Source: an uncultured Chloroflexia bacterium
GTDB taxonomy: Bacteria > Chloroflexota > Dehalococcoidia > UBA2979
Assembly: GCA_963728205.1 (NCBI GenBank)
Contig: CAVSIV010000006.1
Coordinates: forward strand, 320,001-384,000
DNA length: 64,000 nucleotides
Direction of reading: 5' to 3'
A program made the position numbers and the translations under genes. How positions within the stretch are numbered: the first letter of the stretch is position 1; the number at the start of each line of letters is the position of its first letter. This document shows, in pieces, positions 1-64,000 of the stretch. The notes under the pieces are model-generated. The model ran no database searches, was not told the DNA's origin, and saw only the letters and a program-made list of their open reading frames with translations.

Positions 1-582
1 CGGGGCTGGATCACCGGCAGCGTCGGGGGCTCCGTCCCCGCCGTCTATGCCACAACGGATGGAGGCGGCTCATGGACGGTGCAGCGACTCTCACCACCGG
101 CCGGCTATGACCTCGCTGGCGCCGGCCTGACGGGGCCGCTCTTCCCCGGAGGGACCGCGGACGGGTTCCTGGTCTTCCGCGTGAGCCTGCCGGTGCCGGC
201 CAACAGTCCCCCGCGGAGCGTCAACTTCCGCACGTTCCTCTATCCGACGCACGACGGCGGGCGCACCTGGCTCTCGCCCGTCGCGCTGCCCGCCACCGCC
301 CCATCGGACACGGTGAGCTGCGTGGGATTCCTGGACGCGAGCCACTGGTGGCTCTCCGGCTGGCGCGAGCTCTGGACGACGGGCGATGGCGGAAGGACCT
401 GGCAACACTTCGCGCCGACCTTCTCGGGTGACGGCCGCTTCGGGTGCGTGACCTTCGCTGATCCCGTGCACGGCTACGCCGAGTTGGTGAGCGGGCCCGC
501 CACAGCCGCTCTCGAGCGCATCGGCTACCTGGAGTCGCGCGACGGTGGAAAGACGTGGAGTCCAACGTCACTTCCGCAGTGA
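1..582 (+). CDS. BNR/Asp-box (YCF48-like) repeat beta-propeller protein, 5'-partial
   Basis: Frame open from base 1; repeated TxDGGxTW motifs (TTDGGGSW, THDGGRTW, TGDGGRTW, SRDGGKTW). Confidence 0.8.
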   Translation, partial: RGWITGSVGGSVPAVYATTDGGGSWTVQRLSPPAGYDLAGAGLTGPLFPGGTADGFLVFRVSLPVPANSPPRSVNFRTFLYPTHDGGRTWLSPVALPATAPSDTVSCVGFLDASHWWLSGWRELWTTGDGGRTWQHFAPTFSGDGRFGCVTFADPVHGYAELVSGPATAALERIGYLESRDGGKTWSPTSLPQ

Positions 583-718
583 GTCACGGGGCTGCTTCTC
601 GGTGGACATCCCCCATGGCTGCGCACGTACCGAACCGCGTCGCTGGTTCAGACGGCGGCGAGCCGGGCGGCCGGCGCCGAGACGCTGCGGCGCCATATCG
701 CTCCCCTGCGGTGGCCGT

Positions 719-1453
719 TCACGGTGTCGCGCGGATCTGCATGAGAACGAGCCCGCCGGTCGCGGCGTCGAGGACGACACTCAGGAAATGCTCCGGCGGC
801 ACGGGTGTCGATGTCGCGTTGGGAGCGGTGGGGGCAGGTCCCCCGGATCCGTAGAACGTCCCCGAGAAGCTGAAAGCCCACACCGCGTCGCCGGCTTGCG
901 CTGGCAGGTTCCCGGGGAACAGTGTCCCCAGACGACCGCTCTCCGCTGAAAGGAGGGTCACGGGTGAGGTGGACATTCCCTGCGCGATCGGTTCGGCGAT
1001 CACCATGGCCTGGTCGAGTGTGAGGCCGCTCGTGACGAGCACGATCGTGCCGGAGGGGATCACCGCGGTCGGGAACAGGGCATTGAACGCCAGATTGGCG
1101 AAGTCGGGGGCGCCCGGAATGAGCACGTACGGCGCGCCGTCGACGAAGACCGTCGCAGACGTTGCACCCGCTCCTTGAACGATCGCCGCGAGCCCGCTCA
1201 CCGTGGGGTCGCTGCCGCCGTACCAGATGATCGGGCTGACGCCGAACGCGCCAATCGACCCGGCGTATGCGGCGCCCGGTTGCGTGCCCGGGGCGGTCGC
1301 CGGGGCCGGCGGTGCCGGTGTCGCGGTGGCGGTCGCCTCCATCAGCGCCGCGGAGGGTTGCGCAGGCTCGTGACGCGCTCCCGTTCCGTGCGCGGACGCG
1401 GGGCGGGCCTGTATTTCTTCGTTCCGCGGGGCGACGTCCCGCCCGCGCGGCAT
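719..1453 (-). CDS. Hypothetical exported-type protein with 'GAPxFAN' domain; start uncertain, possibly 5'-truncated
   Basis: T/P/A-rich linker followed by YVLIPGAPDFANLAF, similar to GYTVGAPAFANASW in 7202..7873; no clear signal peptide. Confidence 0.55.
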   Translation of the reverse strand: MPRGRDVAPRNEEIQARPASAHGTGARHEPAQPSAALMEATATATPAPPAPATAPGTQPGAAYAGSIGAFGVSPIIWYGGSDPTVSGLAAIVQGAGATSATVFVDGAPYVLIPGAPDFANLAFNALFPTAVIPSGTIVLVTSGLTLDQAMVIAEPIAQGMSTSPVTLLSAESGRLGTLFPGNLPAQAGDAVWAFSFSGTFYGSGGPAPTAPNATSTPVPPEHFLSVVLDAATGGLVLMQIRATP

Positions 1454-1470
1454 TGCCGGCGCGCTATCGT

Positions 1471-1484
1471 GGTATCTTGATACC
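1471..1484. promoter_or_regulatory. Palindromic operator upstream of the TA operon
   Basis: GGTATC-TT-GATACC 13 nt before the antitoxin ATG. Confidence 0.5.
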
Positions 1485-1497
1485 GAGGTGAGTAGCG

Positions 1498-1713
1498 ATG
1501 GCTGACCAGAAGAGCATGACGTTGCGCCTGTCGGCCGAGCAGGCAGACGAGCTGGAGGCGGTCGCCCGCGCGGAGGGGATCAGCGTCTCGGATGCGGTCC
1601 GAGAGGCGATCACCGAGCACATCGATCGCAAGCGGAAGGACAAGGCGTTCCGTGAACGGCTGCGGGCCGTGATGGACCGCGATCGCGAGATCCTCGAGCG
1701 CCTCGCCCGCTGA
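1498..1713 (+). CDS. Ribbon-helix-helix (CopG-like) antitoxin
   Basis: MTLRLS-helix-GISVSDAVREAI RHH pattern; 71 aa; directly upstream of a Doc toxin. Confidence 0.8.
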   Translation: MADQKSMTLRLSAEQADELEAVARAEGISVSDAVREAITEHIDRKRKDKAFRERLRAVMDRDREILERLAR

Positions 1714-1716
1714 CGC

Positions 1717-2103
1717 TTGGCGGAGTACCTCGACCTCGCTGACTACCTCCTGATCGCGGAAGCCGTGCTCGGCGTGCCGGCCGAGGAGATCGCCCGCTGG
1801 CCCGGGATCGCGCTCGCCGACTCCGCGCTGCACGCACCCGCGGCGGGCTTCGGCGGAGTCGAGCTCTACCCGGACCTCTTCGACAAGGCCGCCGTCCTCT
1901 GCGCGCACCTGGCTCGCAATCATCCGCTTCCGGACGGAAACAAGCGCGTCGCCTACCTCGCGCTGCTCGAGTTCCTGGCCCGGAACGAGATCGAGTGGGT
2001 GCCGCCGTCGGTGGACGAGACCGTGGCGACGATCGAACGCGTTGCCGCCGGGACGATCTCGGAGCGCGAACTCGCGGACTGGCTGCGGGCGAACCACCCC
2101 TGA
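1717..2103 (+). CDS. doc: Death-on-curing (Doc/Fic) family toxin
   Basis: KAAVL...NHPLPDGNKR Doc-type Fic motif. Confidence 0.88.
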   Translation: MAEYLDLADYLLIAEAVLGVPAEEIARWPGIALADSALHAPAAGFGGVELYPDLFDKAAVLCAHLARNHPLPDGNKRVAYLALLEFLARNEIEWVPPSVDETVATIERVAAGTISERELADWLRANHP

Positions 2104-2342
2104 GCCGGCGCGCGGAGAACCTGGGTCGGGGCGAATCGCGCTCGGCGTCGTCGTGGCTGCCGCACTCGCCCACCCGGGGCTGGTGTCGATCTGCCGGGCG
2201 TAGCGGTGGGCCAGAGGTCGCCGCCCCCGGGGGACGTCTCGCGCGGCCGGCAGGCCATGCGCCAGACATGTCACGACCCGTCGGCGGTCTGCGTCAGGCC
2301 GGGCGTCGACCATGCCGCGTGATGGCGCGGGTCCGAGGGGAG

Positions 2343-3368
2343 CTACGGCCCGCTCCCGCTCGGCGCCCACGCGACGACTGGCTCGCGGCTGAACCCAAAG
2401 TGAAAGTCGAGGCCGCCGAGCGCGGCGAGGTCGACCACCTCCCGGTTGGCCGTGCCGTCGTTCCGCATGACGCGCAGCGTCGCGCCCGCGAGGAACGCGA
2501 TCCACCCACCGTCGGGCGACGGCACCGGCGCGACGCCCGCCGTGATCGCGCGCATCGCGTTCGGGGTGCCGACACGGATCGGCGCGGCCTGGTGGAAGGA
2601 GCCAACGACCCACCGGTCGCCTGGAATCTCGGACGCGATCCCGCCGCTGCCGGCTACCAACCCGGCGATGGTCGTCGCGGATCCGTCGAGCCCGAACACG
2701 GTCACCGACGACGAGACGTTGCTCGCGGACACCGCGACCCGGTCGCTCGAGACCCATGTTCCCGTCATGAACGCGGCGTCGGACTTCGCCACCAGCCGCC
2801 GGTCCGTACCGTCGGCAGCCATCGTCCAGACCTCGTTCACGCCGCTGCCGCCGATGCGCGACATCCCGTACAGCAGGCGAGTCCCGTCGGGCGACCACGC
2901 GACGCGGTCCACGCCGATCGCGAACGGCACCCCCGGCAGCGAGAGGTCGTACCGGACCGTCCGCGCGACGGCCAGCTGGTGCGCGTGCGAGCCATCGGCG
3001 TCGGCGACCCAGATGTTGTAGCCCTGCACGAAGGCGAGCCGTGTCCCGTCCGGCGACAGTGACGGCGACCAGGCAGAGTTCATGAGGCCGTCGGGGCTGC
3101 CGTCGACGAGCTTCTGCAGGTGCGATCCGTCCGCGTCGACCGAGTAGATGCTCCCGCCGGCGGCGAAGAGGAGCGTGGCCGCCGGCGGCGCCGGCTCGGA
3201 CGTTGCAGGCGGCGATGCCGCGACCGTGGGCGTCGCGGTGACGCGGGAGGGTGTGCTCGCGTCCACCGGCTTCGACGGACGCGTCGGCCTCCCGCTGCAC
3301 GCGGCGACCAGCAGCAGAGCGGCGAGAAGCCACACTGGCCTCCCGCGGCGCCGCGGCGGTTGGATCAC
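2343..3368 (-). CDS. TolB/PD40-like beta-propeller lipoprotein
   Basis: GTG overlaps upstream TGA; lipobox LLVAAC; SPSLSPDGTRLAF, WSPDGTRL and PSPDGGWIAF repeats. Confidence 0.75.
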   Translation of the reverse strand: MIQPPRRRGRPVWLLAALLLVAACSGRPTRPSKPVDASTPSRVTATPTVAASPPATSEPAPPAATLLFAAGGSIYSVDADGSHLQKLVDGSPDGLMNSAWSPSLSPDGTRLAFVQGYNIWVADADGSHAHQLAVARTVRYDLSLPGVPFAIGVDRVAWSPDGTRLLYGMSRIGGSGVNEVWTMAADGTDRRLVAKSDAAFMTGTWVSSDRVAVSASNVSSSVTVFGLDGSATTIAGLVAGSGGIASEIPGDRWVVGSFHQAAPIRVGTPNAMRAITAGVAPVPSPDGGWIAFLAGATLRVMRNDGTANREVVDLAALGGLDFHFGFSREPVVAWAPSGSGP

Positions 3369-5177
3369 GGGGTCGCCCCCGGCGCCGGCGCGGTGCCGAC
3401 GTCGATGATGCCGATCACCTGAAGGCTGCGGCCGGGCGCGACCGTCTCCCCGCCCACGAGCAGCGTCGCGGGCGGGTCGGACGTCGACAGGCAGTCGTCG
3501 GGCGCGCGCAGCACGCCAAACCGGGGATACCCGGGCTCGACGCGCCCGCGGCACTCGAACGCGATAGCGCGCCCGCCGTACCACCGCGTGAGCACAGCGA
3601 GGGGGTCCGCCACCGGGCGCGGCGGCGCGCCGTCGGTGGCGACCAGGAGCCACGACGGCGGCGCGATCGCCCACTGGCAGCTCGCCGCCTCGTCCGGGTC
3701 CGAGGGGTACGGCCGCGCCTGGACGAGGAGCTCGGTCGAGTCGGGCGCCCACTCCCAGGGGAGGAAGGTGCGCGTCTCGTCGTGCAGTGTGTTCAGCGGG
3801 GCGCTCGAGTCGAGGTCCGTGATCCGCACGTCGTGCGTCGCGGCGGCCATACAGCCCAGGCTCCCGCGCACCTCTGCCACGCGCCGGCCGCTCGGCGCGA
3901 GGTAGGTCCACCCGGTGGTGTCGTGGATGGTGACCGTGCCGCCGGGCCACGCGGTCGCGAGACCCGCGGGCCCCTCGAGCGAGCGGACGAGGTCGATGAC
4001 CACGCCCCGCCCGTCGTCGTGCCATCCGTGTGGCTGGATGAACCGCGACGGCGCCGCGGGAATCGCGTCCGCGGTGATGCGCCACTGCTCGCGCCCCGAG
4101 GCGACGTCGTAGACGGCAACCGCGTCGGGGAACGGGCTGTCCGCGCTGGTCTCGAGTGCCACCGCGAGCGAGCGCCCATCCTGGGACACGGCCATCCCGC
4201 TCACGCTTCCGTAGGAGCCATCGCGCGGCGGGGACGCGTCGAGCAGCGTCCGCAGGTGCGTCCCGTTGAGCGCGTAGACCTCGATTCGAGCGCTCGAAGT
4301 CGACGAGCAGCTCGTGGTTCGCGATCAGCACCTGGCTGGCGTAGTTGCCCACGCCGCCCAGGTCGAAGGATGCGACCTGGCGGTGCGCGCCGAGGTCGTA
4401 GGTGATGACCTCCAGCGTGGGCCAGAGGCGCCCGCGGACGACGCGGGTGAAGACGACCAGCGGGCCCACCGCGCCGACCGGCAGACCGTCCGCGAGCGCG
4501 ACCGGCGTCGGGGTCGGCGTCGGCGGCTCGTAGGTGATCGCGACCTGCACGTCCGACGCGGCGAGTGCGGCGCCGTCCGTTCGCATCCTCGCGGTGGCCG
4601 GCCGCTGCGCACGCAGGTAGCCGAGGAACTGCGCGTCGGCGATGTTGAGGACGATCCCGCCGTCGGACGGCGCGGCGTCGATCAGCGCAGACACCAGCGT
4701 GTACGGCGTCGGGGTGCCCGGGCCGTTCAGCAGCTGCGCGCGCACGTCGAGTTGCTCCATCAACGAGCCGGCGTCCGAATCGATCTGCCGAGCGCCAGGC
4801 GGCTTCGTGTGCGTGGCGGCGAGCTCGACGATGCGTCCGTTGAGCTCGAAGTCGGCACGCCAGGCGTACTCGACGGCGCCGTCCGGGGTGCCAGCGAGGT
4901 TCCATGAGACTTCGCGGACGAACGGGGTCGGGAACCAGAAGCGCGCGGCGTCGGCGTCGACGCGCGCCCACGGGGTCGGGGCGGGGCTCGGGGCGCCCGA
5001 GGGTGTCCCCGATGTGCGAGCGGCGCCGGGGGCGGTTGCGGAGCCGAAAGCGGACGGCGACCCCGGCGGCGCGCTCGTGCAGGCGGCAAGCGCGGCCACG
5101 AGCAGCAGCGTCGCGAACGAGGCGCGCACCGCATGCAGCCGCGCGCCCACAGCCAGCGCACCGCATCGCGCGCTCAC
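3365..5177 (-). CDS. Two-domain lipoprotein with C-terminal beta-propeller (frameshift ~4280)
   Basis: Lipobox AALAAC in one frame; continues in ORF 3365..4204 (VSQDGR, WEWAPDS); GTGA overlap with upstream gene. Confidence 0.6.
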
Positions 5178-7061
5178 GGCGTCGCTCCCGGCCCGCGCCA
5201 CCACGCGCAGTACTCGTCCCAGCCCGTGTGCCCGTAGAACCCGAACCAGCCCGGGGCGAGCGACGACCCGCTGTCCGCGCCGAGCGAGAGATTGGCGACC
5301 TTCACGGCGCCGCCGCCCGACGACGGCATCAGCCAGAGCGATGCCGCGTCGCCGGACGCCGCGAAGCGCGCGAAGAGGATCGCCGAGCCGTCCGCCGACC
5401 AGAGCGGACGCTCGTCGCGGTAGCCGGCGTCGGGCGTGAGCTGGCGCGCGTGCGAGCCGTCGGGCCACATCAGCCAGATGCGACGCGCGTTCAAGCCCGC
5501 GTGCGCGGGGTCGCCGCCGCCGACCCGCCCGATGTCCGGCGCGCTCGCGTAGGCGATCTCCGTCCCGTGCGGCGAAGCAGCTGGCTCGAGCGCCGCGACC
5601 GACGCGTCGGTGAGGTCGACGACCTTGCCCGTCGCGGCGTCGACGGCGGCGATCCGCTTGTTCGTCCACGTCTCGCGGTCGGGACCGGCGGTCAGCAGGA
5701 ACGGAGACACCTTGCCGATCTCGTCCATCAGATCGGGGTAGGTCAGCGCGGCGTCGACGAGCGTGCGCGGCGGCCCGTGCCCGTCGGCGGCGACGGCACG
5801 CAGGCCGAGCCCGTCGGCGCCGATCGAGGCCGAGAAGGCCGGGTCGACGAAGTACAGCAGGTCCTTCCCGTCGTCCGACCAGCCGACCAGGACGATGCCA
5901 TCGCCGGCCTTGATGTCGGTGTGCAGGACCGGCGTCTCCGCGAGCCCCGGCAGGTCGACGACGGTGAGGCTGGACGCCCACTGCTTCGGCACAGGTCCGG
6001 CGGGACGGTTCGCCGCGGCCGCGATGCGCCGCCCATCCGGGCTCCACGCGACGTACTGCGGCACCGCGTCGAGCGGGACCGGTTGTCGCCACGCGCCGTC
6101 GGCGCTCTCGAGGACCAGGCCGCCGGGGTCACGGCAGGCGAGCGCGTCCGCGATGGGTGACCACGCGAGGCACCCGGCCGCGGTGCGCCACTCGCCGCCA
6201 TCGGCGCGGACCACGACGTCACCCGCGAGGATCCACTCCCCGGAGGGCGACCAGCGCGGCGAGGAGGCGTGACCGGAGTCGAGGATCTCGCGCGGCGTGC
6301 CGTCGGGCAGCGCGCGCACCCAGAGGTTGCCGTCCTGGACGTAGGCGAGCGTGCCGAGGTCGGTTGCGCCGCCTGCCGTCGGCGGCACGCGGGTGAGCGA
6401 GTCGGCGATCCGTGCAATGTCTGCGGGGGTGAGATCGAACGAGAACGCGCGGATGGAGTAGAACTCGCCCTGCCCGTGCCAGCTCACGATGTAGCCGGGT
6501 GCCCCATCGGTGTCCTGGCTCGGGCTGATCGTGACCGAGGTCGCGACGCCGCGGACCGTCACAGGCTGCGACGTCATGCCGGGTCCGCCGGGGAAGTTCC
6601 CCCACTGCCCCATGCTGAACCAGATGTGCTCGTGCCGGCTCGGAGGTGTAGCCGATTGCGTAGACAGGCCCGAGGCCCAACACGTCGTCGATGCATGCCT
6701 GCACCAGCCGCGGCTCTCCGAAACGGGCGGGAAGGTCGCGAGGACGCAGGACGGCGATGTCGGCTGGGAGCCGCGCGCGGGCTCTCGTCCAGGCGTCCTG
6801 ATCGTTCGGCGCGGGTGGGAAGTCGTAACACTTCGGATTGGGTTGGGGGGTGACCGTGGGCGGTGGGGTCGCGAACGGCGCGGCGACCGCGCCCGTCACG
6901 GCCGGCGTGCTGGTCGCGGTCGCGGCGGTTGCGGTCGCAAGCGCGCTCGTCGCGGAGGCCGTCGCGTTCGGCACGCCTGACCGGCAGCCGGCGAGCACCA
7001 GGAGCGTGCCGGCGAGCAGCGCCGGCAATCCGCGTCGCGCGGACCGTCGTGGCGTCATCAC
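5174..7061 (-). CDS. Lipoprotein with C-terminal TolB-like propeller (frameshift ~6625)
   Basis: N-terminal LLVLAGC lipobox in 6219..7061; WSPSG/WSPDG/WSADG repeats in 5174..6613. Confidence 0.65.
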
Positions 7062-7201
7062 CTGGTGCCCCTCACCGTCTCCGTCGCTGCCTGACGACGC
7101 GGGCTGCGCTTGCGTTCCGCGCGGCGGCCCGCTCGCAGCCGTCTCGACTCCGCCCCGCCCAGGCGATCAGGGTGCCGCCGCCCATCCGGGAACGCCGGAG
7201 A

Positions 7202-7873
7202 TCACTCGAAGACGCAGAACTCCGCGTGTTCCATCGAGTATCCGCCGGTGGTAAGGCCGATCGTGAACTCCCCGACGACGACGCCATCGTCACTGACGAG
7301 GTTCCAGACCACCTGGGATGTCGTTGTGTTCGCCTCGACAAACGTGCCACGTGGGAGCGCGCTGAGGGTCTTGATGCCCTGATCGAGCGCGTCTCGCGGC
7401 GTCTCGGTTCCCGGAGCGCCGGGCGTGCGGTCGAAGACCTGGCTGCTGGCCTCACAGAAGCCGAGGCCGGGCGTCTTGCAGACGATGAGGAGCGGTTGCG
7501 GCGACAAGTCTTCCCCGACGCGCGACAACCAGCTTGCGTTCGCGAACGCGGGCGCTCCCACGGTGTAGCCAACGAACTTTCCCTTGACCGTCAGCCAAAC
7601 CGAGGACAGCGTGCAGCCCTGCTGTGCGGCCGCGACCTGCAGCGACTCCATCGTGCCGCCGCCCCACTCCACGAGCGCGACGCCGCCGGCCGTCCGTCCC
7701 GACGGCACGTCACCCGTCAGAGCGCCCTGCGCCGATGCTGAGTTTGGCGCGAGCACTGAGAGCATGAGCAGCGTCCCAACGACCGCGACAACCGGCCCGA
7801 GCCTCGCCAGTCGCCCTCTCCTCGATGCCCGCGTTCGGGCGCGCGTCGCCGGCAATCCGGCAGCTGTCTCCAT
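7202..7873 (-). CDS. Secreted protein with 'GAPxFAN' domain
   Basis: ATG overlaps upstream TAA; signal peptide ending ASA-Q; motif shared with 719..1453. Confidence 0.65.
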   Translation of the reverse strand: METAAGLPATRARTRASRRGRLARLGPVVAVVGTLLMLSVLAPNSASAQGALTGDVPSGRTAGGVALVEWGGGTMESLQVAAAQQGCTLSSVWLTVKGKFVGYTVGAPAFANASWLSRVGEDLSPQPLLIVCKTPGLGFCEASSQVFDRTPGAPGTETPRDALDQGIKTLSALPRGTFVEANTTTSQVVWNLVSDDGVVVGEFTIGLTTGGYSMEHAEFCVFE

Positions 7874-9895
7874 TAGTTCCCCCAGGCCGGACCTCGCAGC
7901 CACGTCGCATTCGAGAGCCGCGGCCGGAGGTCGAACGCTGCGCAGACGCCGCCGGAGCCGATGAGACGGCCGTCCGCGTCGAAGCCCAGCCACAACACCT
8001 TGTCGTACCCAAAGAGCGCCGCGTATCGAACCGGTGTCTCCGCGATCTCCATCACTCCGATGAGGTGGGGACCCAATCCCGAGGGGTCGAGGCTCGGCGC
8101 GAACGTGATCCCCGGAGCGACGAAGTGGACCGCCTCATCCGGACATCCGCCGGCCACGATTGCAGGCACCGACGTGCCTGCCGGCTTGCCCTCGGGGCAC
8201 TCCGGCGCGCGCTGTGGCGCGGGCTCCGGATTGACAACGCACGGTCCCGCCGTCGTCGATAGCAGCGCGCCGAGCCGTTCCCCGTCGCCGGCCAGCGCGG
8301 CATCTACCGCGGGCTGGATGTCGCCGGGCAGCGCGTTCGACGCGGTCGTTGGAGGTGCGAGCAGGAAGTTCGGTGCGCCATCGGTACTCGCGCGCCCGAT
8401 TTGCGTCGCGGGTGAGTCCTGCCCGCACCCGGTCTGGATCGTCGTGATGCCCCGATCGTTCAGGTAGAGCAGCAGCGCACCGTGCTGGGCGTCATTGCCG
8501 GCCGGGACGAGAACGGCGGCGACCTGGCCCCGGAAGAAGCCGTCGGTGGCAGGAGCGACCGGTCCGCGATCCACCACGGCATAGAGACGCCAGTCCACCG
8601 GGAGGAGGAAGTCGAGCAGCCCGTCCATTTCGTCACGACGCACATACCCGCCCTCGCACTGCGCCGACGGAAGCACGGCCACGGGCGCGCCCGGCGCCTC
8701 GTCCGCGCGACACAGCGGCGGTGAGCCGATGCCCGACGGCGCCACGACGCAGCCGACCTCGGAGAAGTCAATCGCCGCGACGAGCGCCGCACAATCCTTC
8801 GCTGCGAGCGCGTCGAGGACGGCGTCGACGGCCGCGACACCGGAGCGTCGACCCGGGTCGATGGCGGCGTCGCTCGCAGACGGGGGTGGGACGATAAAGG
8901 CGCGTGGCGGGTACGGCACGCATTCGGTTAGCAGCCCGACAATCTGTCCCCCCGCCTCCAGCAGGCCAGCCTGGGTCCACCGGTACGGCGCAGTCTCGAG
9001 CACAACCACCAGGAGGTGGTCGGCGGGCGGTTGAAAGCCGTCGGGCACGGTCGCGACGGCCTGCAGCGCGTACGCCTGGATGGCGAGGGACTCGAAGCGG
9101 CTTGCCACGTCGCCGGCGTCGAGCGACTGGTCGACGTTGCAGTGCCGCGCGGGAAGCGTGCCCTGCTTGTACCTCGCGGCCGCGGTGAGGGCCGCAGCGT
9201 CGTGTGCGGCGAGGGCGCCGACGAGCGTGTCCACCGAGGGCACGCCGGTCTCCGGGACGCCTGCCGCGAACGCGTAGCCGGCCGGCGGTTGCGGGAGGTC
9301 CTTCGCGGGCGGCAGCACGAGGAAGTCTTCCAGCGGGCCGCCGGCGGCGTAGCGCGGATCCTGCAGGATCGTCAGGTCGACGACGTCGTTGCCGGCGACC
9401 GCGAAGCGCCAGCCCTCGTGCGCCTCCGGGCTGTCGACGGCCAGCACGACGTCGACGGCGTGCCGCGGACCGGCCTGGGGTTGGTCGGGAGCGACGGCGT
9501 AGAGCGACCGCGCGGCCGCAGCCAGACGCGGTGCCCACTGGCTCGCGGGGAGCATGCGATCGTCCGTGGTCCCGCCGCCGGACTCGCGGGCGTCGAGGGT
9601 GCCGAAGCGCCGCTCGAGCGCCACTGCGTCGTCAGAGAGCAAGTGCTCGATGAGCGCATTGAGCGCCGGGTCGGAGGTGCGCCCGTCGGGCGCCATTGCC
9701 GGGGTGGCGGTCGGTGCCGCGTCCGCCGCAGTGGGAGAGGCCGTCCTGGCGGTGGTCGGCGAGGGAGAGGCGCCGGCCGATGTCGTCGGTGACGGGGCCG
9801 GAGCACGGCTGCTCGAGCACGCTGCCCCAGTGACGGCCGCGATCAGGATTCAGGAGGGCGGCGTACAGGCACGACCGTCGCGTGCGGAGCCTCAC
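7873..9895 (-). CDS. Lipoprotein with four tandem 'TGxxxVD..A..D..L' Cys-rich modules (frameshift ~9850)
   Basis: GTG at 9895 gives a signal peptide ending GAAC if one base near 9850 is removed; ORF 7873..9696 shows four related repeats. Confidence 0.65.
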
Positions 9896-10001
9896 AGGCC
9901 TCTGCCTATGCGGACGATGAGGTGTGACTGGTCTCCGCTCCAAGCAATGACGAGCAGGGCGTGCCTCTCCACTGGTGCGCAACGGAGACTGGCGCGTTCC
10001 C

Positions 10002-11426
10002 TCACGGCCGCAGCCCCAGGAAGGCGTCCACGATCGGTGTCGTGAGCGAGGGCTGGTCGTCGGGGCCGCCGATGACCAGCAGGAGGTTCTCGTTGCGGTA
10101 GATGCGCGCACCGACGGTGCAGTCGACTGAACGGGAACGGTGGACGTCCGGCGCCCCCACCACCCCGTCCTGCCCCAGCACCCACTCTGACTCGAGATCG
10201 GCGATGGTCGGGTACACCCAGACCGTCACGTAGTGGAGCGAAGGCCCCTCTTCCGGCCACGGGCCGACGAGCTGCACCTCGGAAGCGCGCGACGTTCCGT
10301 ACGGGCACGCGGGCTGGAAGTACGGCGTGTAGTGGAAGCCGTCGGCCGCGAGCTGCTCGAGTAGCGGCGTCGCGCCCAGCGGCGCACCCGCCGGCGGCGG
10401 GACGATCGCGAACCCCGTCGTGTCCGATGGGAGCGGGTTCGACGACGGCCGCCCGAGCGTGAGAAAGGTGTCAACGAGCTCGGTCGTCCGCGGTTCGGCG
10501 TCGGGGACGAGCAATACGAGGTTCTGCTGGTGGTAGACGCGCGACGGCGCGCGGTCGCACACGAGCACGCGGTGCCGCGCGGCGAAGAGGTCGTCCACGA
10601 TCCACTCGCCCGCGGTCGCCGGCTCGTTCGGGTACACCCACAGGACAAAGTGCGCGTCGCCCGCGTACTCGATGCCCGGGCGGCCGTCGACCTGTTCACA
10701 TGCCGGGCTGCGTCCCGAGCGTCCGACCTGGATGCCGGACGCGGCAAGCGCGTCGATGTAGTCCGCCGCGGACCAGGGCGTCCCGGAGGAGCTCCACGCC
10801 GCGCCGGCAACGGGGACGTAGAGCGGCGGCTGCGGGATCCGGCGGCTCTCGCCGCTCGCATCGATCGAGGACACGACGAGGGCGACCTCCGACTGGCACA
10901 TCGTGCCGATCGGGAAGTCGTGGACCTGGAACGCGAGGTGGCCGGCCGCGTCGGCGGTCGCCCTCGCCAGTTCCGCGTAGTTGTCGACGGAGGACTGCAG
11001 GAACAGCACGGCGCCTTCACCGGGCAGGAACCCGTCCGCCGCGACGGTGGCGCCGGCGCGACAGACGAGCGGGTTGGGGCTGACCGAGAACGCGACCGGG
11101 GCGTGCGCCGCCGCGGTCGCGGTCGCAGTCGCCGTTGCGCCGACCTGCGCCGGTGTCGCGGTGCTCGCCGTCCCTCCGAGGGCGGGCGGTGGGATGGGGG
11201 TGACGGAGGCGGGCGCTGCCAGTGGGGTCGGTGCGGTGCGAGCGCCGGCAAGCGTGGCTGCGCCCGTGGGCGACGAAGTCCCCACGCGCTCCGGGGTGGT
11301 GCACGCGCCCGCGAACAGGGCGAGCGCCAGCGCCGCTGCGAGGCCCACGCGGAGCGCACTCGGGCGACGCCGGGCGTGCGCGGCATGCCATCCCGCCGGG
11401 GGCTGTGGTCGGGTGTCGAGGTCCAT
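10002..11426 (-). CDS. Lipoprotein with Ig-like segment and two tandem 'WVYP...EW...R(V/I)Y...NL' repeats
   Basis: GGAG RBS before ATG 11426; lipobox LFAGAC; internal duplication. Confidence 0.65.
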   Translation of the reverse strand: MDLDTRPQPPAGWHAAHARRRPSALRVGLAAALALALFAGACTTPERVGTSSPTGAATLAGARTAPTPLAAPASVTPIPPPALGGTASTATPAQVGATATATATAAAHAPVAFSVSPNPLVCRAGATVAADGFLPGEGAVLFLQSSVDNYAELARATADAAGHLAFQVHDFPIGTMCQSEVALVVSSIDASGESRRIPQPPLYVPVAGAAWSSSGTPWSAADYIDALAASGIQVGRSGRSPACEQVDGRPGIEYAGDAHFVLWVYPNEPATAGEWIVDDLFAARHRVLVCDRAPSRVYHQQNLVLLVPDAEPRTTELVDTFLTLGRPSSNPLPSDTTGFAIVPPPAGAPLGATPLLEQLAADGFHYTPYFQPACPYGTSRASEVQLVGPWPEEGPSLHYVTVWVYPTIADLESEWVLGQDGVVGAPDVHRSRSVDCTVGARIYRNENLLLVIGGPDDQPSLTTPIVDAFLGLRP

Positions 11427-11640
11427 CGCTCCGCCGAATTCGTGCTGTGCGCCGCCAGCCCAGCTCTGGTGAGAACGCGCTTGCGCGCTCGTAGGTTCCA
11501 CGCGCCCGCGAGGCGCTATCGCTCCAGGCGCGGCTCCTCCTGCAACGGATGCAGCGAGCGGACGCGACCCGGTTCCACGACGCGCGCCGCGAGGTGACGA
11601 TGTCACCGCGATGTAGCGGCTCGCGCTGCCCGCAAATCAT

Positions 11641-11660
11641 GTACGCCGCGGCGTACGTCA
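11641..11660 (-). promoter_or_regulatory. Operator-like motif TGACGTAY-N8-GTAC, copy 1
   Basis: Plus strand GTACGCCGCGGCGTACGTCA with a perfect 16-bp palindrome; lies within a leader shared with 47064-47150. Confidence 0.6.
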
Positions 11661-11697
11661 GGGTCGAGGGACGGGGCGCTGGTCGCGGGCGCGCGGC

Positions 11698-11960
11698 TCA
11701 CCGCAGGAACGTCCTGAAGCCGAGCGCGGCCACTCGACCCGGTGTCCAGCATGTCAGGATGAGAGCGGCCGTCCGTGCCGGCGTCGCCGCCGTCATGACC
11801 GCAGCGTGCGGGTTGTGGGCGAGGACTACCTCGTACCCCGCCCTCCCTGGGGTCAGGTAATCGCCGACGCCTGGCACGACGTCGGCGCGTGCCTTCGCTG
11901 CGCAGAAGGACAGGAATATGGACGTGCGCCCACATCGCACGTCCTGCCGCCGAGCCAGCC
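11698..11960 (-). pseudogene. Possible sortase-like remnant
   Basis: GDYL...YEVV...AALILTCWTPG resembles the sortase TLxTC region; fragmented. Confidence 0.25.
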
Positions 11961-12017
11961 AGGGTCGTCACCGGAGAGTTGGAATTTCGCTCGCCGAGGT
12001 TGCGAGCGTGCCGCCTT

Positions 12018-12617
12018 CTAACGAGCAGGGTCACCCGGTCTTTCCCGGGCCACCCGCGCCGTCGCTACAGCGACCAGCCACCAGTAGCCGGTGAGCAGAA
12101 CGAATCCGGCGGCGGCGAACAGGGCTCCCGCGTACCCCGTCCCCCAGCCGGAACGAACCGACGGATCGACGTGCACGAACACGGCCTGCAGGTGGAGGTA
12201 GATGGCAGCGACGATGACCCAGGCGACAGGGAGGCTCGCGAGCCGCCAGGCGGCCCGAGATGGCCATCCCGCGCGCGCATCGGCGACCGCCGGGTGACGC
12301 GCGAGCAGGGCCACGATGGCAAGCATGAGCGCGGCGGCGAACGCTCCGCCGGCGCCGGCGTATCGCGGGCTTCCGATCATGATCCGGTGCATGAGCGGCC
12401 AGAAGACCAACAGCGGCGCGACAAGGGTCAGCGCCCGCGCGCCCTTCCGGCGTGCCGCCCACTCCGCGGTTGCCAGGGACCATGCCAGGGCGACGAGCAG
12501 TGCGACGGCGACGGCGGGCAGGCCCCACGCGAGCAGGGCGCCGAGGCTCGCGACGGCAAAGACGGCGGGCGGGACGGTCCAGCGCTGCGGGAGTCGCCGG
12601 GCCAGCACGGGCTGCAT
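12018..12617 (-). CDS. Multi-pass membrane protein
   Basis: GAGGAGG RBS; about six hydrophobic helices. Confidence 0.6.
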   Translation of the reverse strand: MQPVLARRLPQRWTVPPAVFAVASLGALLAWGLPAVAVALLVALAWSLATAEWAARRKGARALTLVAPLLVFWPLMHRIMIGSPRYAGAGGAFAAALMLAIVALLARHPAVADARAGWPSRAAWRLASLPVAWVIVAAIYLHLQAVFVHVDPSVRSGWGTGYAGALFAAAGFVLLTGYWWLVAVATARVARERPGDPAR

Positions 12618-12861
12618 CGGAGGTTCCCTCCTCACGCGTGGTCGGCGCCCGTCCTCGACGACCGACGCGGCCGGCCTCGGCCATCTTATGGAACAGGCGC
12701 GGACGAGCGCTCCGCAGGTGCTCGTCCGACGCCTATCGGCCGCGCGAACGATTTCGGTCGCTCGGAATCTCACTCCTGCGGGTGACGCAGGTACGGCGGG
12801 GGATCCGTAGCGTGGGCCAGAGCGAGGTCGCCGCCCAGAGCGACGTCGCCGCGGAGAGGAT

Positions 12862-14127
12862 GTGGTCGTGGCCGTCCGTCGATTGCGCCTCATGCTGGTG
12901 GCTCTGGTCGCTCTGTCTGGGGCTGTCCTCGTTGCCCCTGCCCCGAGTAGCCGGGCATCGGCACGCATCGTGGATCTCGGGCCGGCCGCCCGCTATCCGG
13001 CGGGATCGGTCGCCTTGTTCAGCGTAGCGGAAGACGGTAGCGGGCTCGTAGAGGCCCCCGCACGTTCCCAGACGGCTGTGTGGAACGGGAAGCTTGACGG
13101 TTGCCCGCCCGATCCGGTCGTCGGGATCCCGTTCGCGCTTGTGCGCCTGACGGACGGCTCGTTGATCGCACTGTCCACGATCAGCACGCATGGCCGCGCG
13201 CTCGTGCCGTGGGTCTCGGACTACGAGCGGTTCGGACGTGCGGGATGGTTCGTGGAACCCTGCCTCCTGGACACGTACGACGTGGACGGCACCCGCGTAT
13301 ATGGGCCGGCCGCGCGGAACTTGGATCGCTACGCGGTGGAGGTGAGGGACGGGCGGGTGCTCGTCGATCTCGGCGCCATGACGCGCGGCGAAGCGATTCC
13401 GGGGCGCAGCCGGTACGGAGGCACCACGTATGGCCCTGTGGCGGAGTATCCAACGGCCACGCCTCAGGCAGCTGCAACGGCGTCGCCTGAGGCCGCGCTT
13501 CCGGACTCAGGGGCAACGAAGCCCGTCGACTACTGGTCGTTGACGCCCTCCGGACAGCAGGCGCTCCGCCGTGCGCACCCCGGCGCCTTCCTCGCGCGCC
13601 TGGCGGCCCAGCCTGGAATGGTGCTCCACGTGCGGGAGACCGTGACCGAGGCGACGCCAGGAGTACGCACTACCTACGACTCCTTCGCGCGCATCGACGG
13701 TGACCGCGTAGTGGCCGTGCTCGTGCGGAGACTCGACGCGGTCGGACGCGTCATCGACGAGCAGATCCAGGTCGCCCGGAACACTCGGCTGCCGGACGGA
13801 CACGTCATCACCACGCATCCGCTTCCCACGATCACGGGACTACTGCCTGCGATCGCGCCGGAGTTCGCAAGGACGATGTTTGCGATGCATGAGACCGGCT
13901 CGGCTGCTCAACCGGTGCGCACACTTTTTCTCGAGTCACCGCCAAGCGCCAAGTTTCGTCGTGAGCTGGATATCGACGCGTCGAGTCACGTCGTCGTTGG
14001 ATACCGCACCTTCAGAGTCGATCGCGGTCAGAGAGTCCTTCTCACCTCTCGGACCACGGAGTTTGAGTGGGTACCGGCGCGAAACGCCCCCGCGGAACTG
14101 CCCGCAACGCACTCCATGGGGGGCTAG
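12862..14127 (+). CDS. Secreted Rieske-fold protein lacking canonical Fe-S ligands, plus C-terminal domain
   Basis: DLGPAARYPAGSV ... ALSTISTHGR..VPW ... WFVEPCLLDTYDVDGTRVYGPAARNLDRYAV. Confidence 0.65.
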   Translation: MVVAVRRLRLMLVALVALSGAVLVAPAPSSRASARIVDLGPAARYPAGSVALFSVAEDGSGLVEAPARSQTAVWNGKLDGCPPDPVVGIPFALVRLTDGSLIALSTISTHGRALVPWVSDYERFGRAGWFVEPCLLDTYDVDGTRVYGPAARNLDRYAVEVRDGRVLVDLGAMTRGEAIPGRSRYGGTTYGPVAEYPTATPQAAATASPEAALPDSGATKPVDYWSLTPSGQQALRRAHPGAFLARLAAQPGMVLHVRETVTEATPGVRTTYDSFARIDGDRVVAVLVRRLDAVGRVIDEQIQVARNTRLPDGHVITTHPLPTITGLLPAIAPEFARTMFAMHETGSAAQPVRTLFLESPPSAKFRRELDIDASSHVVVGYRTFRVDRGQRVLLTSRTTEFEWVPARNAPAELPATHSMGG

Positions 14128-14313
14128 GGACGCGGGCGATGCGAACGCTCGGCATAGCGGGATGTGGTGGCCGGGAGTGCAGGGAGATCTCTACATCACG
14201 ACCGAGCAACAACTGGATGATCAGCGGCACGCGCGGCGGACGCTGCCACGTCTGTCGCGCGCCGTCGCGTGGTCGCCGTCGCGAAATGGCGATGCGGGCG
14301 GTGGGCTCGCGTG

Positions 14314-14826
14314 ATGACGATGTCTCTCCGGCGGGCGTCTGCCCTCGCACTCGCCGTGGGCGTTGCACTGGCCGCCGCGATCGCAACGGTCGTGCTCCTC
14401 GTCCCGCGCGCGCCGCAAGTCGTCGTCGTCCCAAGCGCCGGCGGCAACGGTCTCACGGTGCGGCTCTTCTACGTCGACGATGCGGGAAGCGTGATCGCAG
14501 GGGGCTGGCCGCCCGCGCCGAGCGACCGCCCCGCCCGATCGTTCTACCTCGTTGAGAATCACGGAGAGGTTCACGCGCTCGAGGCGGCGGATCCCTCCGG
14601 CACCCGATGCTTCGTGATCTGGAGAGCGGACCTGCAGGCGTCGGAGCGGTTCCCTGGCATCGCAGACGGAGATCGGAAGGGATGGTTCAAGGGGCCGTGC
14701 CAGGGTGAGCTGTACGACCTGGACGGCGCGTGCGTCGCTGGCGTGTGCCGCGCGGGCGATCTCAGAAGCTTCCCGGCCACGCGGTCCGGATCATCGATTC
14801 GGATCGAACTTCCTGCGCCCGGTTGA
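14314..14826 (+). CDS. Membrane-anchored Rieske-fold protein lacking Fe-S ligands
   Basis: FYLV..GEVHALEAADPSGTRC..W ... WFKGPCQGELYDLDG. Confidence 0.6.
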   Translation: MTMSLRRASALALAVGVALAAAIATVVLLVPRAPQVVVVPSAGGNGLTVRLFYVDDAGSVIAGGWPPAPSDRPARSFYLVENHGEVHALEAADPSGTRCFVIWRADLQASERFPGIADGDRKGWFKGPCQGELYDLDGACVAGVCRAGDLRSFPATRSGSSIRIELPAPG

Positions 14827-15120
14827 ACAGGGCGCGGGTCTTTTCTGCCGCACGCTGCATCATCTCCGCTCGTGCCACCAGATCCCGGTAGCGCCGGCGA
14901 CGAGCACGGCCAGGCCCACGCCACCGCCCCAGAATTCGGCCGCGACGAGCACCTTGCTCGATCCCCGCCGGCCGGTGTCCCGATGTGACGAGTGCACGAC
15001 CGCAGGTTCGGGTTGGGCTGACCGGGCGGAAAGCTGATAGCAGTCGATATGGCGTCGTCGGCTGTGTGGGTGCTCGGGCGTGACAACTCGGAGCTCCGCG
15101 TTGCCCGCTGAGCCGGGTGA

Positions 15121-15154
15121 AGTAATTCGCGTCCGTCGCCGGTAGGCTCGTCGT
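15121..15154 (+). promoter_or_regulatory. Leaderless promoter of LuxR-TM gene (GTAATTCG...TAGGCT-6nt-ATG)
   Basis: Same arrangement upstream of the paralog at 30249. Confidence 0.5.
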
Positions 15155-15728
15155 ATGCCTCCGCTCTTCCGCCGCAGCCGCGGCCGCCCACCGCATCCCG
15201 ACATCCTCACTCCGGCGGAGTGGCGGGTCGTCGAGGAGGTGCGCAAGGGGCGCACGAATCCCGAGATTGCCGACGCGCTCGACCTCAGCCCGAACACGGT
15301 GAAGACGCACGTCTCGAGTGCGCTCGCGAAGCTCGGCTTCGCGCATCGCGATCAGCTCGCGACGTGGGAGGGACGGCCCGCGGCCGCCGGGCGTGCGTCC
15401 TCGGCGGCGACGGCGTGGACGGCGCTCCTCGGGCACCGGCGGATTGGCCCGGTGGCCACGGCCGCCGCCGGCGTGCTCGTCGTCGTCGCGGTCGGGATCG
15501 CGGCGCGTGCGGCCGTCGGCTCCGCGCGTGGCGGCGCCGGCGCGGGTGCCGCACGCACGCCCTCGCCGGCGGCGGCGCTCGAGCCGGGTGTCGCGCGGCC
15601 ATGTAAAAGTCCGCGCTGGTGGCCAGCGAAAAGTCCGCACCCTTGAGGTCACGGTGATGCACGAAGCCCCCGGAGCGGGGAATGGTGTGGTTGCGACCCT
15701 GCCATCTCCCCGCTCCGAAGGGGCTCCA

Positions 15729-17189
15729 TTGAAGACCGCGAGGGAGCAGTTGGACATCATCAGCGCGTACGAGCAGCTGGGAAGCTACCGCGCAGTGGCG
15801 GCGCTGTGCGGGACGACCGACAAGACGGTGAAGCGGATCGTCGAGCGCGGGCGCCAGGGCGAGCTCGAGCATCGGGCACGCGGGCAGCGACGACCGCATA
15901 AGACGGACACGGCCAGAGCGCTCGTGGAACAGCGGGTGCGGGAGACCGACGGGCGCATCAGCGCGAAGCGACTGCTCGTGGCGGCGCGCGCCGCCGGCTA
16001 CACAGGGTCGGACCGCAGCTTCCGACGCCTGGTCGCCGAGGCGAAGACGGGCTGGCGGGGCAAGCGGCGGATCTACCGGCCGTGGTTTCCACCGCCCGGT
16101 CAGTACCTCGCCTTCGACTGGGGATCGGAGGGGCGCGTCCACCTCTTCTGCGCCGTGCTGGCGTGGAGCCGCTACCGCTTCGTGCGCATCGCCGCCGACG
16201 AGCGCCAGGCGACGACCCTGCGGCTGCTCGCGGAGTGCTTCGAGGAGTTGGGCGGCGTCCCGGAGCTGGCGCTCACCGATCGCATGGCCTGCCTGCGCGC
16301 CGGGATCGTCGCCAACGTCATGATCCCGCACGCGGAGTACGTCCGCTTCGCCGCGCGTTACGGCTTCCGCCCCGACTTCTGCGAGGCGGCGGACCCCGAG
16401 TCGAAGGGACGAGTCGAGCGGCTCGTCGGCTACGCGAAGAGCGACCTGCTCGTCCCGGCCGGCGGCTGGCCCGATCTCGCCGCGGCGAACCGTGCGGCGC
16501 GCGACTGGTGCGCCGAGGTCAACGCACGTCCGCACGCCGAGACGCGCGAAGCGCCGACGATCCGGCTGGCACGCGAGCGTGAGGCGCTCCGACCGCTGCC
16601 CGCGTCGCGGCCGCTGCTCGCGCGCGGCGAGCGGCGCAAGGTCGACAAGCTGGCGACGGTGCGCTTCGGCTCGGCCCGCTACTCAGTGCCGCACCTCTAC
16701 GCCGGCGGCTTTGTCGAGGTCACCGCCAGCGACGGCGAGGTAGTGATCCGGCGCGACGACGAGGAGATTGCCCGCCATCCCCTGGTCGCCCCCGGTGAGG
16801 CCTCAATCTGCGACGACCACTACGGCGGGCCCCGGTCCGGACCGCGGCGCGCGGTGCGACCGCGCTCGGAGTCCGAGCACCGCTTCCTCGCGCTGGGACC
16901 GGAGGCCGAGCACTTCCTGCGCTCCGCCGCAGCCGCCGGCACGTCCCGCCTGGCGTCGGAGCTCGCGTCCATCGTCGAGCTCGAGCCGGCGTGGGAGCGT
17001 GACGTGCTCGTCCGCGCCCTCGAGCGCGCGACCTCCTTCCGCCGCTTCCGGGCGGCGGACGTGCGCTCCATCCTCGAGGCCGGAGCCGGCGTCGCCCAGC
17101 TCGCCGAGCGCGGCGAGCAGCTCCACCTGGAGCACCTGCCCGCGGTCGCGACGCGCTCGCTCGCCGACTACGCGCTGGTGCGGTCGTGA
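15729..17189 (+). CDS. istA: IS21 transposase IstA
   Basis: N-terminal HTH; FDWG, DRM and DPESKGRVE DDE elements; YSVP. Confidence 0.9.
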   Translation: MKTAREQLDIISAYEQLGSYRAVAALCGTTDKTVKRIVERGRQGELEHRARGQRRPHKTDTARALVEQRVRETDGRISAKRLLVAARAAGYTGSDRSFRRLVAEAKTGWRGKRRIYRPWFPPPGQYLAFDWGSEGRVHLFCAVLAWSRYRFVRIAADERQATTLRLLAECFEELGGVPELALTDRMACLRAGIVANVMIPHAEYVRFAARYGFRPDFCEAADPESKGRVERLVGYAKSDLLVPAGGWPDLAAANRAARDWCAEVNARPHAETREAPTIRLAREREALRPLPASRPLLARGERRKVDKLATVRFGSARYSVPHLYAGGFVEVTASDGEVVIRRDDEEIARHPLVAPGEASICDDHYGGPRSGPRRAVRPRSESEHRFLALGPEAEHFLRSAAAAGTSRLASELASIVELEPAWERDVLVRALERATSFRRFRAADVRSILEAGAGVAQLAERGEQLHLEHLPAVATRSLADYALVRS

Positions 17190-17963
17190 GCCGCGCGGTC
17201 GCTCCGCTCGCCCCCGACCTCGAGTCCGGGCTGCGCCGGCTCAAGCTCGCGCGCATCCGCGCCGTCGCGCCCGAGGTGCTGCAGACCGCGAAGACCCAGC
17301 GCTGGACGCCAGAGGAGCTGCTGCGCACGCTCGTCGAGGCCGAGTGCGCTGCACGCGACGAGGCCAACCTGCGCACGCGCATGCGCACCGCCGGCTTCCC
17401 CGCGGAGAAGCGGCTCGATGACTTCCGGGTCGACGAGTCGAGCGTGCCCGGCGGCACCTTCGACTACCTCGCTTCGCTGGAGTGGCTGCGCGCCCGCGAG
17501 AACGTCTGCCTGGTCGGTCCCGCCGGCACCGGCAAGTCGCATTTGCTCATCGCGCTCGGGCGCGCCGCCGTCGAGACCGGACACCGCGTGCGCTACTTCG
17601 CCGCTGCGGACCTCGTCGAACAGCTCTACCGCGGCCTCGCCGACAACTCGGTGGCTCGGGTGATCGACGGGCTGCTGCGCGCCGACCTGGTCATCTGCGA
17701 CGAGCTCGGTTTCGCCCCGCTCGACGACGTCGGCACGCAGCTCCTCTTCCGCTTCGTCGCCGCGGCCTACGAGCGGCGCTCACTCGGCGTCGCGAGCCAC
17801 TGGCCCTTCGCATCAGTGGGGACGCTTCCTGCCCGAGCCCACCACCGCCGTCTCGCTGCTCGACCGCCTCCTGCATCACGCCGTCGTCGTCACCACCGAG
17901 GGCGACTCCTTCCGCATGAAAGAGGCGCGAGCGAGAGGAGGACCGACCGTGCGCAGACGCTGA
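17186..17963 (+). CDS. istB: IS21 helper ATPase IstB (frameshift ~17815)
   Basis: GPAGTGKS Walker A; ICDELG Walker B; LLDRLLHH...GDSFR in shifted frame. Confidence 0.88.
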
Positions 17964-19519
17964 TCAGGACCAGGGGTGCGGACTTTTGGTTGGCCACCAG
18001 TGCGGACTTCGGTTTGGCCATTGACAGCCGGGGGCGACCACTGGGATAGCGCCGCTTCAGCCCGGAGAGATCAACACCTTGTCCGCATCGCCGTATCCGT
18101 CGGTGTCCATGAGCGCCGTCAACCGCGCTTTCGATGCATCGTCAGTGGATGCAGAGGGCTCGGCACTGCTCTACGACCGCTCGACGGGTCGCGTCTACGC
18201 AATCCGCGGGGTATGGGCCGTCTGCTTCCTGCCATCCGACGGTCCGCAGCCCCTCGCGCTAGCACTGACCCGCTCCGCCAACGGGAACTCAGCTCCTCAG
18301 CGCGCCCTGCTTCTGCGCCTCGATCCCTTCGAAGCGCGCGTGCTCGACGTCCCGATCCGCCCGGCTGGTCCTTGCCTCGGCGACTCCGGTCGGGGCGAGC
18401 ACGATTGGCAAGATCCGCACGCGATTCCGGTCGAAGTCCGCGGCGACCCGATGACCACCGCCGGGAGGCTGCTCCCAACCGGACGCTATGCCTTCGATCC
18501 CGACACGCTGCGCCTCACCTTTCGACAGGTCGAGCCGCCGTTCAACGCGGGACCGCCGGATGGAACGGTGGTTCATCGCTGGCCCGGCGTGCCCGCTGGT
18601 CCCTCGCTGGAGCTTGTCCGCCGACAGGGCCAGACGGACCTGGTCGATACGAACTCCGGACGCACGGTGCTCGTCGGCGTCGATCGCTACGACATCTCCC
18701 CGGATGGGCGGTTACTCGCGACGTACGCGTCCGCGCGGCCCGACGGCCCCCAGCACAGCTTCATCGTCGCCCTCGCCTCCGGGGCCGCGACCCCGATTGC
18801 CGTCGACATCACCGCCGGATTCGCCTGGTCCCCGGACGGTCGCTGGCTCGCCGGTGTGCGGGACGCCGCAAACGGGGGCGTCGTCGCCGTCCGCGTCGGA
18901 CAGACGTCCGGCCCCTCGATCCAGGTCGGCCCTGTGCTGGGTCCGTACCTCGATCGGTTCGCCCTGGGCTGGACGGCGGCCGGCCGCCTGCTGGTGGGGC
19001 GCGGCGGTGGAACCACAAACGAGACAACGGTCGAGACGATCGACCCGGCGACCGGCCGACTCGACACGCTGACCAGTTTGCTCGGTCCCGCGGTCTTCGT
19101 TGAGTCACCCGACGGCAGCGTCGCAGCGACAGGGGAGCGGGGAGTGGTCGCCTTGTACTCGCTGTCCAACGGAAATCGCATGGTTCCGCAACCGCTCGAA
19201 GGCATGGGTTTGACAGGACGGTTCCTCTTCTCCTGGTCCCCCAGTGGGCGCTGGCTGGCCGCGTTCCTTGACAACGGGCAGTCGTGACGCATCCGCTCGC
19301 TCAATCGGTCTGCCTTTGTGGAGGCTCCTCCAGTGGATCTCTCTCGGGCAGGTGGGTGTTGGATCGGTCGTAGCGGCGGGCCGCGCCAAGGCGCGAGTGC
19401 CGGCGGTTCGCGTGCCGAGCTGCCGATCGCGTCAATAGGTGAAGCTGCGGGCGGCGTCGAGCGCGTCGACATCGCCCGGCGCGAGGCGAACGGCGAGCCT
19501 GTTGCGGTAAGCTCCGGCG

Positions 19520-20248
19520 ATGGCTCGCCGCCTGCGCCTCGGCATCGACTTCGACGGCGTCATTTCCGACACGATCGCCGCGATGATCGACTACGCGTCT
19601 GCCGTGCACGGGATCGACCTCGCGCCTCATGAGTGCCTGGTGCCGGCCGGCCCGGCGCGTCTCGGCGTTGAGGCGTACCAAGCGCTGATCGCGGACGCGC
19701 ACGGCACCGAATACGCACTCGGCATGCCCGCGATCCCAGGCGCGCTCGAGGCAATCGCAGATCATGGCGCGCGGCGCGACGCCGTGATCGTTACGGCCCG
19801 CGGCGGCTCGGCGTTCGACCACACATCGACGTGGCTCGCGCGCGCCGGCCTGCGTGACGTGCTGCAAGACGTCGTGTCGTCTCGCGGCGTGACGAAAGCG
19901 GAAGTGGCGACGCGCCTCGGCCTCGACGTTCTGCTCGACGACGTGCCCGCGAACCCGCAGGACCTGCCACGATCGGTGGTGCCGGCTTCGTGGTCGGCCG
20001 TCTACAACGATGCCCTGCCGGTCGGCCGCCGCTGCGCCGCGTCGAGGGATGGGATGCATTCGCGGCGTTGGTCGCGGACCTGGCGGCCGCTAGCGCGCCT
20101 ATCCAGACCGAGAGGCAGAGGCCGCCCTGACACCCGGGCGGTGCGTGGCCCCCGTTCCTGGAGTTCGGCCCGGCCCGCATCGGCATGCCGGGGACGTACA
20201 CACCATCACCGGCGGCCTGTTCCCGTTGCCTGCTCCGATAGGCGCTGA
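19520..20248 (+). CDS. HAD-superfamily 5'-nucleotidase (NT5C-like); C-terminus probably frameshifted
   Basis: GIDFDGVISD, IVTAR, K, LLDD motifs; TAAGCT 6 nt before ATG. Confidence 0.7.
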   Translation: MARRLRLGIDFDGVISDTIAAMIDYASAVHGIDLAPHECLVPAGPARLGVEAYQALIADAHGTEYALGMPAIPGALEAIADHGARRDAVIVTARGGSAFDHTSTWLARAGLRDVLQDVVSSRGVTKAEVATRLGLDVLLDDVPANPQDLPRSVVPASWSAVYNDALPVGRRCAASRDGMHSRRWSRTWRPLARLSRPRGRGRPDTRAVRGPRSWSSARPASACRGRTHHHRRPVPVACSDRR

Positions 20249-20319
20249 CATCCCAGGACGTCGCGATCGCCGAGTTCGGCGCACGTGAAACGGGCGCGAA
20301 TGCGCTCGGGATACTGAGT

Positions 20320-20862
20320 GTGTCGATTCCCGCCCGCCTTCCCGATCGGCTGCTCTCCTGGGGTCGGCGCGGGGCTTCCGGGCCGGCACTTTCCGCGCCT
20401 ACCGGCCGAGTGCTGGCTGCCGATGGATCGGACCGGCGCCTGGTCACGAAGCAGGACGCGCCGTTCATCGCTGTCGCGGGGACGTGGGTGTCGAACGACC
20501 GCATTGCCGCATCGGTGGGTAGTACATCGTCCACCCCGGCCATCTTCGGGCTCGATGGCTCGGAGACGCCGGTGAGCGGGCTGCAGGTCGGCAGCGGCGG
20601 AGTGGCGACGCGCCTGGCCGACGGCCGGTGGGTCACCGGCTCGTTCCTGCGGGCGGGGCCGATTCGCGTGGGTATGGCCGGGGCGATGCACACGATCGCG
20701 GACGGACTTTCCCCGGCGCCGTCGCCGAATGGCGGCTGGGTGGCGTTCATCGCGGGCGCAACGCTGCGCGTCGTGCGGATCGACGGTACCGACGACCAGC
20801 AGGTCCTCGACCTCACCTCACGAGGGTGGGATCTTCCGTTTGGCCACCAGTGGGATCTTTAA
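20320..20862 (+). pseudogene. C-terminal fragment paralogous to lipoprotein 2343..3368
   Basis: DGSDRRLV...GTWVS.DR...FGLDGS...GSGG...RWV.GSF...PIRVG...AFIAGATLRV aligns colinearly; no signal peptide. Confidence 0.7.
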
Positions 20863-20949
20863 GCTGGCCGCGCGACATACCGGCAGCCTGTCGTCGCCTG
20901 GAGACCGCAGGGGAGCAGGTGACCGTCGGGGCGCGGTCATCACGCCGCG

Positions 20950-22198
20950 TCAGCGCGCCGGCGACTGCCACTGCGTCTGCCATGACACTCCGCCGTCGGC
21001 TGTGTGCAGGATCGCCGAGCGTCCTGTGAACATTGAACCGACGAGCCAGCCCGACGAAGCCGATCGGAATGCGGCGGCGGCCGGCTGCTCGAGATGCGGC
21101 ACAACCGAAGCGGGCGTGCCGACAACGTCGCCGCCGCGGCTGACCAGGACGAACGAGGTCGTCGGCTTGGTAGCGGCCGGCGACCAGCCGAACAGGACGG
21201 CGCCGCTCGCGTCCAGCGCACTGAAGGGTCCAGCTTCCCCCACGTCGAACCGGGCGGCGGCGTCAGGTTCAGTACAGCCACGCAACGACGCATTACAGAC
21301 CACCGTCTGGAAGCCGCCATCGTCTGCACCGTGGTACAGCCAGTAAGCGCAGGTGCCGGCGGCGCAGTTGCCGCGCGCGAGCGCCCAGACCGCCGTCGAT
21401 CCTGCGCACTGAGTGGAGCGAGCGCGACCGAACGCATCGCCGTTCGCCGGGGTGAACGCCTTCGTCCAGGTCCGTCCGGCGTCATGGCTGCGGTACAGAG
21501 CGGCGCTCTCGGTCATCAGCCACCCGTGGTGCGGGTCGCTGAAGCAAACGGACGCCGGGACCTGCGGCGCCGCGACGCGCTCCCACGTGAGTCCCCCGTC
21601 GGTGCTGTGCGCGAGGAACGAAACGCGGCTATCGCCGCGTTCGATGCCCCAGCCGTCGCTCGCCGAGTCGAAGCCCACCTCCTGCAGAGCCGGCGCCGGC
21701 ATCGGTAGCTCCCGCCAGCAGTCCCCGCCGTCGGACGTGACCAGCAGATGCGCTTTCCCGAGCGCCCAGCCGTGCTCCGCGTCGATGAACCGGACCGCTT
21801 GCAGCGCAGCTGTTCCGCGATACTGCTCGGCCCAATGCGCACCCCCGTCGCGCGTCGTGAGGATGCGCCCCGCACCGACCGCCCACCCGCGCGTGTCGGA
21901 GACGAACAGGATGTCGGCGAGCACCGGTGGGGCCGTCGTATCCGCCGCCGGCGTCGCGGTCGATTCACTCCCTACGCACGCGGTCGTGGAGGCTGCGGTC
22001 GTGGTCGGCGTCGGCACGGCGGTGGGCGTGACAGAGCCGGCGATCGCTGCGCCCGGGGACGCGGAGGCTCCTCCGCTCGCGGTGGTGGCTGGTCCGTGAG
22101 CGCCGCTGCAGGCGGTGAGAATTGGCACCAGGACGAGCGCGGCCACCATGCGCGGGCTGATGGCGATCGCTCTCGATGCGCGGCCACGTCTCAGCATG
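20950..22198 (-). CDS. YCF48/BNR-repeat lipoprotein
   Basis: Lipobox ILTAC; F...GWAVG and multiple TxDGGxxW repeats. Confidence 0.8.
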
Positions 22199-22407
22199 AG
22201 CGCTCCGAATCGAATCAGCCTGCCGCCGATGACAGTGGGTGCCCGACGGTGGCCAGAAAGCCAGACTGCCCGACCTCGGGCTCGAGCACCAGATCTCACG
22301 ACGTCGGCCCCACGCGGGCGTCATGCCAGAGCCGGAGCCGGGGCGAGCCGTACCGCGTCCTGGACGCACTACGGGACCAGGACGCTCAGCGCTCTCACCG
22401 CTGCCGG

Positions 22408-23106
22408 TTATCGGATGGAAGTCGGCTCGACCGGTGTGGACGGAGATGCGCTGGCCCCGGCCCATCCGGGCCGCACGGGGTGAGCGCTGAGGCTCGTCGC
22501 GTCCGGGCTGCTGACGGTGAGCGACGTCAGGCGCGGCGATGGTCCGAGCGTCGTGTCCGGCATGTCGATGCCCGCGAAGAGCGTGAAGGTGATCCACACC
22601 TCCCGCTCGGGGTGCGCGAGCGTGACCGTCACGTGGTGGGGTCCTGACGCGTTGACGACGCCGCCGTTGTACGGCGAGCCTCCGGGGGACTGCATGCGGA
22701 ACTGGCTGCCCGCCGGGCTCACCTGCGACCACGCGACGGAGAAGCGGTCGAGCGGGGTTGGGGACGTGACGAGCACCTCGTAGAACCCATAGCGCTGTGC
22801 GGTTGGCGGTGAGCCGACCCAGGTCGGGCGCGAGATGTGATCGATTGCGATCACGACCGCGCCCGTGTTGTCGATGGCCACGTCGCAGCAGTGCGGGTCG
22901 GGGAACCGGGTGATGTGGACCTGCGCCACCGCGGGCGGCTGGGCCTGCGTCGGCGAAGCGGACGCCGTGACCGCAGCACGACTCGTCGTAGGGGTTGACG
23001 TCGGCGCCGCGCCAGGCGGGGCCCCGCGGGCGCACCCGCTCAGCGCGATCAGCGCAATCACCATCGTCGTGGCCCGTAGACGTGAGGGAGTTGCACGCCT
23101 TCGCAC
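22408..23106 (-). CDS. Hypothetical lipoprotein
   Basis: Lipobox ALSGC; T/P linker; globular domain. Confidence 0.6.
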   Translation of the reverse strand: MRRRATPSRLRATTMVIALIALSGCARGAPPGAAPTSTPTTSRAAVTASASPTQAQPPAVAQVHITRFPDPHCCDVAIDNTGAVVIAIDHISRPTWVGSPPTAQRYGFYEVLVTSPTPLDRFSVAWSQVSPAGSQFRMQSPGGSPYNGGVVNASGPHHVTVTLAHPEREVWITFTLFAGIDMPDTTLGPSPRLTSLTVSSPDATSLSAHPVRPGWAGASASPSTPVEPTSIR

Positions 23107-23233
23107 GTTGCGCCTCCTGCTGCGGGCTGCTCGCGATAGTCGCGGTTGGCGCGGAAGACGGCCGTACGGCGGGCGCGACGAGTCGAGGGCGCGGTCCGGC
23201 TCGCTGGGTCTATCTAGCGTATGAGTTCCATGC

Positions 23234-23861
23234 TGTCGGCGATGCGCAGCAATTGATGTCGCTGATCACGGTAATTAAGCAGATGGCCGGGGATCTTGAT
23301 CGTGGTTATTGACCAGGTCGCTGATCACGGGAATTGACCACCGGGCCCTCCTGAGGAGGCCATCCAGCACGATCAGCCTGCGGCGGACACCGCAGGAGGG
23401 CGTGGATGGCGCGAAGGAGGATCGAGGTGGGAGACGTCCGGGAGATCCTGGCGCAGTGGGACGCCAGCGAGAGCATCAGCGCGATCGCCGGGGCGCTGGG
23501 GTACACGCGGGTCACCGTGCGCAAGTACGTCCGTGCAGCCGAGTCGGTGCGGTTGGTGCGGGGAGCGCAGCGCCGCCGCGATGCGAGCTCGGAGCGGCTC
23601 GCGGCCTCGGCGATGGCCCCACTGAGCGCGGCGCGCACGCCCGGTGCGGCGGGCGAGGAGGTGGCGCGGCTGCACAAGATGATCCAGCCGCACATCGGCG
23701 CCGTACGGTTGAGCGTGCTGCATCAGCGCCTGCGTGACGAGCACGGACTGCGCGCGAGCTGGGGCACCTTCTACCGCTACGCGCGCGCCCACTGGCCCGA
23801 GCAGGTCGGCGCCGGACCCCGCGTTACCTCGCGCCGCCCCGACGACCCGCCCCCGGGCGAG
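23234..23861 (+). mobile_element. IS21-family left end with truncated istA
   Basis: TGTCGGCG start; repeated GTCGCTGATCACGG.AATT; ORF 23406 MARRRIEVGDVREIL...TVRKYV...PPPGEEA. Confidence 0.7.
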
Positions 23862-23893
23862 GAGGCACTATGTGGAATTCCACATAGTGCCTC
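23862..23893. repeat. Perfect 32-bp palindrome
   Basis: GAGGCACTATGTGGAA|TTCCACATAGTGCCTC. Confidence 0.9.
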
Positions 23894-23974
23894 TTATGCG
23901 GCTTCCGGGAATATGCGGCACCGGGGCGAGGGCGGAAGGGGGGGCTCTTCGGCGAGCTCCAGACGACATTCGGG

Positions 23975-24345
23975 GTGGAGGTAGCACGCCTCGCGGAGCT
24001 GGCCGTCGACGCCCTCGGCGAGCGCGACGGCCTGGCCACGCTCGAGCGGTCGATCCGCACCGCGATGGCGAAGTTGGGGGCGACACCACCTTCCTCGAAG
24101 GGCTGCTCGCGGCCGACCGCGGACACCGCGGTCAGCGCATCGATTGCGGAGCAGGCCACCAGGCAAGAGTTCGTCGGCTACCGTCCTCGGACCCTCGACA
24201 CCGTGCTCGGGCCGATCACGCTGCGACGCGCCTACTACCGCTGTAGGGAATGCGCGCACGGCGTGGTGCCGCGCGACGAGGCGCTCGGCGTCACGAGCGC
24301 CTCGCTCTCTCCTGGGCTGCGTGCGATGGTGGCGCCGGTGGGGCG
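23975..24345 (+). mobile_element. ISKra4-family transposase fragment
   Basis: FVGYRPRTLDTVLGPITLRRAYYRCRECAHGVVPRDEALG...LSPGL. Confidence 0.7.
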
Positions 24346-24369
24346 AGAGTATGCCCTCGCCACGCGCCC

Positions 24370-25551
24370 CTACTGGTCCGGAGCGAGTAACAGTCGCACA
24401 TCCTCGCCCTTAGCTACCACCTGGCCTCGAACCGTCACTGAGATGGGGAGTCTCGCTCCGGTTTGATCGACGCACCGCCCGGGAAAGGTCTCGCCGGAAT
24501 AGACACGTCTGCTAAGCAGCTCCTGACCGTGGCAGGTGAACCCTACGCCGCCATCTCCGTGCCAGTGCGCCAGGAGCGATGGCGCATCGCTGACGGCGGT
24601 GCTATCTCCTGTCTTTACGTCTAACACCGACCATGTAGCTGCAGGAGAGGCATTGCCGCAATTCGTCCCCTGATCTCCCGTCGGACTCCGTCCAACGGTC
24701 CGAGAGTATAGGAGCCCAGAGTCGGTAGGCGCCCACTCCCAAGCAGTGATGTTATCTGTAGCAGATGTTATCGCAGTGCGGACGACGCCATCTCGCGCAC
24801 CAACGATTTCCATTCGATGCGACTCAACATCGTCACAGACGTGTTGACTGATTGCTTGCTCAGCGATTAGTTGCCCATCCCAAGATGGAACAGCATATCC
24901 GCTGGTCTCTATGTACTTATCCACTGTGCCGTGCTGTACAATGCCGAAGTCCCGCGGCCCTTCTCCTGATCCCGACGAGAACGCCACCAGCACGGAACCA
25001 TCATTTAACATCGCAATAGGTGAAGACATCGGCCGACCGCGCTTCGCGGCAGCTGCTGGTACTCCTTGGAGAACGATACTAGCAGCACCACTTGAAAGGT
25101 CGACCGCTGCAATCGACGATCTGTGAGGACATGGCGTCGCGCATTTCGCGGATTCATCCACAATCATCGCAACGTTCCCAGTCGTGACAAAAGAAGAAAT
25201 CACATGTCTATTGTTAACCGAAAATATCGCGCCGAGCTTCTGACCGTCGAGCCGATATTTGACCAAGGATTGCCCAGTATTAACGACCAGGAATTCGCGT
25301 GTGCTCGCTAGTCCAGCAATCCGCTCGCCCACCTTGCCGAGGCTGAAAGTCACACTGTTCGAAGGGTGGGAGACGGACGCCGTCTTTATCTCGTAGGTCG
25401 GCCATGTTCTTCCGTTGGCGACTTGGGAAGATATTTGCGACATGACGACAATCCGCTCAGACTCCGGAATTGCCTTCAGCGGATCGCCACGATCGCAGGA
25501 CATGATTATGAAAGCAAGAAGCAACAACGTCGCCGGTCCCACCAAGCGCAT
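24370..25551 (-). CDS. Lower-GC lipoprotein, beta-propeller, homolog of the C-terminal domain of 3365..5177
   Basis: Lipobox IIMSC; GRTWPTYE vs GRLWPTLE; WEWAPTDS vs WEWAPDS; LAHWHG..FTCHG vs LTRWYG..FECRG. Confidence 0.7.
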   Translation of the reverse strand: MRLVGPATLLLLAFIIMSCDRGDPLKAIPESERIVVMSQISSQVANGRTWPTYEIKTASVSHPSNSVTFSLGKVGERIAGLASTREFLVVNTGQSLVKYRLDGQKLGAIFSVNNRHVISSFVTTGNVAMIVDESAKCATPCPHRSSIAAVDLSSGAASIVLQGVPAAAAKRGRPMSSPIAMLNDGSVLVAFSSGSGEGPRDFGIVQHGTVDKYIETSGYAVPSWDGQLIAEQAISQHVCDDVESHRMEIVGARDGVVRTAITSATDNITAWEWAPTDSGLLYSRTVGRSPTGDQGTNCGNASPAATWSVLDVKTGDSTAVSDAPSLLAHWHGDGGVGFTCHGQELLSRRVYSGETFPGRCVDQTGARLPISVTVRGQVVAKGEDVRLLLAPDQ

Positions 25552-25643
25552 TTGGCGATATCTCTCACTCGGTTGTTCGAGCTGGCGCAGGGCAAAGGCA
25601 CCCTGCGCCAGCCCAGACAACCTACCACACGCTGTCCCGGTCG

Positions 25644-26345
25644 CTAGAACTCTAGCCGATGGAGCCAGGTACTACTGCCGATTGGCTGCTTTCCACTCGG
25701 AACGGTGCAGTTCGGGTATGGATAAGCGGTATAGCCGCTTTCGCAGTACGGGATTCCGGTTCCATTCGTGTGCTGGTGATTGGTCGGGTGGTTCAGTTGA
25801 TCCCCATCTTGATGCAAGTGCGGGTGATCCCACAAGTTGGGCGCGCAGAGCGGTTGCGTGGACGCAACAGTACCGAGGTACGTACTCTGGTTGCCGGTGC
25901 CGATGGACCAGCTGCTTCCGACGACGCCAGTGGCGTTATCGATGTGGGTGTAGCTCTCCTGCCCAAGGTACGTACCGAACGTGGGATCGTAGAACTCGAC
26001 ATAGAGGCCGGTGCATCCAGAGCCATTGTCGAAGGCGTCCGCATCGACCCCGCCACTGATCCCGTACGTCTTCAGGTACACCGACATGCCGGCATCTGCA
26101 TCAGCCGTGCTTCCCCAGTTCAGGTCGAGCCCTGACGTACCACTTGGCCGGGCATGCCACCCATAGTGGTAGACACCTGAGGTCGCGCTGAGCCCGTAGT
26201 AGATTGCTACTGACTTACCTGTGCTGTGGGCTGATACTTGCGGCGAATTAGCCGCTAGTCCTCCACCTACGATCAAGGCGAATCCGAGCAGTGATGCTAG
26301 CGCCAAGCTCCTAACCCGCCGGTCTTTGAGCACTTTGGTTGTCAC
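25644..26345 (-). CDS. Secreted divergent M23/LytM-like metallopeptidase
   Basis: Signal peptide; WH...GLD, YTHI, YLGTV...HPHLHQ in M23 motif order. Confidence 0.55.
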   Translation of the reverse strand: MTTKVLKDRRVRSLALASLLGFALIVGGGLAANSPQVSAHSTGKSVAIYYGLSATSGVYHYGWHARPSGTSGLDLNWGSTADADAGMSVYLKTYGISGGVDADAFDNGSGCTGLYVEFYDPTFGTYLGQESYTHIDNATGVVGSSWSIGTGNQSTYLGTVASTQPLCAPNLWDHPHLHQDGDQLNHPTNHQHTNGTGIPYCESGYTAYPYPNCTVPSGKQPIGSSTWLHRLEF

Positions 26346-26953
26346 TACTTCACCTCCAGGTCGGTCGTAAGTGCGACGACGGAAGAACTGTCGGGGAAGT
26401 TGAAGGCAGTCAGGATAGTTTCGATCCCGCCGTCCACCCATCGAAGATGGCGCGGATTGGTCTGAGGCGCCGCGATCTTTGGCTCAATGAGTACAGCTGG
26501 TCCGCGTGGAGTCTGGATGGCCTCCGTTCGGGTCCACTTCTGGTCGGCGAGTACGACATCCAATGGCAACTCAGGCGGCCTCCACCTCCGAACGCGGACC
26601 GTCCGCGTGCCGTTACTGTAGGTTGACGTGATGTCGACTGCGCCAGAGGTTGCTCTAGCGCCGACCGCGTCGACAAGCGGTAGCGATCCGACTTGCCCCG
26701 GCACGAGGCCAGGAAGTAACGTTTGTGTCTCCGCAATACCGGCGGCTTGCTGCCACGACAACCGCGCCGTTCCTGGTGGGACCGCGGGCTGAAGCGGAGA
26801 GCCAGGCGGGAGCAGCCGGTAGGCTCCGTGAAGGCGAGGTGCTGATTGCTGGGCGCCGCCCGTCCCCTGCGTAAGGATGAAAACTCCGATTGCAAGGCTG
26901 ACGGCGAGGAGCGCCGGCAGGAACAGTCGGAGATTCTTCATGCGTAACATCAC
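26345..26953 (-). CDS. Secreted/membrane-anchored protein coupled to M23-like gene
   Basis: N-terminal hydrophobic helix; stop overlaps next start (TAGTG). Confidence 0.7.
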   Translation of the reverse strand: MMLRMKNLRLFLPALLAVSLAIGVFILTQGTGGAQQSAPRLHGAYRLLPPGSPLQPAVPPGTARLSWQQAAGIAETQTLLPGLVPGQVGSLPLVDAVGARATSGAVDITSTYSNGTRTVRVRRWRPPELPLDVVLADQKWTRTEAIQTPRGPAVLIEPKIAAPQTNPRHLRWVDGGIETILTAFNFPDSSSVVALTTDLEVK

Positions 26954-27751
26954 TGCTTCTCCTCTGCATGGACAGTGCAGGTGAGCGACGGTTCTGGAAT
27001 CCGACGACCGTCGGCGCGCTCAGCATTAACGTCGGCAGGCGACGGGCGGCGCCATTCGGAAGCCATGCCTCCCCCTAATCGGCTCCGGGATTCTGCAATC
27101 TGGCCGGTTCCCTCTGACATCGCTCTTCTTCGACGGGAGAGTCCGTCTTCTCGGCTAGGGCCGTCCACCCCACTCTTGCTGATATTCATCGTCACTTCAG
27201 ATGAATTGCTTCGTGATCAGCGGGGTTGACACGGAGTGCGATATACGATGATGGCGACGCCGACGCGGTCGTCGCCGTCGGGCCCCGGAAGCATGGGGTT
27301 GGCGCGACAAGGTGCGCTGAGCCAGATGGAAGACAGCGACTAGGAGCACCGACCGCATACCCGGAAGACGGCCATTGCGAGGGGCCCACCGATGAGACCT
27401 TGATTGCTCAACGCAATCAAACCGCGAGGCAGACCTCAACTGAGCGAGAATAGGGGCAACGTGAGCCCTATCGGTCGCGGTCGTTCTGCATGATGCACAA
27501 CAAGCTTGAGCCCGCGTGATGGGATGGTCGAGCGCGCCTTAGCACCCGAACCTGCGGCGGCGGGGCCTGGGGCCAGCCCCCGCAGGCTCGCTCGACGACG
27601 TCCCGCCCGGCCACCCTATCGCGCAGGGAGGCGATCAGCACGGCCCGCGCTCGACTGGATGCCTGCGCCCGCCCGAGCGTGGCGCGCAGAGTGATTCACG
27701 ACACGCTAAGGGGCGAGCGATTCGCAGCAGGCCGAAGAGGGAGATGTGCGG

Positions 27752-28060
27752 TCATTTTCCAATCCGCAAGTCTACTTGCTCAGCCAACGTACGGACATCC
27801 GAATGCGGAGGGCATCCAGCGAAAATGCAGCACCCAGCGTGATTAGCACACCAGAGTGCCAGTTGCTGCCCATTGTGCAGACCGGTCTTTCCGCGAATTC
27901 GCGTGAGGTGAGATCGCACCGTTGGGAGGGAGATTGCGAGATCAGATGCGATTCGAGTGGGTACGTGGCCCACGTAGAATAGCGCGGCTACTTCCGATTC
28001 TCTCCGCGTAAGCTCAACATGATCCGGCTGGCATCTGTCGGACGGTCGTGGAAGCATCAT
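27752..28060 (-). CDS. Small stand-alone LuxR-type HTH regulator
   Basis: LTRRESEVAAL...IASDLAISLPTVRSHLTRIRGKTG; C-terminal WC..H..CC. Confidence 0.75.
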   Translation of the reverse strand: MMLPRPSDRCQPDHVELTRRESEVAALFYVGHVPTRIASDLAISLPTVRSHLTRIRGKTGLHNGQQLALWCANHAGCCIFAGCPPHSDVRTLAEQVDLRIGK

Positions 28061-28155
28061 GGGAACCCATTTCTGCCGGCCCGTTCTTGCCGCAGTTGAT
28101 CTCCTTCCTGCGCGCGCTCGGAACGCGCCGGACTGGGGCGCGGCCGATCTGAAAC

Positions 28156-28175
28156 GTACGCACGCGCATACGTCA
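28156..28175 (-). promoter_or_regulatory. Operator-like motif, copy upstream of LuxR 28060
   Basis: Minus strand TGACGTATGCGCGTGCGTAC. Confidence 0.5.
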
Positions 28176-28259
28176 ACATTATGCATGCCTATATAACGTT
28201 GTTGCGGCGATGTCCGGGTACGGTCGGAGGCGGCACAGTCCGGGGCTAGAACAGCTGGG

Positions 28260-28484
28260 CTAGCGCGCTTTAGGTAAGCGATCATGGTGACCGTTCCGAG
28301 CGGGAAGTCCGAAACCGGACCCGGCGTCGAACAGTCCGCTGTGACCGCCGCCACAGGCGGCGATGGTCACGACCACGGCAGGGAGCGCCACCGCGAGCGT
28401 GAGCCGCATCCACCACGGCCGTCGCCGGTGCGCGCTGGCCGGGTCCGACCCTCGCGGAACGGTCGTAGGCGGCGGCTGGATCAT
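28260..28484 (-). pseudogene. Truncated duplicate of the N-terminus of Rieske-like lipoprotein 30347..30862
   Basis: 28278-28520 is near-identical to 30732-30958. Confidence 0.8.
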
Positions 28485-28603
28485 GACAGCCGCCGGGGCG
28501 TCAGACGGAAGACGACGAGGCGACCGCGACCGGCCCGCGGTCCTCCCGGCGTCCGTCGCAGGGCCATGCGCGCACCGCGCGGACAGGCATTGGGACGCGC
28601 CAG

Positions 28604-28966
28604 CTACGCGCGCTCGACCAGCCGGGCGAGGTCCCCCGGATCGAACGGCTTGAAGAGCGTGCGCGCCCCGAGCGCCGCGGTCGCGGCGGCGACCTTGCGC
28701 GAGGTCGTCATCGCCACCACCCGCAAGGCCTGGTCTCCGCTGGTCTCGTGCAGCCGACGGAGGTCATCAAGCCCCTCGCCGCTCGGAGCCGGGGGGTCGA
28801 GGAACAGGATGGTGGGGCCGAAGCAGTCGACCTCCGCGCACACGCCCGCCGGCGCCAGCACCGCGCGGACGTGGTGTCCCGCCTCCTCGAGATCCAGGCG
28901 GAGGAGGTCGGCGATGGCCCGGTCGTGCTCGATGATCAGCACGCGCTCGGCGCGCGAGGTCGCCAT
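28604..28966 (-). CDS. Single-domain atypical response regulator (duplicate)
   Basis: RVLIIEHD...FLDPP...AMTT...LFKPFD; copy of 43123..43485. Confidence 0.75.
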   Translation of the reverse strand: MATSRAERVLIIEHDRAIADLLRLDLEEAGHHVRAVLAPAGVCAEVDCFGPTILFLDPPAPSGEGLDDLRRLHETSGDQALRVVAMTTSRKVAAATAALGARTLFKPFDPGDLARLVERA

Positions 28967-29135
28967 GCCCGTTTCCGTCCTCCGCCATGACGGCAGTTCG
29001 CAGGCGCTCCCCGAGCGGCCGACCCACCGCGCCGGGCGCCCGCAGCATATGCGCTGCGAATCTGCTCCGAGCGCTGCACGGCCACGGGCGGCCCGTGGGA
29101 CCGGCACCGACCGGCCTCGCGGCCCGCAGCTCGCC

Positions 29136-29463
29136 TCACGAGTTCGCGGCCTCGAGGTAGCCGTGCACGGCGGCCGCCACGCGGGCGAAGGTGTCCGGCG
29201 CCTCCCACCCGTTGGAGAGGATCGCCAGCACGTAGGTGCCGAAGGGCGCCTTGACGATGGCGACGTCATGCGCGGCGCCCGCGTAGTCGCCGGTCTTGTT
29301 TCCGACGACGCTGCCGTCGTCGGGGATGCCGCTGGGGATGCGCGAGCGGATGCGCTGCTGCGCGAGCAGGTCGAACACCTGGGCGGCCACCGCGGGCGTC
29401 GGCTTCCCGCGCGCGATCGCCTCGAGCACGCGCGCCATGTCCGCCGCCGTGGTCGGCAGGGCC
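29136..29463 (-). pseudogene. C-terminal fragment of class A serine hydrolase (duplicate)
   Basis: TTAADM...NKTG...HDVAIV; copy of the 3' end of 43655..44851. Confidence 0.8.
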
Positions 29464-30249
29464 CAGGATACCCGGCGTGGCGATACACGGCTCGCCACGT
29501 ATCCCGCAGTACGTCCCGTGGGCGAGCACCCGCAGCGCGATTACGAGTCCGTCGACCACGACCGGCACATCGCGCCAGGGGAGCGTGAGCGATGCGACGG
29601 CTACTCCGGACACCGGAGTAGCAGAGACGGTGACTCGCGGATCAGTTCCAAATCGGTACGCGCGGAAGTCGACCCGCGTCGCGCTGGCCGGCACGACCGC
29701 GCTGACCTTGATCTGAACGCTGCCGACGACGTGGACCGTTCCACCCTTTGGGTCGGCGTGCGAATCGACGTAGGACGGCGTGAGCAGGCGGAGCTGCGCG
29801 GTCGCGGTGTCCCCGGCGGGCGCCGTCCTCGTGGGGGACGGGGACGCGGTGCGGCCCGTAGCGCCGGGCTGCACCGCTGCCCCGCGAAACGCGGCGATCA
29901 CGACAAGTGCCGCGAGCCCGGTTGCGACGGCGCCGCCAACGAGACGCGCAACTCGGGGCACCCCGAGCCCCCGCTCCATCAGCCAGCCGCCGAGCGCGAA
30001 GCCTCGCGTGCGCCTTGCCGAGGACGCCGGTGTTCCGGCCCACGCCGCGAGCGCCAATCGGTCCGAGCAGTCGAGCTTCGCGAGCATGCTCGAGACATGC
30101 GTCTTGATGGTAGGAACGGTGAGCCCGAGCCGCTCCGCGATCTCGGGATTCGAGAGTCCGTCGCGGACACAGTCGAGCACGCGCCACTCGGCGGGGGTCA
30201 GGACGTCGGGGTGCGGCGGCCGTCCACGAGCGTGTCGTCTCCAGGGCAT
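29266..30249 (-). CDS. LuxR HTH - TM - ectodomain protein; C-terminus replaced at duplication junction ~29463
   Basis: RGRPPHPDVLTPAEWRV...TIKTHVSSMLAKL; TM GAVATGLAALVVIAAF; beta-rich ectodomain. Confidence 0.75.
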   Translation of the reverse strand: MPWRRHARGRPPHPDVLTPAEWRVLDCVRDGLSNPEIAERLGLTVPTIKTHVSSMLAKLDCSDRLALAAWAGTPASSARRTRGFALGGWLMERGLGVPRVARLVGGAVATGLAALVVIAAFRGAAVQPGATGRTASPSPTRTAPAGDTATAQLRLLTPSYVDSHADPKGGTVHVVGSVQIKVSAVVPASATRVDFRAYRFGTDPRVTVSATPVSGVAVASLTLPWRDVPVVVDGLVIALRVLAHGTYCGIRGEPCIATPGILGPADHGGGHGARARGDRAREADARGGRPGVRPARAAAHPLAHPQRHPRRRQRRRKQDRRLRGRRA

Positions 30250-30346
30250 GAGCGCCAGCCTACGAGCGCCCGCGACGAATTACCTCATACCGTGCTGCCA
30301 CCACGAGCGCGAGACCGATGAAGGCGGGCTGCCGCGCGTTGGCATC

Positions 30347-30862
30347 TCAGTGGCTGCAATCGTCCCGACTGCCGGGGATCAGCGCTGCCGGAGAGAGCGT
30401 CACGATGACGTGCTCGTCGCGGACGCGGACGGGATAGCCGTCGAGGCCGCGCGGCGACGGTCCGAAGACCCGGCACCCCGTGAGCTCGTAGGTCGACCCG
30501 CTGCAGGGGTCACGGAACCAGCCCGTCCCGGGCTCGTCGTCGAATTTGAAGTCAGGGCGCCAGGGCACCGTGCAGTGCCGTGCCGGATGCGAGTCCCTCG
30601 CCGAGAGGGCGAGGATCGTCCCATCCTCGAGATGCACGACGTGGAAGACGATCGTTGCGGGCGACAGATTGGCCAGCGGGACGGGGTACCCGCCGGCGGC
30701 GCTCCGCCCGACTTCGTGACCGTCGGCGTACGCGATCGTGGTGACCGTTCCGAGCGGGAAGTCCGAAACGGGACCGGCGTCGAACAGTCCGCTGTGACCG
30801 CCGCCACAGGCGGCGATGGTCACGACCACGGCAGGGAGCGCCACCGCGAGCGTGAGCCGCAT
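30347..30862 (-). CDS. Rieske-fold lipoprotein lacking Fe-S ligands
   Basis: Lipobox TIAAC; DAGPVSDFPLGTV; ALSARDSHPARHCTVPW; WFRDPCSGSTYELTG.RVFGPSPRGLD. Confidence 0.7.
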   Translation of the reverse strand: MRLTLAVALPAVVVTIAACGGGHSGLFDAGPVSDFPLGTVTTIAYADGHEVGRSAAGGYPVPLANLSPATIVFHVVHLEDGTILALSARDSHPARHCTVPWRPDFKFDDEPGTGWFRDPCSGSTYELTGCRVFGPSPRGLDGYPVRVRDEHVIVTLSPAALIPGSRDDCSH

Positions 30863-31071
30863 CCACCACGGCCGTCGCCGGTGCGCGCTGGCCGGGTCCG
30901 ACCCCTCGCGGCGGCTGGGTCATGGACAGCCGCCGGGGCGTCGGACGGAGGACGACGACACGGTCCTCGGAGGGTCCCTCTCTATGGCAACTGCATGATG
31001 GCGTCGTGCAATTCATGGCTCCCCTGTCGGTAGAGCTTGCCGTTGAACTCGCCATAGCCCTTCGCACTCAA

Positions 31072-31644
31072 TCATCTGGCTCGAAGCATTCGCGTGAATG
31101 CCTGCGGACTGTACTCGTGACTGGCCTCTCCCAGGACGACGCCGTTCAGCAAGGTGTCGAGGGTGCGATAGATAACGGAGAAGAACTCACCTGACCACGA
31201 ACCGTCGCGGCCGGGGTGAAGGGTTGCATCAGGGATGGACTGTTGCTCGATCTGGCTGAATGCACCCGGATGTGACATGACCGCGCGTAAGAGGTCGTTC
31301 TTGTCGAGATCCAGCCCCACGATCACCAGGCCGTTTCGGTACCAGCCGGTGATCTCGCCTGCGAGTTGAGGCAGCGAGCGCTTGTCGACGATCACACCGG
31401 ACACGCCCGCGGGCAGCCGCTGCCGGGCTTCGTCCAGTGACGCGCTCGTGATTCGCAGTTGGGCACCCGACGGCAGATGGAGGGTTGTGGCCGTCACGTT
31501 CCAGAAGGTCGGCTCCCCGCCGTCGATGGTCGTTGCGGACGCGCGCATACGCGGAACGGTCAGCGCAGCGGCGATGACTGCCAGCGCAGCAAGAGTCACA
31601 GGGATCGACGCTCGTGCCTTGTTGGGGACGCGGTCCGCGTTCAT
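31072..31644 (-). CDS. Secreted hypothetical protein
   Basis: Signal peptide ending RASA; 190-aa ORF. Confidence 0.6.
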   Translation of the reverse strand: MNADRVPNKARASIPVTLAALAVIAAALTVPRMRASATTIDGGEPTFWNVTATTLHLPSGAQLRITSASLDEARQRLPAGVSGVIVDKRSLPQLAGEITGWYRNGLVIVGLDLDKNDLLRAVMSHPGAFSQIEQQSIPDATLHPGRDGSWSGEFFSVIYRTLDTLLNGVVLGEASHEYSPQAFTRMLRAR

Positions 31645-32151
31645 GCGTTCACGCTAGAAGTCGGGTCCGTCGCCCGCCTCGGCCGCGCGGGCGATTTCTT
31701 CCCTCACTCCGGCGATGGACCCCGAGGCCCGACGAAGGCGCACAGGGCCACGGGCCCCGATCCGGGTGCTCGAGCCTAGAGACCCGGCGGGGGCCAGGTC
31801 ACGAAGATCGCGCTCCCGTCCGGAGTCCAGCGGACGAGCGGCTTGCCGCCCGCATCCCCATCGATGGGCGCGACGGGCGCGGTGCGCTGGACGCCCGTCG
31901 CGAGGTCGACCACCACAATCTCGTACACCTGGCGGTAGGTGTGCGCCGCCGATCGCGCGAACGCGACCTTCGTGGCGTCGGGGGAGAAGACGCCGATGGC
32001 GGCGTCGCGCAGGCACAGCCCGTCGGGTCCGGCGAGCGGGTGCTCGACGAGGATCCCGCCGCACCCCGGCGCGTCCGAGAGCAGCGCCGCGGGCACGCCA
32101 CCGGCGCGTGCGATCCCGTGCTCGTCGGGACGCGCGCCGAAGAATGCGCCG
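31563..32151. repeat. Segmental duplication of 39225..39813
   Basis: Near-identical DNA including the 3' end of a propeller gene, the intergenic region and an MNADRVP start. Confidence 0.9.
31776..32151 (-). pseudogene. C-terminal fragment duplicate of lipoprotein 39439..40850
   Basis: Shared ...VFSPDATKVAFAR...WTPDGSAIFVTWPPPGL. Confidence 0.8.
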
Positions 32152-32244
32152 GATTCGTGCAATCCGCGGAGGAAGATCGCGTGTGGACGAGGGTAACCCC
32201 TTCGGGTGAGCAGGGCCGGGCCTCTTCGTTGTTGACGGCCTGTC

Positions 32245-32264
32245 GTTCTCGCGCATATACGTCA
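32245..32264 (-). promoter_or_regulatory. Degenerate operator-like motif near LuxR 32359
   Basis: Minus strand TGACGTATATGCGCGAGAAC. Confidence 0.35.
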
Positions 32265-32358
32265 TCCTCAGGGGGCCCGGCGCGAAAACCTAGCAGAAGC
32301 CAATGCACTTCGCGCCTCTCCCCGCGGCGGAGGGCCGGTTAGCCTGCAAGGATTCGTC

Positions 32359-32571
32359 ATGACGCTCCCAGCCGTTACCCCCGCCGAGATGAAGATCCTC
32401 CTGTGCCTACTCTCAGCAATGGCCCCGAAACGAATCGCTGAGCAACTCTGCGTCAGTGAACATACGGTCCGCACGCACATCAAGCGCTTGCATGCGAAGT
32501 TCGGCACTCACTCGGTCCCGGAACTAATCCTCACCGCCAGCCGGAAACCACCTCAACCTCCTGCACATTGA
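32359..32571 (+). CDS. Small stand-alone LuxR-type HTH regulator
   Basis: VTPAEMKIL...IAEQLCVSEHTVRTHIKRLHAKFG. Confidence 0.75.
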   Translation: MTLPAVTPAEMKILLCLLSAMAPKRIAEQLCVSEHTVRTHIKRLHAKFGTHSVPELILTASRKPPQPPAH

Positions 32572-33405
32572 AGACGCGCGATGGGTTGCGACGGGAGCCT
32601 CTCGCTGCGGAGTGCCAGACCATAATCGGTGCAGCGAGTCGGCGGATCACCGCTAGTAACGATCTGGTGGCGGATGTGACGCTGTGTGCCTCATCCGCGG
32701 GGGTGTCCCTTACCGCGTAGCGCATTACAGCCGGCGTTGTTTCATTCTCAGGCATGCTGCAAATTACCTTGCAGTATTATCGCTGCCATACTGAAGCCTC
32801 ATGGATGTACGGAAGAGCGCGGCCGCTCGCCACAGAACGGTGTATTCGAGTCTCCAGCGACAAGAGCAGGCGCGGGAGACATCCGCCTCGGTCTTCCGGG
32901 CCGCATCCAGCGGAATTTCGTGAGTACTGATCGGACCCGGCGGGAAGAGATGACTCCGCGTCGTGGCCGTTCATGTCGTTCGCACGGCGGCTACGCGGAC
33001 GGGTCTCAATGGCGCGCTTATCAGACGACATGTAGCTGCTTCGCGGCGCGACTGTGCGAGCGCCTCCAAGCGGCTGCCGTACAGCGGGCCTGGCGGCGTG
33101 ATGTGCCTACCCCGCTGTGAAGCGAGACTGAGCGCGCCCCGAGTGCAAGCCGACGCCCGAGGTTGACCAAGTGAAGGAGCCTCAGGCTGCTCGGTCGGCG
33201 GAAAGCCGCGCGTCGACCCGAGGGACGGTCAGGAATTCGGCAGGGGCGTGCCGCGAGGCGAGAACGTCCCTATAGAGACCTGCCGAGTGAAGTATCGCCG
33301 GCACTGAGTATACCCAATCCTGGGGACGTCAGACTACGGACCATGCGATAGCTTCCGAGTCACGCAGGTGCGACGAGAGGTGTGTAGGACTTCCGGTAAG
33401 GACCC

Positions 33406-33660
33406 GAAACGGTGGAGGTCGCCGGCCTCGTGGTCTGCCGGCCGCGGCCGCTTACCGCCCGCGGCATCGTGTTCCTGCTGCTGGAGGACGAGTTCGGGAT
33501 GGTGAACGTGCTCGTGAGCCGCGAGCTCGCGGCGCAGGAACGCGACGTCATGCACTTGGCGCAGTTCGTGGTCGCGCGCGGTGAGCTCGAGGTGCGCGCC
33601 GGTGAGCAGCGCACGCTCGCGGCGACCGCTCGGCGACGACGGCCGCTCGACCTGACCCCC
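33406..33660 (+). pseudogene. dnaE2: C-terminal OB-fold remnant of error-prone polymerase DnaE2
   Basis: VEVAGLVVCRPRPLTARGIVFLLLEDEFGMVNVLV. Confidence 0.7.
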
Positions 33661-33863
33661 GGAAACCGATCCAGTCGCAAAGTAAGGAAAGCGGCTGCTG
33701 GACCTGAAGCGACTATTCATGGGTCATCCCGAAAGAGGAGAAGGGGGATCGCAAATAGACCGACTCAGATACTTCGGAAGCCACAGTTCCAAGGACTCCG
33801 AGCCCAAGACAGTTCTTTGAAACCACGATGTCCTGAATCCCACTACGCGAATTGAGGGGTGGC

Positions 33864-34643
33864 GTGCTACTAGGAAAGAAGACAATAACAACCATCGCCG
33901 CGTCATCGTGGTATCGCGGCTGGCTTCTGCTAACGCTCACCGTCGGGGCGCTGGCGGGCCCACAGACAGCTCAGGCCTATCACGGGAGAATCGCTGTTCT
34001 ATCCGGAATCTCGGCGAACGTCTGGAATGGAGAATGTTACTACCCGTCGCAGAACTCCACGATTTGGGCACCTTGTGGCACAGCGGGGACGCACTCAGGT
34101 ACCTATACGCCGTTTGATATTGGGAACGGTAATCCGGACCATTGGATCTTCTTCCAGCTCGACTATCTTCCGTCCAACATCGCCGGTGGCTACGTGAAAG
34201 CGTACCAAGACAACACGAACTGTGCGTCATACAGCGACACATCGCCGAATTGGAACGGTCACAAACTCGTTGTGGAATTTCAGTTCTACAACACCAGTGG
34301 GCAATACGTAACCTGGGCGCACGCCGTCTACCAGCACGTCGATACCGAGCGTCTTCCGGACAACACATGGAAAACATGGAACAATCCATATTCGTCCGCG
34401 CCCATGTGGGGTTCACCAGACTACACCCTGAACAACCTTCAGAACGGCGGAGTCTTAGTCGCCGACATCGCCGCGAATGGCTATGCCTCGGGGAGTATTG
34501 GATGCTCGACGGACGAGCACGTACACCAGGAAGGCAACTACTACTCCGAATACAATTACAGTCGGTACTACAACGAGGCGGTGACGGATCGCTGGTCTGA
34601 CATTTTCTACTACGCGCAGCCAGGAATTACCGGGACCTATTAA
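33864..34643 (+). CDS. Secreted divergent M23/LytM-like metallopeptidase
   Basis: Signal peptide AQA-Y; TH...PFDIG, VYQHV, CSTDEHVHQE (cf. STGPHLHFE). Confidence 0.55.
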   Translation: MLLGKKTITTIAASSWYRGWLLLTLTVGALAGPQTAQAYHGRIAVLSGISANVWNGECYYPSQNSTIWAPCGTAGTHSGTYTPFDIGNGNPDHWIFFQLDYLPSNIAGGYVKAYQDNTNCASYSDTSPNWNGHKLVVEFQFYNTSGQYVTWAHAVYQHVDTERLPDNTWKTWNNPYSSAPMWGSPDYTLNNLQNGGVLVADIAANGYASGSIGCSTDEHVHQEGNYYSEYNYSRYYNEAVTDRWSDIFYYAQPGITGTY

Positions 34644-35206
34644 TGATGACACGGTTCATGAGACTAGCAGCGCAACTACCCACTCTACAAGCGTCATTGG
34701 TAGCGCTCGCTCTCGCCGCGATTGTTGGATGGGTCGCATTCGGACACGCGACACACAGTGGCGCCGAGGGTGGAAATCACGGGGACGATCTGGCCCAGAA
34801 ACGGGCGAAACTCGAAATGACGCCCACGGATCTGTCCAAGGCCATCTTTAAAGATCGATCAACAGCACCGACGCCGCTACCAAACCTCTCACGGTACAAG
34901 AATGAACAATGGTACTTCGAAGTCTCGAACTACGATGATCGGGAAATCCCCGAGGCAGCTAAAGCTGCCAATCCAGCACGCAACCCCGCATGGCCTTCAT
35001 TCATACGATGCATGCAAAGCCATGGAATTGGGTCGGAGGTGGCGAACCCAGAAGCGGCCTCCCAACAGGATGTTAACAGCATCGTGCTAGCGGTGAACAA
35101 GTCAGGTCCATTCTACGTGGGAGCGACGAAAGGCCTCGAGTATCGAGCAACGCCAGCTTCGGATGCGTTCCTAGGATGCGAACCTCTGTTGTATCCGACA
35201 CGATGA
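34643..35206 (+). CDS. Secreted/membrane-anchored protein coupled to M23-like gene
   Basis: TAATG overlap; N-terminal hydrophobic helix; two Cys. Confidence 0.7.
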   Translation: MMTRFMRLAAQLPTLQASLVALALAAIVGWVAFGHATHSGAEGGNHGDDLAQKRAKLEMTPTDLSKAIFKDRSTAPTPLPNLSRYKNEQWYFEVSNYDDREIPEAAKAANPARNPAWPSFIRCMQSHGIGSEVANPEAASQQDVNSIVLAVNKSGPFYVGATKGLEYRATPASDAFLGCEPLLYPTR

Positions 35207-35223
35207 AACGTGAAAAGTTCATG

Positions 35224-35254
35224 GGTGCCCGGCGAGAATACCTTGCCGGGCACC
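35224..35254 (+). terminator. Stem-loop (terminator or processing site)
   Basis: GGTGCCCGGCGAG-aatac-CTTGCCGGGCACC. Confidence 0.55.
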
Positions 35255-35298
35255 GTCGCGTCTAGGATAAACCTAGCCTAGCACTCGAAGCGAGAACT

Positions 35299-35982
35299 AT
35301 GCAGACGGAGAACCCGAAGCACAACCGCTTGCTCACTCGGCTCTCACGAATCGTGCTACTGACTACGGTGGCGGCGGTCCTGGCGTCATTTATATCCTGC
35401 ACAGACTCCGGTGGGACTAACTCGAGTGAGCCGACCTCAATTCAAGCTACTCAAGCAACCAGAACTGCGCCAAGCGCAACTCTCTCCGTTGTCGGCGGAA
35501 GGAGCCGTCGAACCGGTATCATCAGCGTGGATCGAATCATTGATCTCATAGAGAGCAGGAGCGTGGATGGACTTCTCCAACTCGTGCAATATCGGAAGAT
35601 GGCCTGTAGTGCACGAACGGTCGACCAAAGAGCACCTGAATGTGCGGTTAACGAGCCTATTGGCACCCTGGTCGACTCCCTGCCGGCAGCGTCATGTGAA
35701 GGCTATTTCGCCCGCGATGCACGACCGTTGCTCGAACTTGTGGTCAGAAACGAACTCTACGCAGTTGCGAGGATGCCTCAACTTCCTGGCTTAGACCCGG
35801 TATTCCCAATCGGACAGTACCGAGTCGTTGTAGCCTCCAATTTGGCGGCGTCACCAACAGGTTGGGCGGTCTTGATTGAAGGCGACCGCATCGTTGGGCT
35901 TTGGTCGAGCTGCGGACATCCAAGGGAACTGCTTCGCATCGGAAACGACAACCCGGACCTGTTGCTTGGCCCGTTCGAATAA
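35299..35982 (+). CDS. Lower-GC lipoprotein with one Cys-rich module
   Basis: Lipobox FISC; RTGIISVD...Y..MAC...APEC...GTLVDSLPAASCEG. Confidence 0.7.
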   Translation: MQTENPKHNRLLTRLSRIVLLTTVAAVLASFISCTDSGGTNSSEPTSIQATQATRTAPSATLSVVGGRSRRTGIISVDRIIDLIESRSVDGLLQLVQYRKMACSARTVDQRAPECAVNEPIGTLVDSLPAASCEGYFARDARPLLELVVRNELYAVARMPQLPGLDPVFPIGQYRVVVASNLAASPTGWAVLIEGDRIVGLWSSCGHPRELLRIGNDNPDLLLGPFE

Positions 35983-36035
35983 GGCCATACCCGGCCGGAC
36001 TTTGCTGATCTCGACCTGCTCGAGCGGACCCCGGA

Positions 36036-36315
36036 TGAATCGCCCCGGGTTTGATGGAGACTCAGTTCATTGAGTCCCGGCCTCCGCCAGGACCTGCGCA
36101 GGGTAGTGGTTGGCCTCGTACTCGGCGGGTGGGACGTAGCCGAGGGCGCTGAAGAGGCGGCGGTGATTGTACCAGTCGACCCACTTCAGCGTGGCGAACT
36201 CGAGGTCTTCGAGGCCGCGCCACGGTCCTTGCTTACGCACCAGCTCGGTCTTGTAGAGCCCGTCCACCGACTCGGCCAGCGCGTTGTCGCAGTCGCCACG
36301 ACTGCCCACCGAGGT
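36036..36315 (-). mobile_element. IS3-family right end with transposase C-terminal fragment
   Basis: DNALAESVDGLYKTEL...WVDWYNHRRLFSALGYVPPAEYE; end TGAATCGCCCCGGG. Confidence 0.85.
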
Positions 36316-36855
36316 CACCACCCCCGCTTCCGCGAGTCAATCAGTCTAGCGGATCGAGAGGTGCCTTGCCGCTGCAGGCGTGTGGGCTCTTTCGGTCGCT
36401 CTTCTCCCTTTCGGGGCCGTCCCCGCGGCCCCTTGGGGCGCTCGGTGTCGGGAGGCTTCGGCTTGGGACTGCGGGGCTGCTCGCGTGCCTCGATGGCCGT
36501 GGCGTCTCGGGAGAGGTGGCCGATCAACCGGTCCTGGTAGGCCTTGCGGATCAACGTTTCGTGAACCCGCTCCGGCAACTGCGTCTGTGCAAACGCGTCG
36601 AACGCGCGGGAGAAGACGGATTCGCTCGGCACCTCGCGCTTGCGCTCCCAGCCGCAAATCCGTCGCAACGGCGCATCGGTTTGCAAGCGGTCCAGCAGCA
36701 TGCGCGTCGTCGGCATGTCGTAGACAGCTTTGGCCACAAAGGCACGGGCAATGGCCGCACGATCCTTCGGCGGGCGCCCGGGGACATGGAAGTGCGCGGG
36801 GTAAGGGGGGATCTGCTGCTCAACGCGGATGAGATCGAGGGTCTCTACCAAGGTA
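36315..36855 (-). mobile_element. IS5/IS1182-like (DUF772) transposase fragment
   Basis: GRPPKDRAAIARAFVAKAVY...LRRICGW...PSESVFSRAF...SRDATAIEARE. Confidence 0.75.
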
Positions 36856-37020
36856 GCTCGTGACGCTCTCCGGCACGAAGCGCTCGAGCGCCCCGAGGTC
36901 GTAGGCCGTCGGGACCGAAGAGTCGTCCGAGGTGCACGCCGCGAGCAACGCAAAGGCAGCGACTAGGGCAAGCACAACGGCCCCGGCAATCCCACTTGCG
37001 ATTGCTCGTGGCTCCGGCAC
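36856..37020 (-). pseudogene. Truncated N-terminus of a Rieske-fold lipoprotein
   Basis: Lipobox LLAAC then YDLGALERFVPESVT (cf. DLGPAARYPAGSV, DAGPVSDFPLGTVT); cut by transposase. Confidence 0.5.
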
Positions 37021-37023
37021 CGA

Positions 37024-38856
37024 TCACTCTCCCCAATCAGGGCCGCTGAGCCATGGGGCGTCGGCCAGCCTCGGCTGGAGGTCGAACGCCGCGCAGTCCC
37101 CGCCGCCGCCCGCACCAATCAAGCGGCCCTCCTCGTCGAAGCCGAGCCAGCCGGCCTTCTCGAAACCGAACAGAGCCGCGTATCGAGGTGCGTCCACCCC
37201 GAGGTCGACGACGCCAATCAGGTGATCGAGGAACATCGAGGCGTCGAAGCTCTTCACGCGGTACGTGATCGCGGGATCGATGAACGACGCCTGGTCCGGG
37301 CAGCCGCCGAACACAAGAGCGTCGACGAGCGTCCCGGCCTCGACGCCTGATGGGCAGGCCGGCGGGACCAGGATCCCTGGTGCGGGATCGACGACGCACG
37401 GTCCCTCGGTCGTCGTGAGCAGCGCGGCGAGCTGCGCGCCGTCGTGTGCCAGCGCGGCGCCGATCGCCGCCTGCATGTCGCCGGGCAGACGGTCGCGGCT
37501 CTCGGGCGATGATGTCGGAGCCGGGGTTGCAGTCGCCACCGGCGTCGGCGTGAACGGCGGCGTATCGGCGGTCACGCGCTCCGCCGACTCGGCGATGCGC
37601 CGCAGCTCCTCGAACGGCAGGGTGTCGCTCTCGAGCATGGCGACGAGTTCGCCCTCGCGCCAGGCGAGCCGCTCGACCCCACCTTCAGCGTGGTGGTAGC
37701 CGTCCTGGCCGCTGACGTCGACCGGCTCGCCGGCGCGGAGTGCGTCGGGCACGTCGACGCGCACGCGCTGCTGGAGCAGCGCGTAGCCTGCACCGCCCGT
37801 GGCGCTGAGCAGGCTCCAGGCGCCGACGAGCTCACATCCCGGGCCGGATTGCGCACCCGCCGATCCCCCCAGGAAGCCCTCGGGCGCGTACGAGGGCCGC
37901 AGGAAGCCGGCCGGCGCCGAGAACCCGGGTCCGCCCAGCGGGCCGGACGAACCGCCGCACTCCGCGGCGGTCATCGACTCGACCTTGCGAGCACCGGGCG
38001 GTGGCTCGAAGCGCAGCAAATCACCGTCAATCGCGATGCCGTGATCGAGAGTCGTCACTTCGAACAGCGCCGACTGGTGGCCTTCACCACCGTCAATCTC
38101 ATGACGCATGACGAACATCAGGTTGGTGTCGACCCAGATCCGCCCGACGCCGCCCGCCGTATGCTCTGGCGACGACGGCGTCGCCGTGCCGGCTGCAGAG
38201 CCGCCGGGCCGCGGCGTCGCGGTCCCGACGGGTTCGACCGCCTCGCCGTCGTCGCCCCGGGAAGGCGCGGTCGCGGTGGCCGCCGAGCCGGAGCGCCAGA
38301 CCGGGCGATACTCGATCACGCGTATCCCGCTCTGCTCGTCGTCGCGCAGGGTCACCTCGGCGCCGGTCTCGCGGTACCAGTCCGCGAGCTCCTCGACGCT
38401 CGATGCGTTGGCGGGACCGATGAGCGTGCTGAAGCCGGCGGGCGTCGGGAACATCCGCAGCTCCTCGGGGATCGGCGGGAGCCGCTGGTACGTGTCGGTG
38501 CGGCTGTCGTAGGTCCAGACCTCGTCGCCGTCGGCGACCGTGGTCACGGTCCCGGCCTCAAGCGGTGGATCGAGGTACTCGATCTCCCGCCGCCAGTGAT
38601 CACCGTCGACCTGCCACCAGCGCAGCCGCGTCTCGGTCGCCTCGCGCGAGCCGACCGCGATCTGCCAGCGCGGAGGCCGCGCGTCGTCCTCGACGCGGGT
38701 GGAGACCTCGGCATAGAAGCCCGCGTCGCCGGCGTCGCCCTGGGTGCAGGCGGTCGTGAGGACGACGAGCACCACCAGGAGCGCGCTGGCGAGCGCCACG
38801 CCGGGGCGTGCGAACGAGGGTCTCGATCCCACCACTGCCGGCTTCAGACGCGGCAT
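37024..38856 (-). CDS. Lipoprotein: LolA/RseB-like N-terminal region plus C-terminal Cys-rich module
   Basis: Lipobox LTTAC; TTVADGDEVWTYD...RIWVD...LLRFEPPPGA; last ~155 aa match the C-terminus of 7873..9895. Confidence 0.7.
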   Translation of the reverse strand: MPRLKPAVVGSRPSFARPGVALASALLVVLVVLTTACTQGDAGDAGFYAEVSTRVEDDARPPRWQIAVGSREATETRLRWWQVDGDHWRREIEYLDPPLEAGTVTTVADGDEVWTYDSRTDTYQRLPPIPEELRMFPTPAGFSTLIGPANASSVEELADWYRETGAEVTLRDDEQSGIRVIEYRPVWRSGSAATATAPSRGDDGEAVEPVGTATPRPGGSAAGTATPSSPEHTAGGVGRIWVDTNLMFVMRHEIDGGEGHQSALFEVTTLDHGIAIDGDLLRFEPPPGARKVESMTAAECGGSSGPLGGPGFSAPAGFLRPSYAPEGFLGGSAGAQSGPGCELVGAWSLLSATGGAGYALLQQRVRVDVPDALRAGEPVDVSGQDGYHHAEGGVERLAWREGELVAMLESDTLPFEELRRIAESAERVTADTPPFTPTPVATATPAPTSSPESRDRLPGDMQAAIGAALAHDGAQLAALLTTTEGPCVVDPAPGILVPPACPSGVEAGTLVDALVFGGCPDQASFIDPAITYRVKSFDASMFLDHLIGVVDLGVDAPRYAALFGFEKAGWLGFDEEGRLIGAGGGGDCAAFDLQPRLADAPWLSGPDWGE

Positions 38857-39306
38857 CAGTCACCCCCTTCGACGGGTCGAAGCGCCGCGGCGAGCGCGAC
38901 GAGTTCGTCGGGGGGAAAGCGGGCGCTGAACACCGCCGCGGTGCCGCCGACGGTGACGCGCAGCTCGCCGACCTCGCCCGCGACGCACAGCTCCGCCGGC
39001 CCGAGCGACGTTGTCACTGCTTCGAGCACCGGCTCGGGCGGCTCCTCGCCGGCCGCGCGCGCGGGAGGCGGGGCGCTCTCGATCGGCGGGTCGCAGACGA
39101 GCCGCGGCGGCGTCTGGGCGGGGCCGAGGCGCAGCTCCGCCGAGGGCTCGCGCGCCTCAGCACCGGCCGAGTACTCGATGCGCGCCTCCTGGCCGGCGGC
39201 TCCACTGTGCCAGCCGGCGATGCGGCGCAGCGGCGATGATCGCCAGTGCAGCGAAGGTCGCAAGGATGGAAGCTCGTGCCCCCTTGGGGACGCGGTCCGC
39301 GTTCAT
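38856..39306 (-). pseudogene. Chimeric remnant: MNADRVP signal peptide fused out of frame to an unrelated C-terminal fragment
   Basis: Homology to the 31644 start ends ~39225; downstream frame ends PVEGGD with TGATG overlap. Confidence 0.5.
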
Positions 39307-39438
39307 GCGTTCACGCTAGAAGTCGGGAACCGTGCCCGCCTCGGCCGCGCGGGCGATTTCTTCCCTCACTCCGGCCATGGACTCCGAGGCCCGGCGAAGG
39401 CGCACAGGGCCACGGGCCCCGATCCGGGGTGCTCGAAC

Positions 39439-40850
39439 CTAGAGACCCGGCGGGGGCCAGGTCACGAAGATCGCGCTCCCGTCCGGAGTCCAGCGGACGA
39501 GCGGCTTGCCGCCCGCATCCCCGTCGATGGGCGCGACGGGCGCGGTGCGCTGGACGCCCGTCGCGAGGTCGACAACCACAATCTCGTACGCCTGGCGGTA
39601 GGTGTGCGCCGCCGACCGCGCGAACGCGACCTTCGTGGCGTCGGGGGAGAAGACGCCGATGGCGGCGTCGCGCAGGCACAGCCCGTCGGGTCCGGCGCGC
39701 GGGTGCTCGACGAGGATCCCGCCGCACCCCGGCGCGTCCGAGAGCAGCGCCGCGGGCACGCCATCGGCGCGTGCAATCCCGTGCTCGTCGGGACGCGCGC
39801 CGAAGAATGCGCCGAGCACCGGGCTGCCCGGCCACTTCGCGAGTACCGCGCCGGTCACGGGATCGACGACCGTCGTCTCCTTCGCGAGGGACGGGTCCTG
39901 CGGCGAGTAGACGAGCGCTGGCCCCTGCCACGCCCAGTCCGCCGGCCACGCCACCGACGGCAGGTCGAGCTTCGTTCCGCGGTCGAGGTCCTCGAGCACG
40001 GTGCCGCCCTGGTCGTCGGGGTGGAGGAGACGGTCGCCGTCGGGCGACCACGTCGGCGAGCTCAGGTAGCCACCCATGTGGTGACCGTCGCCCAGCGAGC
40101 GGGTCGTGTGGCGCTCGGCGTCGTAGAGGTACGCCGCGCTCCCGCCGGTCTCCAGGTCGAGGAGGCAGCGGCCCGACGGCGACCAGCTGGGGACGGCACG
40201 CAGGTCACAGCCGCCGCAGTCGACGAGCGTCGCGTCGATGCGCACGTTGGCGCCGGAGCGGAGGTCGAGCACCCAGTCCTGGTAGGTGCCGCCCGGCCGG
40301 TTCGAGGCGCCGGGGGAGTCGACGCGGTAGAGCATGCGCGTGCCGTCTGGCGAGAAGCTGCCGCAGTTCGCGCGGTAGGCGACGCCCTCGATGACGGCGT
40401 GCAGGTCGCCGCGCTGCGCCTGGGTGCACGCTGGCACGGGCGCGGCGTCCGGGGCGGGGGTGGGGGTCGGGTAGGCATCGCGCTCCTCGAGGCGCGTGCC
40501 GTCGGGGGCGAAGTGGAGGTATTGCTGCGTGTCCTCCACGTGCAACCAGACGCTGCCGTCGTCGAGCATGTACGAGAAGTAGGCGACGGTGCCGTGGAGG
40601 AGGTCGTGCGGCGCGAGCGTACCGGCGTCGAGAAAGAGGGCGCCGTGGGCGGGGCCAGGCGTCGGCGTCAGGACCGGGGTCGGCGACGGGGCCGGGGTGG
40701 CCGTCGACAAGGGTGTCGGAACTGCGGACGACGTGCCAATCGCGGCTGCGGGCGTCGCCGTCCGCGTCGGCTGGGCGCGAGCGCAGCCGGCGACGACCAA
40801 ACCGCCACGAAGAGCGCGAAGAGCGCGAGCGGGATTGGGCGCAACCGCAT
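39439..40850 (-). CDS. TolB-like beta-propeller lipoprotein (frameshift ~40800)
   Basis: VVAGC lipobox; FSPDG/WSPSG/WSPDG/WTPDG repeats; CGGCD. Confidence 0.75.
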
Positions 40851-41010
40851 CTGAAACCTGCCTACCACCCGCGTCCTGTGACCGGCCACCAACCGGCGTA
40901 CGTCCGTTGCAATCGAATCCGTTCCCGGGACCTTCGCGGACGCGAGCGAGATCCGGCAGCCGCGGACGCTGCGCCGGGTGACCCGACCAGCGAGGCGTGC
41001 CGGCCTCGCC

Positions 41011-42593
41011 TCAGCTTGCGGGCATCGGACCGTAATTCCAGAGCGGCGCCCGGGTCCCCGGATGCACGGTGAAGTGCTCCCACAACTCGTGCCCCTGCCC
41101 GTTGTAGAGCGTGACGGCGGCCCCCGCGCGTCCGCACGCGGCGGGCTGCCCGGCCGCCCCCAGCACGAGCACGGGCGCGGGGTCCGTCCGCGCATCCGCG
41201 CTCGCGCATACCGCGCCGGCGACCTTCGCCGTGATCACGCCCTGGCTCTTCCGCACCCTGGCCACAGCTGGGTCGTCCGCGTAGTCCATCAGCTGGATCA
41301 GGAACGTCGTCGTGGTCGGCGCCTGCCACTGCGCGCTCGCGAACGGCTCGTGCTGCACGGCGACGACCGCGTCGGTGACCGTCACGTCGCCGTTGTCGAG
41401 GAACGGCTGCACGACCGGCGCGAGGCGGCCGGTCGTGACGTCGAGCAGCACGGGCACCGCGCCGTCGTCGTGCGCGCTCGCGGGAAGTTGCAGCTGCGCG
41501 GCGGTCAGCGGCGCGGTCAGCGCCACGTGCGAGTCGTCCACCCACGCCGCGCCGTCGGCGTATACCGCCGCGCCGGGGAGCGAGCGCGTCGAGTAGGTCG
41601 CCATCGGATGGAACCGGCCCTGCTCGCCGACGACGAAGACGCTCCACTCGTGGACGGTGCGGCCGCCGGCCGCGTACGCCCAGTCGACGAAGAGCCGGCG
41701 GCCGTCGACGCTCGCGACAGCGGACACGCCGGTCGCCGTCTCGCCCGACCGCAGCAGGTCCTGCAGGTCGAGGGCCACGGAGCCGTCGGCGCGCACGAGC
41801 CGCGCGTGCGACCACCACAGCACGGTGCCGTCGGGCCGCACCACCGCTGGTCTCCGGATCCCGGGCATGGCCGGTGGGGTCACCCGATCGCCCGAGGGAT
41901 ACCACTCGAGGCGGTCGAAACGCGTCGTCGACTGCGGGTCGTCGCGCAGCAGGAGCACGTGGTCGTGCGCGGTGGCGCCGACCGGCACAGCCGCGGCGTC
42001 GATCGGGCTGCCTGCCGTCCACGTTTGCCCGCCATCGCGTGAGATTTGAAGGATGGTCCGCGCGCCCTGTGGCGGGCCCTCCCCGCCGCAGGACCCCGTG
42101 CTGCACTCGCCGACGACGACCAGGCCGGGCGGTAACCCGGCGCCGAGGATGCCGGTGAGGTCGCTCGCGATCAGCGTCGGTGAGGGCGGCACGCCGCTCG
42201 AGCGGCCGACAATCGGCTGATGGATGACGCTGCCGTCGGGGGCGGTGAAGACGCGCTCGACGCGATCCGGCCGCCGTCCGTGTACGGGCGGTAGACCTCC
42301 ACGACGAGCGCCAGGTGTGGCGGCAGCGCGATGGGGTCGGCGACGGAGAGGGCCCCGAAGCGGTCCGCGGGCGTCGTTGCCGCCGCGGTCGACGTCGCCT
42401 GCACGGGCGTGCCCGTCGCTGCCGCCGCTGGCCCGGTCGAAGCAGCGGGGGTCGGGGCGGGAGGGGAGTGGCCGCTGCACGCCGCGCCCAGGAGCGCGAC
42501 CGCGATCAGCGCGCCGGCGAGGACGGCGCGCGGTGTCCGTCTCGCCCGCGCGGCGGCGGGGTCGGATCCGATGAACGCGGGGATCGCGTACAT
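41011..42593 (-). CDS. Lipoprotein (frameshift ~42270)
   Basis: LLGAAC lipobox in 42171..42665 frame; continues in 41011..42480 with SRDGGQTW. Confidence 0.6.
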
Positions 42594-42925
42594 CACCGCA
42601 GCCTCACTGGACCGGTCGCCGCCACGAGCCGCTGGGTCGCCGCCGGGGGACGCCCGGCGCTGCAATTAGGGCCCCCATCGCGAGCATGGCCGCGACGGCG
42701 AGTGCGACGAGGACGCCAGCGGGGCGCGGATGTCGGCGGGTGCGTTGGGGACATGCCACCACGCAATCCCGGCACTCTCGCCTGCGGCGCCGCGTACTTC
42801 CGGGCGTGACCGGCAACGTAGATGGCGAGGCTGGCCCTGTCACGCTGCCGACACCGCCGTCCGAGGGGGCGAGGCCGCTCGGGAAACGAAGGAGGGTGAA
42901 GGGGTCGCCAGCACCGGCGGGGTAT

Positions 42926-42951
42926 GCGTACTGACGAGCCCTTCAGTACGC
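42926..42951. promoter_or_regulatory. Inverted repeat, putative operator
   Basis: GCGTACTGA-N8-TCAGTACGC in intergenic DNA. Confidence 0.45.
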
Positions 42952-43122
42952 GCATCATAGCGCCTCGAAGTGATAACCCGCCATAGCGGATGACGAAATT
43001 GGCGAGGCCGTACGCGATGACCGCGCATCCGGGGCTGGGCGCGCGGGACCGGCCCGCGGTCTTCCCGGCCTCCGCTGCAGGACCATGCGCGCACCGCGCG
43101 GACAGGCATCGGGACGCGCCAG

Positions 43123-43485
43123 CTACGCGCGCTCGACCAGCCGGGCGAGGTCCCCCGGATCGAAGGGCTTGAAGAGCGTGCGCGCCCCGAGCGCCTCGGC
43201 CGCGGCGGCGACCTTGCGCGAGGTCGTCATCGCCACCACCCGCAAGGCCTGGTCTCCGCTGGTCTCGTGCAGCCGACGGAGGTCATCAAGCCCCTCGCCG
43301 CTCGGAGCCGGTAGGTCGAGGAACAGGACGGTCGGGCCGAAGCAGTCGACCTCCGCGCACACGTCCGCCGGCGCCAGCACCGCGCGGACGTGGTGTCCCG
43401 CCTCCTCGAGATCCAGGCGGAGGAGGTCGGCGATGGCCCGGTCGTGCTCGATGATCAGCACGCGCTCGGCGCGCGAGGTCGCCAT
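43123..43485 (-). CDS. Single-domain atypical response regulator
   Basis: VLIIEHD, LFLDL, AMTT, KPFD. Confidence 0.75.
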   Translation of the reverse strand: MATSRAERVLIIEHDRAIADLLRLDLEEAGHHVRAVLAPADVCAEVDCFGPTVLFLDLPAPSGEGLDDLRRLHETSGDQALRVVAMTTSRKVAAAAEALGARTLFKPFDPGDLARLVERA

Positions 43486-43654
43486 GCCCGTTTCCGTCTT
43501 CCGCCATGACGGCAGTTCGCAGGTGCTCCCCGAGCGGCCGACCCACCGCGCCGGGCGCCCGCAGCATATGCGCTGCGAATCTGCTCCGAGCGCTGCACGG
43601 CCACGCGCCGCCCGTGGGACCGGCACCGACCGGCCTCGCGGCCCGCAGCTCGCC

Positions 43655-44851
43655 TCACGAGTTCGCGGCCTCGAGGTAGCCGTGCACGGCCGCCGCCACT
43701 CGCCCGAAGGTGTCCGGCGCCGCCCACCCGTTGGAGAGGATCGCCAGCACGTACGTGCCGAACGGCGCCCGGACAATCGCGACGTCGTGGGCGGCGCCCG
43801 GGTAGTCGCCGGTCTTGTTTCCGACGACGCTGCCGTCGTCGGAAATGCCGCTGGGGATGCGCGAGCGGATCCGCTGCTGCGCGAGCAGGTCGAACACCTG
43901 GGCGGCCACCGCGGGCGTCGGCTTCCCGCGCGCGATCGCCTCGAGCACGCGCGCCATGTCCGCCGCCGTGGTCGGCAGGGCCGAGTCGTTGACGCGGGTG
44001 TCGGCGGCCCCGAGCGCGCGCAGGTCGCGATCGACGTTGGCCCGGCCCACCACGTCGCCGACAAGGTTGGCGAGCGCGTTGTCGCTCGCGACGGTCATCA
44101 GGCGGATCGCGTCGGCGAGCGGGAGCGTCTCGCCCGCCTGCAGTCCCAGCGGCCCCATGGTGCCGAGGTCCTCGGCGGCGTACGTCGGGCGCAGCACCAC
44201 CTGCCGCGTCGAATCGAGCGTCCCCCGGGCCTGCTGCCACGCCGCCTCGACGAGGAGGGGCAGCTTGAACAGGCTGGCCGCGTAGTAGGTGCGGTCCGCG
44301 TCGACGGCGGCGTAGCGGTCGCTCCCGACGTCGATGGCGACCACGCTGATCTCGCCGGGCTCCCCGGCGATCGCATCGCGGATCGTCGTCTCGAGGGCGG
44401 GGTCTTCAGCGAGCGGGGGCTCGACCTGGACGGGCATCGGCGGTGCCGCGTCAGACACGTATCGGCAGTCGGCGCAGTCCGCTGCGCCCGCGGCGGTCGA
44501 TGCGCCGGGCGGGTCGGACGGGCGGCCCGGCGCGGACGCGGACCGCCTCGCGGGCGCGGGGCCGGCGGTGGATGCGAACGCGAGCGCTCCCGAGGGCGCC
44601 ACCGGAGTCGGCCGGGCAGGCGCCGCATCGGCCCCCGCGCGCGGCGTCGCGGACAGGTCCGTGTGGGACGCGGTGGTGACGGGGCCGCCGGACCCGCACG
44701 CGGCAATCGCGATCGCGAGCGTCGCCGTGACGGCCAGCATCCATCTCCGGAGCACGCGGTGGCACGTCCGCGGCCCCTCGGCGGCGACCCGTCGTGCGAC
44801 CCGGCCGTCGCCCGGGCGGCGCGCGGCGTCCCGCCGACCCGAAGGACTCAC
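43655..44851 (-). CDS. Class A beta-lactamase-like serine hydrolase lipoprotein
   Basis: AASLFK (SxxK), SDN, KTG; lipobox IAAC. Confidence 0.85.
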   Translation of the reverse strand: MSPSGRRDAARRPGDGRVARRVAAEGPRTCHRVLRRWMLAVTATLAIAIAACGSGGPVTTASHTDLSATPRAGADAAPARPTPVAPSGALAFASTAGPAPARRSASAPGRPSDPPGASTAAGAADCADCRYVSDAAPPMPVQVEPPLAEDPALETTIRDAIAGEPGEISVVAIDVGSDRYAAVDADRTYYAASLFKLPLLVEAAWQQARGTLDSTRQVVLRPTYAAEDLGTMGPLGLQAGETLPLADAIRLMTVASDNALANLVGDVVGRANVDRDLRALGAADTRVNDSALPTTAADMARVLEAIARGKPTPAVAAQVFDLLAQQRIRSRIPSGISDDGSVVGNKTGDYPGAAHDVAIVRAPFGTYVLAILSNGWAAPDTFGRVAAAVHGYLEAANS

Positions 44852-46056
44852 GTGCCGCTCCCGGCCGGCGTCGCGACGGGAGGCAGTGGGGCCAGCGCGT
44901 GGAGCGCCGTCCGCACCGCGGCGGCCTCCTCGGTGGTGGCCGGCCGTGGCCGGTCCTCGACCGGATCGATGAAGGCGGGGCGCACCGTGAGCGCGGGCGG
45001 CGCGTCGGGCGCGAGCGTGACCACCGCCACCGCGGTCTCGAACGGCGCACGCCCGAGCGTGGCGAGGTCACCTGTGTCGAGGTCGAACACGAAGTTGCCG
45101 AGGCTGTAGAGGATGAGGCCTCCGCGATAGCGCTCCCACGGCTGGAGCACGTGCGGGTGCGCGCCGATCACGAGGTCCGCGCCGGCGTCAATCGCGAGGT
45201 GCGCGAGCGAGCGCTGGCGCTGGCTGGGCACCGCCTGGTACTCGTAGCCGGCGTGGAGCATGACGACGACATAATCCGCTCGGGCCCCCGCGGCGGTGAT
45301 CGCGGCGGCCATCCCATCGGAGGCCGCCGCGACGCCCGGCCCGTCCGCGGTCGCGACGCGCGTCTGCCCGATGTCGTCGAAGCCGAGCATCGCGACGGTT
45401 GCGCCGCGCGCGTGGAGCAGGAGGGGCGCCGCGGCCGCCGCCGCCGAGTCGCCGGCGCCGAACCAGCCGACGCCGACGCGGTCCAGCGCGGCCTCGGTGT
45501 CGGCAAGCCCGGACGCGCCGAAGTCGTAGGAGTGGTTGTTCGCCAGCGTCACCGCGCTGAAGCCGCCGGCGACGAGCGCGTCGGCGAGCGGCGGCGGCGT
45601 GCGGAACGTGTATTCCTTGGCGGCCGGCGTGCCGCGGTCGGTGAACGTGCCCTCGAGGTTGCCGACGACGAGGTCCGCGCCCGCCAGCAGAGCGCGCACG
45701 CGCGCGAACGGATAGTCGACGCCGCGGTCGGCCATGAGCATGGTGACGTCGCGCGCGAACATCAGGTCGCCCACCGCGGCGAGCGTGACCACCGGCGGCG
45801 CGACCGCGGTCGGCGCCGCCGCGACTGCGGCGGTCGCGGGCGTGGTCGCATGCACGATGCCGACGGTCGGCACGCCCGCCCCGTGTCCTTGGAGGGCTGG
45901 GCCGCAGCCGAGGACCACGAGAGCGGCGCCGGCGAGCACGAGCATCGCTGCGTGCCCGCGACGCAGTGGCCAAGGCCACCCGCGGACCCTGGCGGCGGCT
46001 CGCGCGGGCGGCCGGGTCCCGGGGCAGGTGATGGACGGAGGCGTCGCCGCGGTCAC
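44848..46056 (-). CDS. CapA/PGA_cap family metallophosphoesterase
   Basis: VGDLM, GNLE, LANNHSYDFG, MLHAG.E, GAHPHVLQ, YSLGNFVF. Confidence 0.88.
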   Translation of the reverse strand: MTAATPPSITCPGTRPPARAAARVRGWPWPLRRGHAAMLVLAGAALVVLGCGPALQGHGAGVPTVGIVHATTPATAAVAAAPTAVAPPVVTLAAVGDLMFARDVTMLMADRGVDYPFARVRALLAGADLVVGNLEGTFTDRGTPAAKEYTFRTPPPLADALVAGGFSAVTLANNHSYDFGASGLADTEAALDRVGVGWFGAGDSAAAAAAPLLLHARGATVAMLGFDDIGQTRVATADGPGVAAASDGMAAAITAAGARADYVVVMLHAGYEYQAVPSQRQRSLAHLAIDAGADLVIGAHPHVLQPWERYRGGLILYSLGNFVFDLDTGDLATLGRAPFETAVAVVTLAPDAPPALTVRPAFIDPVEDRPRPATTEEAAAVRTALHALAPLPPVATPAGSGT

Positions 46057-46910
46057 TCCGCGCTGGCCGCGAGCTGCTGCGGCGCGACCCGGTAGACCGA
46101 TCGGCCCAGGTCTTCGTCGACCCACGCTCCGTCGACGCCGCGCCGCCGGGTGGTTCCCACGGTCATGAGCTCGCCACGCCGGACCGGCGCGGTCACGAGG
46201 AGTTGCACGCGCGAGGCGAGGGGGCGCGGGCTCCGCAGCGTCGCCGTCACACCCGCGCCGTCGAGGGCGACCGAGAGCCGCACGGGCCACGGGTGCGGGT
46301 TCGAGAACCGCAGATCGCGGTAGGCGTACTCGATCGTGGCGTCGCGTCCGAGCAGGTAGTACCGCTCGTCGCCGTAGGTATCGACGCTGTGACAGTGCCG
46401 CTCCTCGATGCGCAGGTCGCCGAGCAGCGCGGCGTTGTAGACGACCGTCGAGAGCAGGCAGGTCGACCCGCCAACCTCGCTCACGAGCCGGCCGCCGACG
46501 AGCGCCGCGCCGGGCCGGTACCCGCGTCGGGCGGTCGGCTCGCCGGCGAGCCGCCAGAGCGACCACGTCTCCCCGGGCGCGAGCAGGGTGCCGTCGAGCG
46601 CCGCGCCCATGACCCGCAGGTTGTGGCGCTTGTCGGCGGCGAAGCGCGCCTGCCCGGGGTAGTCGTGGACCGGGAGCCGATACGAGGCGATCTCGTGGGG
46701 CCAGCCGTTCGCGCCGTCGCGCCCCGCGGCGAACCGAACGCCACGGTCGTGCCACCAGCGGCGTGCGACCGCGAGGCGCAGTCGCCAGCGGCGCGGCACC
46801 CATCGTCGCGCGAGCCGGCGAGCGGCGCCCGTCGTCGCGCGGAGACGCGCGATCCCGCCGCGAACGACCGCGCGACGCGTCGAGCCGGCATGCGGCGAGA
46901 TTCGCACCAT
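46053..46910 (-). CDS. VanW-family protein
   Basis: KRHNL...GTLLAPGETWS...GGSTCLLSTVVYNAAL...ERHCHS...GRDATI...DLRFSN. Confidence 0.85.
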   Translation of the reverse strand: MVRISPHAGSTRRAVVRGGIARLRATTGAARRLARRWVPRRWRLRLAVARRWWHDRGVRFAAGRDGANGWPHEIASYRLPVHDYPGQARFAADKRHNLRVMGAALDGTLLAPGETWSLWRLAGEPTARRGYRPGAALVGGRLVSEVGGSTCLLSTVVYNAALLGDLRIEERHCHSVDTYGDERYYLLGRDATIEYAYRDLRFSNPHPWPVRLSVALDGAGVTATLRSPRPLASRVQLLVTAPVRRGELMTVGTTRRRGVDGAWVDEDLGRSVYRVAPQQLAASAE

Positions 46911-47123
46911 CGGTGGGCGCTCCTGGGCCTCGCCCGCCGCCGCCCCTGGCGGCCGTCGTTGGTCCCCACGTGTCGGGACCGCACTCCTTGGACGCTCGAC
47001 CGGGTCCGGCGGTTCCTGCTGCAAGCGACCGCAGTCGTCGGTCCGGACCAGCGATCCAGCGCACGCGCGCCGGGATATGACGATGACACCGCGATGTGGC
47101 GGCTGGCGCTGCCCGCAAATCAT

Positions 47124-47143
47124 GTACGCTGCGGCGTACGTCA
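47124..47143 (-). promoter_or_regulatory. Operator-like motif, copy 2
   Basis: Plus strand GTACGCTGCGGCGTACGTCA between the divergent VanW operon and LuxR gene. Confidence 0.6.
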
Positions 47144-47167
47144 GGGCCGACCAAATCACCCGGAACC

Positions 47168-48712
47168 ATGCCGCCGCTCCTGGATCGCACCCTCATCGAT
47201 GCCGCGCGCGAAGCCATGCGCCGCGCCTACCCGGACCATCCGTGGCGCGAGCCATACCGGGAGGCGGTGGCGTGTGCGTACCAGGCGGGAGATCTCGCGG
47301 CGGTCGCGGAGCTGAGCGTCCTCGCGGCCGCGCACCTCTCCGGCGAGGCGCGCATCGCGGAGGCCATCGCGGAGGTGGAGCACGGGCTGGCGCTCGCCGC
47401 CGGCCATCCGGCGTCGCAGGCCCACCTGCTCCGCGCGCGTTCGAGCCTGGAGCTGTTTGCCGACGACCCCACGGTGGCGCTGCACACGCTCGAGCAGGCC
47501 GCCGCGGTCGACGTTCCGGACCCCGGCGCCCGGGATCGCGCGGACCGCGCGATTCGCGAGGTGATCGCCCGCTGCGTCTGCCTGCGGGCGGTGCGACCGG
47601 AGGAGTTCGACGCCGTGCGGCTGCTCGCCGAAGGCACGGACTTCGACTGGCTCGCGACCGGCCTCAAGCAATGGGTGGCCCCGTACCTGCTGGCATCCGG
47701 CCATCCTCGCGAGGCCGGGCCGTGGGCCGAGTCGCTCACGACCCACGCACGTGCGCGGGGGTCCAGCTGGCGCATGGCGGATGCGGCGGCGCAGGTGCGG
47801 GAGGTGAGCGCGGCGCGCGGCGAGCGCCCCGCGCCGGCGGGTGCCGACCTGCTGCCGGGCGGGACGAACGGTCCGGCAATCTGGGCCACGGCGGCGCTCG
47901 ATCTGCACCAGGCGCTGATCCGCGCGGACGCCGCCGCAGCCGACGAGGCGCTGGGCCGCCTGACCCCGGGGCGGATCCTCGCGCCGCCGGCACTGGGTCA
48001 GCCGCGGCGGGCGTTCGAGGCGCTGGTGGTCGCGCTCGACGGCGGGCGTGCGCCGCCGCTGGAGTGCCCCGAACAGCCGAGCCTCCTCAACCTGAGCAGC
48101 GTGCTTGCCGCCGCGGAAGCCGTCGCCGTCGGCGGCTCGCAGGAGGACGCGGTCCGCTGGACGCGGTGGCTGGACGGACGGCTCCCCGACTCGATTGAGA
48201 GTTGCCCCGACTGGCCGGTGTCCGTGCATCGCATCCGGGCGCTGCTCGCCGCGCGCGCGGGCGACGTCCGCCACGGCGTCGCCCGCATGCGGCTCGCCGT
48301 CGCCTGGGCGGACGCCGCCCGGCAGCCCGTGGAGGCGGCGATCGCGCGGGTGCAGCTCGCCGAGCTGATCGCCGTCGCGCCTCGCGCGATCGCCCGCCGG
48401 CAGTGGCTCACGATCCGCGACGACGGACGGTCCGGGTGCCGGGCGCTGGCGCTGCCATACCCGCTGCACGCGCACATCGCGGCGTCGGCCGCGGCGCTCG
48501 GGCGCTTCGACTGCGAGCGGCCCCAGCTGGCGCCGCGCGAGATCGAGGTGCTGGGGCTGCTCGCGGAAGGCGAGACGTACCAGCGGAGTGCGGCGCGGCT
48601 GGGGCTGAGCTGGCGGACGGTGCAGACGATCGCTCACCGCGCCTACCAGAAGCTCGGCGTCGCAAATAAGACGCAGGCGATTAGCGAGGCGCGCGAGCTG
48701 GGTCTGCTGTGA
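47168..48712 (+). CDS. Large LuxR-family regulator (helical N-terminus, C-terminal HTH)
   Basis: LAPREIEVLGLLAEG...LGLSWRTVQT...YQKLGV. Confidence 0.8.
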   Translation: MPPLLDRTLIDAAREAMRRAYPDHPWREPYREAVACAYQAGDLAAVAELSVLAAAHLSGEARIAEAIAEVEHGLALAAGHPASQAHLLRARSSLELFADDPTVALHTLEQAAAVDVPDPGARDRADRAIREVIARCVCLRAVRPEEFDAVRLLAEGTDFDWLATGLKQWVAPYLLASGHPREAGPWAESLTTHARARGSSWRMADAAAQVREVSAARGERPAPAGADLLPGGTNGPAIWATAALDLHQALIRADAAAADEALGRLTPGRILAPPALGQPRRAFEALVVALDGGRAPPLECPEQPSLLNLSSVLAAAEAVAVGGSQEDAVRWTRWLDGRLPDSIESCPDWPVSVHRIRALLAARAGDVRHGVARMRLAVAWADAARQPVEAAIARVQLAELIAVAPRAIARRQWLTIRDDGRSGCRALALPYPLHAHIAASAAALGRFDCERPQLAPREIEVLGLLAEGETYQRSAARLGLSWRTVQTIAHRAYQKLGVANKTQAISEARELGLL

Positions 48713-48739
48713 GGCGTTTTCCCGGGTCGCGCTACGCGG

Positions 48740-48759
48740 TGACGTACGACGGCGTGTAC
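48740..48759 (+). promoter_or_regulatory. Operator-like motif, copy 3
   Basis: TGACGTACGACGGCGTGTAC followed by AGCATTTG (cf. ATGATTTG in copies 1 and 2). Confidence 0.55.
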
Positions 48760-48939
48760 AGCATTTGTTGAACGCGTCGGGCGCCCGGCCACGCACATGA
48801 TTCGAACGATGCGCGGTCGCCCCATGCGCTGCTGGGTGGAGTTGCGCCAGTCCGTGCGAGAGCGCGGCGCGACGATGAGCTGATACCACCCGCGGCGACA
48901 GAAACGGAACTCGATGCGATCGCGCGTCGTCTCACTACC

Positions 48940-49774
48940 GTGACCGCACCGCGATCCCGTCGCGCGTTGCGCATCGCGCTGAGCGTGCTCATCGCGGGCA
49001 CCCTGGGCGCCGCTGTGGGCTGCGGCGCAACCCCGTTCGCGCACCCAGCGGGGCCCGCGAGTCCTCCGGCCCCCACCACGGTCGTGACCGGCGGGGCCGA
49101 CCTCCGGCCGCCGTCCTCCGCCGCGCCCACGCCCAGCGGCTCCGCGACCGCCGCGGCGGCGGTCCTCATCGACTGGGTCAACTTCGTGCAGTTCGGCGGG
49201 ATCCAGTACCTCGCCGTCATCCCGTCCGCGCCCGTGGATCCCACGACCGTCGGCCCACATGTCGCCACAGTTCGCCACCGTGCAGGTCAATATCGCGGGC
49301 GTCGTGACCGACCCGTCATACCGGCCACAGGACGGCGACTCCAGCTTCCTCGACGCGGGCACGCCCGTGTACATGCTTCGCGGCTACGACGCGCGCTTCC
49401 GGCTGGTCGCGCCCCACGGCAGCGGTTGGGTGCTGTACGAGGCCGACCGCAACCCGGCGGCCAGGCGCGGTGAGGACCTGCTCGACATCCGAGGCCGCGT
49501 GGCCGCCGTCGAGCTGGACGCCACCGACGGCCGGCCGCTGACCACGGTCAGCGATCCCTCGCAGATCGAGACGCTCCTCAACCTCGTGCTCGACGCGCCC
49601 GTCGACCAGTCCGAGGCGACCGGGTCGGGGCCGCGCTTCTTCATCGTGTTCCACCTCCAGGACGGGACCGAGGCGTCGCGGGCCTACTGGCCGGAGTCGG
49701 GGCTACTCGAGCGAGGCGTCCACCTGCCGTCGTCGTTTGCCGCCGCGCTCGAGCGGGCGCTGCCGGCGTCGTAG
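48940..49774 (+). CDS. Lipoprotein (frameshift ~49275)
   Basis: AAVGC lipobox; IDWVNFVQFGGIQY then DGDSSFLDAGTPVY..GY in the next frame. Confidence 0.65.
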
Positions 49775-49860
49775 AACGGGTCAGGGGACGGCAACGTCGG
49801 TGCGTGAGATTGCGTGGCTTGCTGATGATGCCGCCGGCGCGCAGGGAGAGGCCTACGAGG

Positions 49861-50574
49861 ATGCATGGATTGCGCGTGGCGTCGGTCGCAGCCGTCGCCG
49901 TTCTCGGGTTCGCCGTGGCGGCCTGCTCGAGCAGCCAGGGTCGGCGGACCGCCGCGACCGCCTCGACCACGGCTCCCGTCGGGACCTCGCCGACGGCGGC
50001 GATCGCCTCGAACTCTCCGACGTCGCCCGCCAGACCGACGGCGTTTCCCACGGCAGCGCCAACTGCCACCGGCTATCCGCACGGGACGACCACCGGCAAC
50101 ACCGTCGTCGACCAGCTCGCGGATGCATTCATCAAGCAAGACATCGCCCGACTCCTTGACCTCGCTCGCTACGAGCAAGCGTCATGTGCCACGACCACGA
50201 CGACTGACTGGAACGGGCCGCCACCACCGTGTCCGACTGGAGTGGTTCCGGGTACCCCCGTGAAGTTCATGACGCTGGTTTCTTGTCATGGGCTCGTACG
50301 TGGGCCCGACGACCTCGCGCTCAGCCTGCGTGTTGTTTCGTCGGACATCCGGCTCTTCGCCGTCGCGAAGGCGGAGGGCGACTCAGATCCACGTGCCGAA
50401 TACCACGTGTTCTTCTCGATGGCCGTGGGGCGTGAAGCCGACAACTGGGGAGTCGAATTCGTGACCGGCGCGGGTGGCTTCATTCATGTCAAGGGCGGAT
50501 GCGGAACCAGTGCATCGCAGATGAGCGCCGGTGTCCCACCAACTGCGTTCCTGCTTCCGCCAAGTCCACAGTGA
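49861..50574 (+). CDS. Lipoprotein with one Cys-rich module
   Basis: AVAAC; TTGNTVVD..A....D..L...Y..ASC...PPPCPTGVVPGTPV...SCHG...GGCG. Confidence 0.7.
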   Translation: MHGLRVASVAAVAVLGFAVAACSSSQGRRTAATASTTAPVGTSPTAAIASNSPTSPARPTAFPTAAPTATGYPHGTTTGNTVVDQLADAFIKQDIARLLDLARYEQASCATTTTTDWNGPPPPCPTGVVPGTPVKFMTLVSCHGLVRGPDDLALSLRVVSSDIRLFAVAKAEGDSDPRAEYHVFFSMAVGREADNWGVEFVTGAGGFIHVKGGCGTSASQMSAGVPPTAFLLPPSPQ

Positions 50575-51103
50575 CGACCGCGCGGCAGTCGCCCCCAGGG
50601 ATCGGGCGGAGGGAGCGCCCCGCGACCCAGGCGGATCGAATGGCCAGGCCCCGGAAGTGCGGACGACTGTCGCGTTCCGCCGTGATCCCACGACGTCGGC
50701 GTAGAAGCTGGCGTTGAGGGTGCGAGCCGGAATGAATGCCTCGGACATGTGCGGGATCTTCGCGAGGCACGAGTCACCCGGTCAACTCGACGAACGCGAC
50801 CGGAAGCCGCTGCGAGGCACCGACCACGCGTGGACGGCCGCTCGGCTACGCGTCGCCCTGCACGTTCTCGGAGCCGATTGCGCGGGTTACGACTGTCGGT
50901 CCTGAGCTGGAGAAGCTGGTTCACCGATTCTGAATCCGCAGATGCCGTTCTGCTTCAACTGCCCGGCCTTACGGCCGGCATTCCCGATCATCTCAGAGGA
51001 AATAGCGGCGGCGTGCGCCGATCCCCACCCCGGCGGATGCGGTGGTTGGCTGAGCAAGCCACTTGTCGACGATTGCGTCGAAGACGTCGAAACGGCCCGA
51101 CGC

Positions 51104-51607
51104 CTACGGCGACTCCGGGCCCACCTCCTCCTGGCGCACCAGCTCCACGAGCTCGTCGCTGATGCGGAAGCCACGCCGCCGGAGCTCCGCGAGCAGTGGC
51201 GAGACGGCCGGGATCAGCCCGCGGTCGCGAGCCGTGCGCAGCAGGCCGAGCGTGCCGGTCAGGGGCAGCCCCTGCCGGGTCGCGAGATCACGAGCACGGC
51301 CATCGTCGAGCAAGACGATGTCGGCGTCCGCCTCGCGCATCAGCACGATGGCCTCCGCCTCCCCGCGGTCGAGTTCGGGCAGCAGCCCCGCAACGGCGGC
51401 GCGGTCGGCGACTGGCCGGACGGCCGGCCAGCCCGCCGCGATCGCGTCACGCAGGGCGGTGGCGCCGGGGATGTCTGGGCCGGCGCGGAGCACCTCGTCG
51501 CGCACCGCGATCGGCGCGATCACCTCGTCGAAAAGCTGCTTGAGGAGGTCGAGCCGGCCAATCCAGGAGAAGTGGATGAGCGGACCAGCGTCGGAGACCG
51601 CCCTCAC
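51104..51607 (-). CDS. DUF3368 PIN-like protein (putative toxin)
   Basis: VSDAGPLI...LDRGEAEAI...LLDD..AR...GTLGLL...GFRIS. Confidence 0.85.
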   Translation of the reverse strand: MRAVSDAGPLIHFSWIGRLDLLKQLFDEVIAPIAVRDEVLRAGPDIPGATALRDAIAAGWPAVRPVADRAAVAGLLPELDRGEAEAIVLMREADADIVLLDDGRARDLATRQGLPLTGTLGLLRTARDRGLIPAVSPLLAELRRRGFRISDELVELVRQEEVGPESP

Positions 51608-51897
51608 GCCGAGCCGCGGCGCCGCTGCGCTTCGGCGAGCCCGCGCAGGTCCTGCTGGTAGTCGGCCGCCTCGTAGCGAACCGTGGGGAGCCCCATCTCG
51701 GCCAGCAGCCACTCGAACTCGACGCGCGGAACGCCCGCCAGCTCTGCCGCCTTGCCGATGGAGACCAGGCCCTCGAGGAACAGGTGGATCGCGAGCGCGG
51801 CCTTGACCTGCCCGGCCGTGTCGCGCGCGGCAATCCGCGAGCCCTGGAGCAGGGCGAGCAACTCCTCCGGGACCTCGACCTGCTGCGTGCTCACCAC
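51604..51897 (-). CDS. UPF0175-family protein (putative antitoxin)
   Basis: ALAIHLF.EG.VSIGKAAELAG..R.EF; GTGA overlap. Confidence 0.85.
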   Translation of the reverse strand: MVSTQQVEVPEELLALLQGSRIAARDTAGQVKAALAIHLFLEGLVSIGKAAELAGVPRVEFEWLLAEMGLPTVRYEAADYQQDLRGLAEAQRRRGSA

Positions 51898-51990
51898 GTC
51901 ACCTCTCGTCGGTCCGGAAACCAGTGTAGCCGCCAGCCGCCGCCGTGATGGGGCGAGTTCGGCGGCGCGGCCCTCGGAACTCCGTCGCCG

Positions 51991-52576
51991 ATGCAGTGCT
52001 GGAGTCCCCGCCGAGCAGTCGAACTGACCGATGGGAAGGGGCGCCACTACCCGGTGATCGCCGACAACGAGGGCCATCTCTTCTTCCGGCCCGCGCCGAT
52101 CGCCTGTGGGGTCTGGGCCGCCGACACCGGCGAGTGCCTGGATGTGACCGCCGCTACGCGATTGGACTTTCCACCCGGACCGGCCGATATCTGGCAGTCG
52201 GCCACGGTGTGCCTGCAATCGCCGTGTCGCGTCACGCTCTTCAGCCTCGACCGGCTCGTCAACCCCGAGCGGGGGGACCGTCACATGCCACGCCAGCCCG
52301 GCTGCGCACCAGTTGGAGGTCGACTTCGCGACGACGGCGTACCGACTCCGCTTCACGTGGGCCGGGCGTCCGGGTGCCGAGCCTCCGCCCTGTTCGGACC
52401 TCGCCTCCGGGACGTTGCCGGCGGGGACGTTGATCGCGATCGGCTTCTCGGGGACGGTCACGGCATTCGATCCGGGCGGCGCGCCACTCCCCGTCGCCGC
52501 CGCCGACCGCGTTCTCTACGTGGGCGGGTTCACGCCCGCGGTCGTGGCGTGCCCCTGCGAGCAATGGGGCGAATGA
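51991..52576 (+). pseudogene. C-terminal fragment of a Cys-rich exported protein (frameshift ~52275)
   Basis: ORFs 51991 and 52313 read as one domain ending CPCEQWGE; no signal peptide. Confidence 0.4.
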
Positions 52577-52752
52577 CGATCTGCCAGGCGGCGGAAGTCG
52601 AAGACCATGGCGAAGGCGGTAAGGCGGACTGTGGGCTGCCCCGGACGCCGGACGAGCGACCAGCCCCGAATCAGGGGGGCGGAACCGCGGGGTCGTCGGA
52701 GGTGTACTAGCGTTGGATCCCGCCGGACGCGGGCGACGTACGGGAGGCAACC

Positions 52753-53845
52753 GTGAGCGCGACGCAGCGAAGGGACTCCGCGCTCGGTCGTCCGCCCGGC
52801 TCGCTTCGGCTGTTCCGGCTTGCGAGCATCGCGGCGCTCATCGTCATCGGTTTCGTCCTGCCCCGGGCGACCGGGCACGCGCTGGCGAAGGGCGGCGGCC
52901 CGGAGGATCCTGCGTGGCTCGACTCGATCGCGCGGCCCGGGGCGACCGGCGCCTGGCTGGTGATGGCCCCGGAGGACGCGGACGGCCTCGCATACTCAAT
53001 CATGTTTACGGAGCCGACGCCGCTCGATGGTCCGCCTTCGAGATCTGGGCAGCTCGGTCGGCGTGCGTGGCGCGTACTGGGCGACGCTCACGCCGGGCAT
53101 CACGTCGCAGGCGGCGCCGACGGCGGACTATTACCCGGGGACCGGGATCGTCCACGCCCACGTCGGCGCCGGGTACGCGGGCGCCACCTGGTTCCGGCTG
53201 GACGCTCGCCGGCAGGCGCTCATGGATCGCTACGCCGCGATCGCCGGCGACCCCGCGCTGCCTGACCAGCCATCGGAGCTGGCGGTGTTGCTCGCGGCGC
53301 GGCGCGACGGGGAAACCGAGGTGCAGGTGCGGGTCGACGGTCGCCCGCTGGACCCCGCGCAGAGCGGGGCGTTCTGGCGCTTCGCGTCCGGGCTCGACGC
53401 CGCTGAGACCAACCTCGCGACCGTGTTCGCCCGGCCTGCGCCGCACGCCACCGTGCCCGGGATGCCCGGTGTGGGGGCGGACCTCGGCGTCAATCTTGGT
53501 CCCCTGCACCTCGGTCCGCCCCTCGCGGCGCGACAAGAGCGAAGCGTGGATCTCGCGCTGCCGGAGGGGCGGACGATCTTCTACACCTTCGCCCCACGCT
53601 CGTCGCTGCTGTTCGGCGCGACCTTCAGCAACGGCGCGCGCTACCCGGGCTACACGTTGCCCGCCGTGTTCACGTCCTGGCTGACGAAGGTCGCGCCGTC
53701 CTCGGGCGCGACTCGTGGCGCCATGCCGGCTGGCGCGGTCGCCGTGTTCGCGATCGCCGCGCTGTGCGCCGTCGTCGCGTCACTTGCGCTGGGCGTCGCC
53801 GTGTGGCGGGCGAGCGCAGACCGCTCACGCCTCGCCGGTGGCTGA
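52753..53845 (+). CDS. Exported protein with C-terminal membrane anchor (frameshift ~53040)
   Basis: Signal peptide ALA-KGG; C-terminal TM plus basic tail in 53027..53845. Confidence 0.55.
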
Positions 53846-54123
53846 GGTCCACAACCGTCCCGCGGCTGGCGATCCCATATGCGTTGCGGGATGACAACTC
53901 GCCGTGAGTCTGACACGGTCGGCGTGGTGGCGCCGGGGGAGGTGCAGATGCGCGTCGCGACCATCGCGCTCGTTCCCCTCCTCCTTGTCGCTTCGATCCC
54001 GGTCACTGCCGGCCGGGTCGCCCCACAAGCAACCGAGCCGATAGCGATCGCGGGTGTGCCGCGTCTTGTCCTCGAGTGCATGCGGCTCGCGCCGCCGCTT
54101 CGTCCCTGCGCGCCCGCCGCATC

Positions 54124-55516
54124 GTGACGAAGCGCGTGAAGACGATCGCCGCTGGGGGCGGGTTGGCGCTGGTGGCCGTCGCGGTGCTCGCGATCGCCCT
54201 CTCCCACCGCGGCGCCGGGGCGCCGGCCGCTGCCTCCGCCACCGTCACGGCGACCCCCACGACTGCGGTCGCGGCGACCGCGCCGCCGACCGCCGGTCCC
54301 ACCGAGGCGCCGGCCCTGCCGGTCGCGCTGCGCAGCCGGCTGGCGAGGATGCCGGGCGTCGGCGACGTGCTTGCGGCCGTCGAAGCCGCGGACGCCGACC
54401 GCCTGGTGACGCTCACCTTCCACCAGCCGGGCTACTGCGGGTTCGTGCCGACCGACGTCACGCCGGCGCCGGTGGCACCCGCCGACGCGTACCGCGCGAG
54501 CAACGCCTGCCGCGCACCCGGCGTCTCTACATACGAGGGCATCGCGGTCGCGGCCGACCTCCCGGGCGCGCTCAACGCCGGGCTGGAGCTCTGGAACGAC
54601 GCGGCCTTCGCGACCGCCGCCCGCGCCCTCTTCGGCGCGCACCCGCGACTCGCGTCGGTCTCGGATCGCGCCTATCGCCTGCCCGCCTCCGACGGCACCG
54701 CGTTCGAGGTCCGCCATCGCTACACGCTCTGGTACGCGCTCGCCGCCGACCCCGGGATCACGGGCGCGCCCACCGGAGACGCCGCCGACGGCGGCCAGTC
54801 GACCGAGCCTGTGAATGGCTTCGCGCTCGAGGTCGACACGGGAGAGGCGCAGCCGGTCGCGGCCCTCGAGCTCCTCCATCGTGAAACGTGGCCGGCGCCC
54901 GACACCGTCGACGCGCAGCCGCCGCCCCGCCGCGTCACGCAGGACGCCGGCGCCTCCGTGCGGTCCGCGCTCGCGGCGGTGCCGGGCGTGCGCGACGTGA
55001 TCGCGGCCGCGGACGCCGGCGACGTCGACGCGCTCCTCGCGCTCTTCCAGACGCACGAGGCGATTCTGCATCCGGCCGCCGCTCCCGGGCCACGAGACGC
55101 CGGAGCTATGCGACGACGTCGGCGACCCGCCCGGCGACCGCTACACCGCGTTCACGATGGACGTCGGCACGACGTTCCCGGCGAGCCGGCAGCGCACCCG
55201 CGCGCTGATCGGCGCGCTGTTCATCGGCGGACCGCCGCGCCTCGAGGGCGCGTGGCGCCTGGTCCGGCGGCAGAACGGCGCCGTGGTCGGCGACATCTAC
55301 TACGTGGCGCTCGCCGGCCTCGAGTTCGAGGCGCCGCGCGCGCGGCTCTCGCTCGGCGCTTACTCGTGGGACTCCGTCGTGCTCGCGGTCGACCCAAGCG
55401 CGCCGCAGCCGATCGCGTCGTTCGCGATCCGGAGCCCTCGGTACCCGGCGTCAGTCATGGTGGAGTCGTTCGCGCGCGGCGCGAGCGCGGGAAGCACGCT
55501 CGAGCCGGTGCGGTGA
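54124..55516 (+). CDS. Membrane-anchored protein with two diverged 'PGV.DV..A..A.D.D.L' modules (frameshift ~55080)
   Basis: N-terminal TM; internal duplication related to the Cys-rich module family. Confidence 0.55.
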
Positions 55517-55554
55517 GGCGTCGCCCGTGTTAGGGCGTCGGCGGCGGTGCCTTG

Positions 55555-55730
55555 CGGATCCGTCGATCCTTCCGGCGTGCCATGGCCGCCAATCCCGATG
55601 ATGCCGCTGTCGGGGTCCACCCAGAAGGCGACGGGGTGGCCCGGGGGCGCACCGTCTGGGCCGATGGTCGCCAGGCGACCGAGCGGGTGCTCGGTCAGGC
55701 GCTCGAGCTCAGCCTCAGTGAAGACCGTGC
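55555..55730 (-). pseudogene. PPOX-class F420-dependent oxidoreductase N-terminal remnant
   Basis: VFTEAELERLTEHPLGRLATIGPDGAP..HPVAFWVD...IGIGGH. Confidence 0.6.
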
Positions 55731-55819
55731 GGCCACCCTAACACGTAAACCTAAGTTGAGATCACGGCCGGTGCGGCCGCTTGTTACTTCTCGTGCCCGG
55801 CTGGGTGACGTGTCGGGCC

Positions 55820-55950
55820 GCCGAAGCGCTCAGCGACTCGGTGGTGCACTCGCTCCGCCTCACGCCCGGCGAGACCGAGGAGATTCAGCGGTTGGCCGAA
55901 GCGGCCGGGATCCCGGCATCAGCTCTGGTGTGGGACCGGGTCCTCCACCG
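55820..55950 (+). pseudogene. CopG/RHH-like remnant
   Basis: SVVHSLRLTPGETEEIQRLAEAAGIPASALV. Confidence 0.4.
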
Positions 55951-56274
55951 GCCTGGCAGCGGTCGTCGGGGCTCCGGAGGCCTCGTCGCTCGGCGTGCCC
56001 GTGGAGACGCTCGCTCGGAACGTCGACAGCCTGCGGTGCGGTCTCGCCCGCCGGAAGAAGGCGTCGTGACTGTATCGCGGGCGCGGCGCCGCTGCCCCAC
56101 GTCGGCTCGCAGTCGCCCCCCACGCCGCACCGCGGCAGCCCTCCTCGACGCGTCGGTCGGCGCGTCACGCGACGCTCTTGTAGGGGAATTTGTCGGGGAA
56201 ACGCCCGCGGGGCCCGGATCGGCCGCCAAATCGGCACTCGCGGAGGCTCGTCTGAATCTGTAAAGTGCTCGATC

Positions 56275-56346
56275 GGGCCCGTAGCTCAGCGGTAGAGCAG
56301 TGGACTTTTAATCCATCGGTCCAGGGTTCGAATCCCTGCGGGCCTA
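56275..56346 (+). tRNA. tRNA-Lys (TTT)
   Basis: GGGCCCG acceptor stem; GCTC D-arm; GTGGA-CTTTTAA-TCCAT anticodon arm; GGTTCGAATCC T-arm; no encoded CCA. Confidence 0.97.
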
Positions 56347-56574
56347 CGATCCGCCAAACCTGTCGGCCGACCGTACGACCGCCCGCCCATGGGCGGCCCA
56401 TCTCGCCGTGCCGCATTCGTGCCACATCTTCGCGTGCGGCACGGGCCCGGCATCGCCGATGACGCGTGGCCGAGCCGCCGCGAGACGCCGTAGATCCCCG
56501 TACCCGAGCGCCCGGGGCGTGATCCTCGGCGCTGCTGTCGACGGTCTGCAACGCCGCCCCGGCGCCTTCGCCGG

Positions 56575-57072
56575 CTACTGCCCCGAAGCCTCCGGAGCGA
56601 ACTGGCGCGCGCGCCCTCCGGTTTCCATCTGGTACTTCCGCTGCAGCGCGAGCATCTCATCCGGGTCGGGCGACCCGCCCGACGCCGCCGTCAGTCGCGC
56701 GGCCTCCCGCCAGTACTGCTCGAACCCCGGTGGCGTGAGGATCACGAGAAACTCTGCAGCGCTCGTGCCGACGTTGGCGACCGTGTGCCACGTTCCCCTG
56801 GGCACGAGCGCGACCCCGCCGGACGCGACCGCGATGGAGCGATCCCCGACTCGACACTCCAGCAGGCCATCCAGCACGTAGACCGCCTCGTCCGCGTCGT
56901 GATGGAGGTGCAGCGGTGGCCCGGGTGCCGGCGGTGGTGCCATCGTCCAGTGCGTGAGCGAGTAGCCGCCGCCGGTCTCGATCGCGCTCAGCGCAAACCT
57001 CACCCGGTTGGGACCCAAATCGACGGAGTCCACTCCCCCCGACTGCCGAACGACGCCACCCGGTGCGCTCAT
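56575..57072 (-). CDS. Cupin domain protein
   Basis: PPLHLHHDADEAVYVLDG...VPRGTWH...ILTPPGFE. Confidence 0.88.
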   Translation of the reverse strand: MSAPGGVVRQSGGVDSVDLGPNRVRFALSAIETGGGYSLTHWTMAPPPAPGPPLHLHHDADEAVYVLDGLLECRVGDRSIAVASGGVALVPRGTWHTVANVGTSAAEFLVILTPPGFEQYWREAARLTAASGGSPDPDEMLALQRKYQMETGGRARQFAPEASGQ

Positions 57073-57333
57073 GTGCTCCCTCGACCTATCGACCGCGCTG
57101 TTCGGATCGCGAGGCGCCCCGCGCCGCGCCCCGGGATATTACGGCGCGCGCGCGTGCCACATATTCGGTCGAACGTGGCACGCGCGCGGCGACTCGTGCG
57201 ATCGTTGAGGCGCTCCGGACCACCCGCTGCTGTGTGTCCCAGTCGAAACCGGAGCGGGGCCCTTTACGGTTCCTTGCGCTTTTCCCTCCCACCTTTGCGC
57301 AGTTCGACAATCCGCCGACATAGCGTCGACCGC

Positions 57334-58701
57334 ATGAGCCGCCGTGCACTGGAGCGCCCGATGCCCCGCCGCGGCCCCGACGCGCGCGGGCACCGGCGCC
57401 TGCCGCGCGCCGGGGACGTCCTCACGATCACCGCACGACGCCTCGGGTGGGGCGCGCGGCGGCGCCCCGCCTGGGGGCGGGACGACCGCGGCCAGGCGGC
57501 GCTCATGCTGATCGTCGTGATGTTCTTCTTCGCCGTCGCCGGGCTGCTCGTCGTCGACGGCGGGCTGGCATTCACCGACCGCCGCGACGCGCAGAACGAC
57601 GTGGATCGCGCGGCGCTCGCGGGAGCGATCGAGCTGAAGCTCGACCCGACCCAGACGAGCACCGGCGCGTATGACGCGGCGCACCAGTGGCTGATCAACA
57701 ACGACTACGCGCGTGCGGACGCGGCCGCCCAGTACACGATCGACGTCGTCCGCAACTGCTACAACGCCGTCGGCGACGGGTACTACGACGGCGTCCGCGT
57801 CACGGTCTCCCGCACGCCGCCCACCGCGGGCTTCCTCGCGCTCTTCGGTCTGAACTGGGAGACGGGTGCCAGCGCCCTCGCGTGTGCCGGCCGGCTCGCG
57901 AACACCACCGGGTTCCTGCCGTTCTTCGTGTCGATGAGCGGGCCGTCCGCGCTCTGCTACGACGCCGGCGCGCTCATCCCCGGCAATCGCTGCGCCGTGC
58001 GCCTGTTCACCACGCCCGAGACGGGACTCGCCGCCCTGCCGACGAGCGGCCCCTGCGACTCGGGGAAGCCGAGCGGCAGCGACGTCCGCACCAACATCGC
58101 CGAGGGTTCGCAGATCACCTGCGGCGTCGGCGACCTGATCCGGGGCGCGTCGGGCGCGAAGACCGGGCCGGTGAAGCAGGGGCTCGGCGATCGGCTCTCC
58201 GGGGACGGGGCGTGCGAGCAGGCGTCCGCCGTCACGCAGACGGCGTTGACGACGGCGTCGAGCGCGCTGAACAGCCAGGCACTCGCCCGCGGGAACTACG
58301 CGCTGGCCGGGACGCCGTCGACCGGCAACGGGATCGACGACCTGTTCGAGATCTGGAGCCAGCCCGACGCCTCCGCGCTCGACCCCGGCGGCAACGCCGC
58401 CGCGAACGTAGCCGCCAACGGCTGCGCCAGCGTGCGCAACGTCCTGCTCATCGTGATCAACGACATCACGCAGCCGGACCAGGGCGGCCTCGGGAACGCG
58501 GAGTACGAGGTGCGCGGGTTCATCCGCGGCTACCTCGAGGGGTGCGACGACGGCAGCGGGGGTGTGGACACCGAGTGCTCCGGCAACACCTCGAAGAACG
58601 GCGTCTACATCCGCATCCTGCAGCAACTCGGCGCTGCGGCGGTCGGCGAGCTGGGCGACCAGGCCGGCACGGGCGACATCGGCGTCTACCTGAGGCAGTA
58701 G
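57334..58701 (+). CDS. TadG-like Flp pilus assembly protein
   Basis: DDRGQAA-hydrophobic-VDGG...RRDAQN.VDRAALAGA; TAGCGT 7 nt before ATG. Confidence 0.8.
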   Translation: MSRRALERPMPRRGPDARGHRRLPRAGDVLTITARRLGWGARRRPAWGRDDRGQAALMLIVVMFFFAVAGLLVVDGGLAFTDRRDAQNDVDRAALAGAIELKLDPTQTSTGAYDAAHQWLINNDYARADAAAQYTIDVVRNCYNAVGDGYYDGVRVTVSRTPPTAGFLALFGLNWETGASALACAGRLANTTGFLPFFVSMSGPSALCYDAGALIPGNRCAVRLFTTPETGLAALPTSGPCDSGKPSGSDVRTNIAEGSQITCGVGDLIRGASGAKTGPVKQGLGDRLSGDGACEQASAVTQTALTTASSALNSQALARGNYALAGTPSTGNGIDDLFEIWSQPDASALDPGGNAAANVAANGCASVRNVLLIVINDITQPDQGGLGNAEYEVRGFIRGYLEGCDDGSGGVDTECSGNTSKNGVYIRILQQLGAAAVGELGDQAGTGDIGVYLRQ

Positions 58702-58800
58702 GCGCGGCGCGACCGGCAGGGGGCCCGGGCCGGCCGCGCATCCTTCGCGAACCGCAGGTCACTGCCTGAAACGCGCGGTCTGAGCAAGCGTCGCCGGCGG

Positions 58801-60483
58801 TCAGTCCGGCGACGCCGCGGACTGCGGGTGCGGCATCCGCACGACGAAGCGGCTTCCGCCGTCGGCGGGGAACTCCGCGACCAGCGTGCCGCCGTGCGCC
58901 GCCGCGATCTCGCGGCTGATGAAGAGGCCGAGGCCGAGCCCCGTCTGCCGGCCCGGCCCCTGCCCCGACCGGAAGCGCTCGAACAGCGAGTCGCGCAACT
59001 CCGGCGGCACGCCGGCCCCGTGATCGCGCACCGTGAGCGCCCACGCGCCCGCGTCCCGCCCGAGCCGCACCTCGATCGGCCGCTCGCTGCCGCCGTGGCG
59101 CGCGGCGTTGTCGAGCAGGTTGACCACCACCTGCTCCACGCGCAGCGGGTCGGCATCGACCATCAGCGTCTCGGGCGCGTCGAGCGTGATCGCGACGCCG
59201 CTGATCTCGCGCGTGATGGCCGCGGCGTCGCGGACGAGTGCGGCGACATCGACCCACTCAATCGTGAGCGAGAAGCGGCCGGCGTCCATGCGCGAGATGT
59301 CGAGCAGCTGCCCGATCAGGCGGTCCAGGCGGTCGGCCTGGCGCAGCGCCGTCGTCAGGAGCGGCTGCACGCGATCGACGTCGCCCGGCCGCGCGCGCAG
59401 CCGGCGCGAGGCGAGCTCGGTGCTCATGCGCAGCCCGGTGAGCGGCGTGCGCAGCTCGTGCGCCGCAATCGCGACGAACTCGTCGCGCAGCCGCGCGGTC
59501 TCGCGCGCTGTGAACGCCTCCGCCTGCGCCGCGCGCTCCTCCTCGACGACCTGTGCGCGGCCGATCGCGAGCGCGAAGCGATCGGCGACGACGCGCAGCA
59601 GCGCGAGGTCCTCGCGCGTGAAGCGCCGGAGCCGCCGGCTGCCCACCTGCAGCACGCCGAGGGTCGAGCCGCCATCGATCAGCGGCGCGCCCACGAGCGA
59701 GCTGACGCCGGTGCCCTCGAGCAGCCGCCGCAGGCCCTCGTCCTCGACTGAGTCGTCGATCACCACGAGCTGCCCGGAGTCGGCGACCCGCCGCGCCCAG
59801 CCGGCCCCGAGCGGCGCGCGCGTGCCGCGGCCGATCGGAAACTCGAACCCAACCGACGCGCCCACCGCCCACTCGTCGCCCTCGCGCAGCAGCACCATGG
59901 CCGTGTCGACCGAGAGGACGTCGGCGACGCGCTCGAGGATCGCGTCGAGCAGCGAGGGGAAGTCGAGCCGAGCGAGTCCGGCCTCGGTGACGCGCTGCAC
60001 GGCGTCGAGCCGCTCGCGCGCCGTCTCGGCCTCGAGTCGCGCCTGGCGCTCGGCGGCGAGCAGGATCTCGCGTTCGTCCTCGGCCTGCTTCCGCTCGGTG
60101 AGGTCGCGCGTGACCTTGGAGAAGCCGACGAGGACGCCGTTGTCGTCGTGGACGGCGCTGATGATCACGTTCGCCCAGAAGCGCGTGCCGTCCCTGCGCA
60201 GGCGCCAGCCCTCGTCCTCGAAGCGCCCGTCGGCCGCGGCGACCTTGAGCTCGTAGTCGGGCTTGCCGGCGCGCGCCTCGACGCCCGGGTAGAAGATCGA
60301 GAAGTGCCGTCCGATGATCTCGTCGGCGCGGTAGCCCTTGATGCGCTCGGCACCGCGGTTCCAGGTGACGACGAATCCGCCCGGGTCGAGCAGGAAGATC
60401 GCGTAGTCGCGCACGCTCTCGACGAGCCGGTAGAAGAGCAGGTCGTGCTGCGCGGCGGCCGTGTGCGTGCGTTCCCCGGTCAC
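58801..60483 (-). CDS. PAS-GAF sensor histidine kinase
   Basis: PAS (WNRGAERIKGY), GAF, AHELRTPLT, NLLDNA, DHGAG, GLGLGL. Confidence 0.92.
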   Translation of the reverse strand: MTGERTHTAAAQHDLLFYRLVESVRDYAIFLLDPGGFVVTWNRGAERIKGYRADEIIGRHFSIFYPGVEARAGKPDYELKVAAADGRFEDEGWRLRRDGTRFWANVIISAVHDDNGVLVGFSKVTRDLTERKQAEDEREILLAAERQARLEAETARERLDAVQRVTEAGLARLDFPSLLDAILERVADVLSVDTAMVLLREGDEWAVGASVGFEFPIGRGTRAPLGAGWARRVADSGQLVVIDDSVEDEGLRRLLEGTGVSSLVGAPLIDGGSTLGVLQVGSRRLRRFTREDLALLRVVADRFALAIGRAQVVEEERAAQAEAFTARETARLRDEFVAIAAHELRTPLTGLRMSTELASRRLRARPGDVDRVQPLLTTALRQADRLDRLIGQLLDISRMDAGRFSLTIEWVDVAALVRDAAAITREISGVAITLDAPETLMVDADPLRVEQVVVNLLDNAARHGGSERPIEVRLGRDAGAWALTVRDHGAGVPPELRDSLFERFRSGQGPGRQTGLGLGLFISREIAAAHGGTLVAEFPADGGSRFVVRMPHPQSAASPD

Positions 60484-60529
60484 CCCGCTCCATCCTGTTC
60501 TGCGGCCATGCGGCGTGTCACCTTCCGGG

Positions 60530-60898
60530 TCAGACGCGCTCGGCGACGCCGGCGCGCACCGCTTCGAGCAGCGCGTCCAGGTCGAATGGCTTGGCGACGA
60601 AGCTCGTCGCGCCGACGAGGCGCGCCGCCTCCTCGGGGTTCCGCTGGGCGGTCATCACGATCAGCGGAGTGCGCACGCCGCGGGCCTCGAGCGCCTGCGC
60701 GAACTCGCGCCCGTCCAGGACCGGCATGCGCATGTCGAGCAGGACCAGGTCCGGCGTGGGGTCGCCCGCGATCACCTCGAGCGCGTGCCTGCCGTCGGCC
60801 GCGACGGTGACCGTGTAGCCCTCGTCCTGCAGCAGGTCGCGCACGACCTCGCGGATGGTGACGTCGTCGTCGACGACGAGCACGTGGGTCACGGACAC
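60530..60898 (-). CDS. Single-domain response regulator
   Basis: VLVVDDD, LLDMRMP, MTA, KPFD. Confidence 0.9.
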   Translation of the reverse strand: MSVTHVLVVDDDVTIREVVRDLLQDEGYTVTVAADGRHALEVIAGDPTPDLVLLDMRMPVLDGREFAQALEARGVRTPLIVMTAQRNPEEAARLVGATSFVAKPFDLDALLEAVRAGVAERV

Positions 60899-61045
60899 CC
60901 CCTCGAGCGACCGCTCGGCAGCGCCCGACCGACGATACCGGCGGGGCCGCGTAGCGGGACTCGCAGACCTCACAGAATCGTGACAATCGGGCGCGCGCCC
61001 TGCGTGCCGGGAGCGGCGCGCGGGCGCTGTCCGGGCGGGGGCGGG

Positions 61046-61726
61046 CTAGCGCTGCCGCGCCGGAACCGGGTGCGCCTCGCGCCAGGCGAACCAGCGCGAC
61101 TTCGGCAGCGTGCCCGCTTCGAACTGCCGGTGCGTCTCCTCGAACACGCGGTCGATCTCGGCGAGGAACTCCTCGTACGTGCCGTTGTTGTGGAAGACGT
61201 GGTCGGCGGCGTCCGCGCGCTCGGTCCACTTGCGCTGCGAGTCGAGCCGCTGCTGCGCCTCGGCGTCCGTGAAGCTGTTGCGCTCCATCAGGCGTGGCTT
61301 GGCGACCGCGTCGTCGGCGGCGACGAGCCACGTGGCGTCGCACCACTGCGAGTAGTTCGCCTCGATCAGATTCACGGCCTCCAGCACGGCGACGTCGTGC
61401 GGGCCCAGCGTCGCACGCCAGCCCTCGATCGTCGTGCGCATCTCGTCTTCGATGTTGCCGATGGCCCGCGTCCAGCGGCCCATCGCCTCGGGGTTCCCGA
61501 AAACGATGGCGCCGACCTTCTTGCGGTCGATGTAGCCGTCGTCGCCGATGATCTCGGGCCCGAACTCCTTGACGGCGTTGTCGAAGCCCGGCTTCCCCGG
61601 GTCGAACATGCGGTGCACGATCTTGTCGGCGTCGCCGTGCGTGACGCCGTACTGCTCGACGAGGCGGCGGCACAGGCCGCTCTTGCCCGTCGCGATCGAG
61701 CCCGTGACACCCAGGATCATCGGCAT
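61046..61726 (-). CDS. coaE: Dephospho-CoA kinase
   Basis: GVTGSIATGKS, DADKIVH, IDRKKVGAIVF, RLMERN...RLDSQ. Confidence 0.9.
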   Translation of the reverse strand: MPMILGVTGSIATGKSGLCRRLVEQYGVTHGDADKIVHRMFDPGKPGFDNAVKEFGPEIIGDDGYIDRKKVGAIVFGNPEAMGRWTRAIGNIEDEMRTTIEGWRATLGPHDVAVLEAVNLIEANYSQWCDATWLVAADDAVAKPRLMERNSFTDAEAQQRLDSQRKWTERADAADHVFHNNGTYEEFLAEIDRVFEETHRQFEAGTLPKSRWFAWREAHPVPARQR

Positions 61727-61907
61727 GGCGCGCTCCCCCCCTTCGTGGCGACGTGGGGACTATGGCGGGAGCGCGCGGGCTCGGCAAGTGGGCGCCCGCC
61801 GTGGGCGCGTGCAGCGTCACGCGCAGCGGGATGCTGCCGACCGGCCGCACGGCGACGCGCGGCGCAATCGCGATCGGGCGCCACGCGTCGGGGAGCTCGA
61901 AGCGGAA

Positions 61908-61939
61908 GCGCCTCGCCTCGCCGCGGCGAGGCGAGGCGC
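61908..61939. repeat. Perfect 32-bp GC-rich palindrome in divergent promoter region
   Basis: GCGCCTCGCCTCGCCG|CGGCGAGGCGAGGCGC. Confidence 0.75.
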
Positions 61940-62095
61940 GGAGCGGAGCGCACCGGATCCGTCGATGGATGGAACGTCGCATCAGCCGAATCCATCCTTC
62001 GGCCGATGCGTCCGGCGGGGCATGCCGCGATGCTGACGTGGGAGATTGGGCGCGCCGGGATGCCGAGGTGGCCCCCGGTCGGTATGATGCCGCGC

Positions 62096-63129
62096 GTGGG
62101 CGGGCCCGTGCGTTACTTCCGCGCCGATGACGGCACCAACATCGCGTACACCGACGTGGGTGCGGGGCTGCCCTTCGTCGCGCTCCCGACGATGCCGTTC
62201 TCGCACCTGCAGCACATGCAGGACAGCCCGTCGCTGGCGCGGTGGTTCGACGCCATCGGTCGCGGCCGGCGCCTGATCCAGTACGACGCGCGCGCCACGG
62301 GGATGTCGGACCGCGGCCGCCCCGACTTTTCGATCGACCGGCAGGTGCGCGACCTCGAGCAGCTGCTCGACGCGGTGGACGTGGAGCGCGCCGCGCTCTT
62401 TGGTGCGCTGCACGCGAGCACGATCGCGATCGCCTTCGCCGCGCAGCGGCCAGAGCGCGTGTCCCACCTCGTGCTCTGGCACGCGTACGCGCGCGCCTCC
62501 GACATGTTCCAGAACACGATGGTCGTGACCATCTCGGAGCTGATCCACAAGAACTGGCACGTGTTCACGGACGCGGTGACGTTCTCGAACTTCGGGTGGA
62601 CGTCGGGCGAGAGCGCGCGGGAGTTCGCGACGATGGCGCGGGCGGCGATCGACGAGACGCAGGGACCGGTGGCGTTCGGGCAGCTCGATGTCGAACGACG
62701 TGCGCGCGCTCCTGCCGCTGGTGGAGGTGCCGTCGCTGGTGCTGACGCGCGAGGAGCCGCTCGCCCCGCCGGCGGAGGTGGCGCGCGGCCTGGCCGCAGA
62801 CCTGCCCGACGCGCGGCTCGTGGCGGTGCCGGGCAAGGCGATGGCGCCGTGGGTCGGCGACCCGGCGCCGGCGGCGGCCGCCCTCGACGAGTTCCTGCCG
62901 GAGAAGCTGCCGGGGACGGCCGCGGCGTACGTCGAGACGCTGAGCCCGCGCGAGCTCGAGGTGCTGCGGCTGATTCTCGTCGGGCCACAGCAACCAGCAG
63001 ATCGCGAACGAGCTGACGCTGAGCGTGGGGACGGTGAAGTCCCACGTGAGCAACATCTTCAGCAAGCTGCAGGTGTCGAACCGCACGCAGGCGGTCGCCC
63101 GCGCCCGCGACTCCGAGCTGATTCACTAG
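62096..63129 (+). CDS. Alpha/beta-hydrolase-fold sensor fused to LuxR HTH (frameshifts ~62690 and ~62980)
   Basis: DGTNIAY...YDARATGMSD; DVRALLPLVEVPSLV; LSPRELEVL...TVKSHVSNIFSKL; TATGAT 7 nt before GTG. Confidence 0.8.
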
Positions 63130-63203
63130 GCGCGGCGTGTCCGCGCGGCGTGTCCGGCGCGGCGAGCGGCGGCGCGGGGTATTCACTCGGCGGGCGATGA
63201 TCC

Positions 63204-64000
63204 TCAGCCCGCTGACGCGGTGCCGTTCGCCGGCATGCCGTCCGCCAGCCAGAGGTGCATCGCGGCGAGCGCGCGGTGGGGACGCCAGCGCTCGGCGCGG
63301 CGCTCGAGCGCGAGCGGGTCGAGCGCCGCGGGCGCGCCGGCGAGACGCGCGGCGGCGCGGCGCAGGCCGAGGTCGCTCGCGGGGAAGGCGTCGCGGCGGC
63401 CCGTCGCGCGCAGGGCGATCATGTGGGCCGACCACGGGCCGAGCCCCGGCAGCGCCTGGAGTGCCGCGAGCGAGACGTCCAGCGGTTCGGCGGCGTCGAG
63501 CCCGATCGTCCCGTCGGCGTAGGCGCGCGCGAACACGCGCAAGGAGCGTGCGCGGGCCGCGGGCAGGCCGATGGCACGCAGGCGCTGCTCGCTCGCCGCG
63601 GCGAGCGTCGTGGCGGCGGGGAACACGTGCGTCACGCCCAGCGCGCGCAGGCCCTCGACCGGCCGACCGAACGCGGCGACGAGCCGGCCGGTCAGCGTCG
63701 TCGCCCCACCGACCGTCACCTGCTGGCCGAGCAGCACGCGCACCGCGGTCTCGAACGGGTCCCACGCACCGGGCACGCGGAGGCCCGGGCGGCGACGCAC
63801 CGCCGCGCGCAAGAGCGGGTCGCGAGCCAGGCCGGTGCCGGCGGCGGTCGGCGCGTCGAGCCCGAAGAGCCGGCGCACGCGCGTGACGTCGTCGATCAGC
63901 GTCGTGAGCGCCGGCAGGTGCGCCACGACCTCGAGGTGCTGCGCGTCGGCGCGCCGCACCTCGATCACGCCGGGGTCGCCGTGCGTGGACGTCGTGCGCC
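63204..64000 (-). CDS. alkA: AlkA-family DNA-3-methyladenine glycosylase, 5'-partial
   Basis: PGLRVPGAWDPFE.AVR..LGQQV; LPGLGPWSA; DAFPASDLG; WRP.R..A..HLW. Confidence 0.9.
   Translation of the reverse strand, partial: RTTSTHGDPGVIEVRRADAQHLEVVAHLPALTTLIDDVTRVRRLFGLDAPTAAGTGLARDPLLRAAVRRRPGLRVPGAWDPFETAVRVLLGQQVTVGGATTLTGRLVAAFGRPVEGLRALGVTHVFPAATTLAAASEQRLRAIGLPAARARSLRVFARAYADGTIGLDAAEPLDVSLAALQALPGLGPWSAHMIALRATGRRDAFPASDLGLRRAAARLAGAPAALDPLALERRAERWRPHRALAAMHLWLADGMPANGTASAG

What the first reader, a model, noticed from the sequence alone, without database searches (positions are those of the whole stretch)
2343..55516. Candidate system: a modular extracellular-domain library wired to membrane-spanning LuxR receptors and M23-like effector cassettes
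Seen: about 25 exported or lipoprotein genes drawn from a few recurring domain families (TolB-like propeller, BNR, Cys-rich module, ligand-less Rieske, GAPxFAN). These occur alone, in tandem, fused to one another or as fragments. A propeller also forms the ectodomain of a LuxR-HTH/TM protein, and two of the families sit immediately downstream of M23-like secreted enzymes. The region has five LuxR-type genes and a shared operator motif. Inference: a diversifying surface sensing/defence locus, in which interchangeable binding domains act either as free lipoproteins (immunity or decoy) or as receptor ectodomains that control the regulon.
Basis: partly seen in the sequence, partly recalled or inferred. 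Interest (0 to 1): 0.8.

Follow-up and report, generated by a model that had tools for sequence, protein, structure and literature searches.

The report
Membrane-tethered LuxR sensors and lipoprotein kin
This stretch of a high-GC Chloroflexota chromosome is a rearranging, partly decayed cluster of single-pass membrane LuxR-type regulators and exported proteins built from the same outside-facing domains, which points to an undescribed, modular family of bacterial surface sensors rather than a proven working system.

Summary
About 25 exported genes (14 lipobox, about 10 signal or anchor) fall into recurring families: PD40 propellers, BNR-like propellers, a four-Cys module, ligand-less Rieske-like domains and an unnamed propeller-like family. 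Five LuxR-type HTHs are present.

The LuxR-HTH/TM/PD40 gene is real but split by an IS21 element. An intact 568-aa relative spans both halves. The second LuxR-TM gene is truncated at a duplication junction.

The "shared operator" is one palindrome present twice, inside a duplicated 143-bp segment. "M23-like" remains a lead only: no Pfam or PDB hit and an unusable model.

The key new result is that the HTH-TM module belongs to a large family (290 hits). Of the 120 listed, 116 have a TM segment near residue 100. Their ectodomains fall into 34 clusters. Twelve of 38 island proteins match those ectodomains, against 0 of 21 controls. Five of 73 long homologues of the Cys module carry an N-terminal GerE domain. 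Near-identical HTH-TM modules carry unrelated ectodomains.

So domain sharing between tethered regulators and free lipoproteins is supported. Wiring, immunity, decoy and defence roles are not. The local copies are decaying through IS insertion, frameshifts and gene fragmentation. I rate it a new variant of membrane-tethered one-component signalling.

The parts
2343..3335 (-). PD40-repeat lipoprotein (lipobox ..LLLVAAC). Its C-terminal ~146 aa are 55% identical to the fragment at 20410-20862.
   Evidence: Pfam PD40 33 bits. Paralogy. Hits the LuxR-TM ectodomain of P0202 at 5.8e-17.
3365..5130 (-). Lipoprotein of an unnamed propeller-like family ('f6'). The reading frame changes near 4280, so it is a probable pseudogene.
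   Evidence: Signal peptide and lipobox read in frame at 4146-5201. Codon-phase switch. tblastn to LuxR-TM proteins P0211 and P0182 on both sides of ~4280. 30% identity to residues 194-488 of GerE-TM protein P0107.
5174..6613 (-). PD40 propeller protein without a detectable signal peptide. It is 47% identical over 400 aa to the ectodomain of LuxR-TM protein P0181.
7202..7765 (-). Secreted protein with the GAPxFAN motif. Its only relative in the window is 719-1342.
   Evidence: 33% over 75 aa, E 3e-4
7873..9696 (-). Multi-module protein with two full four-Cys modules plus partial ones. Residues 2-449 align with the whole ectodomain of GerE-TM protein P0033. An in-frame stop lies 9 codons before a lipobox-like ..TGAAC.
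   Evidence: 39% identity, E 1e-87
10002..11348 (-). Lipoprotein of unknown family. It is 40% identical over 255 aa to the ectodomain of LuxR-TM protein P0247.
11530..11667 (.). Copy (82.5% identity) of the vanW/luxR intergenic segment, carrying the palindrome GTACGCCGCGGCGTAC at 11641-11656.
12970..14826 (+). Two exported Rieske-like proteins (12970-14127 and 14311-14826) that lack the full CxH..CxxH ligand set.
   Evidence: Ligands read by eye.
15155..15588 (+). 5' half of the LuxR-HTH/TM/PD40 gene: GerE HTH at residues 17-70 and TM at 97-115.
   Evidence: 81% identity to P0004 residues 1-149
15589..18026 (+). IS21-family element (istA 15729-17189, istB 17186-18049). It has terminal inverted repeats and a 6-bp direct repeat GCCGGG at 15583-15588 and 18027-18032.
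   Evidence: Pfam rve, Mu-transposase_C_2 and IstB. Inverted repeats. Ends and duplication read by eye.
18027..19287 (+). 3' half of the same gene: the PD40 ectodomain.
   Evidence: (78% identity to P0004 residues 145-566)
20410..20862 (+). Propeller fragment, a paralogue of the C-terminus of 2343-3335.
20950..22149 (-). BNR/Ycf48-like propeller lipoprotein.
   Evidence: Pfam PSII_BNR 88 bits
22408..23064 (-). Lipoprotein with no family assignment.
24370..28273 (-). Low-GC cassette 1. It holds a small LuxR HTH (27752-28063), a secreted protein (26345-26953), an M23-like secreted protein (25644-26441) and an f6-family lipoprotein (24370-25620). Transposase fragments (23427-24466) lie beside it.
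   Evidence: GC 0.60-0.62
28274..29463 (.). Two pasted duplications. 28274-28518 copies 30728-30958 at 91% identity (promoter and signal peptide of the Rieske-like lipoprotein). 28519-29463 copies 43038-43982 at 96% identity (REC gene plus the 3' end of the beta-lactamase-like gene).
29464..30249 (-). Second LuxR-HTH/TM gene. Its ectodomain is cut off at the duplication junction.
   Evidence: GerE 48 bits. TM at 103-121. Junction. It was the query.
30347..30862 (-). Rieske-like lipoprotein.
31563..32162 (-). Duplicated 3' fragment of the PD40 gene 39439-40800 (95% DNA identity).
32359..35982 (+). Low-GC cassette 2. It holds a small LuxR HTH (32359-32571) and an M23-like secreted protein (33864-34643). 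The next gene is an overlapping-start exported protein (34643-35206), which matches the C-terminus of the ectodomain of LuxR-TM P0172. Last is a four-Cys-module lipoprotein (35299-35982). Transposase fragments (36067-36851) lie beside it.
   Evidence: GC 0.55-0.64
37024..38856 (-). Lipoprotein. The N-terminal ~400 aa are 31% identical to the ectodomains of LuxR-TM proteins P0199, P0197 and P0176. The C-terminus is a four-Cys module.
39439..40800 (-). PD40 propeller, 31% identical over ~450 aa to the ectodomain of LuxR-TM P0190. It has no convincing signal peptide.
41011..42596 (-). BNR-like lipoprotein whose frame changes near 42200. It matches the ectodomains of P0226, P0205, P0223 and P0222.
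43123..46799 (-). Cell-envelope gene row: VanW-like, CapA/PGA_cap-like lipoprotein, class-A beta-lactamase-like lipoprotein and a single-domain receiver.
47124..48712 (+). Palindrome GTACGCTGCGGCGTAC (47124-47139), about 30 bp upstream of a 514-aa soluble LuxR-type regulator (47168-48712, C-terminal HTH, no TM).
48940..49774 (+). Lipoprotein gene whose frame changes near 49260, at an imperfect 10-bp tandem repeat.
49870..50574 (+). Four-Cys-module lipoprotein.
54076..55516 (+). Membrane-anchored protein with weak matches to the N-terminal part of the Cys module. The frame changes near 54990.
   Evidence: (E 1e-4 and 0.037)

Best explanation
WHAT IT IS.
The region is a fluid accessory stretch of a roughly 72% GC chromosome. 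The organism is most likely class Dehalococcoidia (Chloroflexota). The stretch has accumulated members of one lineage-expanded signalling family and their exported relatives.

The family is a single-pass, membrane-tethered one-component regulator. It has:
- a LuxR/GerE helix-turn-helix at the N-terminus, in the cytoplasm;
- one transmembrane helix near residue 100;
- a variable extracytoplasmic domain of about 330 residues.

The same outside domains are also encoded as stand-alone lipoproteins or secreted proteins. These include PD40 and BNR-like propellers, an unnamed propeller-like domain, a disulfide-type four-Cys module with an NTF2-like predicted fold, and others.

HOW IT EVOLVES (shown).
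- Ectodomains are swapped on a conserved HTH-TM cassette.
- Domains switch between tethered and free forms.
- Genes are duplicated, and cassettes are acquired by horizontal transfer (the two low-GC cassettes).

HOW IT LIKELY WORKS (inferred, not shown).
The ectodomain would bind an envelope-derived or external ligand. That would change dimerisation or proteolytic release of the tethered HTH, which would then regulate nearby genes. This is how ToxR/CadC-type regulators work. The free paralogues would be binding proteins that act on their own or as co-sensors.

STATE OF THE LOCAL COPIES.
In this genome the local copies are largely in decay. One receptor is split by IS21 and the other is truncated. 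At least four exported genes are frameshifted and several are fragments. The locus is therefore better read as a birth-and-death zone of the family than as one wired machine.
For: ARCHITECTURE.
- GerE lies at residues ~15-70 and a TM at 97-121 in both window genes.
- The intact relative P0004 (568 aa, GerE + PD40) covers both halves of the split gene.

FAMILY SIZE AND SHAPE.
- 290 proteins match the HTH-TM module at E<=1e-3.
- Of the 120 listed, 116 have a TM-like segment starting at median residue 99, with a median of 330 aa after it.
- All 17 rechecked relatives have an N-terminal GerE.
- Many of the named sources are Dehalococcoidia MAGs. The nearest relatives of the flanking kinase are also Dehalococcoidia MAGs (50-51% identity).

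MODULARITY.
- 115 ectodomains fall into 34 single-linkage clusters.
- Among 83 proteins with ectodomains of at least 250 aa, 34 of 186 pairs with at least 80% identical N-terminal modules carry unrelated ectodomains. So do 268 of 282 pairs at 60-70% identity.
- The same-genome paralogue P0216 is 71% identical to P0004 up to '..EPGA' and unrelated beyond it.

SHARING WITH FREE PROTEINS.
- 12 of 38 island proteins match those ectodomains, against 0 of 21 controls.
- The Cys-module family has 599 representatives.
- The lipobox Cys is nearly invariant in 54 short members.
- Five of 73 long members carry GerE plus a TM.
- The module is predicted with confidence (pLDDT 85.5). Its best PDB matches are all NTF2-like, but weakly (E 2.5e-3, TM 0.45).

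FLUIDITY AND DECAY.
- IS21 with a target duplication.
- Segmental duplications.
- Frame changes.
- Transposase fragments and two toxin-antitoxin pairs.
- Low-GC cassettes.
Against: - Function is entirely inferred. No ligand, DNA target or regulon was identified, and no motif is shared by the promoters.
- Topology rests on a hydropathy heuristic, and signal peptides on my own rule set.
- The control set holds few exported proteins. Part of the enrichment may simply reflect domains that are common on this lineage's surface.
- Gene calls come from my own codon-statistics script.
- The frameshifts could be assembly errors. However, only 1 of 5 sites sits next to a homopolymer, and genes right of the tRNA look intact.
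- N-terminal similarity between paralogues with different ectodomains could come from gene conversion rather than ectodomain swapping.
- Clustering of receptors with free paralogues could not be examined in any other genome.
Confidence: 0.6

Rival explanations
1. The locus would be one integrated sensing/defence system. LuxR-TM receptors would read extracellular signals through interchangeable ectodomains and control a local regulon. Free lipoproteins would act as immunity factors or decoys, and M23-like enzymes would be the effectors.
For: - Domain sharing is real.
- Each M23-like gene is followed directly by family members and preceded by a small LuxR HTH gene in the same orientation.
- One palindrome is shared by the luxR 47168 promoter and the region upstream of lipoprotein 10002-11348.
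Against: - Both tethered receptors are disrupted.
- The shared palindrome lies in duplicated DNA and occurs only twice.
- No exported protein matches PADLOC.
- The M23 assignment is unproven.
- Many 'library' genes are frameshifted or are fragments.
Confidence: 0.12
2. The two low-GC cassettes would be horizontally acquired cell-wall hydrolase modules. Each would hold a secreted LAS/M23-type zinc peptidase with a co-transcribed exported inhibitor, immunity or partner protein, under a small GerE-type regulator. They would be functionally separate from the rest of the region.
For: - GC is 0.55-0.64 against about 0.72, and transposase fragments lie beside both cassettes.
- Gene order is parallel in the two cassettes.
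- The stop of 33864-34643 overlaps the start of 34643-35206.
- Both enzymes' nearest Atlas clusters are M23-named or carry PF01551 (scores 0.94-0.96).
- Conserved residues in the 7-sequence alignment are D85, H158, H219 and H221. The order H..D / H / HxH is that of LAS-type zinc peptidases (recalled).
- The few relatives include a Dehalococcoidia MAG.
Against: - No Pfam, NCBIfam or PDB hit, even with a profile.
- The model has pLDDT 39.
- Atlas shared-feature counts (149-174) are mostly below the 170 typical of true family members.
- The two enzymes are barely alignable to each other.
- The downstream proteins belong to the same families as the high-GC genes, so the cassettes are not clearly separate from the rest.
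Confidence: 0.3
3. The clustering would be incidental. The region would be a junkyard of unrelated, lineage-specific surface-protein paralogues, with IS elements and pseudogenes, under relaxed selection. The family resemblance would reflect only that propellers and similar folds are common surface domains.
For: - Pseudogenes, fragments, IS elements and toxin-antitoxin pairs are present.
- The PD40 members are mostly too divergent to hit each other.
- There is no shared promoter motif.
Against: - Matches to LuxR-TM ectodomains are specific and long. Examples are 47% over 400 aa, 40% over 255 aa and 39% over 488 aa.
- These matches involve nine different ectodomain clusters.
- No such match occurs in the 21 controls.
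- Two tethered receptors and three other LuxR genes lie in the same 53 kb.
Confidence: 0.2

Closest known systems
ToxR / CadC / VtrA-type membrane-tethered one-component regulators, including the VtrA/VtrC 'co-component' systems (Kinch et al. 2022, PMC9214523; abstract, introduction and outline seen)
   Same: The topology is the same: an N-terminal cytoplasmic DNA-binding domain, one TM helix and a C-terminal periplasmic sensor. The family is fast-evolving. A separately encoded periplasmic partner protein (VtrC, ToxS) gives a precedent for free paralogues that cooperate with the tethered sensor.
   Different: The DNA-binding domain here is LuxR/GerE (PF00196), not an OmpR-type winged helix. 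The ectodomains are large propellers, NTF2-like modules and so on, and are far more diverse (34 clusters among 115). No overlapping partner gene with a lipocalin-like fold was seen. The lineage is Chloroflexota, not enteric bacteria.
10-12-TM LuxR regulators of Coriobacteriia such as DadR (Dong et al. 2022, PMC9734109; passages seen)
   Same: Both are membrane-spanning LuxR-type transcription factors. Both are hugely expanded and diversified within one lineage (83 in one Eggerthella lenta strain). Both are encoded next to the genes they are thought to control.
   Different: The layout is the opposite. Those proteins have an N-terminal polytopic 10-12-helix sensor and a C-terminal HTH. These have an N-terminal HTH, a single helix and a globular C-terminal ectodomain.
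SigI/RsgI biomass-sensing anti-sigma factors of Clostridium thermocellum (PMC4711584, PMC6852018, PMC10328401; search listing and abstract openings only)
   Same: Both are sets of paralogous single-pass membrane sensors on a conserved cytoplasmic module. In both, the extracellular modules are drawn from the same domain families as the organism's secreted proteins.
   Different: RsgI proteins are anti-sigma factors that act through a partner sigma factor and regulated proteolysis. Here the DNA-binding domain is part of the tethered protein itself.
Peptidase M23 / LAS zinc peptidases (for the two 'M23-like' ORFs)
   Same: Both ORFs are secreted. Conserved His/Asp/His-x-His residues appear in the LAS order (the order is recalled). 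Their language-model neighbours are named M23.
   Different: There is no Pfam PF01551 match at E<=5. The first motif is H-x7-D rather than HxxxD. No usable structure was obtained.

Membership tests
LuxR/GerE HTH family (PF00196) | GerE-type helix-turn-helix above Pfam's gathering score | tested here: met
   Against a cut-off of 23.5 bits: 15155 scores 53.9, 29266 scores 48.1, 47168 scores 43.4 and 27752 scores 37.4. 32359-32571 was found by a window-built HMM and by tblastn.
Canonical LuxR regulators (quorum-sensing or response-regulator type) | C-terminal HTH with an N-terminal autoinducer-binding or receiver domain | tested here: not met
   In 15155 and 29266 the HTH is at residues ~15-71 and is followed by a TM helix. 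No autoinducer-binding or receiver domain is found in any of the five.
ToxR/CadC-type membrane-tethered one-component regulators | N-terminal DNA-binding domain, single TM helix and C-terminal extracytoplasmic domain | tested here: met
   By sequence prediction only. 116 of 120 relatives have a TM-like segment starting at median residue 99, with a median of 330 aa after it.
ToxR/CadC-type membrane-tethered one-component regulators | OmpR-type winged-helix DNA-binding domain | tested here: not met
   The DNA-binding domain is GerE.
10-12-TM LuxRs of Coriobacteriia | N-terminal domain of 10-12 TM helices with a C-terminal HTH | tested here: not met
   There are one or two TM-like segments, and the HTH is N-terminal. 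The definition is taken from PMC9734109.
VtrA/VtrC co-component systems | Tethered regulator gene overlapping a gene for a lipocalin-like periplasmic partner that forms an obligate heterodimer | not tested
Peptidase M23 (PF01551) | Match to the family profile | tested here: not met
   There are no hits at E<=5 for either ORF, nor for any of the 7 aligned relatives at E<=10. A profile search of PDB sequences gave 0 hits.
Peptidase M23 (PF01551) | HxxxD and HxH zinc/catalytic motifs on the LAS fold | tested here: inconclusive
   HxH (H219, H221), H158 and D85 are invariant in 7 sequences. The spacing of the first motif is H-x7-D. The fold could not be judged (pLDDT 39).
IS21 family | IstA transposase (rve) plus IstB ATPase helper, terminal inverted repeats and a target-site duplication | tested here: met
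   rve and Mu-transposase_C_2, and IstB_IS21 at 142.9 bits. 39-nt arms are 90% complementary. The 6-bp GCCGGG repeat was read by eye.
TolB | Equivalog-level match to TolB (TIGR02800, cut-off 343 bits) | tested here: not met
   Scores are 28-34 bits. These are PD40-repeat propellers, not TolB.
PD40 beta-propeller repeat (PF07676) | Repeat match above the gathering score | tested here: met
   Against a cut-off of 20.9 bits: 2343 scores 33, 5174 scores 39.9, 18079 scores 27.7 and 39439 scores 26.4.
Rieske [2Fe-2S] proteins | Profile match above the cut-off and CxH..CxxH cluster ligands | tested here: not met
   Rieske_2 scores 22.2 bits, below the cut-off of 27, at 30347 and 12.5 bits at 12970. 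The His ligands are missing by eye.
NTF2-like (SnoaL / ketosteroid-isomerase-like) fold, for the four-Cys module | Structural match to the alpha+beta cone | tested here: inconclusive
   The model has pLDDT 85.5. The top PDB matches (ranks 1-19) are ketosteroid isomerases, designed NTF2-like or curved-beta-sheet proteins and one polyketide cyclase, but only at E 2.5e-3 to 1e-2 and target-normalised TM about 0.45.
Known anti-phage defence systems (PADLOC) | Match of system components | tested here: not met
   Four of the 47 proteins hit. They are the Fic/Doc and DUF3368 toxin-like genes (candidate systems PDC-S23 and PDC-S70) and two domain-level matches (HTH of 15155; receiver 43123). None of the exported family proteins hit.

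The most novel reading that the evidence does not exclude
Dehalococcoidia-type Chloroflexota would run a cassette-exchange sensory system. A conserved LuxR-HTH/TM 'socket' would recombine, at a fixed juxtamembrane junction (..EPG..), with a chromosomal library of ectodomain 'plugs'. The plugs would be kept as lipoprotein genes. This would generate new surface receptors. The free lipoproteins would act as co-sensors or competitors of the tethered forms. The M23-like hydrolase cassettes would supply cell-wall-derived ligands. The IS21 sits exactly at that junction, and near-identical sockets carry unrelated plugs (34 of 186 pairs). Both facts are compatible with this reading, but they do not show it.
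Probability: 0.12. Interest if true: 0.8.

Novelty: new variant of a known kind. Interest (0 to 1): 0.55.

Why it matters
Most bacterial one-component regulators are thought to be cytoplasmic (recalled). The few well-studied membrane-tethered ones (ToxR, CadC, VtrA) use OmpR-type DNA-binding domains.

Here a LuxR/GerE domain sits on a single-pass tether and has been expanded into hundreds of variants with at least 34 kinds of outside domain. The lineage is little-studied, mostly uncultured Dehalococcoidia.

The same outside domains circulate as free lipoproteins. One of them is a very common module (599 cluster representatives) with no Pfam or NCBIfam match. It has four conserved cysteines and a confident NTF2-like predicted fold.

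If confirmed, this would give a simple and engineerable sensor architecture. It would also give a handle on what these organisms sense at their surface, and a natural example of domain shuffling between receptors and binding proteins.

I found no description of this architecture in seven full-text searches. The nearest was the 10-12-TM LuxR family of Coriobacteriia, which has the opposite topology.

Tried and rejected
- **Locus comparison in relatives.** The best loci were two Dehalococcoidia MAGs at 50-51% identity. They had no tRNA and no other shared gene within 10 kb on either side. The window's own genome was not in the collection. Variability of the locus therefore stays untested. None of the 79 fetched loci held a LuxR-TM gene.
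- **M23 identity.**
  - Pfam at E<=5, NCBIfam, and PDB sequence and profile searches all gave nothing.
  - tblastn against plasmids and phages gave no match.
  - AlphaFold on a 7-sequence alignment gave pLDDT 39, so I ran no fold search on it.
- **Enzyme-partner binding.** I tried complex prediction for the M23-like protein with its overlapping downstream protein.
- **Operator motif.** I searched for a shared 12-mer or palindrome across 47 intergenic regions. Only the copies inside duplicated DNA recur. Shuffled sequences give about 0.9 recurring palindromes against 3 observed, and all 3 lie in duplications.
- **Integration at tRNA-Lys.**
  - The tRNA 3' end is not repeated in the window.
  - No integrase domain appeared in the Pfam scan.
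  - The region lies on the 5' side of the tRNA.
- **Rfam.** Only the tRNA was found.
- **First gene caller.** My GC3-threshold caller missed low-GC genes and clipped starts. I replaced it with a codon log-odds caller plus manual gap filling.
- **P0005.** This hit looks like a garbled translation of the P0004-type gene, and I did not use it.

Full report
**Setting and gene map**

The window is about 72% GC, with two low-GC stretches: 24-28 kb at 0.60-0.62 and 32-36 kb at 0.55-0.64. One tRNA-Lys lies at 56275-56347.

High GC produces many false ORFs (279 of at least 100 aa). I therefore called genes with my own codon log-odds script and filled the gaps by codon-phase plots. These calls are my own and are not curated.

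Pfam on 83 ORFs gave the scaffold:
- PD40 propellers at 2343-3335, 5174-6613, 18079-19287 and 39439-40800.
- A BNR/Ycf48-like protein at 20950-22149.
- GerE HTHs at 15155, 27752, 29266 and 47168.
- An IS21 pair, istA and istB, at 15729-18049.
- Transposase fragments at 23975-24466 and 36067-36851.
- A gene row at 43123-46799: receiver, beta-lactamase-like, PGA_cap and VanW.
- Two toxin-antitoxin pairs at 1498-2103 and 51104-51897.

Right of the tRNA the genes look like ordinary core genes: a kinase, a receiver, CoaE and AlkA.

The flanking kinase's nearest relatives are two Dehalococcoidia MAGs (50-51% identity). Many named relatives of the island proteins are also from Dehalococcoidia MAGs. 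The organism is therefore most likely a high-GC member of that class. Its own genome was not in the species collection.

**Checking the observation**

*Exported genes.* A heuristic scan of N-termini finds 14 lipobox-type and about 10 signal or anchor N-termini. Six of the 31 ORFs examined have neither. This matches 'about 25 exported genes'.

*Recurring families.* All-against-all BLAST of 607 stop-to-stop ORFs and iterated HMMs confirm them.
- A module of about 150 aa with four conserved Cys occurs in 7873-9696 (tandem), 35299-35982, 37024-38856 (fused behind another domain) and 49870-50574. There is a weak match in 54076-55516.
- Three Rieske-like proteins lack the His ligands: 12970-14127, 14311-14826 and 30347-30862.
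- An unnamed propeller-like family ('f6') has members at 3365-5130 and 24370-25620.
- Two fragments are present: 31776-32162 and 20410-20862.
- GAPxFAN has only two members, one of them outside the coordinates, at a pairwise E of 3e-4.

*LuxR genes.* A fifth LuxR HTH lies at 32359-32571. A sixth lies outside the finding near 62983-63099.

**The LuxR-TM-propeller gene**

The PD40 ORF 18079-19287 has a 568-aa relative, P0004, at 78% identity. P0004 carries GerE plus PD40.
- Window 15155-15598 aligns to P0004 residues 1-149 at 81% identity.
- Window 18025-19287 aligns to P0004 residues 145-566 at 78% identity.

An IS21 element lies between the two halves. It has 39-nt terminal arms. By eye, its ends are TGTC...GACA at 15589 and 18026, and a 6-bp GCCGGG lies on each side. 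That duplication explains the overlapping 'EPG' residues in the two alignments.

In this genome, however, the gene is split.

The second such gene, 29266-30249, loses its ectodomain at 29463. At that point a 945-bp copy of 43038-43982 (96% identity) begins. Further pasted copies lie nearby: 28274-28518 matches 30728-30958, and 31563-32151 matches 39225-39814.

**The operator claim**

The only recurrent intergenic motif is the palindrome GTACGC(C/T)GCGGCGTAC. One copy is at 47124, just upstream of the soluble LuxR gene 47168. The other is at 11641. Both lie within one 143-bp duplicated segment.

A search of 47 intergenic regions found no other shared 12-mer or palindrome outside duplicated DNA. 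The palindrome is a plausible binding site for the 47168 regulator. It is not a regulon-wide signal.

**The M23 claim**

The two ORFs are 25644-26441 (full length with signal peptide) and 33864-34643.
- They have no Pfam, NCBIfam or PDB match, even with a profile.
- They have no plasmid or phage match.
- They have only five relatives among 5.8 billion clusters.
- The AlphaFold model is unusable (pLDDT 39).

Three things keep the idea alive.
- Conserved D85, H158, H219 and H221 appear in the LAS-peptidase order (the order is recalled).
- Both proteins have the same nearest Atlas clusters, scoring 0.94-0.96. These include clusters auto-named 'peptidase M23' and a cluster in which every member carries PF01551.
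- Both lie in low-GC DNA with parallel gene order: small LuxR HTH, then enzyme, then exported family members.

I treat 'LAS/M23-like hydrolase' as a lead, at roughly two chances in three.

**The main result**

I searched with the HTH-TM part of 29266-30249 (residues 1-125). This returned 290 proteins of 179-573 aa, of which 120 were listed.
- 116 of the 120 have a TM-like segment starting at median residue 99, with a median of 330 aa after it.
- Their precomputed Pfam labels include PD40, LysM, RodZ_C and DUF4367 (names confirmed). From accession numbers whose names I recall, they also include Kelch, RCC1 and LRR repeats.
- 115 ectodomains fall into 34 single-linkage clusters.

Twelve of 38 island proteins match these ectodomains at E<=1e-3, against 0 of 21 control proteins from the window. 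The control set holds few exported proteins. Many of the matches are long:
- 5174-6613 with P0181: 47% over 400 aa.
- 10002-11348 with P0247: 40% over 255 aa.
- 37024-38856 with P0199 and P0197: 31% over about 400 aa.
- 39439-40800 with P0190: 31% over about 450 aa.
- 41011-42192 with four proteins.

All 17 matched relatives that I rechecked have GerE at the N-terminus.

I also searched from the other side. The Cys-module lipoprotein 35299-35982 has 599 cluster representatives at E<=1e-3.
- Most are short lipoproteins. The lipobox Cys is nearly invariant in 54 aligned members.
- Five of the 73 listed members of at least 260 aa carry an N-terminal GerE followed by a TM segment.
- 7873-9696 aligns over residues 2-449 with the entire ectodomain of one of them (39% identity, E 1e-87).
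- The f6 gene aligns with part of another.

The module itself is predicted with confidence (pLDDT 85.5). Its top PDB neighbours are almost all NTF2-like, but only weakly (E 2.5e-3, TM about 0.45).

**Modularity**

I took the 83 relatives with ectodomains of at least 250 aa.
- Of 186 pairs with N-terminal modules at least 80% identical, 34 carry unrelated ectodomains.
- Of 68 pairs at 70-80% identity, 24 carry unrelated ectodomains.
- Of 282 pairs at 60-70% identity, 268 carry unrelated ectodomains.

A paralogue from the window's own contig, P0216, is 71% identical to P0004 up to '..EPGA' and unrelated after it. That is the same point at which the IS21 sits.

This pattern fits ectodomain swapping on a conserved cassette. 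Gene conversion of the N-terminal modules is an alternative that I could not exclude.

**Decay**

Codon-phase plots and translations show frame changes in 3365-5130 (about 4280), 41011-42596 (about 42200), 48940-49774 (about 49260) and 54076-55516 (about 54990). There may be another near 53010.

Only one of the five sites is next to a homopolymer. One lies at an imperfect 10-bp tandem repeat. Assembly error is therefore not the obvious cause, but I could not check reads.

7873-9696 has a stop nine codons before a lipobox-like Cys. With the two broken receptors and the fragments, much of the local gene set looks inactive.

**Interpretation**

Nothing supports the specific roles proposed.
- No exported protein matches a known defence component.
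- Variability of the locus among relatives could not be examined.

I therefore describe the region as a birth-and-death zone of a modular family of membrane-tethered LuxR regulators and their exported paralogues. The two horizontally acquired putative hydrolase cassettes use the same domain families.

**Comparison with what is known**

- In topology, the receptors work like ToxR/CadC/VtrA-type tethered regulators (PMC9214523; abstract, introduction and outline seen). They fail that family's defining winged-helix DNA-binding domain.
- They are LuxR-family proteins, but with the reverse layout of canonical LuxRs. They also have the reverse layout of the 10-12-TM LuxRs of Coriobacteriia (PMC9734109, passages seen).
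- The idea of a sensor set whose outside modules mirror secreted proteins resembles RsgI anti-sigma factors (search listing only).
- Seven full-text searches found no description of this architecture. That library lacks most subscription journals, and I consulted no supplementary files.

Noticed in passing
window 15583-15588 / 18027-18032, with P0216 and P0004: The IS21 insertion point coincides, to within a codon, with the boundary between the conserved HTH-TM module and the variable ectodomain ('..EPG|A..'). The same-genome paralogue P0216 loses similarity at exactly that point. This could be coincidence or a recombination-prone junction.
   Followed up: partly
window ~62983-63099 (+): A sixth LuxR-type HTH lies outside the finding, between the hydrolase-fold gene and alkA. 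It was hit by 77 of the 120 LuxR-TM relatives in tblastn.
   Followed up: no
window 33412-33855 (+): A short ORF inside low-GC cassette 2 has host-like codon bias and a weak OB-fold match (tRNA_anti-codon, E 1e-4). It looks like a C-terminal remnant of a DnaE2-type polymerase. That resemblance is recalled and not tested.
   Followed up: no
window 1498-2103 and 51104-51897: Two toxin-antitoxin-type pairs are present: RHH + Fic/Doc, and UPF0175 + DUF3368. The toxins match the PADLOC candidate systems PDC-S23 and PDC-S70.
   Followed up: partly
window 49255-49275: The frame change in lipoprotein gene 48940-49774 falls at two adjacent, similar 10-mers (8 of 10 identical by eye). This suggests a small tandem duplication as the inactivating event.
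   Followed up: partly
window 28274-28518 versus 30728-30958: The promoter and signal-peptide-coding start of the Rieske-like lipoprotein gene is duplicated and now abuts the small LuxR gene of low-GC cassette 1. The long ORF 27752-28354 therefore begins with residues copied from that lipoprotein.
   Followed up: partly
window 43123-46799 and P0240: A cell-wall theme recurs. VanW-like, class-A beta-lactamase-like and CapA-like genes sit beside a LuxR gene. A LuxR-HTH/TM protein with a LysM ectodomain (P0240) is listed with the same longest-contig length (1,872,144 bp) as the window's own proteins.
   Followed up: no
Examples are two LuxR-TM genes on a 4,569-bp contig, two on a 16,772-bp contig, and three each on 3.47-Mb and 2.01-Mb contigs. 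This hints that such genes are multi-copy and sometimes adjacent elsewhere.
   Followed up: no
P0005: A 545-aa database protein reads like an out-of-frame or error-ridden translation of the P0004-type gene. I did not use it.
   Followed up: no

Follow-up and report, generated by a model that had tools for sequence, protein, structure and literature searches.

What do Rieske-like proteins do once the residues that would hold their [2Fe-2S] cluster are gone? The 64,000-nucleotide stretch of Chloroflexota DNA analysed here (the window) raises this question, as an earlier note on its sequence had described three intact genes and two truncated starts of such a family. All five elements exist, three of them on the minus strand. 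P0001 (12862-14127, plus strand) encodes 421 amino acids, comprising a signal peptide, a Rieske-like domain at approximately residues 40-180 and a C-terminal extension of 240 residues. P0002 (from 14269 or 14314 to 14826, plus strand; the ATG at 14314 gives MTMSL...) is a membrane-anchored ligand-less Rieske-like protein, the most divergent of its kind, with two extra cysteines in the Pro-loop. P0006 (30347-30862, minus strand, 30347 being its stop end) encodes a lipoprotein of 171 amino acids with a ligand-less Rieske-like domain. A truncated and frameshifted copy of the P0006 5′ end lies at 28274-28451 on the same strand and was recognized from its translations and from a 178-nt direct repeat (28274-28451 versus 30728-30904, 94-98% identical) that spans the P0006 5′ end and upstream DNA. 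The fifth element (36823-37023, minus strand), a lipobox followed by a DLG...F..SVT pattern, is probably the N-terminal fragment of another member of the family, truncated by a DUF772 transposase fragment (36315-36953); it is a weak match to the family profile, confined to N-terminal positions 22-70 (E 0.007 among 1049 six-frame open reading frames). Pairwise comparison places the homology of the three intact proteins far above chance (P0006 versus P0001, 36% identity and E 5e-21; P0006 versus P0002, E 3e-10; P0001 versus P0002, E 2e-6), and they score 212 (P0006), 182 (P0001) and 126 bits (P0002) against the family profile. P0006 fits the full family motif, that is, ALSxxDxHxxGCTVPWRPDF...GWFRDPCxGSTY...RVFGPxPRxLD after an N-terminal anchor or signal, and P0001 and P0002 fit it with degenerate tips.

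Structure prediction and a Foldseek search support the Rieske-like fold that had been proposed for these proteins. The AlphaFold model of P0006 (pLDDT 87.2) finds its best matches among Rieske ISP soluble domains (E 5e-6 to 8hn2_A), and VIA-align superposes it on 9rk4_A with a Z of 13.7 and an rmsd of 2.2 Å over 104 aligned residues. Likeness to cytochrome b6f/bc-type Rieske subunits (9rk4, 9rk3 and 8hn2) extends over Z 13.7-12.2 in fold and E 1e-13 to 7e-10 in profile comparison, and the best match of the family profile to a PDB Rieske sequence has an E of 1.2e-13. In the AF2 model of P0001 the N-terminal domain exceeds a pLDDT of 90 and the C-terminal part lies between 30 and 70. By these models, the proteins have the Rieske fold. 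None of them reaches the curated cut-offs of PF00355, PF13806 or the NCBIfam families PetC and Rieske_proteo: the best NCBIfam score is 24.7 bits against a required 250, and with Pfam, P0006 does best against PF13806, at 22.2 bits where 27 are required; P0001 reaches 12.3 bits with this family, and P0002 does not match it.

PF13806 (Rieske_2) is the family of NirD, the small subunit of assimilatory nitrite reductase, whose fold is Rieske-like and which appears to lack the cluster ligands in many species, and would thus provide a precedent for this fold without [2Fe-2S]; its comparison structure, PDB 4aiv, was among the Foldseek matches of the P0006 model. Besides the PF13806 score below threshold, N-terminal export signals in our proteins and the lack of a nitrite reductase domain among the neighbours scanned speak against membership in a NirD-like group. 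Unlike NirD, which is cytoplasmic and partnered by NirB, the ligand-less proteins are exported or anchored, appear to derive from a respiratory Rieske subunit, retain cysteines at the disulfide positions and carry acidic replacements.

To compare ligand positions, we scored six of them in order (Cys1, His1, disulfide Cys, Cys2, disulfide Cys, His2). P0001 reads STHGRA/EPCLLD (S,H,A,E,C,L), P0002 DPSGTRC/GPCQGE (D,S,C,G,C,Q) and P0006 DSHPARHC/DPCSGS (D,H,C,D,C,S), exactly as the earlier note had given the motifs. Box I (C-x-H-x-G-C) is therefore not present in any of them, Cys1 being S, D and D in P0001, P0002 and P0006, with His1 kept in P0001 and P0006 and gone in P0002; neither is box II (C-x-C-H), where Cys2 has become E, G and D, and His2 L, Q and S. 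Both cluster cysteines and the second histidine are consequently absent from all three intact proteins, the former ligand positions having degenerated furthest in P0001 and P0002. The disulfide cysteines and the (Y/F)..DG...GP..R.L scaffold, which had been described as largely kept, are indeed so in most of the family (G..RVFGP..R.LD) but not throughout, P0001 having only one disulfide cysteine left.

The same analysis was extended to an alignment of 175 sequences, 155 of which are ligand-less (without the canonical ligand set). In these 155 rows, Cys1 is replaced by D in 100 cases and by S in 25, and Cys2 by D in 88, N in 28 and E in 17 (D/N/E, 133). Because two bases must change to turn a Cys codon into an Asp codon, the acidic pair seems to be under selection, and the non-random Asp and Asp/Asn/Glu replacements suggest that this is a site maintained by selection and not a free loop. 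Both disulfide cysteines are kept in 134 rows, both are lost in 15 and one is lost in 6. The two histidines are only loosely coupled (both present in 51 rows, neither in 45, one only in 59), and His1 is Arg in 24. Variation in the family lies in these two positions and in the length of the box-I loop (4 residues in 100 of the 155, 5 to 15 in about a third). Across the family, the former cluster region is not simply the variable loop proposed in the earlier note, as conservation is highest in CTVPWRPDF and GWFRDPCxGSTY. With both iron-binding cysteines replaced, the ligand-less members, as judged from their alignment, cannot hold a Rieske-type [2Fe-2S] cluster in the canonical way.

As to location, a rough heuristic found an N-terminal hydrophobic segment in 133 of the 153 ligand-less sequences examined, and a Tat-like RR motif in 33 of these 133 versus 7 of 11 canonical proteins. 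In the window, the translations show a signal-peptide-like N-terminus in P0001, a hydrophobic anchor in P0002 and the Sec-type lipoboxes that had been reported for some copies, IAAC in P0006 and LAAC in the 37023 fragment. The head domain is thus predicted to be kept outside the cytoplasmic membrane through an N-terminal anchor, a signal peptide or a lipobox.

These observations leave two ways of reading the old cluster pocket. It could have become a different metal site, in which a mononuclear ion (Fe, Zn, Cu or Mn) or a cluster with unusual ligands would be bound either by Asp, His, Asp/Asn and His or by the histidines and both former disulfide cysteines. The proteins would in that case bind metal or serve redox chemistry outside the cytoplasm, and would not be cofactor-free scaffolds. 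The replacements are of a metal-friendly kind and are conserved, and about a quarter of the members with a hydrophobic segment still carry the Tat-like motif. Moreover, the retention of both histidines in a third of the rows and the Asn subgroup (n=28; His1 kept in 24, His2 in 26), which is as compatible with a metal site as with a structural one, argue against a firm cofactor-free reading. On the other hand, none of this gives the window proteins a full ligand set, the frequent Arg at His1 looks like a pocket filler rather than a metal binder, the coupling of the two histidines is loose, P0006 is a Sec-type lipoprotein and most members have no Tat motif. We consequently regard a metal site as unlikely. 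The reading that we favour, at a probability of about one half, is that of a Rieske-derived paralogue family serving as a cluster-free extracytoplasmic binding or sensing module, which would probably bind or sense something instead of carrying electrons. In such a module, the acidic pair and the residue at the first His position (His or Arg) would jointly fill or re-use the former cluster pocket, and the tip of the domain would then be a non-redox binding or sensing surface.

The origin of the family can be traced within its own genome. The canonical Rieske paralogues encoded there read CPHLGCTVPWRPEFEF..GWYRCPCHGSTY and have an SRRRF Tat motif, and one of them sits in a cytochrome b6/subunit IV/Rieske/cytochrome c operon. 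The canonical subunit shares CTVPWRPEF...GWYRCPCHGSTY with the ligand-less family; the paralogue at C6:1218636 also has in common with it the N-terminal anchor, the disulfide cysteines, the Pro loop GPxPRxLD and the lineage-specific insert TVPWRP(D/E)F. Sequence comparison hence points to the Rieske subunit of a split-cytochrome-b (b6-type) quinol:cytochrome c complex of the same Chloroflexota lineage as the parent. Unlike this subunit, the ligand-less proteins have their cluster cysteines replaced, often lack the second His, score below the Pfam and NCBIfam cut-offs, mostly lack the Tat motif and come in multiple, tandem or fused copies without an adjacent cytochrome b. Cyanobacterial PetC paralogues (PetC3, PDB 5cxm; Z 11.7, E 2.2e-8) are likewise extra Rieske-subunit paralogues with diverged roles, but PetC paralogues typically keep the cluster, the ligands of which are absent here.

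Our results show an old, undescribed and diversified family of Chloroflexota, made of real genes. Its profile retrieves 4928 cluster representatives at E<=1e-3, 1334 at <=1e-10 and 143 at <=1e-30, and on the tree the ligand state changes 3 times, versus 19.2 in shuffles (0 of 500 shuffles as low). Ligand-less copies reach 7-8 per genome, and tandem arrays occur. The description of an expanded family is true of the present genome, which has five intact ligand-less copies and two fragments, but not as a recent local event: the window copies appear to be old paralogues, because relatives in other organisms (P0112, 53% identical to P0001; P0122, 65% identical to P0006) are closer to them than they are to each other.

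The window copies nevertheless sit in a rearranged, IS-rich region, amid gene fragments. P0183 (15155-15606, plus strand), the 5′ part of a gene for a LuxR-type regulator with a GerE HTH (E 1.4e-14) and a TM segment, is interrupted by an IS21-like element (istA/istB; 15602-18026, plus strand, outer ends approximate) with imperfect inverted repeats of 39 nt at 15607-15645 and 17971-18009. The open reading frame that follows (18079-19287, plus strand; Pfam PD40 beta-propeller) is, from its position, possibly the remainder of the interrupted regulator. P0033 (29266-30249, minus strand), 97 bp downstream of P0006, encodes a LuxR HTH, a TM segment and an extracytoplasmic segment; over its last ~60 codons, at the start of a beta-lactamase-family fragment, it has a non-coding appearance (GC3 0.54). 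Given these surroundings and a GC3 of 0.77-0.85 in window genes versus 0.90-0.95 in core genes, some window genes may be decaying. The window copies could even be relics, paralogues brought into a mobile-element-rich island that no longer have a function and drift to pseudogenes while the wider family may be functional, an explanation in line with the lower GC3, with two of the five elements being fragments, with the broken neighbours P0183 and P0033, and with the degenerate ligand positions of P0001 and P0002 and the long branch of the latter (1.49). However, the three genes have unbroken frames of 171-421 codons, in which GC3 exceeds GC2 throughout, their export signals are undamaged and their fold is predicted with confidence, and P0001 is conserved since it has its 53%-identical relative elsewhere. 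Relics therefore seem improbable to us.

We then considered the electron-transfer partners. The earlier note had seen no cytochrome b/c1 nearby, which is borne out for cytochrome b: the four PF00033 matches of the genome all lie outside the window, with none among its 28 open reading frames. Similarly, no cytochrome b was found by Pfam among 92 neighbours in 28 named ligand-less loci. There is a conserved operon of two enoyl-CoA hydratase (ECH) genes, a pseudo-Rieske gene and an acyl-CoA synthetase gene (ECH-ECH-pseudo-Rieske-acyl-CoA synthetase, gaps of 4-20 bp), present in the own genome, in three of the four relatives sampled and in 11 of the 28 named loci (a 12th is partial). In the favoured binding or sensing module, this would be one conserved copy that shares its transcript with genes of acyl-CoA metabolism; since the enzymes encoded next to it are cytoplasmic, synteny gives no direct mechanism. 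In the own genome, G019, G004 and G005, a gene for a membrane protein with NarI-like, Fer4 and CCG domains is found two genes away from the operon copy. This oxidoreductase, or one of the four genomic Rieske/cytochrome b complexes, could be the partner if the ligand-less proteins were non-redox ('dead') subunits that still associate with a redox complex in the membrane, as its modulators or stabilizers, and most members do retain the parent's N-terminal anchor with its aromatic-x-W/Y-P hinge as well as the tip motifs common to the canonical subunit. But no ligand-less locus examined adjoins cytochrome b and each of the four cytochrome b genes already has a canonical Rieske neighbour; a lipobox in P0006 and a cleavable-looking signal in P0001 replace the anchor; and tandem arrays, copy numbers of up to 7-8 and propeller or HTH fusions are unlike a fixed subunit. 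We hold such docking to be rather implausible.

A second recurrent neighbour is a regulator. Four pseudo-Rieske loci of the own genome lie directly upstream of a GerE-HTH gene; only ~10 genes of this HTH subfamily exist in its 4.1 Mb. In three of the four regulators (P0183, P0033 and P0035) an N-terminal HTH is followed by a TM segment. The pairs P0002-P0183, P0006-P0033 and C4:893-P0035 thereby resemble ToxR/ToxS, which, like CadC, are of the type of membrane-bound one-component regulators with an outside partner: the gene for a small exported protein stands directly upstream of one for a regulator in which a single TM segment links a cytoplasmic HTH to an outside domain, contact between the proteins being only putative. 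Unlike in ToxR/ToxS, the HTH is of the LuxR/GerE type and not of the OmpR type. P0034 (27752-28354, minus strand), directly downstream of the truncated P0006 copy, has a GerE HTH with no TM segment seen in its sequence. Two single metagenome proteins join the modules in one chain, P0069 (GerE HTH, TM segment and Rieske-like domain) and P0077 (HAAS, TM segment and Rieske-like domain), and other members of the family carry beta-propeller or lyase-like extensions. Yet LuxR pairing is not general in the family. No N-terminal GerE gene adjoins the domain in 20 loci from four related genomes, none of 120 LuxR-family relatives of P0033 has a Rieske-like domain, and only 4 of the 28 named loci have a GerE-type neighbour, all in one shared synteny in which the HTH is fused to a cytoplasmic glyoxalase/VOC domain instead of a TM segment. 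As part of a binding or sensing module, the accessory window copies would work beside their LuxR-type, mostly membrane-bound regulators as regulated targets or outside co-sensors; the adjacent regulators may also control these genes without touching the proteins.

A bolder and rather speculative version of the binding or sensing reading is that carboxylates in place of both iron-binding cysteines make up a novel site outside the cytoplasm, be it a centre for a mononuclear metal or a pocket for a small ligand, which Chloroflexota would use in the acyl-CoA/fatty-acid operon (substrate capture outside the cell) and, with LuxR- and HAAS-type membrane regulators, as their sensor domain or co-sensor. 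If this were so, an electron-transfer domain would have become a receptor for signalling and uptake. Rieske domains are usually taken as markers of electron transfer, and several members are automatically annotated as 'cytochrome b6-f iron-sulfur subunit' or 'Rieske Fe-S protein'. With at least 1000 sequence clusters predicted to be unable to bind the cluster canonically, respiratory complexes would therefore be over-counted in reconstructions of soil and aquifer Chloroflexota, and a dedicated profile would set the family apart from true Rieske proteins. The ordered Cys to Asp replacement, with the disulfide kept, would offer a clean natural case of a redox fold re-used outside the cell, and an entry to two points: what fills the former iron-sulfur pocket, and what signal is read by the abundant, unstudied membrane regulators of Chloroflexota with an N-terminal LuxR domain.

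The window (G+C about 72%, C6:320001-384000 in a source genome of 4.1 Mb in 6 contigs) encodes three intact Rieske-like proteins: P0001 (12862-14127, plus strand, 421 aa), P0002 (14314-14826, plus strand, with a possible alternative GTG start at 14269) and P0006 (30347-30862, minus strand, 171 aa). They are paralogues of each other, with pairwise E values of 5e-21, 3e-10 and 2e-6. All five elements claimed by the earlier note are present, the other two being incomplete. One is a truncated copy of P0006 (28274-28451), a 178-nt repeat 94-98% identical to 30728-30904 that comprises the 5′ end of P0006 and a frameshift. The other is a minus-strand ORF (36823-37023) with a lipobox and a DLG...F..SVT pattern that runs into a DUF772 transposase fragment; its match to A1, the profile built here for the family, is N-terminal and weak (E 0.007 among 1049 six-frame ORFs). 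These two remnants, set beside three intact genes, are where one could see a set of window copies in decay, a reading to which we give little credence.

Standard models do not recognize these proteins. P0006 matched PF13806 below threshold in Pfam (22.2 bits, cut-off 27), P0001 reached 12.3 bits with the same model and P0002 had no match to it, and the PetC models in the Pfam and NCBIfam scan gave 18-25 bits for cut-offs of 154-250. An AlphaFold2 model of P0006, made from a 29-row alignment, had a mean pLDDT of 87.2 and a pTM of 0.80. Its top matches in the PDB, as found by Foldseek, were soluble Rieske domains (8hn2_A at E 5e-6, then 9rk4_A and 9rk3). VIA-align superimposed the model on 9rk4_A over 104 of 110 residues (Z 13.7, rmsd 2.2 Å), and the next two matches had Z of 12.7 and 12.2. 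Furthermore, the family profile matched PDB Rieske sequences at E 1.2e-13, and the ESM Atlas placed P0006 at 0.80 to clusters named ‘Rieske (2Fe-2S) protein’, a weak lead. Modelling of P0001 was confident for the N-terminal domain (pLDDT above 90); the C-terminal extension of 240 residues (pLDDT 30-70) gave a model too poor for a fold search, and the ESM Atlas match of this part to hypothetical and DUF1571/MucB_RseB clusters (0.88-0.89) is again a weak lead. Chance resemblance to Rieske proteins is ruled out by the paralogue E values, the PDB profile matches and the structural alignment. As far as structural models can establish it, the predicted Rieske fold of the window proteins is firmly shown.

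In HMMER alignments the ...GC of the family is paired with the canonical THLGC, and FRDPCxGS with CPCHGS. At the six canonical positions (Cys1, His1, disulfide Cys, Cys2, disulfide Cys, His2) P0006 has D, H, C, D, C, S, P0001 has S, H, A, E, C, L and P0002 has D, S, C, G, C, Q. The motifs had thus been read correctly, and none of the three has two Cys and two His at the ligand positions. Their lack of canonical ligands is firmly shown at the level of sequence. The Pro loop of P0002 (14314-14826) reads ACVAGVC in place of RVFGPxP, and there are therefore four Cys around the former cluster site, which could form either two disulfides or a different metal site.

We then extended the comparison to 175 aligned domains, comprising the best 150 representatives, the word-search matches and the own-genome copies; the short rows P0138 and P0142 and duplicates of the window proteins or of other rows (P0040, P0170, P0180-P0182) were left out. 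The canonical CHCCCH set is found in 20 of the 175 rows and is absent in 155. Among these 155, Cys1 is most often replaced by Asp (100) or Ser (25), and Cys2 by Asp (88), Asn (28) or Glu (17). His remains at the His1 position in 91 rows (Arg in 24) and at the His2 position in 70 (Ser in 33, Gly in 18). Where Asn stands at Cys2, His1 is kept in 24 of 28 rows and His2 in 26 of 28. Both disulfide Cys are kept in 134 rows, both are lost in 15 and one in 6. With His retained in so many rows and the Cys ligands exchanged mostly for acidic residues, a mononuclear metal site or an unusual cluster site is conceivable, and we consider it unlikely. A ‘variable ex-cluster loop’, as proposed in the earlier note, holds in part: the box-I loop has 4 residues in all 20 canonical rows, and 4 residues in 100, 5 in 25 and up to 15 in other ligand-less rows. 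However, the tip is not a free loop, as it contains the best-conserved stretches of the family (CTVPWRPDF and GWFRDPCxGSTY). The tip has thus been rebuilt into a conserved site whose loop varies to some extent.

A word-based search recovered 26 other proteins (E 1e-24 to 1e-13), some labelled at source ‘cytochrome b6-f complex iron-sulfur subunit’ or ‘Rieske Fe-S protein’. The profile search over 1.84 billion representatives gave 4928 matches at E≤1e-3, 1334 at ≤1e-10 and 143 at ≤1e-30. The profile, which matches the canonical form too, had matches in all 24 other genomes covered from the same taxonomic family and, at the level of the class, in 11 of 16 other families. The peptide GWFRDPC led to 28 loci in named genomes, 27 of which have Chloroflexota, Chloroflexia or Dehalococcoidia MAG titles; of 401 genomes drawn evenly from across the phylum, only 2 contain the exact motif at the DNA level. 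The source genome itself has 11 profile matches. Of these, three canonical ones belong to the same subfamily and have CPHLGCTVPWRPEFEF..GWYRCPCHGSTY and an SRRRF twin-arginine motif. One of the three (C6:1218636) lies in an operon with cytochrome b6 (PF00033), subunit IV (PF00032) and a cytochrome c/sulfocyanin-like protein; a canonical copy at C4:222 is followed in tandem by the ligand-less P0036, and a further ligand-less copy is at C6:1544916. Related genomes also contain two or three strongly diverged ligand-less genes in tandem (L063, at G012:C15:113644-115312, L066 and L057), some with inter-box loops of 30-40 residues.

We built a FastTree phylogeny, whose backbone is weak (73 of 172 inner branches unsupported); in it, the subfamily's canonical members group together. 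Ligand status requires 3 changes, compared with a mean of 19.2 after shuffling, and none of 500 shuffles was as low. For each window protein, sequences of other origin are closer than the paralogues in the window, for example P0112 for P0001 (53% identity) and P0122 for P0006 (65%). The ligands were therefore lost long ago, and the paralogues in the window are old; the tree rules out recent local duplication as their origin. These results firmly show a large, old family descended from a respiratory Rieske subunit.

The ligand-less proteins are exported, a point that their N termini establish firmly, as far as prediction from sequence goes. The lipoboxes announced in the earlier note are indeed predicted in P0006 and in the fragment at 37023, P0001 begins with a stretch resembling a signal peptide, and P0002 has a hydrophobic anchor. 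By a rough heuristic, 133 of the 153 ligand-less sequences checked carry a hydrophobic segment at the N terminus, preceded in 33 of the 133 by a Tat-like RR motif. This motif was seen in 7 of 11 canonical sequences, the other 4 being cases where the simple scan picked extra upstream helices. Drift from the Tat motif would fit the loss of a cofactor that needs insertion before export.

About ten genes of the source genome score above 60 bits for an N-terminal GerE HTH subfamily, and four of these genes have a ligand-less Rieske gene or fragment immediately upstream: P0002 for P0183 (from 15155), the truncated P0006 copy for P0034, P0006 for P0033 and P0036 for P0035. In all but P0034, where no TM segment was seen, the HTH is followed by one. 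Coding character fades in the last ~60 codons of P0033, where a 120-aa fragment of the Beta-lactamase2 family (PF13354; 29136-29498, minus strand, core-like GC3 0.94) abuts and apparently truncates it. P0183 is interrupted by an IS21-like element (15602-18026) encoding IstA, with rve and Mu-transposase C domains, and the ATPase IstB between 39-nt imperfect inverted repeats; a PD40 propeller ORF (18079-19287) follows. Across the roughly ten own-genome loci of N-terminal LuxR/GerE HTH regulators with one TM segment (for example C6:400813-403384 and C6:469925-474951), the outside or C-terminal domains are very varied (propellers, Kelch, VOC), and such regulators seem typical of these Chloroflexota.

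Among metagenome representatives, the Rieske-like domain is joined to GerE HTH and TM (P0069) or to HAAS and TM (P0077), and in others to LVIVD or PD40 propellers or a lyase-like domain. The search with profile A1 returned no homologue of 738-2105 aa. An adjacent N-terminal GerE regulator was found at none of 20 loci from four relatives, and a Rieske-like domain in none of 120 LuxR-family relatives of P0033. The outside domains of P0001 and P0033 had no relatives in the source genome or among these 120 matches. Only four named loci have a GerE gene, all in one synteny with an ammonium transporter and with the GerE gene fused to a glyoxalase/VOC domain. Complex prediction on P0035 (outside domain, aa 105-494, from a 4-row alignment) and P0036 (Rieske-like domain, aa 38-172, from 24 rows) gave a score of 0.01 and a mark of 0.32, values that weigh neither for nor against contact.

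Two islands of low GC (24000-28000 and 32000-36000; 0.55-0.64, compared with ~0.72) are probably foreign DNA. Their ORFs had no Pfam match apart from a GerE ORF at the edge, and PADLOC found no match for 10 of them; a short UPF0236 transposase-like fragment (23975-24466, plus strand) lies at an island edge. Elsewhere on the minus strand are a BNR/YCF48-like propeller protein (20950-22299) and large ORFs (544-658 aa) that gave no Pfam match and whose GC3 is coding-like (7873-9849, 10002-11636 and 37024-38856, the last with a lipoprotein-like start).

A recurrent gene order places one or two ligand-less Rieske genes between two enoyl-CoA hydratase genes and an AMP-binding acyl-CoA synthetase gene, with intergenic gaps down to 4-20 bp. 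This operon, present at loci L024, L059, L067 and L070, is found in the source genome (C6:1544k, within C6:1538000-1552000, L024), in three of four sampled relatives (G019, G004 and G005) and in 11 of 28 named loci, a 12th being cut by a contig end; it was absent among five loci taken from G012. The family may have arisen in this setting. In the source genome, G019, G004 and G005 the operon is followed by a membrane protein carrying NarI-like, Fer4 and CCG domains, and this neighbour is what a dead subunit of a membrane complex would have in its favour. We regard that alternative as improbable: the family is firmly shown not to lie next to cytochrome b. Indeed, all four cytochrome b genes of the source genome are outside the window, as the earlier note had implied in reporting none nearby, and each is beside a canonical Rieske gene.

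NirD, which we take to have a Rieske-like fold without a cluster, is a precedent, so the cluster-less kind is already known. Unlike NirD, the family here is exported, acid-substituted and disulfide-keeping, and Pfam and NCBIfam have no model for such a family. Full-text searches outside subscription journals turned up neither an account of exported Rieske proteins that lack the ligands nor a statement about the ligands of NirD, and the Rieske passages of PMC11724291 contain neither. We infer that the former cluster pocket is filled or re-used by an acidic pair with His or Arg, and that the domain would serve as a non-redox binding or sensing module. The conserved copy would be co-expressed with acyl-CoA metabolism, and the copies of this genome may be paired with membrane regulators.

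Follow-up and report, generated by a model that had tools for sequence, protein, structure and literature searches.

What is understood of transcription regulators that cross the membrane once comes almost entirely from proteobacterial proteins of the OmpR type, such as ToxR, CadC and TcpP. LuxR-type helix-turn-helix (HTH) domains, for their part, require dimerisation. An excerpt of the survey by Demey et al. 2023 (PMC10269533) defines a TTR as a protein with a DNA-binding domain and at least one transmembrane (TM) region. The supplementary table of that survey (PMC10269533) counts 4,943 transmembrane regulators with GerE (9.8%) against 3,459 with Trans_reg_C (6.9%), so the assumption of a first-pass annotation of the locus described here, that such proteins typically use OmpR-type domains, does not hold. 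The first 30 of the 5,037 GerE occurrences in the list include single-TM "GerE,Kelch_1..." proteins of Roseiflexus castenholzii, Chloroflexus aggregans and Chloroflexus Y-400-fl, in rows named Rcas_0145, Cagg_2569 and Chy400_2071. These rows are listed and not discussed; GerE, LuxR and propeller have no occurrence in the main text of the paper. Among PD40 entries of the same census, the first 30 of 872 occurrences come from 12 proteins, all of them Trans_reg_C.

An N-terminal LuxR HTH is the minority arrangement among PAS-LuxR proteins, according to part of a recent preprint (10.64898/2026.03.15.711900), and to that extent the earlier argument that the present architecture is rare stands. Calling the topology unusual was nonetheless an overstatement, since the HTH-TM module described below occurs in at least 125 representative clusters. 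Our search of CC-licensed PMC articles and bioRxiv, with subscription journals outside its range, returned no description of a regulator with an N-terminal LuxR HTH, a TM segment and a propeller. Here we describe a locus in a 64,000-nucleotide stretch of Chloroflexota DNA, the whole of which we call the window, that is an IS-made pseudogene; the gene belongs to a LuxR-type variant, so far uncharacterised, of the transmembrane regulators that resemble ToxR and CadC.

Results

An IS21 element splits a single gene in the window, and its insertion point is codon 145, within the spacer of the regulator gene. The element, its ends and the two parts of the gene are as follows.

15155..15588, + strand: 5' part of the split regulator gene, codons 1-144 and the first 2 nt of the next; shares 81% identity with P0004 residues 1-~146
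15583..15588, no strand: target-site duplication GCCGGG, left copy, read from sequence
15589..18026, + strand: IS21-family insertion sequence, 2,438 bp, ends 5'-TG...CA-3'
15607..15645, no strand: left terminal inverted-repeat block, with a repeated AAAGTCCGC motif inside
15657..17189, + strand: istA transposase, 510 aa, with NF033546, rve and Mu-transpos_C_2 matches
17186..17965, + strand: istB helper ATPase, with a 4-nt overlap with the istA stop
17971..18009, no strand: right terminal inverted-repeat block, pairing with 15607..15645
18027..18032, no strand: target-site duplication GCCGGG, right copy, read from sequence
18033..19287, + strand: 3' part of the split gene, comprising the remaining Pro/Thr/Ala spacer and a predicted PD40-like beta-propeller domain of ~400 aa

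The limits and the GCCGGG duplication proposed in the first-pass annotation could be read directly from the window sequence: the element begins with TGTC and ends with GACA, and the 6-bp duplication is perfect on both flanks. The terminal inverted repeats are 39 nt long and 90% complementary. For the IS21 family transposase profile NF033546, which has a cut-off of 160, IstA scored 213.1 bits, and its Pfam matches to rve (33 bits) and Mu-transpos_C_2 (56 bits) identify it as a DDE transposase. IstB matched PF01695 at 143 bits and NF038214 at 187.8 bits, under the cut-off of 200, with profile positions 1-196 of 232 in frame. The istB frame shifts near 17808-17815, leaving the last ~36 profile positions in the +1 frame, which may reflect either a defective IS copy or an assembly indel. 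Members of the IS21 family duplicate 4-8 bp of target. The element resembles that family in its istA and istB with stop/start overlap, its TG...CA ends, its multi-repeat terminal inverted repeats and its 6-bp duplication, and differs from it in that istB of the window copy switches frame near 17810. Self-BLASTN detected no second copy of the element in the window.

Joining 15155-15588 to 18033-19287 in silico gave 563 codons with a sole, terminal stop, that is, the single frame of about 562 aa that had been predicted to appear on excision. Open frames arise commonly by chance at a composition of 70.7% GC; the decisive evidence for a single gene is therefore an uninterrupted homologue, P0004 (568 aa), in which Pfam recognizes both GerE and PD40. 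P0004 is 81% identical to the N-part over 100% of its length and 78% identical to the C-part over 99%, and the alignment is gap-free at the exact junction (P0004 ...LEPG-AASGLAPLMPGEIN; window ...LEP|G|ATTGIAPLQPGEIN). Today the 5' frame enters the IS and stops at 15646, encoding an HTH+TM stub of 163 aa; for the 3' part the source record gives P0003, a protein of 392 aa that lacks a signal peptide. Automatic annotation thus breaks an IS-inactivated regulator gene into two ORFs that look unrelated.

Each segment that had been assigned from the letters alone, an N-terminal LuxR HTH, a TM helix, a Thr/Pro linker and a propeller, was recovered when we examined the restored protein. Its N-terminal half contains the following features.

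15179..15202, + strand: N-terminal arm RGRPPHPD, residues 9-16, invariant columns in the family
15203..15364, + strand: LuxR/GerE-type tetrahelical HTH, residues 17-70, PF00196 54.3 bits
15443..15505, + strand: predicted single transmembrane helix, residues ~97-117, from hydropathy and the P0004 model

The HTH score is well above the PF00196 GerE cut-off of 23.5 and places the domain in that family. Searches of PDB sequences gave 23 matches at E <= 0.001, including ComA, VraR, DevR, GerE and NarL, with E values down to 1.3e-7; these and the NCBIfam matches are LuxR/NarL-type DNA-binding domains. In the AlphaFold model of P0004 the four HTH helices have pLDDT values of 96-98. A Pfam search for PF00486 (Trans_reg_C, the OmpR-type winged helix) gave no match in the regulator at E <= 1. 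In the arm, G10, R11, P12, H14, P15 and D16 are invariant in an alignment of 46 family members, and the N-terminal motif of the family reads GRPxHPDxLTPxEW. We take the RGRP core of the arm to resemble an AT-hook. The Kyte-Doolittle maximum (19-residue window) is 2.29, at residues 97-115 of the restored protein, and the P0004 model has a helix at 103-120 at a pLDDT of only 52-57. With a DNA-binding domain and a TM region, the latter predicted from hydropathy and AlphaFold, in one polypeptide, the protein falls under the TTR definition given above.

Between the TM helix and the C-domain lies a Pro/Thr/Ala spacer, predicted to be disordered (pLDDT 36-48 in the P0004 model). The C-domain, ~400 aa and all-beta, carries a repeated SPDG(R)xLA motif and matched PF07676 PD40 over one repeat (27.4 bits, cut-off 20.9). 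Two cysteines of the C-part, Cys64 and Cys114, are invariant and may be joined by a disulfide outside the cytoplasm. Its model has 34 strands at a pLDDT of 74.9. All 500 PDB fold matches counted were at E <= 0.001, with TM-scores of only 0.23-0.41; those listed include WD40 domains, TolB, designed 7-bladed proteins and enzymes of beta-propeller fold. A profile search returned 48 matches, four of them close relatives; of the other 44, all those named by their source are PD40/WD40 proteins, and the distant matches include seven Trans_reg_C+PD40 proteins. By sequence profile and model, then, the C-domain is a predicted PD40-like beta-propeller.

The HTH is probably inside the cell and the propeller outside, because two lipoproteins share the C-domain and because the family obeys the positive-inside rule. 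P0026 and P0027 carry the same C-domain after a lipobox signal peptide, without the HTH. When K+R were counted in the 15 residues on either side of the hydrophobic segment, more preceded than followed it in 84 of 126 proteins, the reverse held in 10, and 32 were ties. The window protein is itself a tie, with 2 R on each side.

We also asked how widely the HTH-TM module is distributed. It was present, identified by the N-terminal motif together with a peak of hydrophobicity at 70-140, in 125 of the best 150 representative matches, and 132 of the best 150 relatives have such a peak at the same site as the TM segment of the window protein. Among the 125, 105 are at least 250 aa long, and GerE is N-terminal in every one of these (105/105). 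Their ectodomains include propeller repeats (18), LRR (5), FN3 (2) and LysM (1), and across the family PD40, RCC1, Kelch, NHL, LRR, FN3 and LysM types are swapped. The full-length architecture is not confined to P0004, as PD40 is also borne by P0050, P0067, P0082, P0124, P0128, P0157 and P0163; P0036 carries Kelch. Neither outcome that would have overturned the first-pass reading, a missing TM prediction or a lack of full-length homologues, was thus observed. An ESM Atlas search with P0004 returned no usable match. The module occurs in 436 stretches of species-representative genomes, with a top identity of 54% among the best 80 of the 436; those 80 include neither the source genome nor the P0004 contig. 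The regulator family is thus large, uncharacterised and mostly from Chloroflexota, and its design is interesting and not unique.

The neighborhood contains a paralogue of the module and several Rieske-like genes.

12862..14127, + strand: upstream exported protein, N-terminal ~170 aa Rieske-like, BLASTP E 5e-21 to 30347-30862
14269..14826, + strand: Rieske-like protein directly upstream, membrane-anchored or exported, 185 aa, BLASTP E 3e-10 to 30347-30862
29464..30252, - strand: HTH-TM module paralogue with another ectodomain, 46% identity over 142 aa
30347..30862, - strand: Rieske-like exported protein directly upstream of the paralogue, PF13806 Rieske_2 22 bits, below cut-off

The protein at 12862..14127 is a possible partner or target of the regulator, by association only. 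The Rieske-like pairing was seen at 1 of 77 fetched loci of the family (L071) and is not family-wide. Pfam assigned no family to 10 of the 14 neighboring ORFs scanned, so apart from this pairing the context is uninformative on function. The 3' end of the paralogue has been replaced by a duplicated segment.

Discussion

We propose, with a probability of about 0.7, that the gene before insertion encoded a single-pass transmembrane transcription regulator, a one-component receptor acting in the manner of ToxR or CadC, and that it is now inactivated by the IS. The cytoplasmic N-terminus would consist of the invariant basic arm RGRPPHPD and the LuxR/NarL-type HTH, joined by a tether of ~25 residues to one membrane helix, beyond which the Pro/Thr/Ala spacer would lead to an extracytoplasmic PD40-like beta-propeller of ~400 aa. 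A peptide, glycan or protein outside the cell may be the ligand of the propeller, and its binding would alter how the protein in the membrane pairs or how stable it is, whereupon the LuxR HTH, still anchored, would bind or release nearby promoters. Control of dimerisation by the sensor has been reported for an N-terminal LuxR HTH in soluble FG214, in the part of the preprint that deals with this protein (bioRxiv 10.64898/2026.03.15.711900). The arrival of IS21 in codon 145 has left the HTH+TM stub of 163 aa and, apart from it, an orphaned propeller ORF lacking an export signal, and the receptor is therefore inactivated.

Three other explanations bear on this proposal. That the two halves are unrelated adjacent genes, or that the assembly, confused by a repeated IS, produced a false junction, seems to us highly improbable. 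The DNA probably comes from a metagenome-assembled genome, whose record lists the C-part as a protein of its own (P0003, 392 aa), and the istB frame change could be an assembly indel; however, the 6-bp direct repeats are perfect and the IS ends intact, P0004 is colinear with both halves without a gap, and the window holds no second IS copy that could mislead assembly. It is also very unlikely that the N-terminal domain is a sigma-region-4-like protein-interaction module without DNA binding, in which case the protein would be a membrane decoy or anti-factor. Sigma70_r4_2 did match, at 26.1 bits and just over its cut-off of 25.7, but the overlapping GerE match scored twice as high (54.3 bits), the profile and PDB matches are to LuxR/NarL-type DNA-binding domains, and Pfam found no sigma region 2. 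Moreover, soluble cousins pair the same module with a Glyoxalase/VOC domain, in a layout typical of one-component regulators.

The remaining alternative keeps the architecture and changes the signalling step: the protein would be a latent transcription factor, and regulated proteolysis, with a first cut at site 1, within the ectodomain or the spacer, followed by intramembrane cleavage, would free the HTH (residues 1-~95) into the cytoplasm. Anti-sigma factors offer a parallel in their release by regulated proteolysis. The long disordered spacer is a plausible protease substrate, 3 of the 105 family ectodomains have weak MucB_RseB and LolA-like matches, and there are papers, consulted here in excerpt, on cleavage-dependent CadC activation and on TcpP proteolysis. 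We nevertheless judge this route unlikely, as the scan of 14 neighboring ORFs revealed no recognisable protease gene, and the short HTH+TM-only relatives (14 of the best 150 are under 150 aa) may be metagenomic fragments.

If the anchored one-component receptor is the correct reading, the family applies the logic of ToxR, CadC and TcpP to an N-terminal LuxR-type HTH, in hundreds of sequence clusters with freely exchanged ectodomains, and could reveal by what means an HTH that depends on dimerisation is governed from the cell exterior, and which signals beta-propeller ectodomains detect. More tentatively, the GRPxHPD arm, the LuxR HTH and the single TM segment may form a conserved cytoplasmic cassette onto which Chloroflexota, in lineages of the Dehalococcoidia/Tepidiformaceae type with many paralogues per genome, have shuffled protein- and glycan-binding ectodomains. 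The RGRP arm may be an AT-hook-like minor-groove clamp that would help the membrane-tethered HTH to capture DNA, and upstream exported Rieske-like proteins may be co-components in some lineages. If true, the shuffled cassette would be a major undescribed route of extracytoplasmic sensing in Chloroflexota.

Among described systems, ToxR, CadC and TcpP have the order of parts predicted for the regulator: an N-terminal cytoplasmic DNA-binding domain, one TM helix and an extracytoplasmic sensor. Unlike ToxR and CadC, the regulator has a LuxR/GerE tetrahelical HTH in place of an OmpR-type winged helix, and its family has the invariant GRPxHPD arm. We do not count it as a member of the ToxR/CadC family, as PF00486 had no match at E <= 1; its working mode would be analogous. 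In excerpted entries of the census, the single-TM "Trans_reg_C, PD40..." proteins of Shewanella, Idiomarina, Colwellia and Phenylobacterium share its type of sensor repeat (PMC10269533). Identity as an ECF or sigma-70 factor was rejected, since only Sigma70_r4_2 matched (26.1 bits), under the stronger GerE match, and region 2 had no match. Formosa agariphila BguR, as described in part of its preprint (bioRxiv 10.64898/2026.01.10.698779), has the reversed order of signal peptide, two propellers, Y_Y_Y, TM and C-terminal GerE; it is a 940-aa, PUL-linked protein from Bacteroidota with propellers of another type. The window protein, its domains being in the opposite order, is therefore not a BguR-type membrane one-component regulator.

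Two groups of soluble proteins share the N-terminal LuxR-type HTH. FG214 of Fimbriimonas ginsengisoli, in the excerpted account (bioRxiv 10.64898/2026.03.15.711900), follows it with a sensor domain but lacks a TM segment and senses through a cytoplasmic PAS-haem domain. The GerE+Glyoxalase/VOC proteins of Sphingomonas, Erythrobacter and Kribbella also have the HPDxLTPxE motif, but are without TM and carry a cytoplasmic VOC sensor. Rcas_0145, Cagg_2569 and Chy400_2071, judged from their list rows (PMC10269533), resemble the regulator in that GerE is the leading domain, the TM is single and the ectodomain is a beta-propeller, and in coming from Chloroflexota, and differ in having a Kelch propeller rather than PD40. 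Since family member P0036 bears Kelch, the GerE-Kelch combination belongs to the family, and these catalogued relatives in cultured Chloroflexus and Roseiflexus make the design open to experiment.

An IS21 element interrupts a single putative receptor gene

A regulator gene in the window, with its N-part at 15155-15588 and its C-part at 18033-19287, is split by an insertion sequence. The insertion limits, target duplication and restored frame described in the first-pass annotation were all present where it had placed them. The 2,438 bp between the GCCGGG copies start with TGTC and end with GACA.

15583-15588 and 18027-18032: GCCGGG target duplication, two copies, read from the sequence
15607-15645 / 17971-18009: terminal inverted-repeat blocks, 39 nt, 90% complementary
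15657-17189: istA, NF033546 "IS21 family transposase", 213 bits (cut-off 160)
from 17186: istB, overlapping the istA stop, NF038214 188 bits, PF01695 143 bits

The istB gene (17186-17965) shifts frame near 17808-17815: translation from 17186 follows the IstB profile no further than position 196 of 232, and the conserved IstB C-terminus (…LLDRLLHH…) is found in the +1 frame, which closes with a stop at 17963. Either this IS copy is defective or the assembly has an indel.

Removal of 15589-18032 by script left a single frame, 563 codons long and free of stops until the last, predicting a 562-aa joined protein. Because the G+C content of the window is 70.7%, long open frames alone say little. We regard the uninterrupted homologue P0004 (568 aa; precomputed Pfam GerE and PD40) as the decisive control, and its alignment argues for a single gene: it aligns to 99% of the C-part at 78% identity and to 100% of the N-part at 81%, and is colinear and ungapped across the exact junction. 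Only three C-part matches were found in a 5.8-billion-cluster collection: P0004, a garbled 545-aa relative (P0005), and the source record's own 392-aa protein (P0003), which is the window's own ORF.

The element interrupts codon 145, within the spacer. What remains upstream is a 163-aa stub of HTH and TM helix that stops at 15646, and the propeller ORF has no export signal; therefore, the receptor is inactivated by the IS in the source genome.

Domain anatomy and predicted membrane topology

The joined protein had been read as an N-terminal LuxR HTH, a hydrophobic helix and a propeller-type C-domain, and its GerE match, hydropathy peak and PD40 match bear this out.

residues 9-16: basic arm RGRPPHPD
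residues 17-70: LuxR/GerE HTH, PF00196 54.3 bits (cut-off 23.5)

NCBIfam matches of the N-part were EpsA, MalT, CsgD and NarL, each at its C-terminal HTH, and 23 PDB sequences matched the HTH at E <= 0.001, with ComA, VraR, DevR, GerE and NarL at the top. The Kyte-Doolittle 19-residue maximum of the joined protein (2.29) fell at residues 97-115. An AlphaFold model of P0004 built on a 50-sequence alignment had four HTH helices (pLDDT 96-98), a lone helix at 103-120 (pLDDT 52-57), disordered residues 121-167 and an all-beta region at 190-567. We take the RGRP core of the invariant arm to resemble an AT-hook; minor-groove contact by the arm is a guess from that likeness.

In the C-part, a single PD40 repeat exceeds the cut-off (27.4 vs 20.9 bits) and SPDG(R)xLA motifs recur; the model of this part (4-sequence alignment) has 34 strands, with pLDDT 74.9 and pTM 0.70. 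Among the PDB fold matches listed (E ~1e-7 to 1e-5), some are WD40 domains, TolB, a tandem beta-propeller and designed 7-bladed proteins by their own descriptions; others are propeller enzymes such as YbhE-type 6-phosphogluconolactonases, aromatic amine dehydrogenase and oligogalacturonate lyase. Because TM-scores were only 0.23-0.41, the model supports a beta-propeller fold class but no blade number. A C-domain profile search returned 48 proteins, 4 of them close relatives; all source-named proteins of the other 44 were PD40/WD40 proteins, and the matches included Ser/Thr kinases with PD40 propellers and seven Trans_reg_C+PD40 proteins.

Two C-domain relatives lacking an HTH, P0026 (47% identity) and P0027 (33%), start with a lipoprotein-type signal peptide, so the C-domain is exported elsewhere. 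Counting K+R in the 15 residues either side of the hydrophobic segment, we found more before than after in 84 of 126 family members (reverse in 10, tie in 32); the window protein itself is a tie. Together with an N-terminal HTH without a signal peptide, the lipoprotein relatives and the family bias support a predicted topology with HTH inside and propeller outside. Cys64 and Cys114 of the C-part protein P0002 (window ~18223-18225 and ~18373-18375) are invariant in 4/4 C-domain homologues. They may pair as a disulfide, in keeping with an extracytoplasmic site.

Distribution of the family

With P0004 as query, a full HMMER scan across 1.84 billion representatives yielded 3,341 matches at E <= 1e-3 and 667 at <= 1e-10. 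Among the best 150 of the 3,341, the arm/helix-1 motif lay in the first 60 residues of 138, a hydrophobic peak started at 70-140 in 132, and 125 had both. Residues G10, R11, P12, H14, P15, D16, L18, T19, P20, E22, W23, R30, A39, K59, R65 and W71 were invariant in a 46-member alignment. We ran a Pfam scan on the 105 members among the best 150 listed that had motif, peak and a length >= 250 aa, and all 105 carried an N-terminal GerE at E <= 0.001. Their ectodomains were propeller-type (PD40 8, 7 above cut-off; RCC1_2 7; Kelch 1; NHL 1; SBBP/DUF5122 1) or other (LRR 5, FN3 2, LysM 1, weak LolA-like/MucB_RseB 3, DUF4367 1), with no Pfam family in the remaining 75.

Scanning 185,579 species-representative genomes for HPD[VI]LTP[AR]E gave 448 stretches, 436 of them confirmed; the best 80 of these came largely from MAGs of Dehalococcoidia, Tepidiformaceae and other Chloroflexota, in which a genome holds many paralogues. 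In 77 fetched loci holding 83 motif ORFs, the hydrophobic segment occurred in 54/61 ORFs from Chloroflexota-labelled records, 2/2 from an unclassified MAG and 0/20 from other phyla. The four non-Chloroflexota ORFs scanned encode ~205-aa soluble proteins without a TM segment, each a GerE+Glyoxalase/VOC protein with an N-terminal HPDxLTPxE HTH; together they make up a sister group of soluble one-component regulators with the LuxR domain at the N-terminus.

L059 312-935: Sphingomonas ginsenosidimutans
L070 5992-6600: Kribbella rubisoli
L030 5995-6609: Erythrobacter MAG
L053 5995-6615: Actinomycetota MAG

The source genome has at least two further family members, P0006 (encoded on the minus strand of the window at 30252-29464; 46% identical across 142 aa) and P0007 (573 aa, 75% identical in the N-part). 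A tblastn search with the N-part also gave two weaker LuxR-type HTH matches, at 62983-63090 (+; E 2e-6) and 32374-32505 (+; E 4e-4).

Gene neighborhood

Both HTH-TM genes in the window have genes for exported or anchored proteins directly upstream on the same strand.

12862-14127 (+), 14269-14826 (+) and 30347-30862 (-): exported/anchored, weakly Rieske-like proteins (PF13806 22 bits, below cut-off)

These proteins are mutually homologous (BLASTP E 5e-21, 3e-10 and 2e-6), and the same pairing occurred in 1 of the 77 fetched loci (L071 5643-5930). By association, they may be co-components or regulated targets.

Segmental duplications link 28519-29463 with 43038-43982 (96%, 945 bp), 31563-32151 with 39225-39814 (95%), and 28274-28518 with 30728-30958 (91%). 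From about residue 263 on, the 3' end of P0006 has been replaced by the first of these duplications, so a further family member within the window is rearranged as well. Within this segment, whose other copy is at 43038-43982, sits a C-terminal fragment of a Beta-lactamase2-family protein (PF13354; 29136-29498, minus strand; 63 bits, profile positions 134-213 of 214). A BNR/Asp-box, Ycf48-like propeller protein (PSII_BNR, 87 bits) is encoded 1.7 kb downstream of the regulator gene at 20950-22299 (-), separated from it by ORFs at 19520-20248 (weak NT5C-like HAD match, 23 bits) and 20320-20862.

Proposed mechanism and comparison with known systems

We read the intact protein as a probable transmembrane one-component regulator of the ToxR/CadC-like kind. 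On this reading, occupancy of the ectodomain would govern whether the tethered LuxR HTH pairs, or how stable it is, and the HTH would bind DNA as a dimer. Dimer dependence is established for NarL/GerE-type domains, and a sensor-driven monomer-dimer switch has been reported for the N-terminal LuxR protein FG214 of Fimbriimonas ginsengisoli (bioRxiv 10.64898/2026.03.15.711900). The main rival, judged less likely, is regulated proteolytic release of the HTH, for which the disordered spacer would be the route.

Demey et al. 2023 (PMC10269533) counted 50,302 transmembrane transcription regulators, taking as such any protein that combines a DNA-binding domain with one or more TM regions. Their supplementary table gives GerE 4,943 (9.8%), Trans_reg_C 3,459 (6.9%) and PD40 321. 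All 12 PD40 proteins among the supplement matches listed are Trans_reg_C+PD40, and the GerE rows listed include single-TM "GerE,Kelch_1..." proteins of Roseiflexus castenholzii, Chloroflexus aggregans and Chloroflexus Y-400-fl; the main text does not mention GerE, LuxR or propellers. The first-pass annotation, right on anatomy, had thus overstated rarity in calling the topology unusual, given this GerE share, the catalogued GerE-Kelch proteins and a recurrent family.

BguR (bioRxiv 10.64898/2026.01.10.698779), like the window protein, links propellers and GerE via one TM helix, but in the inverse domain order. ToxR-family proteins have a winged helix; because the window protein does not, its gene is not a ToxR-family member, but represents a LuxR-type version of such a system. 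The architecture is catalogued and recurrent but uncharacterised as far as literature searches reach, and its interest rests in the family more than in the IS-broken copy.
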